From: Marsupella aquatica
Taxonomy: Eukaryota; Plantae; Marchantiophyta
Direction: 5' to 3'
Length of the DNA stretch: 64,000 nt
Assembly: GCA_973895155.1 (NCBI GenBank)
Contig: OZ316891.1
Span: 28,525,145-28,589,144, forward strand
Shown here: positions 1-64,000 of the stretch, piece after piece
How the letters are laid out: each line of letters opens with the position of its first letter
Numbering within the stretch: the stretch's first letter is position 1
Notes under the pieces: generated by a model
What the model was told of the DNA's origin: nothing
What the model saw: the letters and a program-made list of their open reading frames with translations, nothing else
Database searches by the model: none
Position numbers and translations under genes: made by a program

Positions 1-526
1 TGGAGCGAAAGAGTCATCATTCCTTCAGTTGCCATTTTTGTCTATAACAAACATTGCTACGTGTGAGATTACTTTCAAAATTGTCGGAAGTCAAAGTGTG
101 TTTACAAAACAGAAACAATCACCTTCTAAACATCCAAGCTCATCGAGTGCAATCATGCAAAACTACAAGTAGACAAATAGAACTGGGATAACCCGACGTT
201 CTGATTAACAAGAAAGTTACTTGGTAGGAAGACGTCGTCCGGTATCAAACTTACATCTCCTTGAATGTGCGACAGACAACGTGCTATGCTGCGTCAAACC
301 CGAGAACACTAGAACCCCTCCTCGCCCGGGGAGATGAGAACACAAGCTTGATTGAAGTTACTCAGCGAGGGGAAGACAATTGTGAAAGAGTTTGGCCCTG
401 AGGAGACGATGAAAGTGAAAGAATGATCACATTGTTAGGAATGGCGATGAGTCGAAAGGTCCAAATGACATATAGTGCATTTCAGGAGCCTCAGATCCTC
501 TGAAATGGTTTTGGGTTCTAGTCCTT

Positions 527-3355
527 TCACGCTTGAATGATGATGAAAAGGAAATTGGATTCTGTAGTGAGATCAGTTGCCATAGTGCTGTCGCTGAAAC
601 CGTGCTTTCTCATGTGTGCATTTTCGTGTAAGGCAAGACCGCACGAAATATTTTGTGCAAGAATTATGGACATAATTATGGCTAGCAACTTTGCTGGCCT
701 GATGTACATTGGAATTGTATGACCATTCGTGTTCGGGGAATACGTAATATGTACCATTCCACCGTCAGGATAGGTTTGGAAATCCAATAGGAGTTAAATA
801 GATAGGTGTAGTAGAAGGTTCCTTTTAGGCTAGAGAGTGTCACTTTATGCTAGCAAGGTTGTTTTTGTGCCAAATTTTGGGTATTCCAAGGAGGAAATGA
901 TCCCGTGCAAGGAAAATTTTTACTGTTTCCTCGCACGCTACAATGACCCATTTTTTAGTATCCCAACAAATGTTAAAGAGGTTGATCATTCATTAACTAA
1001 TAATATTTAGATAAAACTGTAATTAATTTAATACTTCAGTGTTCCTTAAATTGGGGAGGGTTTTCGTGCAGGAATACATGAATAATTATGCATTTGTTAA
1101 GGTGTTTTAAGATGCACAAACCTGGAAAATTTGCTTTCAATGGAAAAATAGAACATACCTATTCCATCAAAATACATCAAGGCCCCAAGGTCTGCATTGA
1201 TTTGAGCCTTTGCAAATGGACAAAAAACCTTCCACATGATATTCTTGGTCTAGGCCCTCCTCACATGCCACGTACAAAAGGTGATGGGAACATTTCGGGA
1301 AGACATTGTTGCGAGGCAACACGCAAGGCAGTCTCGATTAACAAATATTCGGATGTCGATAATGAAATAGAATGAAATCAGGTGCAATTCTGGGGATGGG
1401 AGCATAATTTATTACGTTATGGCAATTTGCTCCTCATCTGAGACATCAATCATCCAGCGGTTTGGATGCCATGGAACGTCGTTGCCCATATCTGATCTCT
1501 TCTGGTTTGCAGCTCCTTTGAGGTTTATCAATATGGTAGTGACTTGCATTGTTGTGTACCTCTGGAGGACTGCAAATGCAACATGGATTGCATTCTGAAA
1601 TTTATCAAACACCACAACGGTGTAAAATGGGAATTGCACATTGGAACAATTCAAAGCATACTCAGGCATTGTGATTGTGTTAATCCAGTCAGCATGGGTG
1701 GAATGTTGGAAATCCTACATTGTGTAGTGTGAATAATATTTACCTCACAATGATTTGTGCCAAATGTGGCATCGAAGCCCACAGCACCGTCGTGACCAAG
1801 CTGAGCCAACTTTTTCCTTTGCCAATCGGTACACCATGCCAAGATGAAGGGTTGGTTGTCTGATTTTACTTGGGGCTGGTAAAACAATACATCTGACTTG
1901 TTTTGTAGGTCTTGGACCTAGTTGTGAACACCAATTGCGTCATCTGTTGTGTAAAATGGCTGTCTTCGACGCATTGCCTCTCTAACTGTCCAAATGTCTT
2001 TTGGCGTGAGTTGCATGTCTCTGCTAAATATAACGTCTGCATCCGAATCTGGGTGATCTTTTCACCATTTCACAGCAACCTCATCAAAGTGCGCCTTGAT
2101 AATAGCCTTCGCTGACAACCTAGCTCTTAAATATCATTCTAGTTTAGCCCTTAGTTTGATGGAAATGCGAGGGGCTATGTGGCAGTTTGCTGCATATGCG
2201 GATGTGTCCTCCAAACCATGGCAAATGAGCCCATCTCCATCGCGGTGCTCTTGATGTACCCAACGTATGAGGAGAACATCCGGATGCAGTACAATAGACT
2301 TGCTGAGAAATTGCATCGGCACCCTTGCTTCATGGAGTGGCCTACAAATATAAAGACGCGGATACTGTTTAGGGGATTTTGACAGCACAGAATGTTCATG
2401 TTCAAATACACTGTTTGTGAGTCATGTTCAAATACCTTTGTCCTTCAATCAAAAAATCAAATACATTGTCCTTCGTGTCCTGCCACACAATGTCAAAAAT
2501 ATTCCAAACCAGACTTGCAAAACGTGATGTGCATGGGGATATGGAGAAACATTTACCTGTGATAGTTTTCTTTTTGAGGTAGACACCCCCTTCTTTGGAG
2601 CTCAGGTTCTCTGGAACTTTGTTTCCTAGGACATCCTTCCAGCGGCGCTTGTCTTCTGGGCCAAAGCAGCAATTACAGTACCAGGTGACCGTCTTCTCAA
2701 GAGGCCCAATTCCATTTATCTTATGCTCATGGGATTTGCGAACGGAGAATTGTGTATGGAAATCTTGTCTCATGTTTTCTCCCGATCGAGATAAAGTCAT
2801 TCAATTGGTTATGAGGAATCCACGCAAAGTCTGCCCTTGCCCCAAACCATTGCAATTTTGTAGCATCGAATTCACCCAGGGGAGGATATTGAATTCCGTC
2901 ACACAGTTTATAATTCTCATGAAAACACTTCTTCAGTTGCGGAATGGCCCGATCACAACCACCCCAAGGCATGCACTTTTCGCTCCAGGCTTGACTTTCA
3001 TTTCAGTAAACTGACTGTGCAAAGTCTTGATCGTTGGAGTGAACTGCTCACCTTGTTTATGTTCCTTGTCCCTTTTTGCAAACTCCTTCTCCCGTTGTAA
3101 ATTCTGCACATTGGACTCCAACGGTGGTTTTCGAACAGAGCTGTTCATTGCGTCTCGAAAAACCTGCATCCTCTCTTGCAGGTCTGCAAAAGTCAGCGGC
3201 CCTGTAGTGGAAGCTTGAGCTTGGACTTCAGCTGTCTTCGGCAACAAATCTTCGACCACAAGTGTGCTACGCCCCCTGCTTGAAGGATCCACAAATTTCT
3301 CGTTGTCATCGCTTCCCAGCTCATTAGGTGCCATATCAAGATCCTCAAACTCCAT
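527..3355 (-). pseudogene. Decayed, intron-containing MULE (Mutator-like) transposase with SWIM zinc-finger remnant
   Basis: Minus-strand fragments carry MULE-type motifs: GHDGAVGFDATFGTN (1651-1887), FPFYTVVVFDKFQNAIHVAF...WHPNRWMIDVSDEE (1412-1669) and a SWIM-like SCGLALHENAH (527-787). Several stops and frameshifts. Boundaries approximate. Confidence 0.7.
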
Positions 3356-4310
3356 GCCCTAGGCCCTCACTCCATGTAAAAGAAGTGGACCCCCTGCGAT
3401 CGGGCCTTTTTCATGTTTACCCCTTGTTATTTCCATTTTACCATTAAAAGTTCCCTTATTACCGGTAATAATTATAATTATTAGTTCAAAATAAAGAAAA
3501 ACTATCCTTCAAGCGTTCGCACGTCCTCCACGTATTAGTTAAGACTGAGGGCCCAGGGACTCCATGGTATCCAACAATTGCTCGTGCAGAGCACGAACAC
3601 ACACTCACAAATGCATTGGATTTTGCTGCCACAGAGTGCGCGCCATTGCGACCTCATGTGGATTTTGAAATTGTAGGGAAGGGCATATTTCCGTGTTGTG
3701 CGGCGACGAGCCGGGGTGTTGTGTGGCGATGGGATGTTGTGTAGCAATGGGAGGGAGGCACGATGGGAAGGTGCAGGGCCCAGGGTCTTTAGGTTCAGGG
3801 TCAGGGCCCATGAGGCACGGGCTTTAGGGCCTGGCGTGAGCGGAGGTGCAGGGGCGCCTTGAACCTTGGGTGTCCCTGTTGGGGGCAGGCGACGTGGCAG
3901 CCTAAACTGCCCGAAACCTCCTAATGCCATTAGCGTATGATTAGGGGCCATCAATGTGCATCGAGATTGAGTCTCGTGCTTAATTCCCTGACCTGCAGTG
4001 TGAAGCCATTGAATCCCATTAGGCCGTACTTACACGCGTGAAATCTGCAACCCTAATCCTACTTATGGCCAACCGTTGGATTGCCGTCTGCTCCAGTACC
4101 TAAGCAAGTAAGCATGGTATAGTTAGTACCCTTAAATGCTTTAGTTTTTACCCATTTTCCTCCCGTACTATCCCTTTATGTATATACAAAAGGCTTTAAC
4201 CTTTACACAACCCAGGGATACCTGCCTAGGCATCACACCATAGCCTAGTGAAGTGGATAAAGATTGACAGTGTCTACCCTTGAAAAACTGGAGACTCAAA
4301 ATTCTTTCAT

Positions 4311-4590
4311 TGGAAGTTCAATAGCTAGCAAAATAGATAAATTCAATCATTCCAATATATGTTTATAGTATTTGTACAATCTTCCAAGACATCGATCACC
4401 ATAGAATAGGTGAAATTCATATTAATAAACTGGAAGCTCAATAGCTTACAAAGTAGATCAATTCAATCATTAAAATAAATGTTTATAAGTATTCGTACAA
4501 TCTTCCAAGACATCGATCACCGTACAAAAGGTGAAATTCATATTAATAACTGGAAGCTCACGTAGCTTCAAAAGTTGATCATATCATCAT
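4311..4590. repeat. ~120-bp tandem repeat, about 2.3 copies
   Basis: tggaagYtcaatagct...caatcttccaagacatcgatcacc...ggtgaaattcatattaataa recurs at 4311, 4431 and 4551. Confidence 0.85.
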
Positions 4591-4842
4591 TTAAACATTT
4601 ATTATAATGTAAGTGTAGCTTGTAACACTTGCCTTTGGCATGGCCACAATAGTTGGCATCCATTCTCATCGACTTGCTGGTTCGACGAGAAGTCAAGCAT
4701 GGCTTAACTTGCTCAGGATCTTTTTGTTTTGGAATCATACGTTAACCCATATATGCTGGACCAACCACATGCTCTTCGAACTTTAGTGGGGCATGTAGTT
4801 CTAAGAGGCTTCTGCGCTATCATACCAGGCGAGACGTTCAAG

Positions 4843-7800
4843 TTAGCCTGTCCTGGGACTCAATTTGATTGGGTATCCTCCTTTTGGCTTGGGGACAAAG
4901 AATTCATATATCATACCCTGATCACGTCCAACGCTCTCATGCCTGCATAAGCAATCAACAAAAGAATCATGCATGTCAAAATTGGAACAGTGGAGTCAAT
5001 TTATACTTGGGGGTAGTCGAGGGGGTAGTAAGATGTAAGGGTTTTTCACATCATTCAATGACAAACATGTTGTGCAGTCTCATCCTGACTTAGGTGTTTC
5101 CTCTAGGGGCTTAATATGGGCTACATCCCCAAGGCGTTACAGGCCATGGCCCCCTAGACTAAGCCGACAAGTGAATATTGAAAAACATATGCTGGGGATT
5201 ACATCCCGGCAGGAACACCAAGATTTCAATCCGGAGCAAGGTTGGTGAGGGGCTTCTGTCCCATAACCTTTAATGAAAATACAAACTAAGGTCACAAGAA
5301 AGGTTTTAGGACATGGGTGGATCCAAAAAAATCAGCCTCAAGTTCTAGATGTCATTCTGCAAGTCTGTCGACTCCCTTCAGACTGGGCTGGATAGGAGGC
5401 TCCATTCCAAAGGCAAATACACGGACTAGCTGTAGCTTGCTCTGTCAAATTAAGGTCGGGTATATCAATGGGTACTTACGTGTAAGTCGTAGTGAGATGA
5501 TGAACGAAGATGCAGACAATCAGCTTGGCCAATTCAATCCCCGGACACATGTGAGGCCCAGTACTGAATGGAACGTAAGTGTATGGTTTCGGGGCCACCT
5601 GCAAAAGTTTCCCCAATCGAAAGAGGTTAATTATACCGAGTGAAAGTCAGGTCAGGTGCACCAACTCATTGAGGAAAACAAAATTGTGTTCTATTAGTTG
5701 TCAGCAACATAAAATCTTTGAATCAAAACCTGACCGAGGAGGAAGATAGTACAGTACTCACATCGAATCGATCGGGGTTGAAATTAAGGTCGGGATAATT
5801 GGCAGGATCCGTGTGAATGTAATTGGTCAACGGAATCACTCTCCAGCCCTTTGGTATTAGATGACCTGCATGATCGATAGACTTTTATGACCTTCATATG
5901 TGAACGTGGCACGAGTTTGTTCTCGAACGCATAATTTCATGACTCGCTCATAGAGCTACTCCATGTTTTCTTCGAAGAATCAGCTTGTATTTCTTGAGAA
6001 GCTTGTGCTGGCAGAGACCCTTAGAGCTAGATTACTCTGAATGAGCGTACTTTACCTACATCGAATCCGAACCTAATTCTGCACACTGTGAAGCTGACAA
6101 ATTTTGCGGGCTGAATGCGTGGGAATTCAGACTATTCATTAGCAATCCCGTTCAAGAACAACCCCCGTAGCTGTTGCAATGGTAGGATTGCACGATAATT
6201 TAACACTCTGGAAACTCAGATCACTCACCTTCAAACTTAACGTCTTCGGTTGCCTCTTTGAATTGAGCAGGGAGGATTGTAAGGCTTCTCTGGACTTCTT
6301 GAAAGAACTGCATCCGGAAATTCAGAAGAATTAAGTATGCCATTCGCTTGAACTGTCGAGAATTCTCGTCAACTAATTATATTTTACAGGTTGGAACATC
6401 CGCAAGCATGGAGCCGGTCTCTAAACAACTTCATATTCGACTAGTGTCCATTATAATTTCAATCCACTTCGTTTATAACTTCATATTAGACTAGCGTCCA
6501 TTATAGTTGCAATGCACTTGGGAATCCACTCTCGTTGGATGTCCAAGGATAATCATGCATGTTACCTTATGAGTGTAAACCATTTTCCTCGTATCGTCCC
6601 AAGTAAGCCTGGGCCCTTCGACGGAAGGGTCTTTGTTTTTGAGAATCTCTTGATGCTCAGCCTGCTCACATGGTATGAGGGTTAGTACAGTGGAAGATCT
6701 GAGAAGGATGGACCAGATAAAAACGGACAACGACATTCCTCGGCGGGAGCCTGGGCTGTCTGTCAAATGTGACGTAGAATTAATTGAGTAACCACCAATC
6801 TGGTGATATTCGGTGCTGGGTGCTGGCAAAATTTCGACAAAATACCATTTATCACGTTCAAAATTCTATTGCCAATTCAAGCTCCAGACCTCAATATATC
6901 CAAAAGGCCATGCCGGATTGAAACCGAGAAGCAAAGCATGCTCCGTACCTGGCAACGGCGAAAGACCTCCGGATAGTCAATCAGATACTTAAGGATCCAT
7001 ACAAGAGTCGTCGAGGTAGAGTCAGAAGCAGCGCTGTTTACAAAGAGCATGTTCTCGGCAAGCGTGCTATCATCGAGATTTTTCAGCTCTTCCAGCCCTT
7101 CAGGGTCATCCCGAGCTGCCAGTAGAGCTCCGAAGAAAATGCCCTCGGAAGACATTTGGCCCTTCGTCGCCTGTTCAATCAGACTTTTGAAGTATGCGAG
7201 CAAATTTTTCCGTGCCTGGTGAAGACAACAGCCAATCAATCAATGAAGGTGTTGAGGACTCACAACACAAATGCACAGATTTGTTCTCATCCAAAGTTAT
7301 CATTCTCGACATCGCTTTCTGATACTATGGGATTGATTTAAGATTTGACAAGTCTTCATTGTTGAAATCTATCTACTTGTATCTCACTTGGCCTTCAGTA
7401 AGAGGAGCAGTGTTCAAAAAGCGTATGGCCAAATCTCAACTTCAAGTCCAACTTGGCCTTCAGTTCTCGGAGCAGTGTTCAATAGCCTCGGGCAAGATTC
7501 AATTTCAAGTCCAAACTGCTGGCCGAACATCCGACAGTTCGCGTACCTTCTTGCTTTTGCTATACAGCGTTCCGGGAAGATCCACTGGCATCGCTGCAAT
7601 TGCATAAACGGTCGACTTAAAGTTTTTTAAATTCTTGCTTCCTTGTGGTGAGCTAGCACTGTTCTTATCTCCAAATAGAATACAGTTGCTAGCGTCCCAC
7701 GTAAGCTGCCAGTTGACATTTAAACAATTCACACATCAGTACCATTGATTATCCCAAGAGAATAGAATACCATTGATTATCCCAAGAGAATAGAATATAA

Positions 7801-9483
7801 ACCAATTGGCTAGGGGATTTGCCTCGAACTGAGAGAGATCCCAGGTTCAATCCCCCCTCCACACACTGGGGTATTTGTGTGTGGGTGGGATAAGTTTTGT
7901 GGGTAGTGAATTGGAGTTCTGATTATTTGCTTGGCCCCTGGTCGTCCACTTTGTGGTCCTGATTTAATCCTCTCTCCTTCCTGGTGCGGGTCTCTGTCTG
8001 ATCCCTTGGGGCTCACCCTGGTCTGGGTTCCCTACAGAAAAACTGTCACATTGGGATGGGGGAGTCTAATTGTATTTCCTCTCCATTTCCGTTGAAGACA
8101 AAAAAATAAAATAAAAAATATATATATATTTATATATATAAAGAAGTCTAATTGTATTTCCTCTCCATTTCCGTTCAAGACAAAAAAAAAAATATATATA
8201 TATATATATAAACGAAAGAATTAATTTGAGAATCCTGCAGACGAATTAATTGAACTAGAAGAGAAATCGCACAGAAGTACTAAGTACTCGAAGAAGAAAA
8301 CGAAGCGCTGAACAACGAAAATGAATTGAACTGAGTGATTAAAGAAAGACGGTTTAGGATTGAAAACGAACGGCCGACCTTTTGCGCTACATCACGTGCA
8401 ACAACAGTCCCAGCGCGCACCCACGAGGCCATGTGTTCGAGAATAATGTTCTCAAAACTCTGGACCTGATCCCGGAGACCTTGTGGACCAACAGATTTCA
8501 GGATCAACTTCCTGATAGACAGATGCGGTGGACCCTCCTGGAAAGTAAACGTGGTGGGTCCGACAACTTGTTTGAAGCTTTCGGGGAATGCCCGTTGGAA
8601 GAGGCGGGGGTTGTTATGGACGAATTTGAGGAACTCCGGAGTTGTTCCACATATCGTTGCCCGTAGAAATATGTTCGTTTTGAACGTATTTCCATACCTG
8701 CATTGATCAACTCACAACTTTCAGACATTGAGTTAAGCGCTGAAGATGTTCTTAACATCCCCAATTTGCAATTGATTCGCTGCCCCCAATGGTCTGACAT
8801 CAACCCGAGCTCTAAACCATTCAGTCTAGTCCACTTAGATATTTCGGACTGTCTTTGAGCGGGGGACATGCATCTACCTACACAGGGACATTGCCTGCCA
8901 AAATTCTTTCCTTCACTTTCGCTAGTGAACTGGAAGCCTTTCTCCTGGCCGAGAGAGAGTCAGTGACAAGCCAGAAAGCAAGATGACATGCTCGAAAGCA
9001 AGATGCCGAAGGTATATAATCACAGGAATAATTAAGGTACTTGTCGTTCCCTAGTTAAGTGCCCACGTACCATTCTAGGCAAGAAGAGATCCATAATGAT
9101 GGGACATCATCGAGCATGCGCCAAGCCAAAATCATTACTGAATTCATGAACAAGAGATTTACCTGCAGAAGCCAACTCAAGATCATGTCTGTTCCATTCA
9201 TGAATAGAGATTACCTCCTGACGTGAGAATGAGCAAATTCTAATGGGTCGTGGACAAAGTCCAATGATTCTCCAACGATAGGCCAGCCCAGCGAGCCTTT
9301 GGGCAGCACGGCATCGGGCCTTCGACATGAGTACAGAGTGTATGATCGCTGCACCCACAACAGAATAGCCCCGCCCAGCACCACTGCCAGAATTATCGAT
9401 AATGTCGACAGCGCTAAGTCCCCCATCAGTGTGTATCTTAAAAATGTGGACAACACCGACTCCCCCATCTGTGACTGTCTCAA
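4843..9483 (-). CDS. Cytochrome P450, CYP85 clan (CYP707/716/90-like), 9 exons, apparently intact
   Basis: GT-AG exons read by hand: 9483-9215, 8697-8379, 7705-7547, 7215-6949, 6661-6566, 6307-6229, 5865-5762, 5598-5480, 4942-4843. Motifs: TM anchor, LPKGSLGWPIVGES, RYGNTFKTNIF, ExxR (EVQR), IPKGW, FNPDRF, heme FSTGPHMCPG. The start could also be the next Met (MGES). Confidence 0.9.
7797..8211 (+). mobile_element. Probable tRNA-derived SINE in P450 intron 2
   Basis: tRNA-like head (accaattggctagg; B box ggttcaatcc at 7844-7853), short body, and a 3' end agtctaattgtatttcctctccatttccgttSaagac plus A/AT tail present twice (8063-8210). Confidence 0.6.
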
Positions 9484-9700
9484 GCTGGAGAACTAAGATT
9501 CGCCACAAGTGCTTGAACTAGGTGTGTGTTCAATCTTTAAATCCTTGAAACAAAATTATCGTGTGTCCTACTTCAGATGTGAGACAAATATATAGTTTTC
9601 AGTTGTTTCTCCCCACCGACGTCTTCATTGTAGGAGCCAGAGCTCTCGGGTATCACACAGAAGAAAAGACGAAGCAGCTAACACATTACCGAACCCCCTT

Positions 9701-9820
9701 TTTCGTTGGTCACCTACCCATCCACAAATGCATTTGAGTTTTTCGTTGGTCACCTACCCATCCACAAATGCATTTGAGTTTTTCGTTGGTCACCTACCCA
9801 TCCACAAATGCATTTGAGTT
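9701..9820. repeat. Perfect 40-bp x3 tandem repeat in the P450 upstream region
   Basis: tttcgttggtcacctacccatccacaaatgcatttgagtt repeated three times exactly; each unit contains ACCTACC. Confidence 0.95.
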
Positions 9821-11578
9821 AACCTCATGCTGTCGCATAATTGCACCGGTCATGGCTTACCTATCATCCAGCGCAACAATTGAAATGGACATGATGTTGT
9901 TGATTCCGTCAAACCTCGTTTGTGGGTAGTGATCTATGGTCACCAGTTTGTTCATAATTGACTTCATATGGGCTTCTGTTACAGTCGTCACTCTCTCTAA
10001 GTGCACAATCGCTAGACGAAGTACTCTCTCTCTAAGTGCACACTCCCTGGAAGAAGCACTTTCAGATGTGCACTTAAATCAGAGCTGCTCCTTCAAGAGC
10101 TACAGGTTACCCATAGGAACCAAATTTCATTAGAAACTAAGAATTTTTTCCTGAAATTGTGGAGTAGATTGGCACTTTAGAGGAAAAAAATGAGGGAAGG
10201 TGCAAAAAGGGAGAAGTATTGGACACTTCCCCCTTATATATGGGTAGCTGTGGTTTAATTAAGCAAGTTGTGGATAGATTCTACGTATTGAAATCATTTT
10301 ATAAAGCTTGCACAAAAACAGTCACCACCTTTGTGGAGAGGTCTAGTGCAAGGGCATTTTAAGATTTGTCCTCTACTTGCTACGAGATTCCGGGATTAAT
10401 GATACAAGGCGCTGTAATCGTATTACTTGTTTTATTACTCGTATTACTGATTGTTTAATTTATCCTCATTCATCAAAAGGATTGGGAAACGAGGAGAGAA
10501 TCGATTGTATAGATCCGCTAAGCACGTAGCCAGTAAATCTTTGAATAATTCTGAAAAAAGTTATGACAGCTAAACTAACTAATCCCCTCACAAGGGCTAC
10601 GGCTCTTTCCTTTCAGAACCTGCTGATGAGTAGTCGTGGAGAGCCCTACCTATAGGCTCTGGGGAAAAAACTGCGCAGCAACAACAACCGGGCCTACGGC
10701 CCTCCCGTATTTTAAACGGCAGATCGAGTGCCCGCCCATGACCATCATCGGGTGGTATGGATAACTGACCGGGTTATTGCAGTGTATACGACCTCGGCGG
10801 TGTCGAGCACCGGGATACAAAGAAAGGCCCGTGGGGCGGGGAATAAAAGAAATAGAAATTGGCTTTAGCCGGGGGGGGGGACCTTAGAGAGAGGCGCTAC
10901 GTGCTCGGGAAGAGTTAAAAATATCTTTTTTGACACTCGACCAACAGAAACTTCTAGGAATGGCTGATAAAGAAGAAGCACTACGTGCCTCCGTTTACGT
11001 GGGTAGCTTCGGCTTATGCAACATTGGGGGCTTGAAGTGGTTTATCCCCTAGTCTCGAATTTTTCAGAAATTCTAAGTCCTAATTCGTCGGGGAACGCCA
11101 TTAAGATAACCGCCCGCCGCAGGGGGACCGCGACTGAATTGACTCCTATTTTTAAGTTTCGAATAGAGAAATATATAGATATATCTATAACAAAGGCCCC
11201 CCGGCATCAGTTCTTACGCGAGCTACCCGTCAGACAAAGAAAGGGCAAATAAATATAAGTAAAAATCTCTATTTTCCATTTCCCCCCCCCCCCCGCTACG
11301 GCATTTTGGAATATGTCAATGATGTGTCAAATCCTATAGACCGCAAAAAGTTTTACTAGGATTTATTCAGTTTCTTCAACAAAACACGCGTAGTGCAATC
11401 CGCTGGAGTTCTATACGAACCTGAATCGGTTCGCGACTCTTTCACCGTTCCCGGGCCGTCGGGCCCGGCGGTCCCTCCACCTTCATCCAGTTGAAAGAGG
11501 CGCGGACTAAAATCGACGCTTGTATAAGGCTCCATAATTTATTTATTTTTTTTTCCGATTCGTTCCTTCGCTGCTTAT

Positions 11579-11651
11579 TCTCTAGTAGCTCAGCGGTTAG
11601 AGCAAATGGCTGTTAACTATTGGGTCGTTGGTTCGAATCCAACCTAGAGAG
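11579..11651 (+). tRNA. trnN: tRNA-Asn(GUU), mitochondrial type
   Basis: Cloverleaf with acceptor tctctag/ctagaga, anticodon GTT, T loop ggttcgaatcc. Confidence 0.95.
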
Positions 11652-14600
11652 ACCGAATCAGTGGGAAAGGGTGAGACCAAATAAATGTTATGTAGGACGT
11701 TCTACACCTTATCAATTAAAGTATTTCACGCAATTTTTTTTATTTCCCTGTTAACTCACTCGAAACCGACCGTATTTAAATCCGATTATCCGACTCGGCG
11801 GGGATTGCCAGGCTGCCGGTCAACGACCTTTGCCGAACCTCTTTTGGCAAAGGCCAGACGCATAACCTATGGCCCATTGAGCACGGGGGGGGCATGGGTG
11901 GCACCACCTAGTGCGCAGGGAGCGTATTCGGGTATCGTGCGCGGTAAAGCCATTTCTGGCCGGAGGACCTAAGACAAAGAAGTGTGCCCTTTGGCCCTAA
12001 GAGGTTTGATTCGGCGATTCGCCATCGCTAGTTCGGTCGTTTTTTGGCCGATTACGTTTCGGACCCTACGGGCCTGTGTTTTACGTAATGTGATGTCGTA
12101 TGGGGCCACGGGCCTTGTGCTTTTTCTTTACCTGATAGATACACTGCTCTAAATATAGGGAGAAAAAAAAAACTGCATAATCTTTTGAAATGCATAATCT
12201 TTTGGTTTCAAAAGCTGCTGAATCGGAAGATGATGCAGCGTATACGGCGAAGGCGGGGTTTTTAAAGTTGATGGATGGGGAACAAGGTCCGGAGGAGGGT
12301 TTTAGGCATTTTGATGGAAAATAAGAACCCCTTTCTTTGTTCGGTCCTTATTGCAGAACCCAGATAAGTGCGCCAGCCTTGGTGCATCGTGGACTTGTAC
12401 TTTTTCTCGCGCAGGACCTATACCGGTTATCGGTCGTCCAGGCGCGAGCGATATCAGGCGTCGGGAGGGACAGACGCCTCTGTCCTCGCCGCCCCGAGGC
12501 GCTGTTCGAGCTTCTTACTCGGGCAGATTGGCCCGGTACGGTTCGTAAGAGACGACAGCCCCCCGGCCCCTGTCTGACAGTCCAACCTCTCGGGGGCCCT
12601 GTCAGCCGCCAGTCCCCGGCCCTTCGGACAGACCCACAAAGTTTCTCGTGTTCTTTGGTCAGTCGTTCCTCCCCGCTCCTTTGTTGTCTATTTAGCACTC
12701 TCCGCCGCGGCGGTTGTATGTGAGCCTTTCGTCATCCATCTTACAAGGCGGCCAGGGATATCCATTGCGGCAGCTTTTTGGCCTAAGCGCTAAGTAGGAA
12801 AATAAACCTTTGATAGATTATGGAATGGCAAAAGTTATCCAAGCAGATATCCCGTGTGATGAGGCTCACATCTGCTTTTATATAGCCCTTAGTGTCAGGT
12901 CGATTAATATAAGATTAAGTTTTTCCGCCGCCTACTCGCACGCATCTTTCAGGCCGTATTATGTGCTTCTTTGGTCGACTGACTTTTTGCCCTTTCCTTA
13001 ATCGTTTCTCTATTTGTGGCTGACGGGTACCTAGTACTTAGCCTCATATATTGATACATTTTTATGAACAGAGCAACCCTTTTTCCCGTTCTGTCGCCCC
13101 CGAGTGAAAGTGGGGGGGGGGCCGAAAGGCGCACAGTGGCGCCCTCTTTTCCCGGCAAGCGCGACGGGGGAGCCACCGATAATTTTCGAAGAGCGAGTAT
13201 ATTCGCTTTGTTCCACCATCGCAATTTGAAAGATTGGAACATTACATATATATATATATATACGTGGCGATTCATATAGAATAGTTGCTTACGGGCCAAA
13301 TAGATATATATATATTTCTTTATTTCATTTATTTATTTATCTCTCTCTATATGGTCCAGGAACGAACTTCGATCCCCTTTCTTTTATACGTAAGATGAAA
13401 TTACTATTATTAGACAAGATATTAAGGATAGTAATAATTATTAGGTTCAGAATGAGAACTGATACTACTAAATACTGAGAATTTTTGAATGACTAAGTTT
13501 TTTCAAGTCGGGAAACTCGACTTCAACTTTTTGTAAATAAAACTAAGAAGGGACCTTGACATCCTAGTAAATAATCCCGTTGGAAACCTTTGTAATTACG
13601 ATGGGATAGACTCATTCCTACTACATGATCCGATAGAGGGAACCTGGGATACGCTATGTCCATACCTGAAGCCGAGACAATAAGCTTCCTCGGATTTCCA
13701 TGACTCCAACACTCCGCGAACTGAACACGAATGCCTTTGAGCCAACAAGTCTAGTTGATTGCGGAATTGCTTGTCCTTATATCTGCCTTCGAAGTTTCTC
13801 GAGGAGACATGGCAGTTCCAAAGCAGATAATAGAAGGTGAGCGTCTCATGAATAGGATCAAGGGTCTACCTTCCTCGTCGCCCATTCATCGCTCATGTCG
13901 CCGGGTCATACATAATCCCGTACCCGGGACCTCTCGCCACGGAGCTAAGTGATTTGCTCCGGGCTATCGAGTCCTTCGAAGCGGAACGTATAATACAATT
14001 TACCGAGCTTACTTGCACGGCGGCCCGCCCCTGACATAGCTGCTCAGCGAAGGCCCCCGGCCTCTGAAGAGCTGGTAGACGACGGAGAAGGGGGCATATG
14101 TTGGTTGGAATCCACACGGATAAGGGGCCGGTGAAACCAAAGAAGTCTACTTGCTTCGGAGTCTCAAAAGTCGGATTACCATAGAAATAACAAACAACTA
14201 TTAGGAGCCCTTTCATTACAAACCGGATCATTCCCCTAAGCAGGGCCGGCTCCTTTAATTCTGTTAAGCGCGCTGTTAGGGAAAAAGGGGGGCGTTGGTA
14301 GTGGGTTCCGACGCCGGATCATAGATGTGGATCCACCGTCGTGCTACTTTGGTAATGAATCCGTCCGACGGAGAGAAGGTGACAACTGTAGAACAACGCC
14401 ATGCTCCAGCAGGGGCTCTTGGATTCGGAAAGGGAGTCTGTTGGACTTACTATGAAGGAATTCAAGGGCCCCAAAGCCGACCGGGGACTGTCAGTCGGAC
14501 ATAAGAGAGAACAAAAATTGACGAAAAAACAAGAAAGGGATGCCGCGAGCTGAAATGGCTGAGAAGGAAGGCACATAGTACTTCAATCTACAAGCCCGAA

Positions 14601-15182
14601 CACCCTCCCCGCGCACTCCGTGCCTATGGGTCCTCCGCCGCCGGACGGAGGAGGAGGTGCGTAAGCACTTTCAGACGGGATACTTCTTTACGGAAGAAAG
14701 ACCTGATGAAGGGCACGAGACAACTATAGGGGGAGGTGCTACGCACGGACCGAAGGGCCGAAGGTTTCGGATTTTACTTCTTCATCGGGTCCCTTATCGC
14801 CTCCTATTACCTACCATATTTCTCTATGAGGATTCATCGGATTCAGCCTTTATCCATGAGGGTTCCTCTTCCCTATTCATCATGGAATTACATAGTTAAT
14901 GGCATAACCGGAAAATTCCTCGTATATTCCAATGATACTTTAATACTGCGATTACAACGATACTTGGAAATGCAATTACATAATAAATCGCATTTTCAAG
15001 CAAATCGATAAGGCAGACAATGACCGACTCAGACTCTTACGGACTTGAGCGCACCTATGGCTGAAGAACTAATACACGTCCGTGAGGCCAAAAATATCTT
15101 TCTTTTTTCTTAGCCTTTCCCATTACCAATGCTGATCAATCAAATTCTAAGCATTCATATAATATTCTTTGGGCGAGCCAAG

Positions 15183-15256
15183 CAAGGTGTAGCGCAATCT
15201 GGTAGCGCGTCTGCCTTGGGCGCAGAAAGTTACAGGTTCAAATCCTGTCACCTTGA
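15183..15256 (+). tRNA. trnP: tRNA-Pro(UGG)
   Basis: Acceptor caaggtg/caccttg, anticodon TGG, directly upstream of sdh3. Confidence 0.95.
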
Positions 15257-15281
15257 ATCAAAATCGGAGTCAACTAAAAAG

Positions 15282-15695
15282 ATGAAAATAAATCGACCGT
15301 TATCACCCCACCTTACCATCTATAAGCCGCAGCTTACTTCGACGTTTTCTATTTTCCATAGAATATCCGGGGCGTTCTTGGCCACTATGGTTTTGTTCAG
15401 TATTTTTTTTTTCAAAATAGGTGATCTCAGCCTCACGTTTTTTGATTTTTACCAGTATTTCTTCCTCCTCACTCTTTATTTGAATTGGGTCATTATAAGC
15501 TTAGTCAATTTCACTTTATTAGCGTTGTGCTATCATATGAGTAATGGAGTTCGTCATTTATTGTGGGATTCGGGTCTTTTCCTAGAATTATCCAAAGTGT
15601 ATACTTCCGGAATTATTATGTTACTCTGTGCAGCTTTCTTAGCTTTATTGAATATTATCCGACAGCACTGGTCAAATGGCCAAATACCTTATTGA
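15282..15695 (+). CDS. sdh3: Succinate dehydrogenase subunit 3 (NUMT copy)
   Basis: MKINRPLSPHLTIYKPQLTSTFSIFHRISG...YHMSNGVRHLLWD. The ORF-track extension to 15129 only overlaps trnP. Confidence 0.95.
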   Translation: MKINRPLSPHLTIYKPQLTSTFSIFHRISGAFLATMVLFSIFFFKIGDLSLTFFDFYQYFFLLTLYLNWVIISLVNFTLLALCYHMSNGVRHLLWDSGLFLELSKVYTSGIIMLLCAAFLALLNIIRQHWSNGQIPY

Positions 15696-16844
15696 ATTAG
15701 ACAAAGAAAAAGCAAATATTCTGAAGGAATCACTATCAGCACTGGCCGGAATGGCCGAATACCACATTAGCCGGCTCATTCTCGTTACCTATTCCCAGTA
15801 TTCCGTTTTATATTTTGAAACTTATGCTATTTTAAGAACGGTCTCAATCTTAGCCACCATTATAACTCTCTTGATATACTTCGGACTTGGAGTCAGTCAC
15901 AAACTGCAAACCCATAATTTCGTATAATATATCCGTCAAACAAATTCTACAGTGTTCCAGTTCATTTTGTTAAAAATTCTATGCTTCGAGCGAACGTTTT
16001 GCCCTTCTGGGGTTTTATAATTTTTGACCTTTTCTCAACTTATTTATGCTATTTTCATATTTCCTTCCAGTAATGAACTCGTAAGTGTTTTAGCAAAAAT
16101 AGTAACTGTGTTTATAATAATATACTATCGATTAAGACGCGATTTTTTGGTGTTTCAAATCACCAAGAATTCACAAAAAATAATAACGTGGGATTTTATA
16201 TTGAGTCAGCTCCGAGGTGCTATTGAGCAACAGTCGGCCGGCTACAAGGGTAATATTGAAGAGTTTATCGGGTCTTTTTTTGTAAATAAACTATCGAACA
16301 AATCCTCTTAAATCAGTGACCTTCCCGTTTTTTACAAGGCCTTCTCATGCTTCAGTTGCGAGAGAAGCACCCGGTGATGGTGGATCTGCCGACGCTGGGG
16401 CCGTCGGTAAATCCGCGGCGGGACAATGAGCAACTGATTGGGTCTATTAAAATTCTGGGGCGTCTATTGCTGTCATTGTAGCCGGGGTTTTTCGGTTATA
16501 AAATATATGTAAATGAGCGTGGAAACGCTCGAAAAGACCAAGCCCTGGAGCAGAAAGATGAAGAGCTCGCCTAAAATGATAAGAAGTATGAGCTGAATAA
16601 GGAAAAGTATGAGCTGGATCAGGAAAAGTTCGAGTACGAAAAGTTTAAAAAAGGGGAGGCGGCCATGTAAGATCTTAACGCCCCTGAAAAGACTCCATAG
16701 GATCCACAATCGGTATTTATTCAAAAGCATGGAGGGCTTTCAGCTAGGGGAGCTCGTAACAAAAGCCTTTTTGAGCCTACGTTTAATATCTTCGATTTGT
16801 TTTTTTTAACTTTCCCAAGAGCAACGCTACGCGCCTGGCTTTGT

Positions 16845-17211
16845 TGTTCTAGCCAAAACTAATCCTATTTTAGCTATTACCCTGTCTATTACTATGTTCT
16901 CATACGCAGGAATACCCCCATTAGCTGGATTTCGTAGCAAATTCTATTTGTTTTTTGCCGCTTTAGGCTGTGGGGCCTACCTACCAGCCCTAATAGGAGT
17001 AGTTACTAGCGTTATCAGTTGTTTTTATTATATATGCTTTGTGAAAATAATGTATTTTGATACACCCGAAACATGGATTTTATATAAACCCATGGATCGT
17101 GAAAAATCCTTACTACTAGCAATCATTGTCTTTCTCATCACTTTTTTCTTTCTATATCCCTCTCCCCTGTTTTTAGTTACTCATCAAATGGCACTTTGCC
17201 TATGTTTATGA
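16845..17211 (+). pseudogene. nad2: 3' fragment of nad2
   Basis: LAKTNPILAITLSITMFSYAGIPPLAGF...FYY...MYFDTP...HQMAL; no 5' part. Confidence 0.85.
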
Positions 17212-17389
17212 GCCTAATGATTTCTCGGGGGGGCGCAGCACGAAAAAAAATATTTGTTTTCGCGGCTGATTATCTATCATATATAGAGAAATCCCCCCTC
17301 AAGGCTTTAGCTCTCCGCAGGCCCGTAGTGCATAAAAGGCTTTCTGATTTCGTGGCCCTCTGGTCTTACATCCAAGAGGCCACCCTTTA

Positions 17390-17740
17390 CCTTTTGCTCG
17401 ATTTTGCTCGATTTGGTTCAAATCTCGATGCTGTGACTCAGTATTTATTGAATAATCGTGAGGCTAGGTCAACTAAGATACTTGAACAACCACGATATAG
17501 CCGTCCAATTCCTATTGAAAAACAAATCGTGGTTATTTATGCAGCTGTCAAAGGTTACTTAGACCAAATACCCGTCGTTCTCACAACACACTATGAGCAA
17601 GAGCTATTGAAATGAAATCTATCGACCCAGGTCTACTTTCTGCTATTGTACAACAAAAAAACATCACTGAGCAAATTAGTAGTCAACTGGCTACCTCTCG
17701 CCATAAATGTACGCGGAGCTTCTTAGCGATTCATCAATCA
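17390..17740 (+). pseudogene. atp1: Degenerate 3' fragment of atp1
   Basis: FARFGSNLDAVTQYLLN...EQPRYS..PIEKQIVVIYAAVKGYLDQIP, with a stop/frameshift near 17615. Confidence 0.8.
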
Positions 17741-17980
17741 TAAGAAAAGGAGAGGGGCAAAGCAGCTATTTGCTTCACCCCTCCCCCCTCCGGGTACCGG
17801 GTAGCCGTGGCTTATAAGAAAGGTAGAGCATGGGCAATTTGTCGTTGGGAGTTTGTAAAGTCTCTCATTTTTTAGTTATAATCGTAACCGCGCCCCCTAC
17901 GCAACGACGCTTCCTTTCCGGAATTCGGGATGGGAGAAACAAGCGCTTAGCGCCTCGGGTTTCCGCATTCGTTGTCAAAT

Positions 17981-18053
17981 CAGGAGAAAAGGGATTCGAA
18001 CCCTTAACCTTTGGTTTTGGAGACCATTGTTCTACCATTGGAACTATTCTCCT
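17981..18053 (-). tRNA. trnW: tRNA-Trp(CCA)
   Basis: Minus-strand cloverleaf aggagaa...ttctcct, anticodon CCA. Confidence 0.95.
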
Positions 18054-18076
18054 TCAAAAAAAGTGGTTCTTGGTTC

Positions 18077-19956
18077 ATGGAATTTGCACCTATTTTTGTC
18101 TATTTAGTAATCAGTTTGCTACTTTCCTTGATCTTAATTGGTGTTTCTTTTCTATTCGCTTCTTCTTCCAGTTTGGCTTACCCAGAGAAATTGTCAGCTT
18201 ACGAATGTGGTTTTGAGGGCGGCCGTTAGGTTACCTACAGTCATAAACGTGTGTGGCCGAACTTCACACGAGGGGTATATGGCTTACTGGAAGCTGGTAA
18301 CGGCGGAGGAACCGAAGCATGCCATAAAAGCATCACTGAGGGCCGGAGGCACGATAGGGGAGAGGGCCAACCAGAGCGATACACTCGACCGGTCCGTCCG
18401 AAGGATACTTATTTGGCGGGGTCAATCAATAGGCCGGAAATGGCTTGATGATTTCAGCACGCGAAGACCCGTCGGCGGGCCCAAAGGGCACGAGACTTGC
18501 CGTGCGAGGTGCTACGGACTTTGGGCCAGAGAGTTCGGCGGGTCGAAGGCGCTTTGGCCCTACGGGCCACCTCGCTTTCCGCCCAAGACCGTGATGCGAG
18601 CCCCCCGGCACTAACGAGATGAGGTGCTGTTATGGCGAATCGGAGTCGTTTTCGGGAAAGCATACCCTGCCTGCTGGAGCTAACTCCGTGCTGCCTTGCG
18701 CACGCGGGAACGCACGCGAAAAGATGCAGCAGTCACGCCCTCTGCCTGCAGATGATCAGAATCGGCCAGGCCACAGGTCGGAGTGGAAATATGGGGGCGG
18801 ATTACCCAACACATTGGGGACAGACGACTAAACGACATCTCGAAGTGCTACAGCCTGTAGGCGATACCGGCGAGGTCCAGCCAGATGAGCGCCGGCCAAG
18901 GCGGGTTGGAAGTCAGAAGGCCCGCAGTACCCGGCTAAACCTTCGCTTCGAGAAGGGGAAGGCACTGGAAACACCAGTAATCGGGAAGGGGCCTAGGTAT
19001 CTGCTTGGTCTAAGCGGATTTCACTCTACACAGCTTATCAAAGCAACTCTAACGGATCTCAGATTGGCTGTGACCGACACGGTACGGTATGCGGTTTGCT
19101 CCCTGTTAGGCCCTTGGATCTCTAGCTATGAGAGAAAGCGAACAGGCGGACAAGGCGGCTTGAAAGTCCTCTAGCTTCTCCTCTCCAGCAAGCTATAGGG
19201 TACGGCGCGGCACAAAATAGTTTTAATTCACTTGGTCCACCTGCCCTGGCTCCCCCGGCGAAACTTCCCAAGGATGCTCAAACTCTGCAAGGCGATAAGT
19301 ATAAACTCTGGAATCGCTGAAAAAGCAGAGCAACCCGACAAATACGAGATCATTCTATGCCCTGTCTTGCGTGGCTCCGGCTGTTCAGCACTGTAAAAAA
19401 GGCTCCTCGCCCGCTCTCTGCGCATCGACGGAGAGCACGGAATGGAATCATGCTTTTGATAGGATGAAGAAACATATTCTGTTTATTCGGAGATACCACC
19501 CGCCGGAGGCCCATAAGGAAGACCTAGAGGAAATCATTGGGAAGACCTAGGGTAGATCATTGGTTTTCGGAAACCGAAAAGATATATATAAATATAAATA
19601 TGCTGCGCCCGTAGTGAAGTAGTGAAAGAGGGACCAAAGTAAGTAGAGTTAGTGAGCCGTGTAATGGGCAACTATTTCGCACGGTTCGGAGGGCACTTCA
19701 GTAGGCCCTACATGCATGGGCTGAAGTCTTGACCCCTATTCCTTTTGATGATGCCAGAAGTCGTTTCGATATACGATTTTATCTTGTTTCTATTTTATTT
19801 ATTATATCCGATTCGGAAGTCACCTTTTCATTTCCTTGGGCAGTTTCTCTTAACAAGATTGGTTCGTTTGGATTCTGGTCTATGATGGTATTTTTACTTA
19901 TTTTGACGATTGGATTTGTATATGAATGGAAAAAGGGCGCTTTAGATTGGGAGTAA
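18077..19956 (+). CDS. nad3: NADH dehydrogenase subunit 3, two exons (18077-18216, 19740-19956)
   Basis: [13 protein letters not shown]...[11 protein letters not shown]|[16 protein letters not shown]...[10 protein letters not shown]; 357 nt spliced; needs C-to-U editing ([13 protein letters not shown]). Confidence 0.95.
18217..19739 (+). ncRNA. Group II intron nad3i140
   Basis: Starts gggcg after nt 140 of nad3; domain V gagccgtgtaatgggcaactatttcgcacggttc; ends ctat. Confidence 0.9.
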
Positions 19957-20344
19957 CTCTTCATTCGCGAAAGCGAATGGAGTGGAAAGAAAAAATATAA
20001 GCCCGTAGGGCTGAAGCTCTCATCGCTCTCTTTCTCCCTCTCCGGACACTTTTTTGGTCCAAAGGACACGAAACTTGCCGGGTATCTATCGTGTGCGGAT
20101 TCCAGCCAAAAAGGAATTTCGGCTCTTCCGTGCCCCCGACCCGCGAAGCGGTTTAATTAATCCTCCGGATTGGAAGTATATAAACCGCTTCACGGGACTC
20201 TATGTCCCGCACAGTGAATGCTCTCTCCCGTAGTACTATGTGCCTAAAATAAGAGATCTTTCTTGCTATGGGAAAACCACGAACACCATTGCAAAAACAA
20301 ATCACTCGTTGTGTCTGCTCAATAGTTGATTATTGGACACATTG

Positions 20345-20417
20345 GGGTAATTAGCTCAGTTGGTAGAGTGCCTTGTTTACACCGAGAGCGTCAGCGGTTC
20401 AAGTCCGTTATTATCCA
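20345..20417 (+). tRNA. trnV: tRNA-Val(UAC)
   Basis: Cloverleaf, anticodon TAC. Confidence 0.93.
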
Positions 20418-21225
20418 AGGGTTCTCCATCATCTTAATTATGGATTGAATCTAGCGTCTGAATACATGTAATAATTCGATTGATGTTGGTTACGAGAATG
20501 TGAAAAAAGGGGGGGGGGGACAAAATGGATTCTATGGTATCGGTAACCCGAGCTATGGAGATTACGGTAGATGGGATAAACGGACCATACGGGATAATGA
20601 AAGAATCCTATTACTCAAATTTGAGTAACGTGAACGGGGAGAGATCTCATTAATAGACGACGGATCACGTGAGGAGTAGAGTAGGGGTCGGGATAGCCAG
20701 GGAAAAGACCAAATGAGGGGATTACAAGCAAGATGGAAGAACCCCCGTAAATGAATGTGATCCAATTGTGAAAATCACTCTGCCGCGAACGTGACGATAT
20801 GACAGATAGATTGATATCTAGAAAAATAAAATGAGCCGCCGGTCGACCAAAAAACCCAGTATAAGGATTTGGAACCAAAAAAAGCCATTTAAGTCCTTGG
20901 ATGGTCCCATGTATCTTACGGAGTGTCGATCAAATCAAAAACAATTTTTGATTTGCCCATGAGAGAAAGACAAAGGAATAATATGCTAATACCTCGAAGA
21001 AAACGAAAAGGGATAATAATATTATCATACCTCTATTGACGGGCACAGCGGAGTGCTATCCAAGTCCAATGTGGTGTGGTGCTGAGCACCATTCCCGAGG
21101 AACTCGGCGGCGGGCGCCCGACACAAAATGGGCTGTAGGGGTTCGCCGGATTATTGAAGGCTCCGGTGTATAGATAATCGAATCTATGCAATATGTATCC
21201 CGGTCGGGAGTGACTCGTAGGTTGG

Positions 21226-21667
21226 ATTTACTTATTTGCTGGGCCATTTTTCGAATCGTGTACGAAATTCCATAAGGACCCAAGATTTCAATAGCACCTT
21301 TGTCTAAAGCTTTGAACGAAACTTCATATCCAAAACGCAAAAACGATCTAGCTAAGAAGTCGTTAAAAACTTTATCGAAAAACCAACGCTTATTGAAAAA
21401 GCAATATAGTCGATTACCAAAAGTACTAGTTTTCAAAGCGAGAATGAGTGGATTCACCACAAAATTTACACTATACGCCACGAATGAACCTAAAGTACTA
21501 AACAAAATAGGAATTAGTTTGATAATGGTTGGAGTAGCAAACTCAGATTCGGCCATAATTTCATTTCTGGGTAATATGAAAAGTGAATTAGCCCAAAAAT
21601 TGGTACCTGAACCAATCATCATATCTCTGGCCAAGTATCCTACAAAAATACTCCCAAAAGCCAAAAG
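21226..21667 (-). pseudogene. nad5: Internal/3' fragment of nad5 bounded by linker DNA
   Basis: [27 protein letters not shown]...[13 protein letters not shown]...[15 protein letters not shown]; undecayed but cut at both ends. Confidence 0.9.
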
Positions 21668-21705
21668 GTTTAGATATGATTATTGCCGCTCATACAATTT
21701 AGCGG

Positions 21706-21779
21706 ATCTAAATAGCTTAGTGGTTTATAGCGCTGGTCTGTCAAGCCAGAAGTCGCGGGTTCAAATCCCGTTTTTCCCG
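21706..21779 (+). pseudogene. trnD: tRNA-Asp(GUC) with 5' acceptor strand destroyed by a junction
   Basis: D, anticodon (GTC) and T arms are intact. The 3' acceptor ttttccc needs gggaaaa, but the 5' strand reads atctaaa. Confidence 0.85.
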
Positions 21780-21969
21780 TTGAAACTGGAATCCGATTGT
21801 GAAAGAAACCAGTTCATATATATATATATATTTTTTTTCTTTCGAAAAAACCCAGCTTACATAAGCTCTCTCTTGAGCTCCGGCATACTGGCGAAGCTCT
21901 TCTCACACTCCGCACCCCCGCGCATATGCCGAAGCCTGGGTAAGCAAAAATATTTCTCTGTTTTTCTTT

Positions 21970-23017
21970 GGAGGTATGGCTGAGTGGTTGAAAGCATTGG
22001 TTTGCTAAATCAGTGCGACAAGAAACTGTGCAATGTAATGTGGTTCAATTCCACAGGACGTAACCCCCCGTCCTACCCAACCTGGACATGCGTCGGGAGT
22101 AATCTCGAGGTGTGAAGCTCTAGGGACAATGTAATGATGCTTGGGATTCCGTACCGAGCTAATGCTAGGGTGAAGAGACCGGCGGGTCTTCGCGTGCGGA
22201 AATCGTCAAGAAGCCGGCCAGAAGACCCGTGAAGCCAAAGAAGGACGTAGTGCCTGTAAAAAAGTATCCTTCGGACCCTTTGGCGGCGGGCCCTCAATAG
22301 ATGAACAGTTCGAACGAACTAATACAGAGACCTCGTAACAAACAATTCAAGGCGGAACCGAAAGATCTCCTTCCTGGATGAAATTAGGTGAAAAATTGGA
22401 ATGGTAGGCATCCCGAGCAGGAAGCCAGCCGTGGAAGGGGGTGGTATCTCCGATTTTGATATCATCGTGGGTTCAGATTTCCATCGGGGTTTTTCTAGGT
22501 TCTTCCTGTTGAGGGAGATGATACTACATTGCGCGGAACTTGGTAAACCCTCATCGCTCCTTCCGGGAGGCTCTGTGGTAATGCGGAGTAACGCAATGCG
22601 GGTAGAGGACAGCTCAAAAAGCAAAAACCCGTCTGTAATTGATGGGAGAGGATCTTGTGATCTACACCGAAAGGTGGCAGACTTGAGCATGGGTGACTTG
22701 TACTATATATTTCTCGAGACTTTGATAAAAAGGATATAAAATTCATTTTTTTTCTTGCCACAAGGGACAACAGGGGCTTAGAGCTGTGGGTTCACCCGCA
22801 ACACTTAACTTGCCGCGAGAGTTTTATACATGGAACAACTTCTAGTAGCCAATGATGCAAGCATAACTCTTGCGAGGTTACGTTTCGGACAGGTTGCTTG
22901 AGCCGTATGCGGGGAAACTCGCACGTACGGTTCTTAGGGGGGGAAAGCTTGAGAGGGCCGACCTATCCCGACAAATACAACGATATTGTATCATGGGTTC
23001 AAATCCCATTTCCTCCG
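21970..23017 (+). tRNA. trnS: tRNA-Ser(GCU) split by group II intron trnS-GCUi43 (exons 21970-22012, 22973-23017)
   Basis: ggaggtatggctgagtgg...ttgctaa, intron gtgcg at 22013, domain V gagccgtatgcggggaaactcgcacgtacggttc, 3' exon ends tcctccg. Confidence 0.92.
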
Positions 23018-23019
23018 TA

Positions 23020-23092
23020 GGGGACGTAGCTCAATTGGTAGAGCGCATGTTTTGCAAGCATGAAGCTGTCGGTTCAAATCCGATCGTCTCCA
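23020..23092 (+). tRNA. trnA: tRNA-Ala(UGC)
   Basis: ggggacgtagctcaattgg...cgtctcca, anticodon TGC. Confidence 0.95.
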
Positions 23093-23954
23093 TATGAGTA
23101 ATCTACCGGAAAAAAAAATAGAATAAATGCTTGTGAGAATGCACCTTTATAAAAAGAGATCTCGTTATGCTTCGCACCTTAATTCGGGGCGGGGGGGGGC
23201 GCCAGCAAGCATGTGCTGGGATATAATCATTGAAACTGAAGATGGAGAACGAGGTCAAAAGTTTTTATCCGAGCCCGGCGGGACTGTCTGACAGGACCTT
23301 AGGAAGAGGCACGTAGTGCGTGCGGAGACCTTTCAATCTACAAGCCGCCTCCCCAGGGTTTCCATCCCCATCCTCTCACGTTGGGTTTCGTCCCTGCGGG
23401 GCCTTCCATTGCTCCCCGCGCGCTACGTTCCTTTAGCCCTTCAGGTTCGGGTCGAGCACTACGTGTCTATCGGTGTCGTCCAGACCCACAAAGTTCAGCG
23501 CGGGCCATAGGAAATTATAGTTGAATGGAACGCCAGAATAGCGAAGTCGTAAGGTAAGGTCGCCCGGCGTGCTTACGAGCGGAAAAAAAGGCCCGGGATG
23601 GATTATCTATCCTCGGGAAAGGCTACATCGGGTGAGCGGCTCGCAGGGTCCGTATAGAGAAATGATTGAAGGAGAGCACCTTGGACAACAAGAGAATCCG
23701 TTATATCCCGACCGACGCAGGCGCAACTTCTAGCGTACCTTCGATTTACGGAGAGTAGTACGGCCGTTTAAGTTTGCTTTTTCGGCAGTTAGTTGATTTT
23801 ATACAATTCTTAGAACGGCTTATGGTTGGGAGGGAGATAGATTTTCTCACGAAACAGAAAGCTTTTATGCGTTTCGCTTATCCTACCGTAGATATTTATG
23901 CTATGGTTTGAATGGTAAACGAAAACAATTAATAACAAATACGAATTATTAGAT

Positions 23955-25300
23955 ATGGCTAGCACTAAACAAATCAAGAATGTTATTTTTAATTTTGGAC
24001 CTCAACTGCTGCTCATGGTGTTTTACGATCAGTCTTGGAAATGGATGGAGAAGTGGTAGAACGCGCGGAACCGCATATTGGATTACTGAGGCACGGAAAA
24101 ATTATAAAACCAACGTATCTTCCTTCGAGCTTCACCTTCTTCTGATCGGTTAGATTATGTTTCTATAATGGCCCAGGAACATGCTTATTCTTTAGCTATA
24201 GAGATACTTTGTAATTGTAAGGTATCTTCACTAGCTCAGTATATACGAGTGTTATTTCGTGGATGGAATAACTCGGATGATCCCATATGTGCGCCGTAGC
24301 AATGTGTGTGTTCTTAGCGATAGGCCGATTAATGATGCCCGATATAAAGCATCATCACATTATCCTCCTCGAAGGGAAAGCCCGAGGGGGGCATGTGGAG
24401 AGGGAGGGAAACAAACCGGCGTGAAACCGATAGCGTTATTATGTTATCCGAGCTATAGCCCCATCGATCTTAGTAGTTACTTTGGAGTGATCCGGCTCGG
24501 GCTGGTTGACCTAACAAACACACGTGGTTGTGATTGAGGCCGGAAGAACCATTATGTCGCCAGCATTGCGACAAGCCACCGCCTCTGATTTAAGGGTTCG
24601 TGGAAAGAGTGGGACATGCCGGAGCCAGCTCCCAGTCCACCAGCTGCTGCCGGCGTAAACCAACCGCAAGGACGCTTTCAACCGCGACGATCGGGGGGGG
24701 GGAGGTCTATTGGACACTCACCACAGAAGGACCGCGAAGGTATCCAGAATGACCCCAGCTGATGACACGATAAGCTGAGACCCCTGGCCATCATTCCATG
24801 GGAGCTTATTTACCACTCAAGGCAGGATCGGATAACACCCAGGCGCGTAGCAAAGTAAGCCTCCGGGCTTACCTGTGCACGGATAGCCCGACACAGTCTC
24901 AGCCTACAGGCTGTACGCGGTTAGTACCCGGCCGGGGACCTCAAACACCAAACTACAGGGCCCAAACTCTATCGCTCTGATTCCGGCTTACAAACTATTA
25001 AAAAAAGACTACATGAACTACCTATATCTGACAAAATTGCTACTCACGTTTCAAACGGAAGGAGCTTATATACCAGCTATAGAATCTGTCCGGCACAAAC
25101 TTACACATAACGAATGGCAAACCGAAATAAAAGCAGGGCCGGGGTCGACTCCAGGACTGCGGACTCCGATACGCGCCTGGATGGCATGATAAAATTTGAA
25201 AAAACCATTGCCAGACTCGAGACGCGTAGCGGAGTCCAGTTCAAAAAACCTCTCGGAGAATTACCAAACCAGATAGAGAGGCCTTACGGGGCCAGGTATA
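23955..25300 (+). pseudogene. nad7: nad7 pseudogene exon 1 (23955-24288) plus the 5' part of group II intron nad7i336, cut by a junction
   Basis: [58 protein letters not shown] with frameshifts; gtgcg at 24289; no domain V before ~25,300. Confidence 0.85.
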
Positions 25301-25442
25301 CAATTCCCACGCGTTGTACAAGAAGCTATACGGGCAGTTATCGAAAACAATGGTATCTAAACCCAATCGTAATTAACCCGCGAATCGTAATTATTCAAGG
25401 ATTTGATTCACGTTTTAGTATTACGTCGAAACAGTTCCAAAC

Positions 25443-25687
25443 TATGGTTACAGCATTTTCTTCGATTGCACCTAAAATAGCTATTCTTGTTTATCTCTCG
25501 ATTGGTTTCACTCATCAGGACTTTCAGAGAGGGTGGGAACGAAAATAAATAGATTTTGTCGCGAAACAGAAAGTGTTTATGCGCTTTGCTTATCCCACCG
25601 TAGATATTTATGCTATGCCCTGGGAGGGCTTTTGCCATCAAGACCTAGGGGCTGTGGGGCAAGCACATACAATTGCTCAGACAATTT
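25443..25687 (+). pseudogene. Fused nad2 (VTAFSSIAPKI) and rps7 5' fragments
   Basis: 25500-25687 is nearly identical to the reverse complement of about 36180-36365 (rps7). A more degenerate rps7 piece lies at ~23825-23940. Confidence 0.8.
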
Positions 25688-25978
25688 AGAGATCTAAAAT
25701 CTAAACGCGAGATCAATGAGATCTTGATTTATTACTCCCCCGACATAAACCGGATGGCGGCCGGTGGGTTCTACACCAGATTATAAGCATTCCGAGGAGA
25801 CCACCTCGTATGAGATGAGAGACGCTAAGAAAGGACGCAAGCTCTTTTCTGAAGTGATAGCGAAAAGGCGAAATAAAACAAATTTTATTGGTACGAGCGC
25901 CAGCCTGGCCTTATGCCCCATGGGCCTTCGACCAAGCAAAAATATTTCTTTCTGCTTTCGCCAAACGGGGGGGGCGGC

Positions 25979-26050
25979 CTGGAGTAAAAGGATTCGAACC
26001 TTTGTTTCCCGGCATCAAAGGCCGATGCCTTACCACTTGGCTATACTCCA
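25979..26050 (-). tRNA. trnQ: tRNA-Gln(UUG)
   Basis: tggagtatagccaagtggtaaggc..., anticodon TTG. Confidence 0.95.
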
Positions 26051-26791
26051 AAAAAAAGCCCATAAATCAACCTTACACGAGAATGAAATCACTCCATGTG
26101 GCGTCATTGGCACATTAGGGAACGGTTGATCACTTCGCGCTCTGCATTTTCTTATTTCGGAGAAAGTCCAAACATACCCGTCAGACAGACAAAAAAGTTG
26201 TTCCGGAACCTATCAAAAAAGGTTTTCAGTTACTAATTTATTTTATTGCATGGAAAATAACTATCATCTATAATCAATCATATGTATATACTAAAAGCAG
26301 CTAATTGAAGAGCTACATCTTTCGTAGGCTTATGCTTTACCCGTCTCATGGTTCATTTTTTGTTTGAGGCCCCAGCCAGTAGTTGCTTACTACTTAGATG
26401 ATTTTTCCCCTGGGATTTGTCCGCACTCCGTACTTCAGTCTAGAAAACAGGCAAAGTTAGTTCGCTTGAGAAGCTTTCTACGCAATTTTCTCTACAGTGG
26501 TGGGCTCGCGGCCTTATTAAGCACAGATGCTGCGTATAATGTTGAGTTATAATTCTTCGGAGCTAACACTCGATCGATGGTGCTTTGCAAAATTTTTGGG
26601 AGGTAGAAGAAGAAAAGACGCTCGCAGAAGTCCATCATGACTTCGATATCTGTTTTGATCGATATGAGAAATAAGCTGCCCCCGGCGGGCAGTCTGGTTA
26701 TCTCTCCACGCCGCTATTTCAAAACTGAATGATTCTATCAGAGATGAATGACCCGAGAGAGAGCCTGGCCGTGGGTTTACTTTGCTCACCG

Positions 26792-27566
26792 ATGAGCCGG
26801 GCTACTGCTCCACGAACCGTACGGGATAGTGGCCGCCCATCACACAGCTCCCTAACCTGCCTTTCTTCGTAGCTCCTTTGCCGAACCCGGAAAGGCACAC
26901 CTTGGAAGATTGCCCGATAGACCGCGTCGTCAAAGTGAAACTTGCCGAACGGGGACCGATTAGTAAGTACATAGGCTCCTTACCCACTTATCACGAGCTT
27001 TTCTATTGCTAGGTCCTTTTCTCAGTGGAGTCCCCCACTTCCGACGGTAAATGCATCCATAGGCACTACGTGTCCCTCTTTGGCTTTATTTATAGGGTCT
27101 CACCGTCCTTTCCCGTGTGGCTTGTCTAATCTAGTGGACGCCCCCCTCCGTAAAAATAAGAAAGATGTTGTTCAGTCGCCCCCCCCCTTTTTCCTAGTGA
27201 TATAATCCACTACTACATTAGGTCTATCTCTTCCATGATAAGGTTAGGGGGCCACCTCGTCGCGCATCATCCTTGAAAGGAGTATAGTGAACAGCGTACG
27301 TTCGCGCGCGACGCGAAACGGAGGACAACGGCCCAAGGTCAGCCATTCGGTGTAGCGCCGTAACTCCGATTCGCCAGTACGGATCCTCATCTTTAAACAC
27401 AGGAGCCGGCTCGACTACTCTATTCGGTCATCCTTTTCGGGATGAGCGAAATCCCGGAGCTTTTTTCACATGCTAAGGTCTCCGTTGCCGAACGAACCGG
27501 GATAAGTGAAATGCCTTAGTACATCGTGAACTTGTACTTTTAGCGCGCGGGCAGGACCGGTCGCCC
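26792..27566 (-). ncRNA. Group II intron with no recognisable host exons
   Basis: Minus-strand domain V gagctgtgtgatgggcggccactatcccgtacggttc, 3' end ctcat, candidate 5' end gggcgacc. Confidence 0.6.
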
Positions 27567-28077
27567 CAGTCAGTGCTAAACCAGGAGGCTCGTACCCCCT
27601 TCGCGGACATAATAGTCCCCGCAGCTTATAATATGATTTCCGAATCGAGCGCGCTTCGCGTTATGACTCCATCCACGTAGATTATTTCTTCGCCAATCAA
27701 GCAGCCATGCTGCTTGATCGCTCTTCCCCTCTGTGCAGTTTCATTCCTTCGCAACTCAAGCACACGATATTCAAACAAATGTTTTTTCTTCCCCGTCGTC
27801 AACCATCGTGGATCGTTGATCAAATTGTTATCGGCTGTCGACACCTCATTTTCATATTTAGGCTATTGATTACGAATAAGGATGATTGGAACGTTTTTAT
27901 CTTTGATAAAAAACTGACCTATACTTTTGATTCAGGCTCGTACCTCTGCCCATCCAGTATCACATTCATAAGGTAAGCACCTCCTGTCCACTTAGTTCAT
28001 CAGTGACCCAAACAAAGGCCATACCTGTTGTGCGCGTTGTAATAGTCGTTTCGAAAAAAATAAATGAAAATGGCCTT

Positions 28078-28629
28078 ATGCAACGAAAATTTCTACGAAA
28101 AAAAGCCCTCTCCCTAAGGTCGAGTGCCCTTCGGCGGGCCGAAGATATCGAAAAACAATATCCATATATTCTTTTATTTCATTGTAGTGGCTTGACAAGC
28201 CGACAATGGCGACAAATCAAGAATATATTGTGTACCATTAAAGGTAAAACTTTATTTAAACCGAAAGAGATAGAAAAAAATAAAAATAGTCTGCCAAACA
28301 ATCGGGGCGGCGGCCATTGGATCGCACAGCTTGCTTCTAGCGCGGGTCCTACTTGTATCTTGTACTTGACTAAGAAAGCACCAAACAATACATGGTCACA
28401 ATTGCTGCTACCTACAGCCGCCTCCTACAGCCAAAATTTAGTTTTATTATATGGACAAGACGTAGGAGCCACTGTTCTCAATCATATGGATATGAAAAAA
28501 GCGACTACTTTGGAAACAACATCGGTATTTCAACAACTTCTTGGTCTTATGTTTTTACCCGGCGCGTGTTTTTTGTTTTTGGTTGAACAAGCCAACGGAC
28601 AGAAGTTATTTATTAACAAACATGGTTGA
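28078..28629 (+). CDS. rpl10: Mitochondrial ribosomal protein L10
   Basis: MQRKFLRKKAL...YPYILLFHCSGLTSRQWRQIKNIL...AGPTCILY...LVLLYGQ. Confidence 0.85.
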   Translation: MQRKFLRKKALSLRSSALRRAEDIEKQYPYILLFHCSGLTSRQWRQIKNILCTIKGKTLFKPKEIEKNKNSLPNNRGGGHWIAQLASSAGPTCILYLTKKAPNNTWSQLLLPTAASYSQNLVLLYGQDVGATVLNHMDMKKATTLETTSVFQQLLGLMFLPGACFLFLVEQANGQKLFINKHG

Positions 28630-30425
28630 TGAGTTTTGAGCGCAACAATGTTTAACGTCACACCCATTTGACGCTCTATTCGTTATATGAAAGAGAGGTG
28701 AGGATCGGCGGCTACTTGGTGCACGGGGAATAACCAAGTGACGGGGCCTTACTTTGACAATCGAGCCCGTAGGCTTGATTGGCGGCACAGTTTGGTGGCT
28801 TAGTTCATGACAAAAAGCTTTCTGGGTACATAAAACACCTGTGAAATCTCTTCTTTCTTAGCAATTTCGGCGAAGTAAATCGTAGGTAGAGCCGGCCCGA
28901 GAACCCCCGGAGCCAAAGAAGTATCCCTCCCCGAATTGGCTGGTGAACGTTTAATGCAGGAGCCGGACGACACAGCACCTAAAACCTTCTGCATAGGTAG
29001 CGCTGAGTTAGGCAGGGCTCAAGTCCTAGCCTGGGATAGCAATGGGCAAATTTTCCAGTGGCTGAGACCGTACATAGTTGTACAAGGTACTATCCGTGTC
29101 TTACCATGAACCGCTCCGGACGGCAGTTGAATTGCTAAAATTTATATAAATGGATTCACTACAGCATAATTGGAGCCACCGGGTTTCTCAGCGCCTTGTA
29201 TCATTAATCGTATCTCGAGGCGATTTACTCGTAATCCGGTTTCGGAAAACCGAGGGTGAGGTCTTCTTCATCTATCACTACCAAAACCCTGTTCAAACGC
29301 TACACGCTTCGAAGTGCACGTACAAATTGAAGCTTGGAGATAACAAAGTCGAGCTCAGCCCAACATCATATGTCAAGCGAATTTTAGTTAATCAAAGCCA
29401 AGCACTAACTACTTGGCTTCCCAGTGCAAACCCCGTACAATGCCTGTGAGTCCGGTGGCAATTTTCGAACGTATATTGAATCAGCCAAGTCAAGATGATT
29501 CCCGAATCCAAATGCCGAACCTACCCGCGACATATTGAATAGCAAATATTATTGGTCCTGGTTACAGGCCCTGTGTCGTGTTCCACAGACCTTTCGACGA
29601 AGCGCGTGGTAAGGAACTCAACGAATACGCAAATTATCGCTCTCGAAGAAGGCTGGCGGAAGGCAACCCGACTGCGACGAGGAGGCGCCATGCGTTGCAC
29701 GCGGCGCGGTTCCATTAACTTCTGCGGTTTTACATGTTCGAACGTGTGGCCGATCCACCTCATAACTCGGATAAAAGTGTGTTTTGGCAGCAAAAACATA
29801 AATTTTTTAAAGTTTAAAGTGTTGTTGGATTACCTATCCTAAACCCCTCCAACTGGTTCAATATAATGGATAAGGCTTTCTAGGATAGCGTTATAAGAAC
29901 ATGCTCCCAGAGCCGCCGCGTTCTATACCATGTCCCATTAGCCCGCACGTTTGACAATTATGTATGTAACTCGCAAAAACCCATTTGTCAGGTTGGGACC
30001 CATCGGGAGTAGTAAGGAAATGACTCTCGGTGGTGAGTGAGGCCCGGCGACCTGTGGCATATCGCGGCTGGCGTTGTTGGGACAGGCCTTAACATGCCAG
30101 AACGCAACTTCATCATAATTAACATGGCTTCCTCCTAACCGGCGGCTCCAGCTCTATAGTTCCGTAAAACCAACCGTGGAGGAGGCCGAAGCCGTTTCAA
30201 TACAGGCTCTTTCACAGGTGCCTACGCCGTCCATCGAAACATGAAGCGGGAGATGCAACTTACTTGTGCTGAGAAGAAGGAAGTAGAGCCAAGGGCGTAT
30301 GACTCCGGGACTTATACCGAGCTTCGTTTACTACATTCGTCATATGGCTGGCGCAAGAAAATTCCAAACAGGTTATCGTGAGTTGGATGACATAGAGAGT
30401 CCAGCCTCGTTTTATGGAGTCAAAT

Positions 30426-30890
30426 CTACGATCCAATAACTTGGCAGAGAATCTCACCGCCACCAAAATTGGTTTTTTGTGCTTCACGATCACATATCAA
30501 ATTTCCCCTTGAAGTGGATAAGATGGTTATACCAAGTCCTTCCCTTTTTTTTGATAAACGATTTTTTGATGAATAAATCCGAAAACCTGGTTTAGATATT
30601 GTTTCCATCTTTTTCATTACACCCATTCCAGAAAAATGATACTTCAAGACTATTCTCAAGCTTCCGTCTGCTTCCTGAGAGAATCCGTGGATATAACCCT
30701 CACCGTACAGAATTCTGCAAAAATCCCAACAAAGACGCGAAACGAAAACGCGAGGGGTAATTTTACAAGCGGAGCAGACAAAGCATTTTTTTCTCTCGCT
30801 TATTTTTTTGAAGGAGGAAAAATAAAGAACACGCTTTTGAGCTTTTTGCGCATTTTTTATACCGGATAAAAGATTACTTAATGTATGCAT
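30426..30890 (-). CDS. rps8: Ribosomal protein S8; last codons probably replaced by linker DNA
   Basis: MHTLSNLLSGIKNAQ...EGYIHGF...ISKPGFRIY...GITILSTSRG...GGEILCQV, then IGS* inside a linker-like stretch; rpl6 does not follow. Confidence 0.9.
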   Translation of the reverse strand: MHTLSNLLSGIKNAQKAQKRVLYFSSFKKISERKKCFVCSACKITPRVFVSRLCWDFCRILYGEGYIHGFSQEADGSLRIVLKYHFSGMGVMKKMETISKPGFRIYSSKNRLSKKREGLGITILSTSRGNLICDREAQKTNFGGGEILCQVIGS

Positions 30891-31390
30891 AAAAAGAATA
30901 TTTTTTTTCTATTTTTTCGATTCGAACAGCACTTCGCGCCTCGCGGGGCGTTCGATTTATTCCTTATTAAGAGACATTTGATTTATTCCTTATTAAGAGA
31001 CATATATCTAAATTGGTGGTTTCAACCCTCCCTATAGTCCCGTGCCCGAAAAAAGCGTTTTTCGTCAGTCGCGGGCCCTTCGGGCACTCTCGCCTTCTTT
31101 CTAAGCCATTTTTAGAAGACTTCGGGCACTCCTCCCACCTATTAGGTCTCGTGCCTTTGGCGGCCGCAGGGTTCGGAAAAATATTTGTTGTTTTTCGCTA
31201 CATTCCCAATTTAGCTATTAGATTCTACCTGGAGAAAGTTCAGCGTGTAGTAACCAAATGTTCGAATCATAAGCGAGGGAAAAAACGTATTTCATTTTAT
31301 GAGCGCCTCGTATACTTGGCAGGTTGGGAGGCAGTGGAGGAAGACCTATATATAGGTACTCCTCGAAGAGCTAACCTTTTCTTTTATTGG

Positions 31391-32584
31391 CTACCAACAC
31401 GATTTGTTTATGCCTATCAAAGAACCTTTAGAAGCTAATTCACGAAAAACTATACGAGAAATGCGAAATAACTTATATACGGAACGAGGGCGCCCTGTGA
31501 AAATACACCGGTTTCTTACTCGTGTTTTGGAACTATTTCTTGGCAACTTAGACAACTTAGAAAAATATTCATAACGGTTACAGTAGACGTGGAATTTCCT
31601 CTGACGCCCCTGATTCAAAACCGTACGTGATAGTCTCCTATCATACGGCTCCTTGCACCCAGATTGATAAATTATTACGACTTAAAGAGACGTTGTGTCT
31701 CTCATCCTCGATTTTGAAGCATATATGTTGACTGCTCTTTCATCCCTTGGGATGCATGGACACTTTAGCATATCCCGATCGTAACAACCGGGCAAAAAAA
31801 AGTTTTTTTTAGCTTTTTGCCCTATCCCAATCCTACACACCATGAAGTTAGCCCGCCTGAGTTCAAGCTCAGAGGTGCGCAGGATTACACAGTTCCGAGA
31901 TTCCATTCATCCTTTTGGATTGGGCCGTAAGGCTCCCGCTCTACGCCGGAGGCGCACTGAAAGAACGGGAAAGGGCAGAAAATACCTTTCCCTGGGCCTC
32001 TGTCTGATATTCCGGACGCGGCGGGGGGTCAGTAGGAAGCAATACCACCCCGCTTTCCTATTACGACGCTTCAGATGCTACGGTTCAGTAATTAGCCTTC
32101 GTAGGTAGAATAACCACCCTGTAGTATTCACCCGGACAATACCCAACAAAGGGTATTTGTCACGCCCTTGCTAGAGATTATTCGTTCCCCACTTCCTAAG
32201 GGGCGAAACTCGCTTATCCCCGCGGGGAGCGAAGACTGCGGAAAAGGCTTGCTTTAAAATTTCCGGGTTCTTCATCCCTTTTCTACCCAGCTTCACACCT
32301 TTGGATGCCACTCCAAACGCATGTGGGTACGCTGTTACCCTGTTCTCAAGGGAGAAGGACTTTCACCTTCATGGAAACTCAGTTCACTCGCTCCGCCATC
32401 CGGGTGCGGATGAATGCGGAATAGAGCGCACAGGCGTGACTCAACGTCTTGACCTGTGAACAGGTCGCACTATCTTATTAGGAAGATTTCTATCTTGACA
32501 CATGGCTTTGTAATACATTCGTTTCAATTCATATTTAGCCACAAGCAATCTACGTTTGTGATCCCGCATAATTTTATTTGACAT
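31391..32584 (-). CDS. rps14: Ribosomal protein S14, two exons (32584-32471, 31576-31391) with group II intron rps14i114
   Basis: Exon 1 is exactly 114 nt, then gtgcg; exon 2 RYEYFSKLSKLPRNSSKTRVRNRCIFTGRPR...KSCW; 300 nt in total. Confidence 0.95.
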
Positions 32585-32588
32585 ATGA

Positions 32589-33149
32589 CTAAACCTCTTT
32601 TTGCAAAAAGCCACTCCACAAAATTACAGTCTCATCTTGTGTGTTAGCTGAAGTGACAATAGTTACATCAAACCCTCGAATATGCTCGAAAATCTCGAAA
32701 TGATCCTGTATTTCGGGAAATAATCGTAACAACGACGTTGCCATTGATAATTGAATGGAGTTTTTACGTATTTTGACCGGATAATCGTAGAAGGATATTA
32801 TTGTAACAAGTTTTTCCAAAAAATTATACATGATATGCCCTCGTAGAGTGCTTCGTGCTAGGTGAGTGACATATCCTGTGTCTCTCTTGGACTCCTGATT
32901 TACTACGAATTTATTGAATCGAAACGACTTTCCTGTCGAACCCCTACTTCGTGTCTGTATGAATTTTTGACCACAAACAATTTCCATGGCTAATTTAACA
33001 TTCTTTATGAAACTTGAGGGTGCCTTTGGAACTACTATTGTTTTACACAATCTGGGAACTTCCATTATATTTTCGTAATTAATTTTTAGCAAGAAATCTG
33101 GACGTATTACCTGATCGTAATGAAACTCGAGTCTATTTGGGGAGAACAT
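32589..33149 (-). CDS. rpl5: Ribosomal protein L5
   Basis: [16 protein letters not shown]...AMEIVCGQK...[15 protein letters not shown]...[23 protein letters not shown]. Confidence 0.95.
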
Positions 33150-35239
33150 AATTCGATTTGGCCTTTTTTTATTGAAATGGAAGCATCAAGGGCATCGAAA
33201 ACCAATGTACCAGCCCGTTTATCGGGAAGGGCGAGCAGTCATCAGCTCACCCCGATGGATATAGAGATAGTAATACTTGATGGCATGGTGCGAAGTTAAG
33301 ACCACGCACCCTAGAGATTCGACCTACTTCATCGCAGGCACTTTTGACAGCACCCATAATGACCACCTTCTCGATCCTTTCCTGAAGACTGCGCGTAAAC
33401 GACGGCTCTTGGCGGGAATGAGTCCGAATCCTTTGTAAGTCTTCTGGCGTTCCCTGAAAGTCCGGCGATAACATTTTAAAGATATTTTTGGCGTTGTTAT
33501 CCCAGTCATTAAGTCAGTAACAATATTGATTGTGCAACGTGCGACTAGCGGAATAAGCAGCTATGCCGGTTTCCCAACCATGGAAAAGTGCCAAAGCCCA
33601 CCCGTTTGCGCGGCCAATCCGGGCTAAAGTCACGTTGTAGCCGGAATGACCGGTAAGCGCGGTACGAAAGATAGCAAGCACCACGCGCCTCTATAAGCGC
33701 TTCAATCGACAAGGGCTTCAATCTACAAGCCCGAACACGCTTCCCGCGCACTCCGTGCCGATGGGTCCGAAGGTGAGCAATGCTTGCCAATAATAAGCGA
33801 CTACTTATAGTAAAAGGTAATATTCCTTTTCGATAGTAACACCGGATTAGCAAAATGGGGTTACTATTGACGGTTCATTAGGAGAAAACAAGTTGTCTCT
33901 TTGCAAAGAGTTTTTCATTTAAAATATATCATCTTTTTCTCCATTTTTCTTTCTTCCGATGAAAAAATATACACATATTTATTTGCGATGGGTCACGGAT
34001 GATTAGCTCAGATTAGCTCAGAAGGATCTGCCTGCAAAATGTATTTATTTTTTGCCGTCGGGTAACGGATGCTTAGAGGGAGCGGGAGATCTTTGAATAA
34101 GGTCTCCCACTATGAGAGATTGGGAATAAGTAACCTTCCGCAACGATTAGAGCGGGATAATACGTATAGAACTACGCCGAGCTGTACATATAACAATACG
34201 AGTATCAAGATCTTAGTATACTTTGAGTACGGGAGGTACCGATCGAAAAGATACAAGAGCAAACGTTCTTAGTTTCGGGGGTTATTTCGGGCGTTGAACG
34301 CCGGCTCTTATAATCTCCTCGACCCAATTTGTGGGGTTAGCAAAATAAATCCACTAGTAAGTAAGGTGCAAAAAAAGACAGTGATCTTCAATCAAAATAG
34401 GAAGGAAGGGATCGATTTCGAGGGAGCTGGGCTCGCTGGAGGGAGTAGGTGTCATCTTATTTTTCCAATGATTCGCGGCGGCTTCTAGCCCTCGTGTTGG
34501 GGGCCCCTCCAAATCCTTGGGTTAGGCCGGCAGGATGGTTGTCCCCAAATACTTGGTCTCCGAGGGTTCAAGGGCTACCTTCCGTTCTTAGAGTTGTGCG
34601 AAGAACCGCTTCATCAAGTCATTCTGTTTCGTATTCATACATGGCCGGAGTAGCTTCGGCCTCGGCAGCTCTTGCTTTCGTCTCATTACCAGTTGCAATA
34701 AATTTTGCTCGCTCAGTGCCCCGCCCCCTGATTTGTCGGATTTCTCCTCAATTACCAAGGGTTTCCCGGTCGGCGGCACCGCTTTACCCGAGATATGAGC
34801 GACCCCCGTGAATATACCACTACTCCTACTATCGGGGTCGATGTCGAACCTTGCAATATCGAATTGTATTAATCTGTACGAGAAAGGGACCCGGACTTTG
34901 TTTCGTCGGACACCACAAGACCAAGATACTGTCCGACAAGGGCGACTGTCTGACATAATCCGAGCCGACACGAGGGTGGTAACACTAAAACGCAGTAATG
35001 AAATAAGTAAAGGCGGAAAGCGCCATTGAGCATATACATAGGGATGATCGGAACATAAAAGAAATCTTGATTGTAGGTGCGTGGGACTCGACCAGGTGGA
35101 GAGGTGTATAGCACTCGACCAGAAAGAGAGCGTGCGAAATGCCACTTTTGTCTCGAGCGCGGACTTCTCCAATAGAGCTAACTAACGTAACGAAGGTTAC
35201 AAGCTTATTTTGACTTTCCGCCATATTTTTTTCTCTTTC

Positions 35240-35532
35240 TCACGACCACTTAAAAAACTTTATCGACAACCCCAGTTTATGCGCGGCCAATGTAGCAGCT
35301 TGTTGAGCATTTGACAGACTGACGCAATCCATTTCAAATAAGATTTGTCCCTTCAACACACGAGCAATCCAACCTTTAGTATTTCCCTTGCCCTTTCCCA
35401 TTCGCACTTCTGCCGGTTTACTGGTAATAGGAATATCTGCGAAAACTCTTACCCATATTTTAGAATTTCTTCGAAATTTTCTGCTTATAGCACGACGCGC
35501 TGCTTCGATCGCTTGATACGAAATACGGCCAG
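35240..35532 (-). pseudogene. rpl16: rpl16 lacking its N-terminal part (junction at ~35,532)
   Basis: GRISYQAIEAARRAI...IWVRVFADIPITSKPAEVRMGKGKG... is intact; upstream is linker DNA rather than the rpl16 N terminus or rps3. Confidence 0.9.
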
Positions 35533-35725
35533 TATTTCGTATTTGGACCTCGTAGCGCATACAATTTGACTCAATTCCGGATTGTTTATACTCGCATAAT
35601 ACGTAATAAATCAGTAATACGAGTAATAAAACAATCCCTAAATACTTCCCGATCTAAGTTTGGTTGTAAATAATGTTTTCAGTTGCTCGCGGGTGAGCTT
35701 TTCTATAACCGATAAAGTAGATAGT

Positions 35726-36418
35726 TTACCACCATCTATAGTGGGAGAAACTACGATTGGCTTCAGCAAGTTTATGAAAATCATCCCTTTTTTTACGGGC
35801 AATCCCCATCTTTTGGGAAGCCTCCAGTATCTCAGCGTATAAACATTGATCCAAGCTTATGCTCTTCCTGCCCATACGTCGTTTGGCTGCTGATTCAGGC
35901 ATCCAACGAATAGCTAAGGTTTCTTGACGAGTTGTTGCTGTAATAGATGGTACTAATCGAGTAATGCCTGAGATTCTTACTTTTTTCACTCCACAAATAG
36001 GCTTGACATTTTCTATGGCGTTAACCAAAAGTTTTATTACATCGCCATGAGGAGCTAGACGATGAAACGTTTTATAAACAATAGCACGAGATCTCGTTTT
36101 TTTCCCATCAATCATGCAAATGTGAACCAATTTTTTTATCAATTGTTTTTGTTTACCATTTAAGCCCCGGATATAGCCCAAATTGTCTGAGCAATTGTAT
36201 GTGCTTGCCCCACGGCCCCTAGGTCTTGATGGCAAAAGCCCTCCCAGGGCGTAGCATAAATATCTACGGTGGGATAAGCAAAGCGCATAAACGCTTTCTG
36301 TTTCGCGACAAAATCTATTCCTTTTCGTTCCCACCCTCTCTGAAAGTCCTGATGAGTGAAACCAATCAAGAGATGAACTAAAAACACAGTTGAAATTCGA
36401 TTTTTCGAATAAATTCAT
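35726..36418 (-). CDS. rps7: Ribosomal protein S7
   Basis: [15 protein letters not shown]...AIENVKP...LAIRW...[24 protein letters not shown]. Confidence 0.95.
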
Positions 36419-36795
36419 ATATAATCTTTGGGTTTTTTCGTACCATATTTAGATCTGCCTCGACGTCGACCCGGTATTCCTTGAAGATCTTTAACTCCTC
36501 GAATACAATGGTATTTTATGCCTGGCAAATCTTGCACTCTACCTCCTCGAACCATAACCACGGAATGCTCCTGCAAATTATGCCCTTCGCCGGGGATGTA
36601 AGCAATTGTTTCATTTCGATTGGTTAAACGTACCTTAGCTATCTTGCGTAAAGCTGAATTAGGTTTTTTCGGCGATCTTGTCGAAACACGCAGGCAAACC
36701 CCCTGCTTTTGAGGACATTTATTTAAAGCTCGAGTACGCTTTGTCCGTCGTTTCGACTCCCTGCCCTTACGAACAAGCTGATTCATTGTTGGCAT
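36415..36795 (-). CDS. rps12: Ribosomal protein S12
   Basis: MPTMNQLVR...CPQKQGVC...[10 protein letters not shown]...[10 protein letters not shown]...[10 protein letters not shown]; overlaps the rps7 start (ATGA). Confidence 0.97.
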
Positions 36796-39070
36796 ATTTC
36801 GCTTATTTCGTTTTTTTCCATTAATTTAAAAATTCTTCATACCCAAAATTCGGCTCAAAATCGTTTGATTAATCCCCAACCGATAAATATGAATTTCTAG
36901 ATATTTTCAAGCCCTTTGGCCCCGTACTCTCCTTCCTTTGTTTTGTCGTGGAGACTTTAAAAATTTATCATTTCGTTTATGCTACTCGCGCCACCTTCGG
37001 CCCTCTCGCATATCGCTCAGCCGAAGTCTGGTACGATTCATCCATAATAGGTAGAACTCATTTTACGTCACCCGAACCGTACATACTAGTTTCGCATCCT
37101 CAAAACATTACGGAACAGGTATTTGGGTGGCCTGCGTAGGCCTACAATTACTAGTCTTCGGGCGTCGGCCTCCCCCTGGAGGGGGGGGGGGGTAAGAGTC
37201 CGCGGGGCCTCGAAGTAAACTTCTTCTTTGCTAGCATCAGTTTCATTATGCTAGGAAAGTGGACTAGAAAAATAAATATGTTACTGCTGCTCGACCGAAG
37301 GGACGCCGTAGGTGTCCGATGGTCCGACTTCAAATTTGCCTTTGTTGTTTCGAAGTCCTGTTAACCACCAGCCGGCTCGCCACTTTTCTTTCAAGTCGCG
37401 CTGAGGCGGTCTTTTGAACATACGACGCCGATAGGTGAGTGAAAAAGTATCTCCTCCATCGCCGCTCGAAGGTTGGAAGCATTTCGCACTGAAGGATAGG
37501 AGGTTAGCGGCGTAACAGATCGTCTCGACTCCTCCCAAGTCCCGCGCGAAGAAGAGGATTGGCTAAGTCTGGACGTACTTCTTCGTGGATGATGCTCGTC
37601 CACGAACACGGATCTCTCCAACCCCCGACGTCAGACAAGCTTTTTCTCCTGTTTTAGCAGCTAGCTGCATATCGTGCGGAATGAATGGCACATTACATTG
37701 ATGGCGAATTCGGAAGGGATGATACTCTTCTTGGTAGCCGGGCTAGCATATTCTTCGGGCCAGCCAATGTGGTAACCAACCGGAGTGGTTCTGTAGGGTA
37801 CGATGCTAGTACAAGGTAACGGGGACCACCCACCGGAGAGGTCGGCGGCCATGAACCTCTCGCTTCTCTGCACGGGATAGCGTTATTAGTATGTATCGCA
37901 CATCGAAAGATGAAGAAGATTAAATGGATGGACATATTTTTTATTTATTTTTATGTCGAAAAGAACGAGTAAATTTACTGATTTGCCAAGGGAGCGCAAT
38001 GGTGGGTACCCAAGTAGTAACGTAGTCGAGGAGGTATGAAATCAAAAACTCATTTGTTTGATTTGATTATAAGTTTTTCTTACAAAGCGCAACGATTCGC
38101 TCAGCATCATGCCTTCACCGGTAGTCTTAGCGAGGGAGACGACTTCTTCTCGGCTTTACCAAAGAAGGGCGGCCACCGTTCCCCATGTCGGCGTAGCTCT
38201 CTTACAAGAGTTTTTTGGGTATTCTAAAGTTTAGGCATCCCCTGTATTTTCGTGCTGTCTTAACGAATCAGATAGATTTAAATCTCGTTTTTGTTGCTTA
38301 AAACCCAACTCTGTTTGCTTAATACGTTCGTTTGCACGTATCCCCTTCATACGTTTTTTCGATCGTTGCGGGGACAACTCGATCTCGTCTTCTTTAATGC
38401 GTAAAATATGTACCTTTAGTCTACGAAGCGACCCCTTCCCGCAGGGCAGATGGTTAACCTGCGATAGGTTTCCAATTTTCACTTGCAGTGCGCAGCGCCT
38501 GCCGGCCGGCGACACCCCTAATTCGAATATGGTTCATGGGCGGCACCACCGACACGTTCCCAGGGCGCACTAGTAAACTATTTGGAACTTTCCGTTGGGT
38601 GCGCGGATTCCGTTCTAATGTAGTGCAAGTGGAGCCAAAGCCTCATACGAAGAAGATAGGGTAAAGTTGCAGCAGTTACGATAATGGTTAGGAAGAAACG
38701 AAAACGTAATCATAAATGTCTGATAGACCGCTCAAATGTGCAAATAATGCAATTACAAGTAATAAAAGTGGTTGAGACTGACAATAATAAATTTCGAAAT
38801 TGAGACATTGAAAAAGACACTTTTGAAACCAATAAGATTCGTGAAAGCTCTTTCCGATAAAAATGCCAAAAAACCATGCGAGTAAAAAAAGAACGAATTC
38901 GAAACAAATATCTTCAAACTTGATTCAATATTAAAAAAGTGAATAATTTTGTACCGAACGGAAGCCGGGATAATTAAAAACATTGAAGTTTATTCTTTTT
39001 TTTTGTCGAAACCGCCATAAAGCCTTTTTCCCCTCGCTCCCGGAGCAACCTCAGTGGAGGTAAGTAAGAT

Positions 39071-39143
39071 TATCCCTTACGGGATTTGAACCCGTGTTTT
39101 CGACATGAAAAGCCGATGTCCTATACCCCTAGACGAAAGGGAC
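39071..39143 (-). tRNA. trnE: tRNA-Glu(UUC)
   Basis: gtccctttcgtctagggg..., anticodon TTC. Confidence 0.93.
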
Positions 39144-40887
39144 GAAATCGCTTCAAAAGTGCCTAACGGTGCCCCTACTATTTTGTTCCGGAGTGAAAGT
39201 ATAAAAACGAAAATATTTTGGGTTTTCTATCGGTGGTCCATATTCACCGGAAGGCTTATTATTCGCTAGTTATTATTCGCTAGGCGGCGAAGCCCGAAGC
39301 ATTACGGGGGCCCGTAGACCGAATGGCTCTGCGGCGGGTCAGCCACTTCATCGATCGATGGAAATATATATCGAAGTCATAAAGGACTTCTTATAGCATC
39401 TTTTTACTACCACTCAGCAGTATACCATATCCGTTTGAGGCCGCGAGCCAAGCGTTGTATTGCGCTGGAAGTGGTTGGAAAGGTTCTCAAGTAGAATTAA
39501 ATTGCCCGTTGTATATTTCGAGGTCCGAGGGTCGAGACCTGCGGTAGTTTTGCATACTCGAGATGACGAATTACAGGTTCAAGATCCCCGTACGCAACGA
39601 CTTATAGGAGAATAGCGCCCCCTCGTTCAACAGTGACGCTGGATTCGAAAACAAAAAGGGGGGTATAGCCAAACCTTTACGGGTTCCAATACTGTAAGAG
39701 ATGTATCCATCCCCTTCGTACCGCCGGATGAATAAATAGTCTACGTAACGCTTCAATGTTCGATTCTCTATCAAAATCCGAGTTTCTCTATGATGTTGGT
39801 CACGAAGGGAGTGCGCACGACGAATAGGATCTTGAGCAGCACTTGGGGCCGTCGCAAACGAATGACTATTTTCCTATCGAGATAACTCCAAATTACTTGC
39901 TTCGGATTCTTCGTCCTTATTAGATGTATGGAGACTAAATTTCAGATCGATGATGCTATGTCAACCTTACGGCGTATTATGTGTATTCCCGACCACAATT
40001 GAAGGCCTCATTCAGCAAAGATCCTAGACATTCAACCCATACATTTTGCACGAAGTTCTACTAGAGCAATCAATTATCGCACAGGCTATATAACCCCAAT
40101 CCCGACTCTAGATGCTCTTAGTTTACCGGTGTTGTTTTTGAAAAGAACGGAATATTACGGAAGAGCAACACACGTCATAAGTTAATGATGCCGTTGTGAA
40201 AAAACGGCAACTGGCCGAATTAATAACCAAAAGTCATACGAGCATCTTTTTCGAATAAAATATGTAAGCTACTATACGGTTTCGAAAAATCTCAATAGGT
40301 ACTCCTTGGGATTGACGGTTCAGAAAACTACAAGTTTTCTTGTTGCATAATAGTATTCTTATTTATGATTGTAAAGTATTTTTTTATTTTGCCGAAACCC
40401 GTGCACCAGAAAGCCTTTCGGCTCTGTTTTTGGAGCAATCTAACGGTAGGTGCTTCGCCGCCCCTTACGATATTTGAGTGTCACGTCCAAAAAAAATTTG
40501 TTTTCAAAATGGAATGCGCTTCCATCCATATAACGCTTATAGAACCATCCGGGAAATGCTAAGCGAAGAAATATATATCCGTACGGCCCGGTCTTCAGCC
40601 CTATAGCTTATCGGGGAGATAGCCTCTGGCCCTCTCCCGGAAACAAACCGGTTTCCCTTTTTTTGTCGGTCTTTTTCCCTTCCCTCGTCTGACAGTACCC
40701 CGCGCTATGGGCCTTTTCTCTCGGCTTCAGCTCTATTCCCGACACGGGAATGGGGAGAAAATAAAATCCAAGAAACACAAAATATGAGAGACGAACAAAG
40801 GGAAGAGAAGCTGATCGCGCCTTCTGCTTGCTCCGCCGATGATCACGATCATTTCGTGCCTGTTAGACTAAAGACCCGGTACCTACA

Positions 40888-40959
40888 AGCGGAAAAAGGG
40901 ACTTGAACCCTCAACCTTAGCCTTGGCAAGGCTATACTCTACCATTAAGCTATTTCCGC
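40888..40959 (-). tRNA. trnG: tRNA-Gly(GCC)
   Basis: gcggaaatagcttaatgg..., anticodon GCC. Confidence 0.95.
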
Positions 40960-41451
40960 CATAAATTGCGATATATATACATGACTCGGCACAGGGTATA
41001 ATGGCTCCTTCGTCCGCCTCACGGCGGACCAGTCAGGCCTTGGATCTCTGCCCCTCCTCCCGAAGCCAGAGACTGGGGTAGACCGAGTAATTTAATACTC
41101 ATATCTAGTCCTATACCGAATTTTGGGGTAAAGCCACCAGGCTCTAGTGGTACCTGCGGCGAGCAGTCCACCACATGTGTAGTAAGATTACCAAACTGGC
41201 GATAGTTCACACCACCCCCAGGGAGGGACTATTTACGATTTGGAACCCCATCTCGGCGCCACGAGTCCATAATAGTCGGACAATACAAGAGCACAGTGTG
41301 CTTAAGCCATTAGTCGGGGGACGTAGGTATATATATATATTTTTTTTCTCGTAGCCTTTTCCGCGGGGGCGGAGCTAGAGAACGTCTGCTTGGAACTAGT
41401 TATTCTCTACTTATCTGACGTATTCTCTTAGTCCAATCCGATGGATAGGCC

Positions 41452-41525
41452 CATGCTTGGAAAGATTCGAACTCTCAACCCCCAAATCCGTAGTTTGGTG
41501 CTCTATCCAATTGAGCTACAAGCAC
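41452..41525 (-). tRNA. trnR: tRNA-Arg(ACG)
   Basis: gtgcttgtagctcaattggatagagc..., anticodon ACG. Confidence 0.93.
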
Positions 41526-43072
41526 TAGTTGGCTATTCTTAAGCACTACGTGTCGTATACGCTTGATCGCTGCGAAATAAATATGAGAAAGAGATATATA
41601 TATACATATTTATGCTTCATCCTATTAGCTTAAGCCGCGGTATAAAGCATCGTGAATAGCCGCATGACTAGCATATTGCGTTATTAGGCAGGCGTTCGTG
41701 CCACAAAACTGCCCTTTTTTTTCTGCCCCCCCCCTTCCTCCAGCAGGCCCCAACCCGAACCCTATGGCCCAAAGGGCACTCGCCCAAGAGGCTTTTACTA
41801 CTTTTGAGGAATTTAAAGCTATCAAGGTTCGAAGAAGACGCCATTTGTGTAACTTAAGCACTGATCCGCTCTGTCCTAAAATGCCTAGTCCTTGGAAGGC
41901 GGGGGGCCAGCCCCGAAAGAAAGTTAGGGACTTGACCGAGCCGCCGCCAGGCTCGGGAGTCGAGTAGGCTACGCCTACCCTGCAATGGATGAAAGAAAAG
42001 GGTTCAAGTACCGAGGGAATTTTTTCTTTATGAAGATTATGGGTCCATGAGTTCTATATATGTATCCGAGGTCGCGCTCGACCAAAGGTAGAGGATCTAT
42101 TATTTATGTGTTTCTGCATTCGACGTTTGGTCCAATAATGTTTTTGCTTTTTTTATGTATGCGGCTCTCGGAGTTTAAATTCCTTATGTTAAGTGCAATG
42201 TGTTTGTTCCTTAATGACCTTTGGGATTGCATGTTTTACCGGCATTCTAGAAATGGCTCGAGCGATAATTTACCGCTACCCAGCTGGGAAAAAAAGGGGG
42301 GGGAAACGCGCCGTTTTCGGCTATCGGGAGGCACGGCTTAGGTAAAGCTGCGTATTGTGCCGGTCGGACGATCGACGACCTAGTTAATGACTGGCGGATG
42401 GAAACTTAGGCAAGGAAAATATCTAATCACATGCAAAAGGCCCCAGACTTTCGACGCAAGCAGATCTGAACAAAATTTGGCAGCAATCCGGAGCATTGGC
42501 CCATCCCTTACGAATAAGGTTTTAAGATGTCTTATTGAAAGCTTTCTCGGGAGCGCGTGTCAAGGACGTAAGTACTAGAAAATAGTCGATAAAGGACGCG
42601 TATTCTTTCTCTCCAGAGATTTCGGGCTACTAGATGCTTCTACAAGGCCCACATCTAGAACGTGCTCTCTCTTTGTATAGCTAATAACTTGCTCTTGTGA
42701 TTACTGCTGGCTTCGCTGCATTCATCGCCCTGTAACCCCCCAGTACTTCTTTTTGGGCCAACAGCTACAATTTGCCCTGGTGTCGTTATATATACGACAT
42801 AGGCTCTTGCGGCGGCCAATACAGAACTATGACATTGCGGTTGTATCTCCACCCTACGGATCCTGGCGGACATCTTGCTTTCAGTTTCATTAGATCCTTT
42901 CTTTCCGGCGGCTAAATCGGGAACAATTGGTAAAAGATAAATGGGAGGCGAACATCAACTTGGCGCGAAAAAAAAACGTAGACATAATCCGACAAACACT
43001 ACGTGCCCCCGTCGATATCGTGGTTTCTGAGGCTTGGATCCCAGCCTCTATTTTTCAAATACGAAGTATACT

Positions 43073-43155
43073 TGGGAGAGGTAGGATTCGAACCTACGTA
43101 GAAAACCTTCAGCAGATTTACAGTCTGCCGCTTTTAACCACTCGGCCACTCTCCC
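43073..43155 (-). tRNA. trnY: tRNA-Tyr(GUA)
   Basis: gggagagtggccgagtgg..., anticodon GTA, long variable arm. Confidence 0.95.
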
Positions 43156-43301
43156 CATGATAAGTAAGCTTCTATTTTCCGGCGGTGCAATGGGACTCTG
43201 ACGAAAAATAGGTCAATCCACGCGTGTACCGTTGTTCCTATGGACTAATCGAACAAGTAAAAGGATGTACCGTTGATATCTATTATTCATTGCACACCTT
43301 A

Positions 43302-43375
43302 CGCATCCTACAGGATTTGAACCTGTGACCTTCAACTTAGAAGGTTGTTGCTCTATCCAACTGAGCTAAGAATGC
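43302..43375 (-). tRNA. trnR: tRNA-Arg(UCU)
   Basis: gcattcttagctcagttggatagagc..., anticodon TCT. Confidence 0.93.
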
Positions 43376-45982
43376 GGCACATTACTAACCATTTCGCAAA
43401 AAAAAAGTGAATTCCAGAGAAGAAAGAAGCATCGCGAATGGAGGCCGAAGGGAAGGAAAGGGTCCGATGAAATAAAACAAACAAAAAATATTTTTTTTTG
43501 CTTTGCATTTTCCTGGTTTTGATCAGGTTCGACACATGACGAAATATAATGCATTTTGTATTAAAAACTATTCTGGAGAAAATTCTAATTCGTGTTTTTT
43601 GTATATCGATTCGCTCCAGTTTCACATAGTTTACATGTTATTGGTTCGAGAAGACGGCGGCCCGGGGCGTGTCGCGGAGTGCGGCGGCATAACGCATAGC
43701 ATGGAGGACTCTATCGTATAGAATACACGAAATTGGAGTTTCGCGTACAGAGAAATCATTGGAAATAGCATATACATATAGAGAAACTGAAGTTTCGTAT
43801 ATATATACATATAACTTCAAATAGTATATACAACATATATAGAAATTTCAGTTTCGTTTATATAATCGCTTTTCACATTCGTTGTCGAGGTGCACATCGA
43901 AAGAATTGATGTAACTAAGCTGCCGAAGTTACTATCTAGTTGCAGCAGTCGGAGGCGTTTATGTGCTAATCCGCGTTTATTATACCTAATGTCCCTCAAC
44001 CCAAAATTTTGTTTGAAAGTTACTTATTTCTTCGGAGTGCCCGAGTTAGCCCGCGTATCGTACACTTTATATGTTTTTCTACCTCCCGTACGCGGAACGG
44101 CAGCGCGTACTGGACTTTTCCGAGCCTTTCATTTTTTCATGGATGGATAGTCTGCGCAGTTTGCAGTTGATACGTTCTAGGCTTAATTCTAGCCTTTGCG
44201 CTTCCTTCGAGGTAATGACAAAGCAATTTGTGGAATACTTCGCAGGGGTTATGCGACAGCTCACATCGGCAATCATCCAGCATCCGCGAATGTCTACCGG
44301 ATTTAAGCGTTGTATTATTCGATGGAGGACTCGACCAGGGGCAACCCATTAAGTACGAACAAGGTGGTCGATGCAGCCAATTATATCGAGTCCATAAAAT
44401 CGTCCAATAAAGAACCGCGGCAAATTAAATATTTTCGCAACAGCGTCGGCACAAACGCATATGAGATGCTATTTGGGGAAAAAAATGATATGGAACGGGA
44501 GACCGAGATTGGCTCTTGGAATCACATCCAATGGTTGGAACAGCTTGCAAAATCTAACAACCTTACCCACTTTATCGCCCTCAATCGTTTTTTGTACTTC
44601 TATCGAAACAGAATGGTTCCATGTTATTTCATTAATAGGATATTTACTTTTGTTTCTATTTTTTTATCCCATTCTAGTCTCAATAACTTTTCAAACTTTA
44701 CTGGCAAAATGATTTAAAATTCTTTTCACCAATTTTTCCTCTGGTCAAGTGTCTCGATTTGATCGACCCTAAACATAAAAAGTGGAAGTGTGCACGCTGC
44801 CGTGAAAAAGACCTACCTCGGCATATATGCCGCCCTTAACCTTTCGATTAATCGCCGGGAGGCCGTTACAAAAGGCTAAGAGGGGCAGGGGGATGAACGA
44901 TAGCCTTGAAATTTTAAGGTGTTGTGCTGCTCAAGGGTGGTGAAAAAATTCGAGAGAAGAAGCTATCAAATCTTACGTACCCCACCGTCAAATTGTTACA
45001 ACAGTGTACCGAAGTACTTGACGGTCTGTAAGATGATAAAATCTGCTTCGTCTGTATTTCCGCCCCGCGGCAATGGAGGACTTGGTGGATTTGTCCAATA
45101 GTCGAGTAATCGTGTTTAGTATTCGCAACTATCTCCTTCGGCGTGGTCACGCACCTAAGCTAATTCGCCGCGGTGTTGATGAAGCTCACCGTAATTCCAG
45201 TCTTTGTACCATAGCTTGAGAGCGACTTTTTATTTTTTCCCAAAGGCCCAGTCGACTCCGGCGGCTCATTCACTGGCGGAAATTGTTTCCCTTATGGCGG
45301 ATAGGTTTATGGTGACAACGTAAAAAGGTTGTGTTTCCGACCTGTGAATAAATATGTGGGTCACCACGTCGGGTTGTAATACTACGTTCGAGTACGAACC
45401 GTCTTTCGAATAGAAAAAGGTCCAAATCAACACCACCTTTTATGTTAGACGTGTGAATATTGGAAAAGAAATCCTTGTATAGTGTATGCAAGTACAGGGA
45501 AGTAAAAGTAATTGTATTTTACGTTCTATGAACGTGTTTCGGCGAATTAATTAAAATGCACCAGAGGTGCCTTTACAATCATATTGCTTGAAACCATTGA
45601 TTTCATTCAATAATCATATAATAAAATCCCAAAGGTATTGCAGAAACCGATGTCCATCGACGCGGGCGACCTAAGAAGTAGATAAATTACTTTGGTCGAC
45701 CCTTGAATAAGATGATAAAAAAACAGCATTTTCTATTCCATGAAAAAACCATCTTTTTTGAATCGAAAAAGCGGCGTAAGTTTATAAAAAGTAAAAAAAT
45801 ACTTATCTTTTTCGAATTTCCGTGAAATAAGCGTTTCAGTAAAAGCGCAAAGGGCTTTACGAACGAACTTCGGCTTCTAGAACCGAGGTCCCAGGGCTTA
45901 AACGGCTGGAACGTCGCGCAGCGCAGGTTTGCTTTAGCTTTCCCGCTTCGCGTTTCTGTTTGACAAAAGCTAGAAAATTACT

Positions 45983-46669
45983 ATGTATGTCCCGTTATTA
46001 CGTCCTTTTCTTTTCATGTGCTGCTCTTTCCGTTACGCGCAAATTCTCATTGGATTTTGCTGGTTTCTAACAGCGATAGCTATTTATTTAAGTATTTGGG
46101 TAGCACCATCCGATTTTCAACAGGGTGAAAATTATCGCATTATTTATGTGCATGTTCCTGCAGCTTGGATGAGTTTACTTATTTATATTGCAATGGCTAT
46201 TAGCAGTGTGTTATTCTTATTAACAAAACATCCCCTTTTTCAGTTATTTTCCAAAACCGGTGCCAAAATAGGTGCTTTGTTTACGTTGTTCACCCCAGTC
46301 ACCGGGGGGTTCTGGGGAAAACCTATGTGGGGGACCTTTTGGGTATGGGATGCTCGTTTAACCTCTGTATTAATCCTGTTTTTTATTTACCTGGGTGCAC
46401 TGCGTTTTCAAGAGTTTTCTGCGGATGTTGCTTCTATTTTTATATGTATAGGGCCAATCAATATACCAATAATTAAGTTTCCTGTCAACCGGTGGAATAC
46501 ATTGCATCAACCTTCAAGCATTAGCCAATTTGGTACTTCAATACATATTTCTATGCCCATTCCAATCTTTTTAATCTTTGCTAGCTCTTTCTTTTTAACT
46601 GGGATTTTGTTTATTTTGGAGACACGTCAAATAATTCTATCTTTTTATTTACGGCGAAAAAGCCAATGA
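45983..46669 (+). CDS. ccmC: Cytochrome c maturation protein CcmC
   Basis: APSDFQQGENYRIIYVHVPAAW, WGKPMWGTFWVWDARLTS; unedited codons (FTPVTGG, IKFPVNRWNTLHQ). Confidence 0.96.
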   Translation: MYVPLLRPFLFMCCSFRYAQILIGFCWFLTAIAIYLSIWVAPSDFQQGENYRIIYVHVPAAWMSLLIYIAMAISSVLFLLTKHPLFQLFSKTGAKIGALFTLFTPVTGGFWGKPMWGTFWVWDARLTSVLILFFIYLGALRFQEFSADVASIFICIGPINIPIIKFPVNRWNTLHQPSSISQFGTSIHISMPIPIFLIFASSFFLTGILFILETRQIILSFYLRRKSQ

Positions 46670-47394
46670 CTTTCCTGGAGCCTTGTCAATAATTTTTATT
46701 TCGTCAGTTTCTTCTTCTCTCTCTACGTCGGACAGTACCTGGTCCCGTCTGACAGCGCCCCGCCCTGCGGCGGGCCTTTTGTCATCGGGAGCCAAAAGCC
46801 TATGGGAAGGAAAACACGCGCAAGGCACGTAGTGCGGTGAGCCAACAATTTGGTTGAAACATTTAGAGGGGGCTATTGGTTCGAGGGTTAAGAACCAGCA
46901 GGCCGTAGCAGCTCAAGGGTAAGTTTCTTTCATTCAAAAACCTCGTCAAATAATTCTTTTTATTCGTTATATGGACCCCGTCAATGCTGGCTTAGCCCTT
47001 AGGTATGAAAAAAAAAATTATTTATTTTTTATACCCAAGATCTCGTATTGATGGGTAAATACTGCCCATGATGTATGACGTCAATCATGAAGAACACAAA
47101 GTTTCCATGATCCGTGAAAAAGCAACTGATAGAGCTGCTCGCCAATTCTGCTTGCTGATTCGCAGAAAAAAAAGGCAAGGCGCGTATGGCTCTATGCTGG
47201 GCTCCCTATCCCCTCCATAGGGTTCATAGAAGCTATTCCGTGAGAGTTTTTCGGCTAGCTTGCGACGTGTGTAATCCTCCGTTATTGAGGTTGGTAGGAC
47301 TCATAATCGGCATGCCAAATGCCGTAACGAACCCAGGGTTGTACGGCAAAAAAATCTTTTTTTGTTGCCAATTATAAGCAAAGTTTATAATGTT

Positions 47395-48821
47395 ATGTCA
47401 CCGGAATTGGGCCATTATTTTTTAGTACTGAGTATTTCCGTTGCGTTAACTAACAAGCTGCGTCCCGTGGCTGTTCCACTCTATTTTTTTTGTTCACTAT
47501 GTCTTTCTTTGGTATTTTGTTCTGTTATATTCCTTCCGACTTTTCCAATTACAACGCATTCACCAACCCAAATGCTAATGCGCCTTTGTTTTATAGAATA
47601 TCAGGAAGCTGGTCTAATCATGAGGGTAGTCTGTTATTATGGTGTTGGACCCCAAGTTTTTACGGATTCCTTTTTTGCTACCCGGCCCGACCCAGCAATG
47701 TATCGGAACAAGCAAAGGGCGGAAAGAAAAAAAATATTTATTTTTTGTTTTCGTCCGAAGGTCTCGACCAGCGGGCAATTTCGCTCATGGATGAACAGCA
47801 AATTTATAAAGGCATTGCTTTATTTTTTCCTATTTTTCTATTAGCAAGTTCCAATCCTTTCGTTCGAATTTCATTTGTTTGTACTAAATCACTTGGGGAA
47901 TTAAATCCTGTTTTACAAGATCCCATATTAGCTATACATCCTCCTCGCATTTATGCGGGATACGTCGCAAGTGCTATTGGCTTTTGCTTATGTTTATCTG
48001 GAATAATAAACGGGCCGCGTTTGAATAATATATTTTTCTTTTTTGGTCCTTTTCCGGTAAAGCCAAGTAAGGTCCGAAGGCCGGAAATGGCTCGTGGATT
48101 TCCACACACGAGAACCGCTCTATGTGTGCCTTTTGGGTCATTGGCCCATAGAGAGCGGGCTGAAAGTGTTGTTCGTAAAACAAATACTATGTATCTTCAT
48201 TTTGGTGGGACCCGTAGCGCGAATACGGTAGTGTGGAAACAAATTCAAATTTGGATCTTGACATGTTGGTGCTTTTTAACGGTAGGCATATTGCTAGGAA
48301 GTTGGTGGGCTTATCATGAATTAGGCTGGGGCGGCTGGTGGTTCTGGGATCCCGTAGAAAATGCTTCTTTCATGCCTTGGGTATTAGCTACGGCTTGTAT
48401 TCATTCAGTCATTTTACCTAAATTGAATGATTGGACTTTGTTTCTCAATATGGTTACTTTTTTATGTCGTATTTCAGGAACTTTTTTTGTGCGTTCCGGA
48501 TTGCTAGCTTCCGTTCATAGTTTTGCTACAGATTCGACACGAGGAATCTTTTTATGGTGTTTTTTCTCTATAATTACCAGCATATCTTTTACTTCTCTTT
48601 TCAGAATGAAGCAGCAATCAGGTACCCAGCTAGTTGGGGCATTATCTGTTCCATCATCAAACCGAGATCCTACGGTCCCAAAACCCGTGAACCAGATCTT
48701 GTGGCATTCACGAAGCACTGCGCACTCGTATCGATCCGATCGTTTAGCAAAGCTCATGGTGGAGGGCACAGAAGGTCACGACGAAGTCATTGTATACGTA
48801 GCAAGTAGAAAGCCTAAATAG
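47395..48821 (+). pseudogene. ccmFN: ccmFN with a single-base frameshift in a T run at ~47,484-47,491
   Basis: [13 protein letters not shown]... shifts into the frame with [57 protein letters not shown]. Confidence 0.88.
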
Positions 48822-49008
48822 AAAAAGCTACCTATTATAAGTGACTTCAGCCCGATTCAGCACTTTGCGTTGTATCGGGCCAGAAGGAGCCTACTTCCGG
48901 ACCTAAAAAATATTTTTTTCTGTACGCATTCTCCATGGGAGCGAACGCGAGGGAATAGACCGTATTCTCTGATCCGAGGGAGCGAAATAATCAAAACGAA
49001 TAGAGCAG

Positions 49009-50505
49009 ATGGTCCAACTACAGAATTTTTTCTTTTTTCCTATTTTTTTGGTTGTGCTTTGTGGCACAGCAGCACCCATACTATTTCAATGGTTGGTAAG
49101 TAGAGATGTTTCCACAGGTGTTCCTTTTTCTAATGGTACTATAATACCTATTTCTACATCTTTATTACCTGTTTCAGTTATCATACATTCCAGGGGGTTC
49201 ATGCGCTCTCTGGACGAAGCAAAAAGGATAGTTTCGATAAGAGCAAGACCCCTTCTGTTACCCAACATAATTGAGAGAAGCTCACCTGAGAAAATCCAAT
49301 ATATTTCCTCTTCTCCGGATGAAAAAGCCTTGTCAATTCTTTCCTTTTTTCGTCCATTTTTTCCTCCCCTTCTTGTCATACAGTCCCCGGCGGCCCTTGT
49401 CGGACAGTATTTTGGTTTTGTGGTGTCCGACAAAACAAAGTCCGGGACCCTGGCTGACAGTGTACGGGCCCTGCGTCGGGCCTTGTTGTTGTTCTTTCAT
49501 TTTACTATTATCAAATTCATGGGGGACTTTTCATATTTGGAATCTTTTTGCGGTGTGCTTTGTTTCTTCCTCTTCCGTACGTTCTTTTTATCGTCTCATA
49601 ATAGGCGCGATAGGTTAGCGAGGCACAAATTTCCTTTCTTTGTTTTTCACAGGCAGAAAAGACGCGAGCTTATTATATCGTCACTGAGAATAAATAACTT
49701 GAATTGGAGTAGATGTTTTCTTGTTCGCGCCTTACCGAGTAGACCGATGACTGTTGGTTATTACTTTCGAAAAGCTCCCGTTAATATGAAGCTTTCACAT
49801 GGAGGAGTTTGCATCTTCATCATGGGTGTAATTCTGCCCAACGCGAAAAAGATACAATCTACAGGGAAAACACCTTTGGGTTCCGAACTACATATAGGGA
49901 AGGTTCGTAGCACTTTGCGAGGTATTGATCAATTACATGGGCCCACTTTTCACTCCATTTGTGGTAATTCAATCATTTATAAACCGTCCCTGACAAACCC
50001 ATTAATGTCCCTGACAAACCCATTAATGTTTGAGCATGACGAATCACGTCCTGCCCTGTTGCAATCCCGGCCTACCGAAGGTGCAAAGCTCTCGACCGAC
50101 GGTAGAGGCTTTAGCTCTCCACCAACGGAAGGAGGAAACTTCTGTGGTTCGCCGAAGGGACGAAGGCCAGAAATGGCTGGTAGATTTACGCACACTTCTT
50201 TACGAAAGAAGGGCTTTACAGTTCTCGAACATAACAGTTTTTCACATTGGTTGACTATGTTCCCAGAAAAAAGATTCTATTTTTCGAATCAAGAAACGAG
50301 CACTACCAAAGTGGCTATACATACCAATCTCTTTACGGATCTATATGCTTTGATCGGAACTGGAAGTTTTGAAACAGGCTGGTATACGACAGTAATTAAG
50401 CTCCCTTTTATTTTCCGTATTTGGATAGGTTTCATTATGGCTTCGTTGGGAGGCTCGCTCAGTCTTTTCCGTAAGCTCACCTTCTACAGATTGGATTGGA
50501 ATTAA
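49009..50505 (+). CDS. ccmFC: Cytochrome c maturation protein CcmFC (single ORF)
   Basis: MVQLQNFFFF...GTAAPILFQW, SHGGVCIF, RGIDQLHGPTFHSICGN, MFPEKRFY, TTKVAIHTNLFTDLY; includes an in-frame 21-nt duplication (SLTNPLM x2). Confidence 0.92.
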   Translation: MVQLQNFFFFPIFLVVLCGTAAPILFQWLVSRDVSTGVPFSNGTIIPISTSLLPVSVIIHSRGFMRSLDEAKRIVSIRARPLLLPNIIERSSPEKIQYISSSPDEKALSILSFFRPFFPPLLVIQSPAALVGQYFGFVVSDKTKSGTLADSVRALRRALLLFFHFTIIKFMGDFSYLESFCGVLCFFLFRTFFLSSHNRRDRLARHKFPFFVFHRQKRRELIISSLRINNLNWSRCFLVRALPSRPMTVGYYFRKAPVNMKLSHGGVCIFIMGVILPNAKKIQSTGKTPLGSELHIGKVRSTLRGIDQLHGPTFHSICGNSIIYKPSLTNPLMSLTNPLMFEHDESRPALLQSRPTEGAKLSTDGRGFSSPPTEGGNFCGSPKGRRPEMAGRFTHTSLRKKGFTVLEHNSFSHWLTMFPEKRFYFSNQETSTTKVAIHTNLFTDLYALIGTGSFETGWYTTVIKLPFIFRIWIGFIMASLGGSLSLFRKLTFYRLDWN

Positions 50506-50769
50506 AAATTTATTGTGGTTATTTCTGTTTCTTAATACTTTGGATTTAGCTATGTTGAGGAAACCAAAAAAATGTATCTGAGTAAAGGAATCTACGAATA
50601 ACCTGGTATTGCGAGAATGATTTTATTATAGATTTTGTTTTACCTAGGACCCCGGTATATATATTTACCACATGCGTAGAAGGAGCCTGCTGCTCGGAAT
50701 AAAATTATAGATACAGCGCTACGAGATCTCAACGAATCCGGAATTAATGATACAAGGCGATTTACTGAT

Positions 50770-51022
50770 TTACTGATCACTCTGTCATCCCGGTGCGGAT
50801 GTACGCTGAGTAGAGCGCACAGGTACGACTCATCGTCTTAGTGAACAGGTTGCGTTTGATGTTTGAACGTAAAATCAAGTTCTTGTAAATGAGCAAAACC
50901 TGGTGCTCTTATTTCACAACGATAAGGACGATTGGTTCTTCCATCCCACCGACTAGCAACACACCAGAATAATCTACTTTAGGCGCTTCTACTGCTGTAT
51001 AGGTAGAAGAAGCTGGTACGGC
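50770..51022 (-). pseudogene. nad7: Isolated 3' piece of the nad7 pseudogene plus the start of intron nad7i1113
   Basis: Minus strand [14 protein letters not shown]...[21 protein letters not shown], followed by intron-like sequence similar to the 5' end of rps14i114; linker DNA on both sides. Confidence 0.82.
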
Positions 51023-54000
51023 CTTCTGTCTCAAGTTTAGAACGTCAAATTAAAGATTCCATGGATTGTTTTATTACTAACGATTGTAATAAGAATTAAA
51101 GAATAGGAGTTCGATCCATATATTGGATCGAGTAGATATTGTTTAGATCTCGTAGCAAATAAGTAAAATCTGAACTTGTACGAAATCTAGTGGGGTTTGT
51201 GTTCAAATGTGAAGAAAGGAGAAAGAGAATCAAAACAAGTAGAGGTGAAAAATAGTTCAAGGAGTAAAGTGTGTTCCATCCTTAAACAACCAGAATTTGT
51301 TCCCGTTAAGAGTTTGTGAGACCTAAACGATCATTCTAGTACACTTTGAGATGTTGAAGCCAACATTTCTCAAGTTGGGAAAAGTTTTCTGACATTTTCA
51401 AGTCTTGAGTAGTTTAAATACTTAACTCAGTTATTGCAATGTTATATCCATAGTGCAAGAACAAAAGCTAAATTAATACACTAGGAATGGTCTAATCATA
51501 GATATACTATGCCATACCCAGATCGCATCCCGCACGTAACCCCTAGCGGCCGATGAATTCACTATTTTCCACCACTGTCTTCATTGAGGTCCTCCATTGT
51601 TCTGGGGTGAAATCTGCACGGCCTTGGAAAACCTGCGTGGACAGTAAACATTTCAATCATTCACTGTAATATGCATGAAAGATGCATGAAGTAAATAGAG
51701 TATGGAGATTCCTACTGCGATGCTGTAATTCGATGATCACATCACCAATCAGACGTTGATCTTGCATTAAAGCATGCTTCGTTTAGGGTCGGAGGTAAAC
51801 GGGGATGGCTGGCCAGCCTTGGGTTCAGATGATGATTAGTTTCAACGTTCTCGCCTGGGTTGCATTGTATGGTGGGATGGAAGTTGCCCGGCCGGGCTTG
51901 GAAAGGAATACATGGAGGGGTTGGTGTCGAGGTTGGGGAAACATCTGTCCATTCAGTCGAGTACAACACCTGTGAACAGATTTACATTGGAAACAATTAA
52001 TCATACGTGCATACTATATAATTTAACAAGAAATAGTATGCATTCGATCTATACATCTGAGAATTGTCCAAAGAAATAGGTACGTATTAACTTCCTGTAC
52101 TCAACAAGCGATCGCGCGAACTTTCAATGAACAACAGTCGACCTCCTCAGCCGTCGTTGTAAGGGCCCATCGTGGACTTTGGTACCAAAGTCCATCATCT
52201 GTTGTGTGCTTCTTGCGGAGGTGGAGAATTGAACATTGGAAATGGGAGATGCAGTGCCTTTGTCACCGTTTTGTAACCGAACGAGGAATGATTGTTTCCG
52301 CGGAAGAAAAACAATCCATCTAAAGTGGTGGGACGATTGACGTGTGCCTTATCTCCATGAAATCCGTAAACGGTATTTTGCCACATAGGATGCCTTCCTC
52401 AAAATCAGGCAAGCCATTACTTCTGCAAGTTTTGGCTTTGGATTCTGGAGGCGTGGCATGCGGTTGTCTCCTCCGAAGTAGTGGACTGCCCTTCACATAA
52501 ATCCAAAGTGCGTGGACTTATTGAGTGGGGGAAATTAAATCACACTAGTACATTTTGAGGCATTTTACCGATTGTATTTCCATCGGACGCCTTCAGGAAA
52601 TCCGACGTGGAAATCTCGCCTGTCCGATAACAAAAGAATCGCATTTTGCGATGTAATTTGCATTGAAAAATGATAATCGGAAACCAATCGGAACTACCGA
52701 TACTAAAACATTCGGTAGTTCCATCCTCTAAACTGTTGGGAAACACTATCTCCGATGCCCGTTTAATCAGATGTCTGTTCCGCGCATTTTCTGTTAACGG
52801 AGGCGTTCGATTCTATTCCGATAGTCTGGACATGGAAATGTCCAATTGTTTTAACATCGCAAATGTCCAATTTGTTTTGGAACGGAAATTGCGATTATAG
52901 TGGAATCGGACTTTGCGATACTTTGGGGATGGAAAAGTACGATGAGTGTGGCATCGGATATGGATCGGTATCTATCGGAAACTATTTGGCAAGCTTGATT
53001 GGGCCGATTTTAAATGGGGGGCTAATTGGGGGTTTAATTGGGGTGCAATTTAATTCTTTAACTGAATTTTTATTTAGGGTTTAGAGAGGTCATTTAAACA
53101 CGATTTTGGACCGACCGAGAAGTGTGTCGGAGTTCTCGTTTAGCCCAATCTCGTTTTTTTCTAAGGCAATGCAATGACCGATAAAACTGGAAAAAACTCT
53201 CCGAAACGCCACTTTCCTCCATTGCATCACCGCGGGAATGCAGGGAGCGATACGTGCATCGGGTTTTACATTCCGTCAGTGAAAAAGTCCGAACTGCGAG
53301 TAACTTGGTCCGAACCGCGTAATCCAGGAACGACCATGCACTAACCCAGGTAAAGGGGAAACTTAACCATGGTTAAGGGGAAATTAACCATGGTTTAGAG
53401 CGTCTCTTATATAAAGAGGAGCGGGCTGCCCATAAAACGTTTGCTTTCGCCAGAGCAAATATCTCCTGACTGAGAGCGAATACCAAACTCCCATCAAGTC
53501 TTACATTCCTCCCAAGCGATTCGACTCTTTCTACCAAAAACCCGATAAATTTATCGGAACAGCCATTCATGTTCAAGTTCTCCATGTAAGACTAACTAGT
53601 CATTTAGTGTAAAATGTCCAGATCCGAGCGGACTGCAATAAATTTATCGCATTCTGCATTCCTCTGTTGCAATCATTTGATCCAGTGTTTAGAGAGGTGT
53701 TTCCTTCATTCCGATAAATTTATCGGAGTCTTCATTCCTTTCATGGAAAGAGGAGTAATTGAGAATCTGATAAATTTATCGGAGTTGTCATTTTTGTGAA
53801 AGATTGAATTCAGGGGTTAGGTGCTTGAGGAAGTCATATTTTCAATTCGAATGCGGAGTGCGATAAACTTATCGCATCCTCCTGTGAGAATCATTTTCCT
53901 TTGTTTTGTTTGGAGACTCATCTTCATCTCTGATGTCGCAGTGTTGTCGGGTTTAGGAGGCACAACGGAAGGTCGATTGCACTCCGTGGACAACAGGTAT

Positions 54001-54532
54001 TGTGACAAATGGTTGTCTTCCTTGAAAATCGTGTCAAACATGCACGCCGGTTGTACAAGAGACTCGTGCGACTCAAAGTTCTCCCCATCGGTATAGGAGC
54101 ATTGTGGATGGGTGGTAGTGATCCTGGAGATAGGCAAAATCCTCTCCGCATTGAATTCTGCGGAATGAATGATGCAGGAGTTCCAATTTGTTCGAGGTTG
54201 ATGTTAACGGCGTGTTTACATTCTTTGGAGTTTTCTTGTAACTATTGTTGTCGTCGTCTTGACAACAAGTACCACAAACAGGCTCACTTCTGTTGTAAGA
54301 TTTGGAACGAAGACCCTTGGGTGAACCTTTCACGATGAGTGTTTCGACCTTTGCATTGAGGCGCGTCTTGTAAGGACATATCTAAATAAACAAGTCCTAC
54401 CCTTGCGCAGCGAATATAATACGTCACAAGTCCTAATCGTTAAACTGTCGTGCAGGGTTGGTATTGTGGATGTGTTTGGTTACACCTGGTGATTGAAGGT
54501 ATTTTTATTGGTGGTTTTGGTAGCTCTGCTTC

Positions 54533-55081
54533 ATGGCTGCATCGGAGAATCTAATCGTTGCAAAGATGGGATCCGTTTTAGCCCACGAGCGTAGGAAATA
54601 TATTCGAGGAAAAGTGCCCGGTGTGGAATGCGGAAGTTTGTTGAATGGACTTCTCGATGAACTCGTTGAATCTCACATTTGGCCCCTCCTAGCCTTGTCT
54701 TGCACACAAGATGAACACCTTGGCCTTGACCTAAAACTTCTACCAGAAGAACGACTGACTCGAATGAGAACAATCATTTGTCTTGGAGCCACCTCAAAGA
54801 AATGGAACCATCTTGTTGTTGGTACACAATTTTGGGCGCTATTGAAATATGCAGTCCGTGAGATCAATGACATAAACAAAATGCTCGCAAGCATTCCTAA
54901 TGCCGACCTTCTCTCAAACATACATATTGCTAGGGTCTTCCGAGAGGAAACTCATTTCCTCCCTCCCATAGATATGCTTGGGTGCTTTTCGTATGAGCAG
55001 TTAGATCAGTTTCGTAGAGTTTGGATAAATCTTGGAGAAAGCGGGAAGCGGACAATTCTTGCATGGCATGGACAAGTCTGA
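54533..55081 (+). CDS. Transposon cargo protein, 182 aa, F-box-like N-terminal motif
   Basis: Open ATG-to-stop ORF; LLNGLLDELVESHIWPLL...LGATSKKWNHLV...FW resembles an F-box pattern (by eye only). Confidence 0.5.
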   Translation: MAASENLIVAKMGSVLAHERRKYIRGKVPGVECGSLLNGLLDELVESHIWPLLALSCTQDEHLGLDLKLLPEERLTRMRTIICLGATSKKWNHLVVGTQFWALLKYAVREINDINKMLASIPNADLLSNIHIARVFREETHFLPPIDMLGCFSYEQLDQFRRVWINLGESGKRTILAWHGQV

Positions 55082-55396
55082 GTGGATGAGGCATTGCTGT
55101 GAACATCCGATAAATTTATCGCACTCCTCATTCCTCTAGTCGATTTTGGGTGCTCTAAGGTTTTCTCGAGAAGAGCTTGTAAAGAAACACTTTGAATGTA
55201 ACTGACTCTGCCTCCCCTGACTCCGGGTTGTGTGGTCCAGAGTGTATTTGTTTGCGCCTCTTCGGACGATTAGCTGACAAGTGCATTGGCTTCACAACCC
55301 ATTATACAAGGTACTGTAAAGTTGGATGAAACTTGTAGAATTGTAATTAGTATGTTCTCCAAAAATTATTCCTGATTTCTATTCGGTGATCAGGCC

Positions 55397-56110
55397 ATGC
55401 TCGAGCGACACATTTTTGTACCCTACCCGGATCCTCCAGAATGGGGGAATGGAGCCATGCTAGACCAGCTAGGGAGGCTGGATGAGTCACTAATTTTAAA
55501 GATATGCAGGCTGGTAGTAAAACCATTTTACCATAACGCATTTCACTTCTACGTAGATCAGGTAGGGGGAGAAATTTATATTCGGTGGGATAGATATGTT
55601 GGATTTTCTAGAAGAGTTATCCTACTCTTTCTGAAAACCGGTGCAGTAAGACATTTTATACTCCACTGCTGTCATGTTGTGAAGGGCAATCCTGCTTATG
55701 AGCCAGAATTCTATGCCGACAACAGACGTAGAGCATTCGATGAGATTCAGGATGTGATTGACGAGCTGGACAATCCTCTTGCCACCGAGTTTTTTATTGA
55801 CACTGGTGGGAAACTATATTCATACAAGATTCGTCAACTCCCCCCCCAGCCGGTCTGTGCGCTCTTTAACTTGATCTATGTAAATTGCCTGTGGACGAAC
55901 GTCCTTGCCAGTGGTGAGATCTGTCCATGCTGCACAAATGCTTATTGTGACATTCCGTCACGCCGGTATTCAGTAGCAGTAGTGAATCCTGAGACTGGTG
56001 AAGTTGATTTCCATTGGCTGTGGGGTTATGATCATCGCGTCACTCATATTCCCCAATGGCCCAAGAAGCGGATCAAACGCTTTGCTCTGGCGAGGTTCAA
56101 CTATGATTAG
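55397..56110 (+). CDS. Transposon cargo protein of unknown function, 237 aa
   Basis: Long ATG ORF with protein-like composition and a Cys cluster (CPCCTNAYC). Confidence 0.55.
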   Translation: MLERHIFVPYPDPPEWGNGAMLDQLGRLDESLILKICRLVVKPFYHNAFHFYVDQVGGEIYIRWDRYVGFSRRVILLFLKTGAVRHFILHCCHVVKGNPAYEPEFYADNRRRAFDEIQDVIDELDNPLATEFFIDTGGKLYSYKIRQLPPQPVCALFNLIYVNCLWTNVLASGEICPCCTNAYCDIPSRRYSVAVVNPETGEVDFHWLWGYDHRVTHIPQWPKKRIKRFALARFNYD

Positions 56111-58007
56111 GGTTTAGGTTTAGGGGTTAAGGTTTTGGATTTAGGGTTCCATAGCTGATTCTTCGACCTGTACACTCGGCCGTCAATTTAAAGAAGGCTC
56201 ACTTTTGCGATAATTGTATCGGTCTCTTTGTCCTTGTGTGATGAGATGTCGTGTCCACATGTGCTGTGAGATTGGCGGCAATAATTTTATTGCTCTTTGC
56301 ATTGGAATTTGTTTATTTGCAGACTTTGCCATGGCTGCTAGTGGAAAGAGTGGATCTGCTGAGGCAGAAAGTCTCATGACAAGCCTCACCAATGCAATTT
56401 GGACGAGTGAAGACATTTGTGAAGAGGTCAAGTGTATCAAGAAGTCATGGTACTTCCGTGACACCAGATTACAGTCCACGGGTTTTGAAGATTGTGCTAC
56501 CCCAATCCTTTGGGTCCAGTTGCAAAAATTGGCGAAGGTTAATGTTTCGTATGGCCCTGTTATTGCTATTGCCGTCGTCGAGTTCATGGTTGGCCACGGG
56601 GAGGGAAAAGTGTTGACAGAGGGCCTTAGTTTCTTGACAATGTGTGGGCGCAAGGGTTTCACATCTCTCATTGTTACTCTCGATAACTTTGATGAGAAAT
56701 TGATGGACAGTTATCCAGAAGATCCCCTTGTTGCCAAAGTTCGGGCAACAAGAGAGATGAATGTTATGGGTTTGGCTTGGATCGGCCAGTATGTGCAAGA
56801 TTGTGATGCCATCATGCTTCCAAGGGTGAACGCAGAGTACAAGAGACTTGTGGGTGAAGAGTTCAAACCTGTCCGCAAAATTGTTTTCAAGAAACCAGGT
56901 TCAGGTGGCAGCGGTGGTTCTAATGCCGATAAAATGTCAGGGCGGAAAGAACCATTGCAATCCTCTACACATATTGACGTGGACGAACCTACAACTTCTG
57001 GTCGGGTTTCGGGAAGTGGAAGAGGGAAAGGGAGAGGTAGCGGTAGGGGAGATGCCGCGGGAACCTCTGACGGTGGGAAGAAGAGCCAGGAAACTGGCGG
57101 TAGTGGGAGAGGCCGGGGCAACCGTCGAGGACCATCCGTTAAACCAAGCGAAAGTAAAGGATCCGAGGGATCCGGGCCATCTGGTTTCGGACTTAGCACA
57201 AAGAGGAAGAGGACTGGCTGGACTAAGACGGTGGCTGCAGAAGTAGATAGAGCTCCGTCAATTCCATCAGTTCCAGTTGCGGTTCCTGCGGCGCCATTGG
57301 TAAGTACTACGTCGTTGTACTGTTTAACAAATACAAAATCCGATAAAAATCTCACTGTTTATTTCCTGAATTGCGGATTGTGGAGTTATGTTGAACAAAT
57401 GCGAACTCCGATAAAAATCTCGCAGTTTCTTTCCTTAATTGAATTTGCAACGCTTTTGTAGGCTGATCAGGAGGAGGAGACGGCTCTTTTGATGTATGAG
57501 ACGGACGCGATCAAGGCAGAGCTCAGTCTTCTGATGCAACGAAGGGTGCAAAGGACAACTGTGCTTCTGCATGTCAACAATCTCATATTTGATGAGGAGG
57601 GGGATTTGTCAACTTTGATTAGACCAGTGGATAGATTGCATGTGGAAAATATCAAGATACTACTCATGAAAAACCCCACCAACTTCAGTGCCCCGTTCGT
57701 GCTGTGTGTGGATCCGAAGGATTGTCCCACAACCGCAGATTGAGACATCCTGAAGTCAAGGGTATGGAAGTATAGAATTATTGGAGGGAATCATGGTGCT
57801 CGGGCAAAATGTACGGGAAGCAAATATATGGTGAGCTGGAAGCTTGGGTTTACGCTGGGCTTACGAGATCCGAGGTCCGAAAGTTAGGCTTCCAGCATAA
57901 CTATGACCAGGAGTCTCAGAAGAACATGACTAAAATTGACCAAGTTCGCGCTTGTCACAATATTTTCCTTGAAATGGGTGTGGGCTCGACTAAAGATGTC
58001 CGCGAAG

Positions 58008-58354
58008 GGTCAATTGCAAGCTTGAGGGGGGCAAAAAGGATATCCAATTTCTCCACCAAAAGGATTCTAGTCCTTCCCAATTTACAAGGGGTGGACAAGG
58101 TGTTACAGCAAATGGCTAGGATTAGTTTGTTGAGATTGGATGGTGAGATCTTGCATGCCAAGTCTTTGGAAGTGTGTCCAGGCTTTTAGGAAGTCCCAAT
58201 CTTCTTGGAAGTGTGCACAACAATTTTGGAAGTGTGTCAAACCTTTATGGAAGTGGTGTTCAACTAAATCTTTATGATCTTTGAGTCCTTTTTCTCTCCT
58301 TTTTGAGCTAATCCTTTTTGTGTCCTTTTGCCCCCCTCAATCTTGCAATTGACC
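58008..58354. mobile_element. 347-bp MITE with ~34-bp TIRs and a 4-bp TSD (GAAG)
   Basis: Left ggtcaattgcaagcttgaggggggcaaaaagga matches the reverse complement of right tccttttgcccccctcaatcttgcaattgacc; GAAG at 58004-58007 and 58355-58358. Removing it restores ...KDVREACCQEC. Confidence 0.92.
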
Positions 58355-58889
58355 GAAGCATGTTGTCAAGAATGCATGATGGAGTACACGCCAGGAGTTC
58401 GTGACTCCATGGCCAAACATGATCCGGCTTTCCAAATTGCTTTCCGAACAGGTGAAATTTGGGATCTTCAGGAGCAGATTTTCCAGATGTGGGAGAAAGG
58501 TATTGTCTTAGGACAACCCAAAAAAATTGTGGCAACGACGAACGCAAAGGGAAAGGTAAAACCTTTGACGGTAAGGGAGATTAAAATGAATAAACTTGCT
58601 GGTGACCTCAACTTAAATTCATTTCGAGGTCTCCAAGGACTGTCAAATAAGGAGCATGTCAAGCGTCTCTTGAACAGGGTTATCGGGAAGGTGATCACTT
58701 TGGATCAAATGCACAAGGAAGGTGAGAAGTTGAAAAAGCTTGCCAAGGTGAAGAAACTATTTTTGCAGATATCTAGTCAGCCAGATTGGGCAACATGCAG
58801 AGAAATGTTTCCCAACGAAACAGATGTCTCGGTCCTTGGCATATGGGCGGAGAAATTGAGTGACGCGGTAAGCATTCCTCTCACAACAT

Positions 58890-59075
58890 GCTCTATCGCG
58901 AGATTTTTATCAGCTTTAGCATTCCTTTGTTGGTTTCTAAGCGATTGCATCTATCAGCTAGCGTGCTCCATCGCGAGATTTTTATCGGCTTTAGCATTCC
59001 TTTGTTGGTTTCTAAGCGATTCCATCTATTGGCTAGCGTGCTGCATCGCGAGATTTTTATCGGCTTTAGCATTCA
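58890..59075. repeat. 75-bp tandem repeat (~2.5 copies) in the last intron of the ParB-MTase gene
   Basis: atcgcgagatttttatcRgctttagcattc... occurs three times, each unit carrying a palindrome variant. Confidence 0.9.
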
Positions 59076-60583
59076 TCTCACGCTATTCTAACTGTAGATG
59101 TGTTTGACATTTTTACAGCTGAAGATTAATTCAAAAAGGAAAAGCAAAGTGGTTCCGGCTGTCACTTATAATTCTGCGGGGGAGGTTATTGTTCCCTCAA
59201 CTGAAATCCCTTATGTGTTTAAGAATTTTGTGCTTGCTGCAATCGATAAGTACAATCGTCTGAGGTCCTTAGGCGAGGGCACAGCAGAAGCGTTTGAACA
59301 AACATGGAAAAATGCAGACGGGGATTCTTTTCCCTACTATCTCCATGTTGGTGATGTTCAAATTTTGGATTCTTTTGTTCAGCCAAGGGCTTACACCCTT
59401 GCGGTTGCGGATATTCCGTATGGTTTTAATGCTCCTGGTTCGGAGTTTGATGAAGTGGCCTTCACAGAAAAGGATATTTTAGACATGTTGACAAGTTTCT
59501 CAAAGATGACAACCGCTAAGCAGTGGAGGTTTGTTGTGATCCATTCACTACAACAAACGCATATGGTGATGTCTGCACTGGAGAGTGTATGCAACTGTGG
59601 GGTCGAGGCTGGAATCTGGGAGAAGACTAACATTCATGAGCGTCCCGCTGGAGCTCAATTGGCGTGGGGTTTTGAGAACTGGTCGATAGGTTTCTATAGC
59701 GAGGAAGACATTTGGAACATGAACATGTACAATTTCCAACCGGATGAGTCTCGCGTCAATATCATCAAGGTTCCATGTGTAACCAAGAAGTTCGTTGATC
59801 TGTTGGGATTTGTTGTGAACCCATATCAGAAGCCTGTTGGGTTTGGGGGCTTGGTTTGTTTCCCATTTCTCTGAGAAAGAGGATTGGGTTATTGATCTTT
59901 GTTGTGGAACCGGATCGACATTAGCTGCTACGCTCCTCAATTCTCGCCAGGGTTGTGCTGTTGATAAGAGTTCTGCGCAGATTGATTTTGTAAAATCCCG
60001 GATCATGATTCTGGAGTCAAACTGGAATTTATATGAAGAATCCCAGATTGAAGGGCACGGCGTTGAAGGTCATGAGATTCAACCACCAATTGCAGGCCAA
60101 TTGGGTGTTCTCGGGACATCAACTTATGTAGTTGAGGTCGTGAAGGAGACCGAAGAGGAACAAGAAGAAACTGAGGAAGAGCCTCCCAGAACACCAAATG
60201 AGGATGATCTCAACGACATGTTATTAGATTAGTTGCGTGTGCTCGTTAGGATAATGTCAATCACCAATGGAGTTGTCGATAAATTTATCGGATTCTGTAT
60301 TCCATGAGGAAGAACCTTTGTCACATTTATTAATGCGATAAATTTATCGGACTTTGCATATATCAGACTGTCGCGGTGTTCTAGCTGGGGGAATGGAGTT
60401 GTCGATAATCTTATCGGACTTAGCATTGTATTCTCTAACTGGTTTGTCATTGCAATTATTTCAAAAAAAAAGATATCATTATAGCTGCGAAGTACATAGT
60501 CCCAGAACGATAACCACTGTACATATTCATGGGAACGATAACCATTATAACTTAAACCTACAACTAGCTTCGACTATCAACGA

Positions 60584-63500
60584 CTACAGTCTCCATTGCA
60601 TTTTTCGTCTTGTTTGTATAGGGAGAGTACTATTTGCCAATAACGCAAAGTTATACGCATAAACGGCAGTTTCTGCTAGGGACAATTCATCCTCCAGTAC
60701 TTTGCTAGATGAAGCCTCTTTCTCCGGATAATATCTACCTTCAATTGCAGACTCTTCCTCCGAATCCGTTGCATACCAAGTGATTTTAATCCGCTCCGGG
60801 ATGTCGTTAATTCTTGTGAGAATCTCAGTCACTTTTGCCATCCAGAATGGTCTTCCCTTGGGATCCTGATGGGCTGCTACACATATCATTGCAAATTTAG
60901 TATTCACCTCTAGATCCTTGAAGTCTCCAATTTCCGTGACTTTTCTTCGACTTCCGGAATACATGACTGTCCTCACACCCGCTACTTTATCAACCAAGCT
61001 AGGTTCCATTGCTGCTTCCGTAGGATTACTCGGAAGTTCTCTCTGTATGTTTACCTTGGGCCAACTCCAATCAAAACTCCATTGTGCAGGTTTCAGGTGG
61101 TGTTGAATCACTTCTTTTTGTTTGTCAAAAAAATGACCCCACCATAGACGATCTGCGTCGTCAAAGTAATTGAATCCATCTTCAATTGCTCTTCGATATT
61201 TTTGAAGAGTTGACAAATAACTTTGAGCCGCCCGCTCATCTTGTTCATCAGCATCATTCTCTTGCTCTTCATTGTCTCCTGTCGCTCCCGTGGCCGACTT
61301 CAATGCCATTTGTGGTGCGACCCACATTCCAGATGATGGAATGTACCAAACAAAATCCACCGTCTCCCCCCAATCGGTTGTCGTTGAAAGATGTTTGGCA
61401 TGGAATACGGACCGAGCACTTCCATCTTCGAGTACTCTAGTACTCCGAAATTGTTTTTGAGCACTTATGCCGTGGAGAGTACGTAGAACCTGACCATCCA
61501 TATCCTTGTCATTTGCTTGATCCTTGTCTGACACAAATTTCTTGAAATCAGCAACCTCGTCGACGAAAAATATCTTTGCCGTAGGATTGTAGGATTCCTC
61601 TATGATTGCTGAAAGAGTGTCCAACCGGAAAGCTTTCCACTTGTTCAATTTTGAAGAAAACTTGCTAAACATTTGATCAATTTGATCATGGGTGTGCCCC
61701 ACCAATAGGAAACCAACCTTTATTTTCTGGAAAACACCTATCTCCACCAACATATTCAAATATGCCATAAGATATTTATTCTTGTTTTCTCGAGCTGTGT
61801 TATCAAGCTGGAGGTAAAGCACTGGAGGGAGCAGACCTTCCCAGGTATTCAGAATATGCTGGATAACATGGATGGTCAGGTTGCTATCATTGTGAATATT
61901 TGGATAGTTCAAAAAACCATTTGAACTTAATTGTTTGTTGAAGATCAAACAACCCACTACGTGTACGGGGATGAAATACTTTTCATCCATATTCTTCGGA
62001 CACCGAATGAAATGAGGTAACTCTGTCTTCTTTTGATCCATTCCATCAATACAGATGCCCAAATATTTCTCCGGACTCTTGTAACATTTGCTCCGGTGCT
62101 TTGCTAACTTCTCCCTCTCGACTGCTTGTGCCTTCCGATGCTCGTTTAGCAATGTTGAGAATTTTCCTACAATAATAAAAATGTTTAGGACAAAACATGA
62201 TAACCGCAATGTTGAACCCTGACAACCATAAATTTATCGGGTTCAGTATTCAAACACGAGACCGTAATAATAAACCCTGACAACAATAGATTTATCGGGT
62301 TCAGTATTCAAACACAAGACCGTAATGAAAAACTGTGACAGCGATAAATTTATCAGGTTCAGTATTCAAGCTATTCAAACGATATATTCACTCACATGGC
62401 CAAAGAAGAAGCACATGAATACTCAACCCGATAAAATTATCGGGAGTAACACACAGGTTTAGAAACTTACTCTTTTCTGCTTCGAGTGTTGCCTTGTCAT
62501 GGAGTGCTTTGAATTCAGTACACGAGGCGCAGGTGGAGAAACGGCTCCTTTTGGGGATGCGCACGCGAGGAAACTCCTTGTTCCAAATGCGAACAAACCA
62601 CGAATATGTCATGCCTTGTTCTTGGCGCATTAGAGTTTCGGACTGGAAGGCATCAAAAACTTATGTTTTTGTCCAATTGTCAGGTAAATGAAAGATATCC
62701 TTGTTGGGGAGACTCTCGACATTTGTGGAAAAAAAATCATTCAGCCATTGGACGAGACCAAGATGTGCGGGTGATTTTTCTCGACAAATTGTACCGATCT
62801 GTATCCGAGAAAACATGTTCTGCGAGATTTTTTGGAGACGATTATTTCCTAGTGAAAATAATTTCTTAAAACCACTCCGACAAAAGGATCTACCGCTAAC
62901 TGAGTAACCACTTGCACCAGCATGCCCACCCTTCACACATCCTCTTAGAAGGACGTTCTTCTCTGGGTAGGATAGCCCATAGTAATAAGTGCGTTGTTTC
63001 ATCACGGCTAGCAGACCCAAATTCCTCAGACAGTAATTATCATAACACGAATACTTATGAATTTCTCTCATTTTGTTTCTATTCAATTCGTCATTTATCA
63101 CATTGTCTTTCCTAGTAATTCGGTCCCTATCTTTTTTACTAGGCTCATTTGACTTCTCTATAGCCTGAAATCCGTTCATAACATTGGCATTTTCGGGTCC
63201 TTCAGGTGCCTCGTGAATAGATGCATCACTCTCTGCTGAGCTACCATCCTCTATAGATCTCCTTGACGCATTTAGAGGGGCACTGAATAGACGACTATAA
63301 CTATTCTCTTCGACAGCTCCTTCTAAACATTCAGACACAACTTGTGCTATTATATCGGATTCTCTATCTCCTTCCTCATCTTCGTCCTCCGATGCACTCG
63401 ACTCATCTGAAAACACAATTGGACTCCGTGGCTCTCTATACATAACCCGAATGCCACTAAGACCTCTCCTCGATACTTGGAGCCTGGAACCAATGACAGT

Positions 63501-63605
63501 CCGCCCTTGAGAACTTGGAGATTCTGGATTCGCACGTGCAGTCCCAACGATTCCGTGAGCTGCTGGAAAATTGAGCACTTGTTCACCACAATTCCCACGG
63601 ACCAT
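60584..63605 (-). pseudogene. DDD-type DNA transposase (DUF7869/Sola-like), intron 62470-62167, in-frame stop at 62661-62663; 5' part probably extends further right
   Basis: Motifs FSTCASC, ICIDGMDQ, LYLQLDNTARENKN, FLLVGHTHDQIDQMFS; the GT-AG intron joins AEK-R-KFS in frame. Family name is from recall, not a search. Confidence 0.8.
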
Positions 63606-64000
63606 TCGAGAAAGGGCCGAGTCTGGACTTCACAGTCCGATTCCCTCGCTTGCTCGCACATCCAGTCCAGGCAATGCAAAGACCGATCGCCGTATCGGTC
63701 TTTGTATTTCTGTGTCCCAATCCTCACCCGGAGACTGAAAGATCTGTCGTTGAACTTGTGTTGAATGTGGCGACTTGAACGCCGACTGAGATACGCGTAT
63801 CAGTCGCCGGATACCCTCTCCATAACCCGGGATGGATGGCCTGAAGCGACGTCTCAGACCTAAACCTGGGATTGAAAGTTTCTCATTTCTTGGCGATGGA
63901 ACGCTCAAGAGACGACGCTTCTCAGGTTTACTAGGCGACACATAGTAAGCACTAGGCTCAGGACCAGAACTTGCATCAGAATCTGAGTCAGAGATTTTGG

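Follow-up and report, generated by a model that had tools for sequence, protein, structure and literature searches.

Junction fillers of a mosaic mitochondrial insertion in a liverwort assembly match the tips of other junction ends

Results

Fillers are copied from the ends of other pieces

A mosaic NUMT consisting of about 11 mitochondrial fragments of 0.3-12 kb each was characterized at 10453-51075 in a 64,000-nucleotide stretch of Marsupella aquatica DNA (the window). It is young, and the fillers at its junctions hold bases copied from DNA ends of the same event. We consider it probable that the fillers were made in a single event, by iterative Pol theta-type end joining among all the loose ends; about 24 ends would have taken part, and the enzyme is named from the scar pattern alone. 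Broken mtDNA would enter the nucleus and gather at a chromosome break, where a 3' end would anneal over a few bases to whichever end lay close, copy about 8-26 nt inward and release. The extended ends would themselves become templates, with orientation flipping and composite words, such as a 26-mer, spreading, until in the last step the ends would be joined. This reading calls for neither a common template nor a new enzyme.

A young copy of native mtDNA

The NUMT fragments lie at approximately 10453-21215, 21222-21667, 21710-25345, 25413-25687, 25738-29209, 29235-30414, 30438-34179, 34266-35532, 35638-38739, 38771-50719 and 50775-51075. The left limit and several inner limits are putative, and filler-free joints could be hidden. 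The NUMT carries 11 tRNAs, group II introns and Pfam matches to sdh3, nad5, rpl5, rpl16, rps7, rps8 and a ccm-type gene. Each piece shows 0-10 differences from public high-depth native mtDNA contigs, which stop at the junctions; the insertion is thus made of several non-collinear fragments near-identical to native mtDNA, the mark of a complex NUMT. It is flanked by a P450 exon on the left and a DUF7869 ORF on the right, and the host DNA is likely a liverwort chromosome.

Thirty differences separate the window from mtDNA: 22 are C>T or G>A, 17 of these at CG, a context that holds 24% of C positions. The CpG-centred C>T changes are spread over at least four fragments. This bias indicates a real, young nuclear copy; the NUMT lies in nuclear DNA and has mutated as such. 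A chimera of mtDNA with nuclear DNA, formed on amplification or in assembly, would be in keeping with the finding that no listed contig crosses any filler, but an insertion private to one individual also explains the missing cover. In-vitro joining would not yield CpG-centred changes, which were seen against the native mtDNA of two organisms, and we regard a chimera as very unlikely.

The two right-hand fillers, at 50720-50774 and 51076-51145, were crossed by no contig from four runs (57% of X2 being read), and depth was 0 over 50720-50759 and 51080-51119 in all four. Support for the joints therefore comes only from the assembly; rare paths are lost from contigs, and missing cover is not read as absence. 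Searches for the mitogenome returned 0 matches to the repeat motif in metagenomes, only short bacterial ccmF-type matches in plasmids, and none to rps7 in viral contigs. A scan for rpl5 gave 14 loci, two of them at 96% protein identity and only 1.1-1.8 kb long.

Fillers are distinct from native repeats

The initial annotation had described 13 linkers built from shared words. All ten of its example words were found on the strands it gave and no more than 2 nt from the places it gave, and the second has a third copy at 29192. The 13 intervals had 45 10-mers in common, more than any of 300 dinucleotide shuffles (mean 2.8, maximum 15). When GC-matched random NUMT intervals served as controls, sharing passed the 99th percentile at k=7 and at k=8, where it was 0.553 as compared with 0.523, but not at k=9 to 14; such controls probably fall at times on longer native repeats, e.g. 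25500/36322.

Two of the 13 linkers are native mtDNA and three more contain long native stretches. One X5 contig record (14600-15938) crosses 14915-15010 without gaps, another (19942-21215) spans 20440-20500 and 21165-21215, and 50575-50719 and 51030-51075 are matched by native contigs without a single difference. AATGCAATTACA also occurs at 14969, mid-fragment in native DNA, and this copy is probably due to chance. One filler, at 29210-29234, had been missed. The refined set comprises 12 fillers of 6-105 nt, 634 nt in total.

Since several of the intervals first mapped are native, the linkers might be a dispersed repeat family of the mitogenome. Native contigs, however, break off exactly at each of the four fillers tested in full and run on into different sequence, and the intervals proven native share 0 nt with the fillers at k=10 in four of five stretches (12/96 in the fifth). 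A native repeat family is hardly credible on these results.

Four tips supply most of the shared words

Clear donors were identified among 4 of 15 ends, a likely chromosome break included, and these four supply most of the words. The first tip (29189-29209, minus strand) is a native fragment end, with native contigs stopping at 29209; it recurs as copies of 21 nt at 10394, 17 nt at 50743 and 8 nt at 34250. The second (51063-51075, plus strand) is the native end of a nad7 pseudogene piece, recognized by nad7 homology and by stops, and loose contig ends lie at 51075 in X1, X3 and X5. Together with the first 3 nt of the adjoining filler J51 it was recopied at 35622-35637 and 10427-10439. Another native end (25666-25687, plus strand) was copied into fillers J21b and J35, with a slip between two ACAATT units.

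The remaining donor (51146-51158, plus strand) comprises the first bases of the right nuclear flank, and was copied into J0, J35 and J50. Its definition rests on a single 101-nt X2 contig (depth 63) in a repeat-rich flank, exact over 51146-51221 and with other letters before. Those upstream letters, a candidate for the empty site, are absent from the window with up to 3 mismatches allowed, and may reflect a target deletion or a paralogous repeat.

The initial annotation had proposed that the breaks were patched from one common short template or by an enzyme with an inherent preference for certain sequences. Words do recur in up to five fillers, and no native source within the window accounts for part of the 26-mer or for about 43% of filler bases. 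However, the words that are longest and most often reused coincide with contig-defined tips of unrelated sequences, namely the nad7 pseudogene, a spacer and the nuclear flank. The main words are ordinary sequence from the extremities of other fragments and of the right nuclear flank, and the 26-mer itself is a composite of native tip and filler. From a common RNA or DNA template, no enrichment in the 10 nt nearest the tips would be predicted, and the independence from local ends that it entails fails. We therefore judge a common template or sequence-preferring enzyme highly improbable; the undescribed end-capping activity suggested earlier likewise finds no support, cross-end copying being already described for plant Pol theta in the available part of one report (PMC10923293).

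Structure of individual fillers

Both ends are contig-fixed in 4 of the 12 fillers: J25a (25346-25412), J29 (29210-29234), J50 (50720-50774) and J51 (51076-51145). The contig comparison took in two stretches of the NUMT; J30, J34, J35 and J38 lie outside them, and J0 within one. J50 is almost wholly composed of shared words, 52 of its 55 nt being covered by 8-mers of other fillers or tips, and the nuclear tip recurs in reverse over 12 nt at 50718-50729, of which 2 nt are native overlap. J29, where native sequence stops at 29209 and resumes at 29235, has a 12-mer in common with J50. J51, the right nuclear junction, contains an internal inverted repeat (51111-51118/51124-51131). J25a has few long matches to other junctions, with 9/67 nt covered at k=8.

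The left nuclear junction, J0 (10382-10452, putative limits), holds the 26-mer and copies of the tips at 51146, 29209, 50719 and 51075; a template switch via GCGCTG connects the 29209 copy with the 50719 tip. The word CCTCTACTTG at 10370 matches the right flank but could also belong to an imperfect inverted repeat of the left flank; it was not counted. J35 (35533-35637, right limit putative) follows an rpl16 truncated mid-gene, with homology stopping at 35532. It opens with an 11-nt fold-back of its own end at 35532 and holds the 26-mer in reverse, along with copies of the tips at 51075, 25687 and 51146.

J21b (21668-21709), placed by the nad5 frame and by tRNA homology from 21710, lies between a nad5 piece and a 5'-truncated tRNA and carries a copy of the 25687 tip. 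J25b (25688-25737), whose left end is contig-fixed and whose right end is that of the initial annotation, contains a reverse copy of 51142-51151, which spans J51 and the nuclear tip. J21a (21216-21221, about 6 nt) has its left end at an X5 contig end at 21215, and its right end was placed by the nad5 frame and protein sequence; with its neighbours it reads CTCGTAG, the same as the right nuclear tip. J30 (30415-30437), at the rps8 3' end, is a probable filler with two 9-10 nt matches to other fillers; homology to bryophyte-like contigs stops at 30438, also near the natural gene end. J34 (34180-34265), a possible filler with two 10-mers in common with others, could instead be the native rpl16-rpl5 spacer. 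J38 (38740-38770), also a possible filler, has 10-mers common to J0, J35 and the end of J51.

Filler-tip matches exceed chance

Matches of the fillers to the last 25 nt of other junction ends were counted in an event-level test that used only the 10 read-defined ends. At minimum lengths of 8, 9 and 10 nt there were 13, 8 and 4 matches, respectively, as compared with 3.2, 0.8 and 0.2 expected (3, 0 and 1 of 1000 controls); 10-11 of the 13 remained after removal of any one main donor. Overall, 9-mers from the last 25 nt of other ends accounted for 107 of 634 filler bases (null mean 11.4, maximum 61; 0/1000), and 10-mers common to another filler covered 216/634 nt (12 in 500 shuffles, maximum 92). 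The four contig-fixed fillers alone gave a smaller signal, 49/217 nt (2/1000 at k=8 with 25-nt zones), which was lost at k=10 with 100-nt zones (182/1000). At k=8, 272/634 nt had no assigned source, including most of J25a and J51.

The matches are concentrated at the tips. In successive 10-nt bins from the tip, 8-mer matches numbered 43, 12, 2, 3, 4, 2, 2, 4, 6, 4, 1 and 1; the interior rate is 3.5 per bin, and background level was reached beyond 20 nt. No own-end preference was evident at k=8 (10 nt from own ends, 172 nt from others), each filler having 0-2 own and 13-15 other ends. Palindromes were not enriched (48 against 56 for 4-mers, 17 against 15 for 6-mers). When letters of loose ends past the native ends were compared with fillers by eye, no match longer than 7 nt was seen. 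Two words that may resemble sequencing-adapter words both map to contig-defined ends. When hidden fillers were sought with sliding 8-mer windows, J0, J35 and J50 came out top (40/40), but native windows reached 37, so that the scan can neither reveal nor exclude further junctions.

Some copies span an end plus that end's own filler, which indicates that fillers copied fillers. Thus the 51063-51075 tip recurs at 35622-35637 together with 3 nt of filler, the stretch at 35549-35558 takes in parts of both the 50719 tip and J50, and 25689-25698 spans J51 and the nuclear tip. Clear cases of iterated priming or fold-back occur in J0, J35 and J50, but many tile overlaps are 0-2 nt. The patchwork filler originally proposed, with repeated priming and jumping, both orientations and reuse across 40 kb, is supported.

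The same end-to-end copying might be due to MMBIR, fork template switching or Pol lambda/NHEJ fill-in. MMBIR-type switching leaves scars similar to those of Pol theta, strand invasion also permits words in both orientations relative to the donor strand, and the available part of a rice survey assigns 27% of 828 organelle insertions to FoSTeS/MMBIR (PMC12129026). Against this, the copies measure 8-26 nt and start within 10-20 nt of tips, which fits end priming better than invasion of a duplex interior, and fold-back with short patchwork is the Pol theta pattern in the portion of the work available (PMC4912351). We consider these routes unlikely, and prefer Pol theta-type end joining.

Discussion

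Bases of the likely nuclear break end are borne by the inner junctions J50, J35 and J25b, which points to assembly at the break. Given the nuclear tip in these inner joints, joining of the pieces likely took place with the chromosome break present and not beforehand. A multi-end repair hub, in which about 24 ends including the chromosome break were kept together while a few tips were copied and recopied, is a tentative extension of this reading, and we would put it at less than even. Were it true, the fillers would form an event-specific barcode with a readable joining order. If hubs were general, filler words would reveal insertions and rearrangement junctions of the same cell and time, even across chromosomes, and mosaic NUMTs would be shown to be built at the break rather than pre-assembled.

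The comparison of fillers with tips requires only a long-read assembly and an organelle genome, and is thus applicable to thousands of complex NUMTs and NUPTs, to biolistic arrays, and to chromothripsis junctions at present classed as non-templated. The NUMT fillers do not point to a new enzyme. Among literature titles and abstract openings, we found no report of cross-junction filler sharing in a NUMT, and older T-DNA filler papers (Gorbunova and Levy 1997, Windels 2003, Kleinboelting 2015, van Kregten 2016) may describe similar cases.

In the parts available of two plant studies, complex NUMTs, NUPTs and NUMINs likewise combine numerous organelle fragments of mixed orientation at a single site, and a single event, either preceding or coinciding with insertion, is held to have formed them. 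Fillers have been described from insertion sites in rice, and whether concatenation precedes the break or occurs at it is left open (PMC12129026, PMC6215612). Junctions there are scored as blunt, microhomology or filler and, unlike here, the filler is not traced to other junctions in those parts (PMC12129026, PMC6215612). Ultra-complex rearrangements also show many junctions with long insertions lacking a unique genomic source, and Pol theta has been suggested (PMC8052244). They concern the human germline, without organelle DNA; their insertions are described as non-templated and rich in simple repeats, and the portion available reports no test of them against other junction tips, unlike here (PMC8052244).

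According to the accessible part of a further study, Pol theta extends in cis, in trans and without template, and recopies its own products, to which identical-orientation tracts are attributed (PMC4912351). The resulting patchwork of fold-back, trans-copied and unassignable bases resembles that of the NUMT fillers, although the enzyme was mammalian, studied in vitro and in mouse ES cells, and the median insertion in vitro was 7 bp as compared with 6-105 nt here (PMC4912351). Closest is the Arabidopsis T-DNA/CRISPR system, as far as the available part describes it, in which junction fillers are short templated insertions from another molecule's end, as in the NUMT; they trace to either the opposing end of the break or the other T-DNA end, and the other molecule's end is proposed to act as a temporary template through rounds of extension and release (PMC10923293). 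That system has four engineered ends and completed genetics, whereas the NUMT is natural, has about 24 ends and is known from sequence alone; it differs further in cross-copying among many junctions, in copies of extended ends and in the dominance of a few donors (PMC10923293).

Organization of the insertion and its flanks

Mitochondrial genes span ~10.45 to 51.08 kb of the window, in a part that also contains 11 tRNAs and group II intron domains. ORFs in this mosaic insertion (NUMT) gave Pfam matches to sdh3, nad5, a nad2-type antiporter domain, rpl5, rpl16, rps7, rps8 and three cytochrome c biogenesis genes. The nad7 piece (50857–51075) has in-frame stops, as do native contigs (0 differences); liverworts typically carry a nad7 pseudogene, which makes a liverwort host likely. 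Two copies of an rps7 segment are present (25500–25687 and 36180–36370). The X1 contig at this repeat has ~2× mitochondrial depth (1131), and the duplication is therefore likely a feature of the mitogenome itself.

By Pfam, the NUMT is flanked by a P450 exon on the left and a DUF7869 ORF on the right. Exons of the cytochrome P450 gene lie at 6400–8750 (minus strand; Pfam match for 6880–7239), ~1.6 kb left of the insertion, which is on the 5' side of the gene. The left flank also carries three tandem copies of a 40-nt unit (9699–9820). The right block (52500–64000) is transposon-like, with the DUF7869 ORF at 60587–62233 (minus strand, E 1e-48) and many copies of a 16-nt palindrome around GATAAATTTATC. 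A weak N6_N4_Mtase match (59819–60229; E 0.003, below the cut-off) directly after an ORF with a DIPYG motif (59098–59874) possibly marks a transposon-borne DNA methyltransferase.

Junctions defined by native contigs

Contigs from four of 20 sequencing runs (X1 and X2, organism A; X3 and X5, organism B) were compared with the window over 9900–29899, among the matches listed, and 50400–51599; the high-depth contigs are the native mitogenome. The initial annotation had placed linkers at 13 intervals. Native contigs cross 14915–15010, 20440–20500, 21165–21215, 50575–50719 and 51030–51075, and these stretches are therefore not linkers. Native sequence ends at 21215, 25345, 25687, 29209, 50719 and 51075, and restarts at 25413, 29235 and 50775. 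A single X2 contig (depth 63) matches 51146–51221 exactly but has different letters upstream, so the nuclear tip is likely at 51146. Metagenome contigs with mitochondrial genes add ends at 21710, 30438 and 35532, that at 30438 being less secure, given how close rps8 comes to its natural end there.

The NUMT thus mapped consists of about 11 fragments, and the corrected set comprises 12 fillers of 6–105 nt (631–634 nt in total; 35% GC versus 45% for the NUMT). Both ends are contig-fixed in four of the 12, and the sequence of these fillers is absent from native mtDNA. Limits come from the initial annotation or are inferred for fillers J0 (10382–10452, both ends), J25b (25688–25737, right), J35 (35533–35637, right) and J30 (30415–30437, left), and for the whole of J34 (34180–34265) and J38 (38740–38770). 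Rough depth in the first bin of X5 (34 versus ~120–140 for mtDNA) suggests that native DNA begins nearer 10450 than 10521.

Filler words match the tips of other fragments

All 10 example words said to be shared between linkers were found at their positions. The 13 original intervals share 45 10-mers, against a mean of 2.8 and a maximum of 15 in 300 dinucleotide shuffles; compared with GC-matched NUMT intervals, the excess was above the 99th percentile only at k=7 and 8.

The 21-mer at 10394 corresponds, in reverse complement, to 29189–29209, the final 21 bases of one fragment, and 17 nt of it are present again at 50743. GGATTGTTTTATT (51063–51075) forms the nad7 tip, GCTACGAGAT reverse-complements the outermost bases of the right nuclear flank, and CATACAATT is 13 nt away from the 25687 tip. 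In a test with 15 ends that had been placed independently, 107 of 634 filler nt were covered by 9-mers from the terminal 25 nt at other junctions, compared with 11.4 (maximum 61; 0/1000) for GC-matched interior zones. With the 10 read-defined ends only, there were 13, 8 and 4 whole matches of at least 8, 9 and 10 nt (null 3.2, 0.8 and 0.2; reached in 3, 0 and 1 of 1000), and 10–11 of the 13 stayed when any one main donor was removed. Matches per 10-nt bin from the tip numbered 43, 12 and then 1–6, the interior rate being 3.5. Nearly all came from four of the 15 ends. In the four fully read-defined fillers, 25-nt zones at k=8 covered 49 of 217 nt (2/1000); with 100-nt zones at k=10 the signal was lost (182/1000).

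The shared words had been attributed to one common template, or a new enzyme, patching all breaks. As the main words trace to tips at other junctions, we regard this as very improbable.

An exact 14-nt inverted match joins the nad5 fragment end (21227–21240) and the right nuclear flank (51154–51167). Both partners appear native, the former by the nad5 frame and the latter by the X2 contig; the match may be chance, or may mean that the first fragment captured was one that could pair with the break.

Fillers copied from fillers

The fillers also contain copies of extended ends. Positions 35622–35637 repeat the nad7 tip together with the 3 nt of filler that adjoin it, 35549–35558 bridges the 50719 tip and J50 (50720–50774), and 25689–25698 bridges J51 (51076–51145, at the right nuclear junction) and the nuclear tip. 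The 26-mer at 10427–10452 consists of the nad7 tip, 3 nt of J51 and 13 nt found only in J0 and J35. J0 and J50 have identical words in identical order; in J0 the 29209 copy passes via GCGCTG into a 50719-tip copy. The first 11 nt of J35 are a fold-back of its own end; the right part of this filler may instead be native DNA that happens to have 13 nt in common with the nad7 tip. Filler-to-filler 10-mers cover 216 of 634 nt (12 in 500 shuffles). At k=8, 362 of 634 nt were assigned (null 151); the remainder could come from shorter tiles, from untemplated addition or from copying of DNA that the event removed.

Nuclear residence and age

Of the window-versus-mtDNA differences, the 40 best supported were considered (218 more ranked below them), and the 30 of these shown by X1 high-depth contigs were used. 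The NUMT carries a nuclear mutation pattern: in 22 of the 30 the window shows C>T or G>A, spread over at least four fragments, and 17 fall at CG, where 24% of C positions lie. A CG-centred C>T excess is the footprint of methylated nuclear DNA. Thirty differences in ~19 kb set a lower bound near 0.15%, indicating a young insertion. No contig in any of the four runs covers J50 or J51, whose joints rest on the assembly; perhaps only the assembled plant carries the insertion, or filtering removed it from the contigs.

Organisms A and B share low-depth joints that connect mitochondrial positions (at least 13374–24221, 17467–18294 and 23618–19503). These joints are probably junctions of other, older NUMTs of both, and are useful as controls for event-specific words.

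Proposed mechanism and comparison with known systems

Many broken mtDNA pieces would meet a chromosome break. Their 3' ends would prime on whichever end was nearby, copy a short tract and release; extended ends would turn into templates, and the ends would finally be joined. The nuclear tip is reverse-copied as 12 nt in J50, and J35 and J25b hold shorter stretches of it; the inner joints were therefore likely made in the presence of the break, as judged from one contig. The enzyme is likely Pol theta, by analogy. We conclude that the pattern is real, and the mechanism probably of a known kind in an unusually rich form.

Among the titles and abstract openings searched, we found no report of cross-junction filler sharing in a natural organelle insertion. 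Templated insertions in Arabidopsis have their sources at the opposing CRISPR end or at the second T-DNA end; according to the authors, the donor is often a separate molecule lying nearby (PMC10923293). Pol theta alternates between untemplated extension and extension in cis or in trans, and it copies its own products again (PMC4912351); both Pol theta and NHEJ are relevant to plastid-to-nucleus transfer in tobacco (PMC12181080). In rice, most complex insertions arose as single events, and fillers >50 bp were present in 88 of 828 (PMC12129026); inner junctions of mosaic insertions have been scored for microhomology (PMC6215612). The NUMT fillers behave like TMEJ filler and are templated by ends, and by analogy POLQ may have acted here.

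Follow-up and report, generated by a model that had tools for sequence, protein, structure and literature searches.

A decayed plant DNA transposon with a predicted ParB-fold methyltransferase gene and family-specific palindromes

What does a plant DNA transposon do with a second gene that joins a ParB-like domain to an amino-methyltransferase? The question is raised by a stretch of 64,000 nucleotides of contig OZ316891.1 from the liverwort Marsupella aquatica, here called the window. Our preferred answer, in which we place about even confidence, is that the window holds one decayed copy of a plant DNA transposon present in many copies. From its second gene comes a predicted protein joining a ParB fold to an adenine methyltransferase; this protein likely binds palindromes scattered through the non-coding parts of the element and would methylate its own element, likely blunting host silencing.

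The element and its two convergent genes

The element is longer than the region 56331..62209 first assigned to it, starting at 53097 and ending past 64000 (Table 1). Contigs of other copies cease matching at 53095–53097, with unlike flanks, in runs X1 (six contigs), X3 (five) and X4 (four), and the summed contig depth remains high up to 64000. An inverted copy of the left end was sought in 60001–64000 and none was found. A transposase, many copies and a sharp end with unlike flanks are thus all present, as in a cut-and-paste transposon. The transposase lies tail-to-tail with the methylase gene, as the sequence-only reading had it, and contains DUF7869, a transposase type that we take to be Sola. 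Its 3' exon is 63% identical to a metagenome locus (L006) over 525 aa; this locus has an intron with a palindrome site at about the same place as that of the window, and reads through where the window has a stop.

Table 1 Positions of the features of the element in the window
Feature	Position	Strand	Remarks
DNA transposon	53097..64000+	.	left end 53097, right end past the window end; Sola-like by its DUF7869 transposase
Promoter-like stretch	53342..53415	+	22-nt tandem repeat (53342-53395), then TATA-like box
Palindromes near left end	53543, 53636, 53712, 53768, 53861 (53543..53874)	.	five sites of the CGATAAATTTATCG type
Extra cargo ORFs	54006-54338, 54524-55081, 55376-56110 (54006..56110)	+	one palindrome between, 55108
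Palindromes upstream of methylase start codon	56208, 56279 (56208..56292)	.	two sites
Methylase exon 1	56331..57299	+	conserved N-terminal domain of ~180 aa and Gly/Ser-rich linker
Predicted intron 1	57300..57461	+	162 nt, GT-AG, phase 0; palindrome variants at 57341, 57409; direct repeat D8
Exon 2, first part	57462..58007	+	ParB/Srx-fold domain and start of helical region
MITE	58008..58354	.	347 nt, 29-nt inverted arms, 4-nt duplication on both sides; splits exon 2
Exon 2, second part	58355..58867	+	helical region
Predicted intron 2	58868..59118	+	251 nt, GT-AG, phase 0; 75-nt tandem repeat with three palindrome variants at 58899, 58974, 59049
Exon 3	59119..60232	+	beta-class amino-methyltransferase and acidic tail
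Palindromes between both stop codons	60277, 60336, 60403 (60277..60416)	.	three sites
Transposase 3' exon	60584..62166	-	DUF7869 = PF25273, E 1.3e-48; acidic residues in IDGMD, QLDN, HDQID
Predicted transposase intron	62167..62470	-	58-nt tandem repeat; palindromes 62226, 62284, 62342, 62429
Transposase 5' part	62471..63629	-	start codon not fixed; in-frame stop 62661-62663

The methylase gene is predicted to have three exons (56331–60232) and to encode a ParB/sulfiredoxin-fold domain, a helical linker and a beta-class amino-methyltransferase. One long protein had been expected once two introns and a MITE were removed; the introns and the MITE stand, and the single frame does not. Exon 2 has an in-frame stop at 57741–57743 in its first part and a frameshift near 57805, where contigs of other copies carry 16 more letters, and exon 3 has a second frameshift, near 59839, due to an extra letter absent from those contigs. 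The MITE arms are 97% complementary over 29 nt, and contigs of other copies (runs X1 and X2) join across its site, skipping 351 letters, as expected for the empty site. The read-through product (X at breaks) of ~1040 residues aligns over 590–820 columns with proteins from Chara, Riccia and metagenomes; among 998 candidates, a search based on exon 3 of the window turned up no homologue of greater length. Both the methylase gene and the transposase are broken in the window, in agreement with the view that this copy is inactivated.

The relatives show that the pairing of the two genes is not peculiar to this copy. In four of six close metagenome loci (L001–L006, all from one metagenome record set) a convergent transposase is visible, and the other two end ~300–360 nt past the methylase stop. 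The remaining seven of the 13 metagenome loci, L007–L013, with 36–43% identity over 40–65 aa, served as a control rather than as family members, and have no transposase match and 0–1 sites each. Together, the contigs of other copies, the sharp left end and the loci of the relatives bear out that the gene is cargo of a multi-copy transposon and linked to its transposase. Those of the three extra cargo ORFs that were scanned gave no family match below E 0.01 against Pfam, PHROGs and NCBIfam, and in L001 the 640 nt ahead of the methylase contain no counterpart of these ORFs. The promoter-like stretch has a 13-nt match in L001 (E 0.08, weak), accompanied by a TATA-like box, ~610–640 nt ahead of the point where the methylase begins.

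Conservation differs along the gene. Exon 1, whose N-terminal domain could be assigned to no family, is 27–32% identical to L001 and L002, with pN of 0.44–0.47 against pS of 0.75–0.83. The first part of exon 2 is 50–58% identical to L001, L002 and L004, and the second 48–57% identical to these and L005. Across the six related loci the methylase gene is under purifying selection, with dN of 0.06–0.49, while most pairs are saturated or nearly so at synonymous sites; the L004–L005 pair has a dN of 0.06 and a dS of 0.73. Viral contig scans and a prokaryote genome scan gave no confirmed relative. The tree, a quick build from sequence with long branches meeting, prokaryote rows less than 30% filled and MpDN4MT1 left out, supports local clades only and no donor.

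Two predicted folds in one protein

The motifs IIGGNH (57777–57794), DIPY (59410–59421), PYQKP (59821–59835) and DLCCGTGST (59894–59920) were found at the places claimed for them. Motif IV precedes motif I (DIPY, then PYQKP, then DLCCGTGS), the permuted order of the beta class, and both this order and the fold were recovered by profile and fold searches, which matched M1.HpyAVI, CcrM, M.MboIIA and M.BceJIV. PF01555 was above the cut-off in 15 of the 27 homologues scanned; a phmmer search of the window's exon 3 against the PDB returned nothing relevant. Both folds were modelled on homologues, P0122 and P0015 (~25% identity), rather than on the protein of the window itself. On such a model CcrM is matched with Z 22.6 (rmsd 3.0, 218 aligned; Z 22.6–23.1 across searches). 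The catalytic consensus (D/N/S)PP(Y/F/W) is departed from in the window, which reads DIPY, and DPPY occurs in one of 103 homologue matches. Methylase activity may nevertheless have been retained, since the catalytic residues at either end of the motif are conserved and the phage relatives have DLPY, a form found in the nearest phage methylases, which are annotated as active.

The ParB/Srx fold was likewise recovered, on the P0015 model, which matches PadC (Z 8.8, rmsd 3.2, 98 aligned), pNOB8 ParB (7.7), KorB (7.7), SerK (7.5) and Srx (6.9). Eight of the matches in rows 21–29 are ParB/Srx-fold proteins, aligned from region 83–236 with Z of 5.7–8.8; the family labels of SerK, SbnI and Atu1540 come in part from PMC12704722. 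Whole-length matches to viral proteins (BFVD) include one labelled ParB/Sulfiredoxin, and an Atlas ParB_N cluster at 0.91–0.93 is a lead only. The P0122 model has no folded ParB domain because P0122 starts inside that domain. A Pfam sequence search found no ParB match in the window or the homologues scanned. The Box II GxxR arginine is absent, the window, L001, L002 and L004 all reading GGNHGAR; in none of the 20 motif matches does an R directly follow H/N, and in 13 of the 20 an R stands one place later. A CTP clamp is unproven because this arginine is missing.

The region after the ParB fold is helical in both homologue models. Four helices follow the fold, and alignments run into them (pNOB8 ParB, 209 residues, rmsd 5.7; KorB, 135, rmsd 10). 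Profile and fold searches of the region for a helix-turn-helix gave no specific match, nor was any specific fold found for it; a profile of the ParB and helical regions gave chance matches only, as did tblastn against phages.

Palindromes outside the exons

Eighteen copies of a 14-base palindrome of the CGATAAATTTATCG type, not noticed in the sequence-only reading, lie in the element, none of them in an exon of either gene: 18 of the 20 matches in the window fall within 53543–62429. Within 56331–63629, a region with a non-coding share of 19%, all 10 lie outside exons. The relatives have their own versions of the palindrome with a constant frame, CGA-N8-TCG, a widened pattern that was adopted after a narrower one missed L002. 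It occurs 16 times in the element against 1.6 expected, and 10 times against 9.8 in the flank. L001–L006 have 12, 22, 6, 8, 5 and 3 against 0.6–1.2 expected, the three in L006 being no more than the shuffle maximum of 3. A scan of spacers from 0 to 16 gave 72 sites at length 8 and at most 13 at each other length. Clusters of sites also occupy the gap matching intron 1 in L001, L002 and L004 and that equivalent to intron 2 in L001–L005. Three inner sequences of the sites track three protein subclades, and L001 carries sites though it is without the extra upstream ORFs of the window.

Which protein reads the sites? The transposase is a possible binder too, because it also travels with them, and the palindromes might be its binding sites, with the ParB-methylase acting elsewhere or more loosely, for example by marking the donor or new insertions and so timing transposition. 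Sites and transposase are co-inherited in every locus showing both, the intron of the transposase and the area close to the left end each hold a cluster, and helix-turn-helix searches of the accessory protein gave no specific match. We nevertheless think this unlikely, as sites also occur 4–7 kb from the left end, in each of the methylase introns and in the gap separating the two genes, while the 347-nt MITE is free of them, and a two-fold symmetric 14–16-mer would fit a ParB-type dimer (by inference from PMC12704722, in part).

A further reading accepts the binding and removes the chemistry: the ParB-methylase would bind the palindromes and regulate or shield specific sequences in the manner of KorB and VirB, two ParB-family regulators, and its methylase fold would survive because it serves dimerisation or binds SAM. 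KorB and VirB do use a ParB fold to control genes (PMC12704722, in part), the sites cluster 3' of the TATA-like box and 5' of the start codon, and the non-canonical motif IV is eroded in some relatives to DLPR, DILY or DFPC. We give this a minor share of our confidence, given that the close clade keeps D, P-Y, NPYQKP and DLCCG-G under purifying selection, that 62 of 92 aligned matches have D-x-P-Y, and that DLPY is common to the phage methylases.

With the same targeting, the mark might instead be N4-methylcytosine, placed at both of the CG dinucleotides that never vary within a site, where it would pre-empt host 5mC. Apart from CGA and TCG no letter of the site is fixed, the fold is also that of N4CMT and M.PvuII (Z ~19), and the best phage tblastn match is annotated N4-specific. 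Against this, another record annotates the near-identical phage protein as adenine-specific; adenine enzymes lead in the profile search (E 3e-13, N4CMT having 3e-6) and in the fold search (Z 21–23 against 19); and SPPY, the mark of most 4mC enzymes (PMC8885841, in part), is found in none of 103 homologue matches. We regard 4mC as quite improbable; CG is kept in 32 of 46 sites of a loose list, which is uninformative. The suggestion that such elements were the route by which 4mC writers like MpDN4MT1 entered liverworts fares worst. Both proteins are beta-class, and homologues of the window's family are present in the liverwort Riccia sorocarpa; yet MpDN4MT1 has TSPPY, groups with prokaryotic 4mC enzymes and has no extra domains (bioRxiv 10.1101/2021.02.12.428880, in part), and among the named matches looked up none is from Marchantia, most matches being nameless. 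That this family was the source of MpDN4MT1a/b is, in our judgement, most improbable.

Returning to adenine methylation of the element itself, the protein would act as a dimer, the form in which beta-class methyltransferases are believed to work (PMC7544214). The helical region may read each half-site, the ParB fold may hold the dimer or spread it along nearby DNA, and the methyl group would be placed on adenine. Either the mark or the bound protein might then keep both promoters open for use, a service that VANC performs for VANDAL elements. Self-marking of this kind is plausible from the sequence, with candidate target sites now at hand; a negative result for retrotransposon Dam domains in E. 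coli counts against it. More tentatively, land-plant transposons may have private parS-like addressing, the ParB-methylase of each family loading at its own CGA-N8-TCG palindromes, spreading, and writing N6-methyladenine (or 4mC) across the element. If so, multicellular plants would have a DNA mark encoded by transposons and programmed by sequence, with a range extending from Chara through liverworts and ferns to Ginkgo. Because the family offers intact-looking genes (L001 and L002) and a precisely defined candidate site whose inner bases differ between families, direct tests of binding, of specificity swaps and of the mark are within reach, and long-read data already available for plants can be inspected at known candidate site positions.

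Relation to known systems

Our literature search found no paper describing ParB-methylase transposon cargo or such palindromes in land plants. The pairing of a transposase with a ParB-methylase is already reported from algae, and self-marking has been proposed for algal transposons, without experiment. Green algal cases are reportedly covered by Iyer in 2011. VANDAL with VANC is described as the only transposon modifying its own DNA (bioRxiv 10.1101/2025.02.11.637652, in part), and 6mA as lost from major multicellular lineages (bioRxiv 10.64898/2026.05.21.726589).

One close case is the published ParB-methylase cargo of a Sola element in Ectocarpus (PMC12477816, in part). The accessory gene of Sola1-1_Ec32 encodes a ParB-like and N4/N6 methyltransferase protein of similar size, 1104 aa; it belongs to a large Sola element, with its transposase on the opposite strand, and the authors propose self-binding and self-modification. 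Its 4-bp target site duplication is biased to end in A, and the four bases before 53097 would fit. The host of the window is instead a land plant, the likeness being one of described features, and the available text mentions no palindromes. In Bostrychia, the cargo of Plavaka elements includes PAG2, with a PF01555 methylase, and PAG3, with a ParB-like domain, next to inverted-repeat arrays proposed as its sites (bioRxiv 10.1101/2025.02.11.637652, in part). There, two genes of an EnSpm-type element are involved, one joining the ParB domain to a 2OG oxygenase and the other joining the methylase to SET, whereas the window has ParB and methylase in one protein and sites dispersed through introns and gaps.

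The phage ParB-N6_N4_Mtase fusions (PMC12704722, in part) share the domain order, the whole-length structural matches and the DLPY-type motif IV of the nearest phage methylases; the gene of the window differs in its predicted eukaryotic introns, added N-terminal domain, long helical linker and missing GxxR arginine. CcrM, M.BceJIV, M.MboIIA and M1.HpyAVI share the fold (Z 20–23) and motif order, whereas the window's family has D-[IVAF]-P-Y instead of DPPY and is fused to a ParB fold. MpDN4MT1 (bioRxiv 10.1101/2021.02.12.428880, in part) and bdelloid N4CMT (PMC8885841, in part) are also prokaryotic-type beta-class amino-methyltransferases in eukaryotes, but are SPPY host genes writing 4mC, the first without an added domain and the second with a chromodomain and helping to silence transposons. 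In behaviour, with no homology claimed, a parallel is VANC of Arabidopsis VANDAL (PMC5735166, in part): it is not described as a methylase, induces loss of 5mC and recognises non-palindromic 9-mers in one orientation, but it too is a transposon protein acting on family-specific motifs in the non-coding DNA of its element.

Anatomy and genomic setting of the methylase gene

Judged from its sequence, the methylase gene is real, conserved and transposon-borne, and its function is a predicted one. The two introns and the MITE that the sequence-only reading had removed to recover one long protein are all present (see table), and the product, read through with X, has ~1040 residues. At the first frameshift, contigs of other copies in public runs are longer by 16 letters, and at the second they are shorter by one; they also lack the MITE. 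The MITE matches other contigs and is thus a repeat family of its own; its 4-nt duplication may be a sign that a Sola-type element mobilises it. The N-terminal domain of ~180 residues (56331–56880) is common to the related metagenome loci L001 and L002 and is under constraint, with no family match and nothing at E < 0.2 among the proteins searched. Degenerate plant telomere-like repeats (56110–56150) lie directly after ORF 55376–56110 and just before the upstream palindromes of the methylase gene.

Features of the methylase gene and neighbouring cargo (window coordinates)
Feature	Position	Strand	Remarks
Intron 1	57300–57461	+	GT-AG
Intron 2	58868–59118	+	GT-AG
MITE	58008–58354		347 nt, 4-nt duplication, internal 21-nt tandem repeat
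Stop in methylase gene	57741–57743	+	relatives have tryptophan there
Frameshifts in methylase gene	near 57805 and near 59839	+	contigs of other copies differ
Extra cargo ORFs	54006–56110		inside element; ORF 55376–56110 rich in Cys and His

The element, whose host we would take to be a non-flowering land plant, sits in nuclear-type DNA (exon CpG 0.66–0.72) to the right of a stretch of plant mitochondrial-type DNA at ~11–51 kb, which has 12 tRNA matches, 4 group II intron matches, a ccmF match and many split organellar ORFs that we take to be ccm and ribosomal protein genes. CpG observed/expected is ~1 across this stretch, that is, not depleted. These ~40 kb between nuclear-type flanks (11000–51000) are probably a large insert of mitochondrial DNA. 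The ORF fragment at 8280–8711, in the nuclear flank to the left, resembles a piece of a cytochrome P450 gene. A separate repeat starting CACTA occupies 52543–53096; its other copies continue beyond 53096, so that the methylase-bearing element appears to be inserted into its right terminus.

The element, its copies and its relatives

Contig matching ends at 53095–53097, with unlike flanks in three of the four runs listed, which fixes the left end of the element. Summed contig depth climbs there (~53097) and remains high through 64000; the right end falls beyond the window. In run X1 a difference-free piece has a depth of 21 beside near-identical pieces at ~510, suggesting tens of element copies, though depth is not copy number. 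Contigs in three runs skip 1237 bases (62484–63720), which suggests an internally deleted subfamily. The convergent ORF, a DUF7869 transposase, contains an intron; it also has an in-frame stop, which is absent from L006. One of the extra cargo ORFs gave a faint F-box-like match (E 0.06); family scans of these ORFs gave no assignment.

A metagenome scan gave 13 loci, six of them close (L001–L006, all from one record set; 57–66% to P0001, a protein of the comparison set). Their exon breaks match those of the window gene wherever the loci extend to them, and L001 and L002 have all three exons with open frames. The convergent transposase is reached in L002 (28 codons only), L003 (with a stop), L004 and L006; motif I is changed in L005. 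Across the ParB, helical and methylase regions dN is 0.06–0.49, and in most pairs the synonymous sites are saturated or nearly so. A gene of this kind is not a single-copy host gene unlinked to a transposase, which supports the earlier proposal that it is transposon cargo.

Homologues, folds and motifs of the methylase protein

A phmmer search with exon 3 gave 103 representatives at E ≤ 0.001. Among 20 looked up, Chara braunii accounted for 4, Adiantum nelumboides 3, Riccia sorocarpa 2 and Ginkgo 1, the remainder being metagenome proteins without an organism; a further search gave 19 matches, of which 15 are Chara proteins and 2 are from Riccia. Most of the last 700 residues of the window product align with P0015, P0108, Chara proteins and one Riccia protein at 20–27% identity. 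Viral proteins align over 670–705 columns, one carrying the label ParB/Sulfiredoxin. A long-branch group of homologues (P0146, P0153 and relatives) has DTPY or DAPY; its motif I is altered, and its proteins end in a Cys-rich, finger-like domain.

Structure models of the homologues P0122 and P0015 (mean pLDDT 70 and 75) match CcrM with Z 23.1 and 22.6, respectively. In the P0015 model, residues ~83–236 match PadC (Z 8.8, rmsd 3.2, 98 aligned), pNOB8 ParB and KorB (both Z 7.7), SerK (7.5) and sulfiredoxin (6.9); ParB/Srx-related folds occupy 8 of rows 21–29 of the match list, each with a modest Z. Profile and fold searches gave no specific helix-turn-helix match for the region after this fold. 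In the Atlas, the ParB-like region (P0123 residues 40–270; L002 1900–2970) scored 0.95–0.96 with DUF3723 clusters of fungi and with unnamed clusters from animals, a hint that ParB-like proteins form a wider family in eukaryotes.

In the family profile, M1.HpyAVI (E 3e-13), CcrM (1e-12), M.MboIIA and M.BceJIV rank above the bdelloid 4mC writer N4CMT (3e-6) and M.PvuII (1e-3); that 4mC is written on the invariant CGs of the candidate sites described below is quite improbable. It is extremely improbable that the family gave rise to the Marchantia 4mC writer MpDN4MT1, which, in the accessible part of its description, is a different enzyme with TSPPY and no extra domains (bioRxiv 10.1101/2021.02.12.428880).

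The consensus of motif IV is given as (D/N/S)PP(Y/F/W) (PMC7544214). Of the 92 homologues aligned at this motif, 62 have D-x-P-Y, one has DPPY and none has SPPY. The nearest phage methylases have DLPY, so the non-canonical motif looks, on the alignment, inherited rather than decayed. The GxxR arginine, reported as required for nucleotide binding by ParB folds (PMC12704722), is missing from the clade of the window methylase. Binding of the candidate sites without catalysis is an alternative that we judge unlikely.

Candidate palindromic targets and known systems

The 14-mer CGATAAATTTATCG has 20 matches in the window at ≤3 mismatches, 18 of them within 53543–62429. All 10 sites in 56331–63629 lie outside exons, non-coding DNA making up only 19% of that span. 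The 14-mer was not found in the related loci, which have palindromes of their own, of the GAGCGAGACnnGTCTCGCTC type in L001 and L003–L006 and of the CCGATGTTTGGATCGG type in L002. The frame common to all, CGA-N8-TCG, a pattern widened after L002 had been seen, occurs 16 times in the element, where shuffles give 1.6, and 10 times in the flank, where they give 9.8. Counts in L001–L006 are 12, 22, 6, 8, 5 and 3 against 0.6–1.2, L006 alone being within the shuffle range. A spacer of eight gives 72 sites and every other length ≤13. In a quick tree of the proteins, each of the three site types corresponds to one of three subclades, an agreement that shows co-inheritance only, because kin share labels.

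In L001 a TATA-like box is followed directly by the sites, which continue up to the start of the methylase gene, and the extra ORFs are absent, so that the ORFs at 54006–56110 are unlikely to encode a general palindrome binder. That the palindromes serve instead as transposase sites is decidedly unlikely. We give about an even chance to the prediction that the accessory protein docks on the palindromes as a dimer and would put 6mA onto its own element, and that the mark or the protein would have an anti-silencing effect. In this proposed effect it would be like VANC, which binds family-specific motifs in the non-coding DNA of VANDAL transposons (PMC5735166).

Sola1-1_Ec32 is described as encoding a 1104-residue ParB and N4/N6 methylase protein opposite its transposase, with self-modification proposed, and green and red algal cases are cited there (PMC12477816). 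Inverted-repeat arrays adjoin a ParB-oxygenase gene in a Bostrychia preprint (bioRxiv 10.1101/2025.02.11.637652), and ParB-linked methylases of other clades are mentioned elsewhere (PMC4738411). The accessible text of a 2026 preprint on Dam domains in retrotransposons does not mention ParB (bioRxiv 10.64898/2026.05.21.726589), and our literature searches gave no land-plant description of ParB-methylase transposon cargo. The gene is of a known kind, briefly described in algae and here with a land-plant member; what is new is a defined candidate target frame for such cargo.
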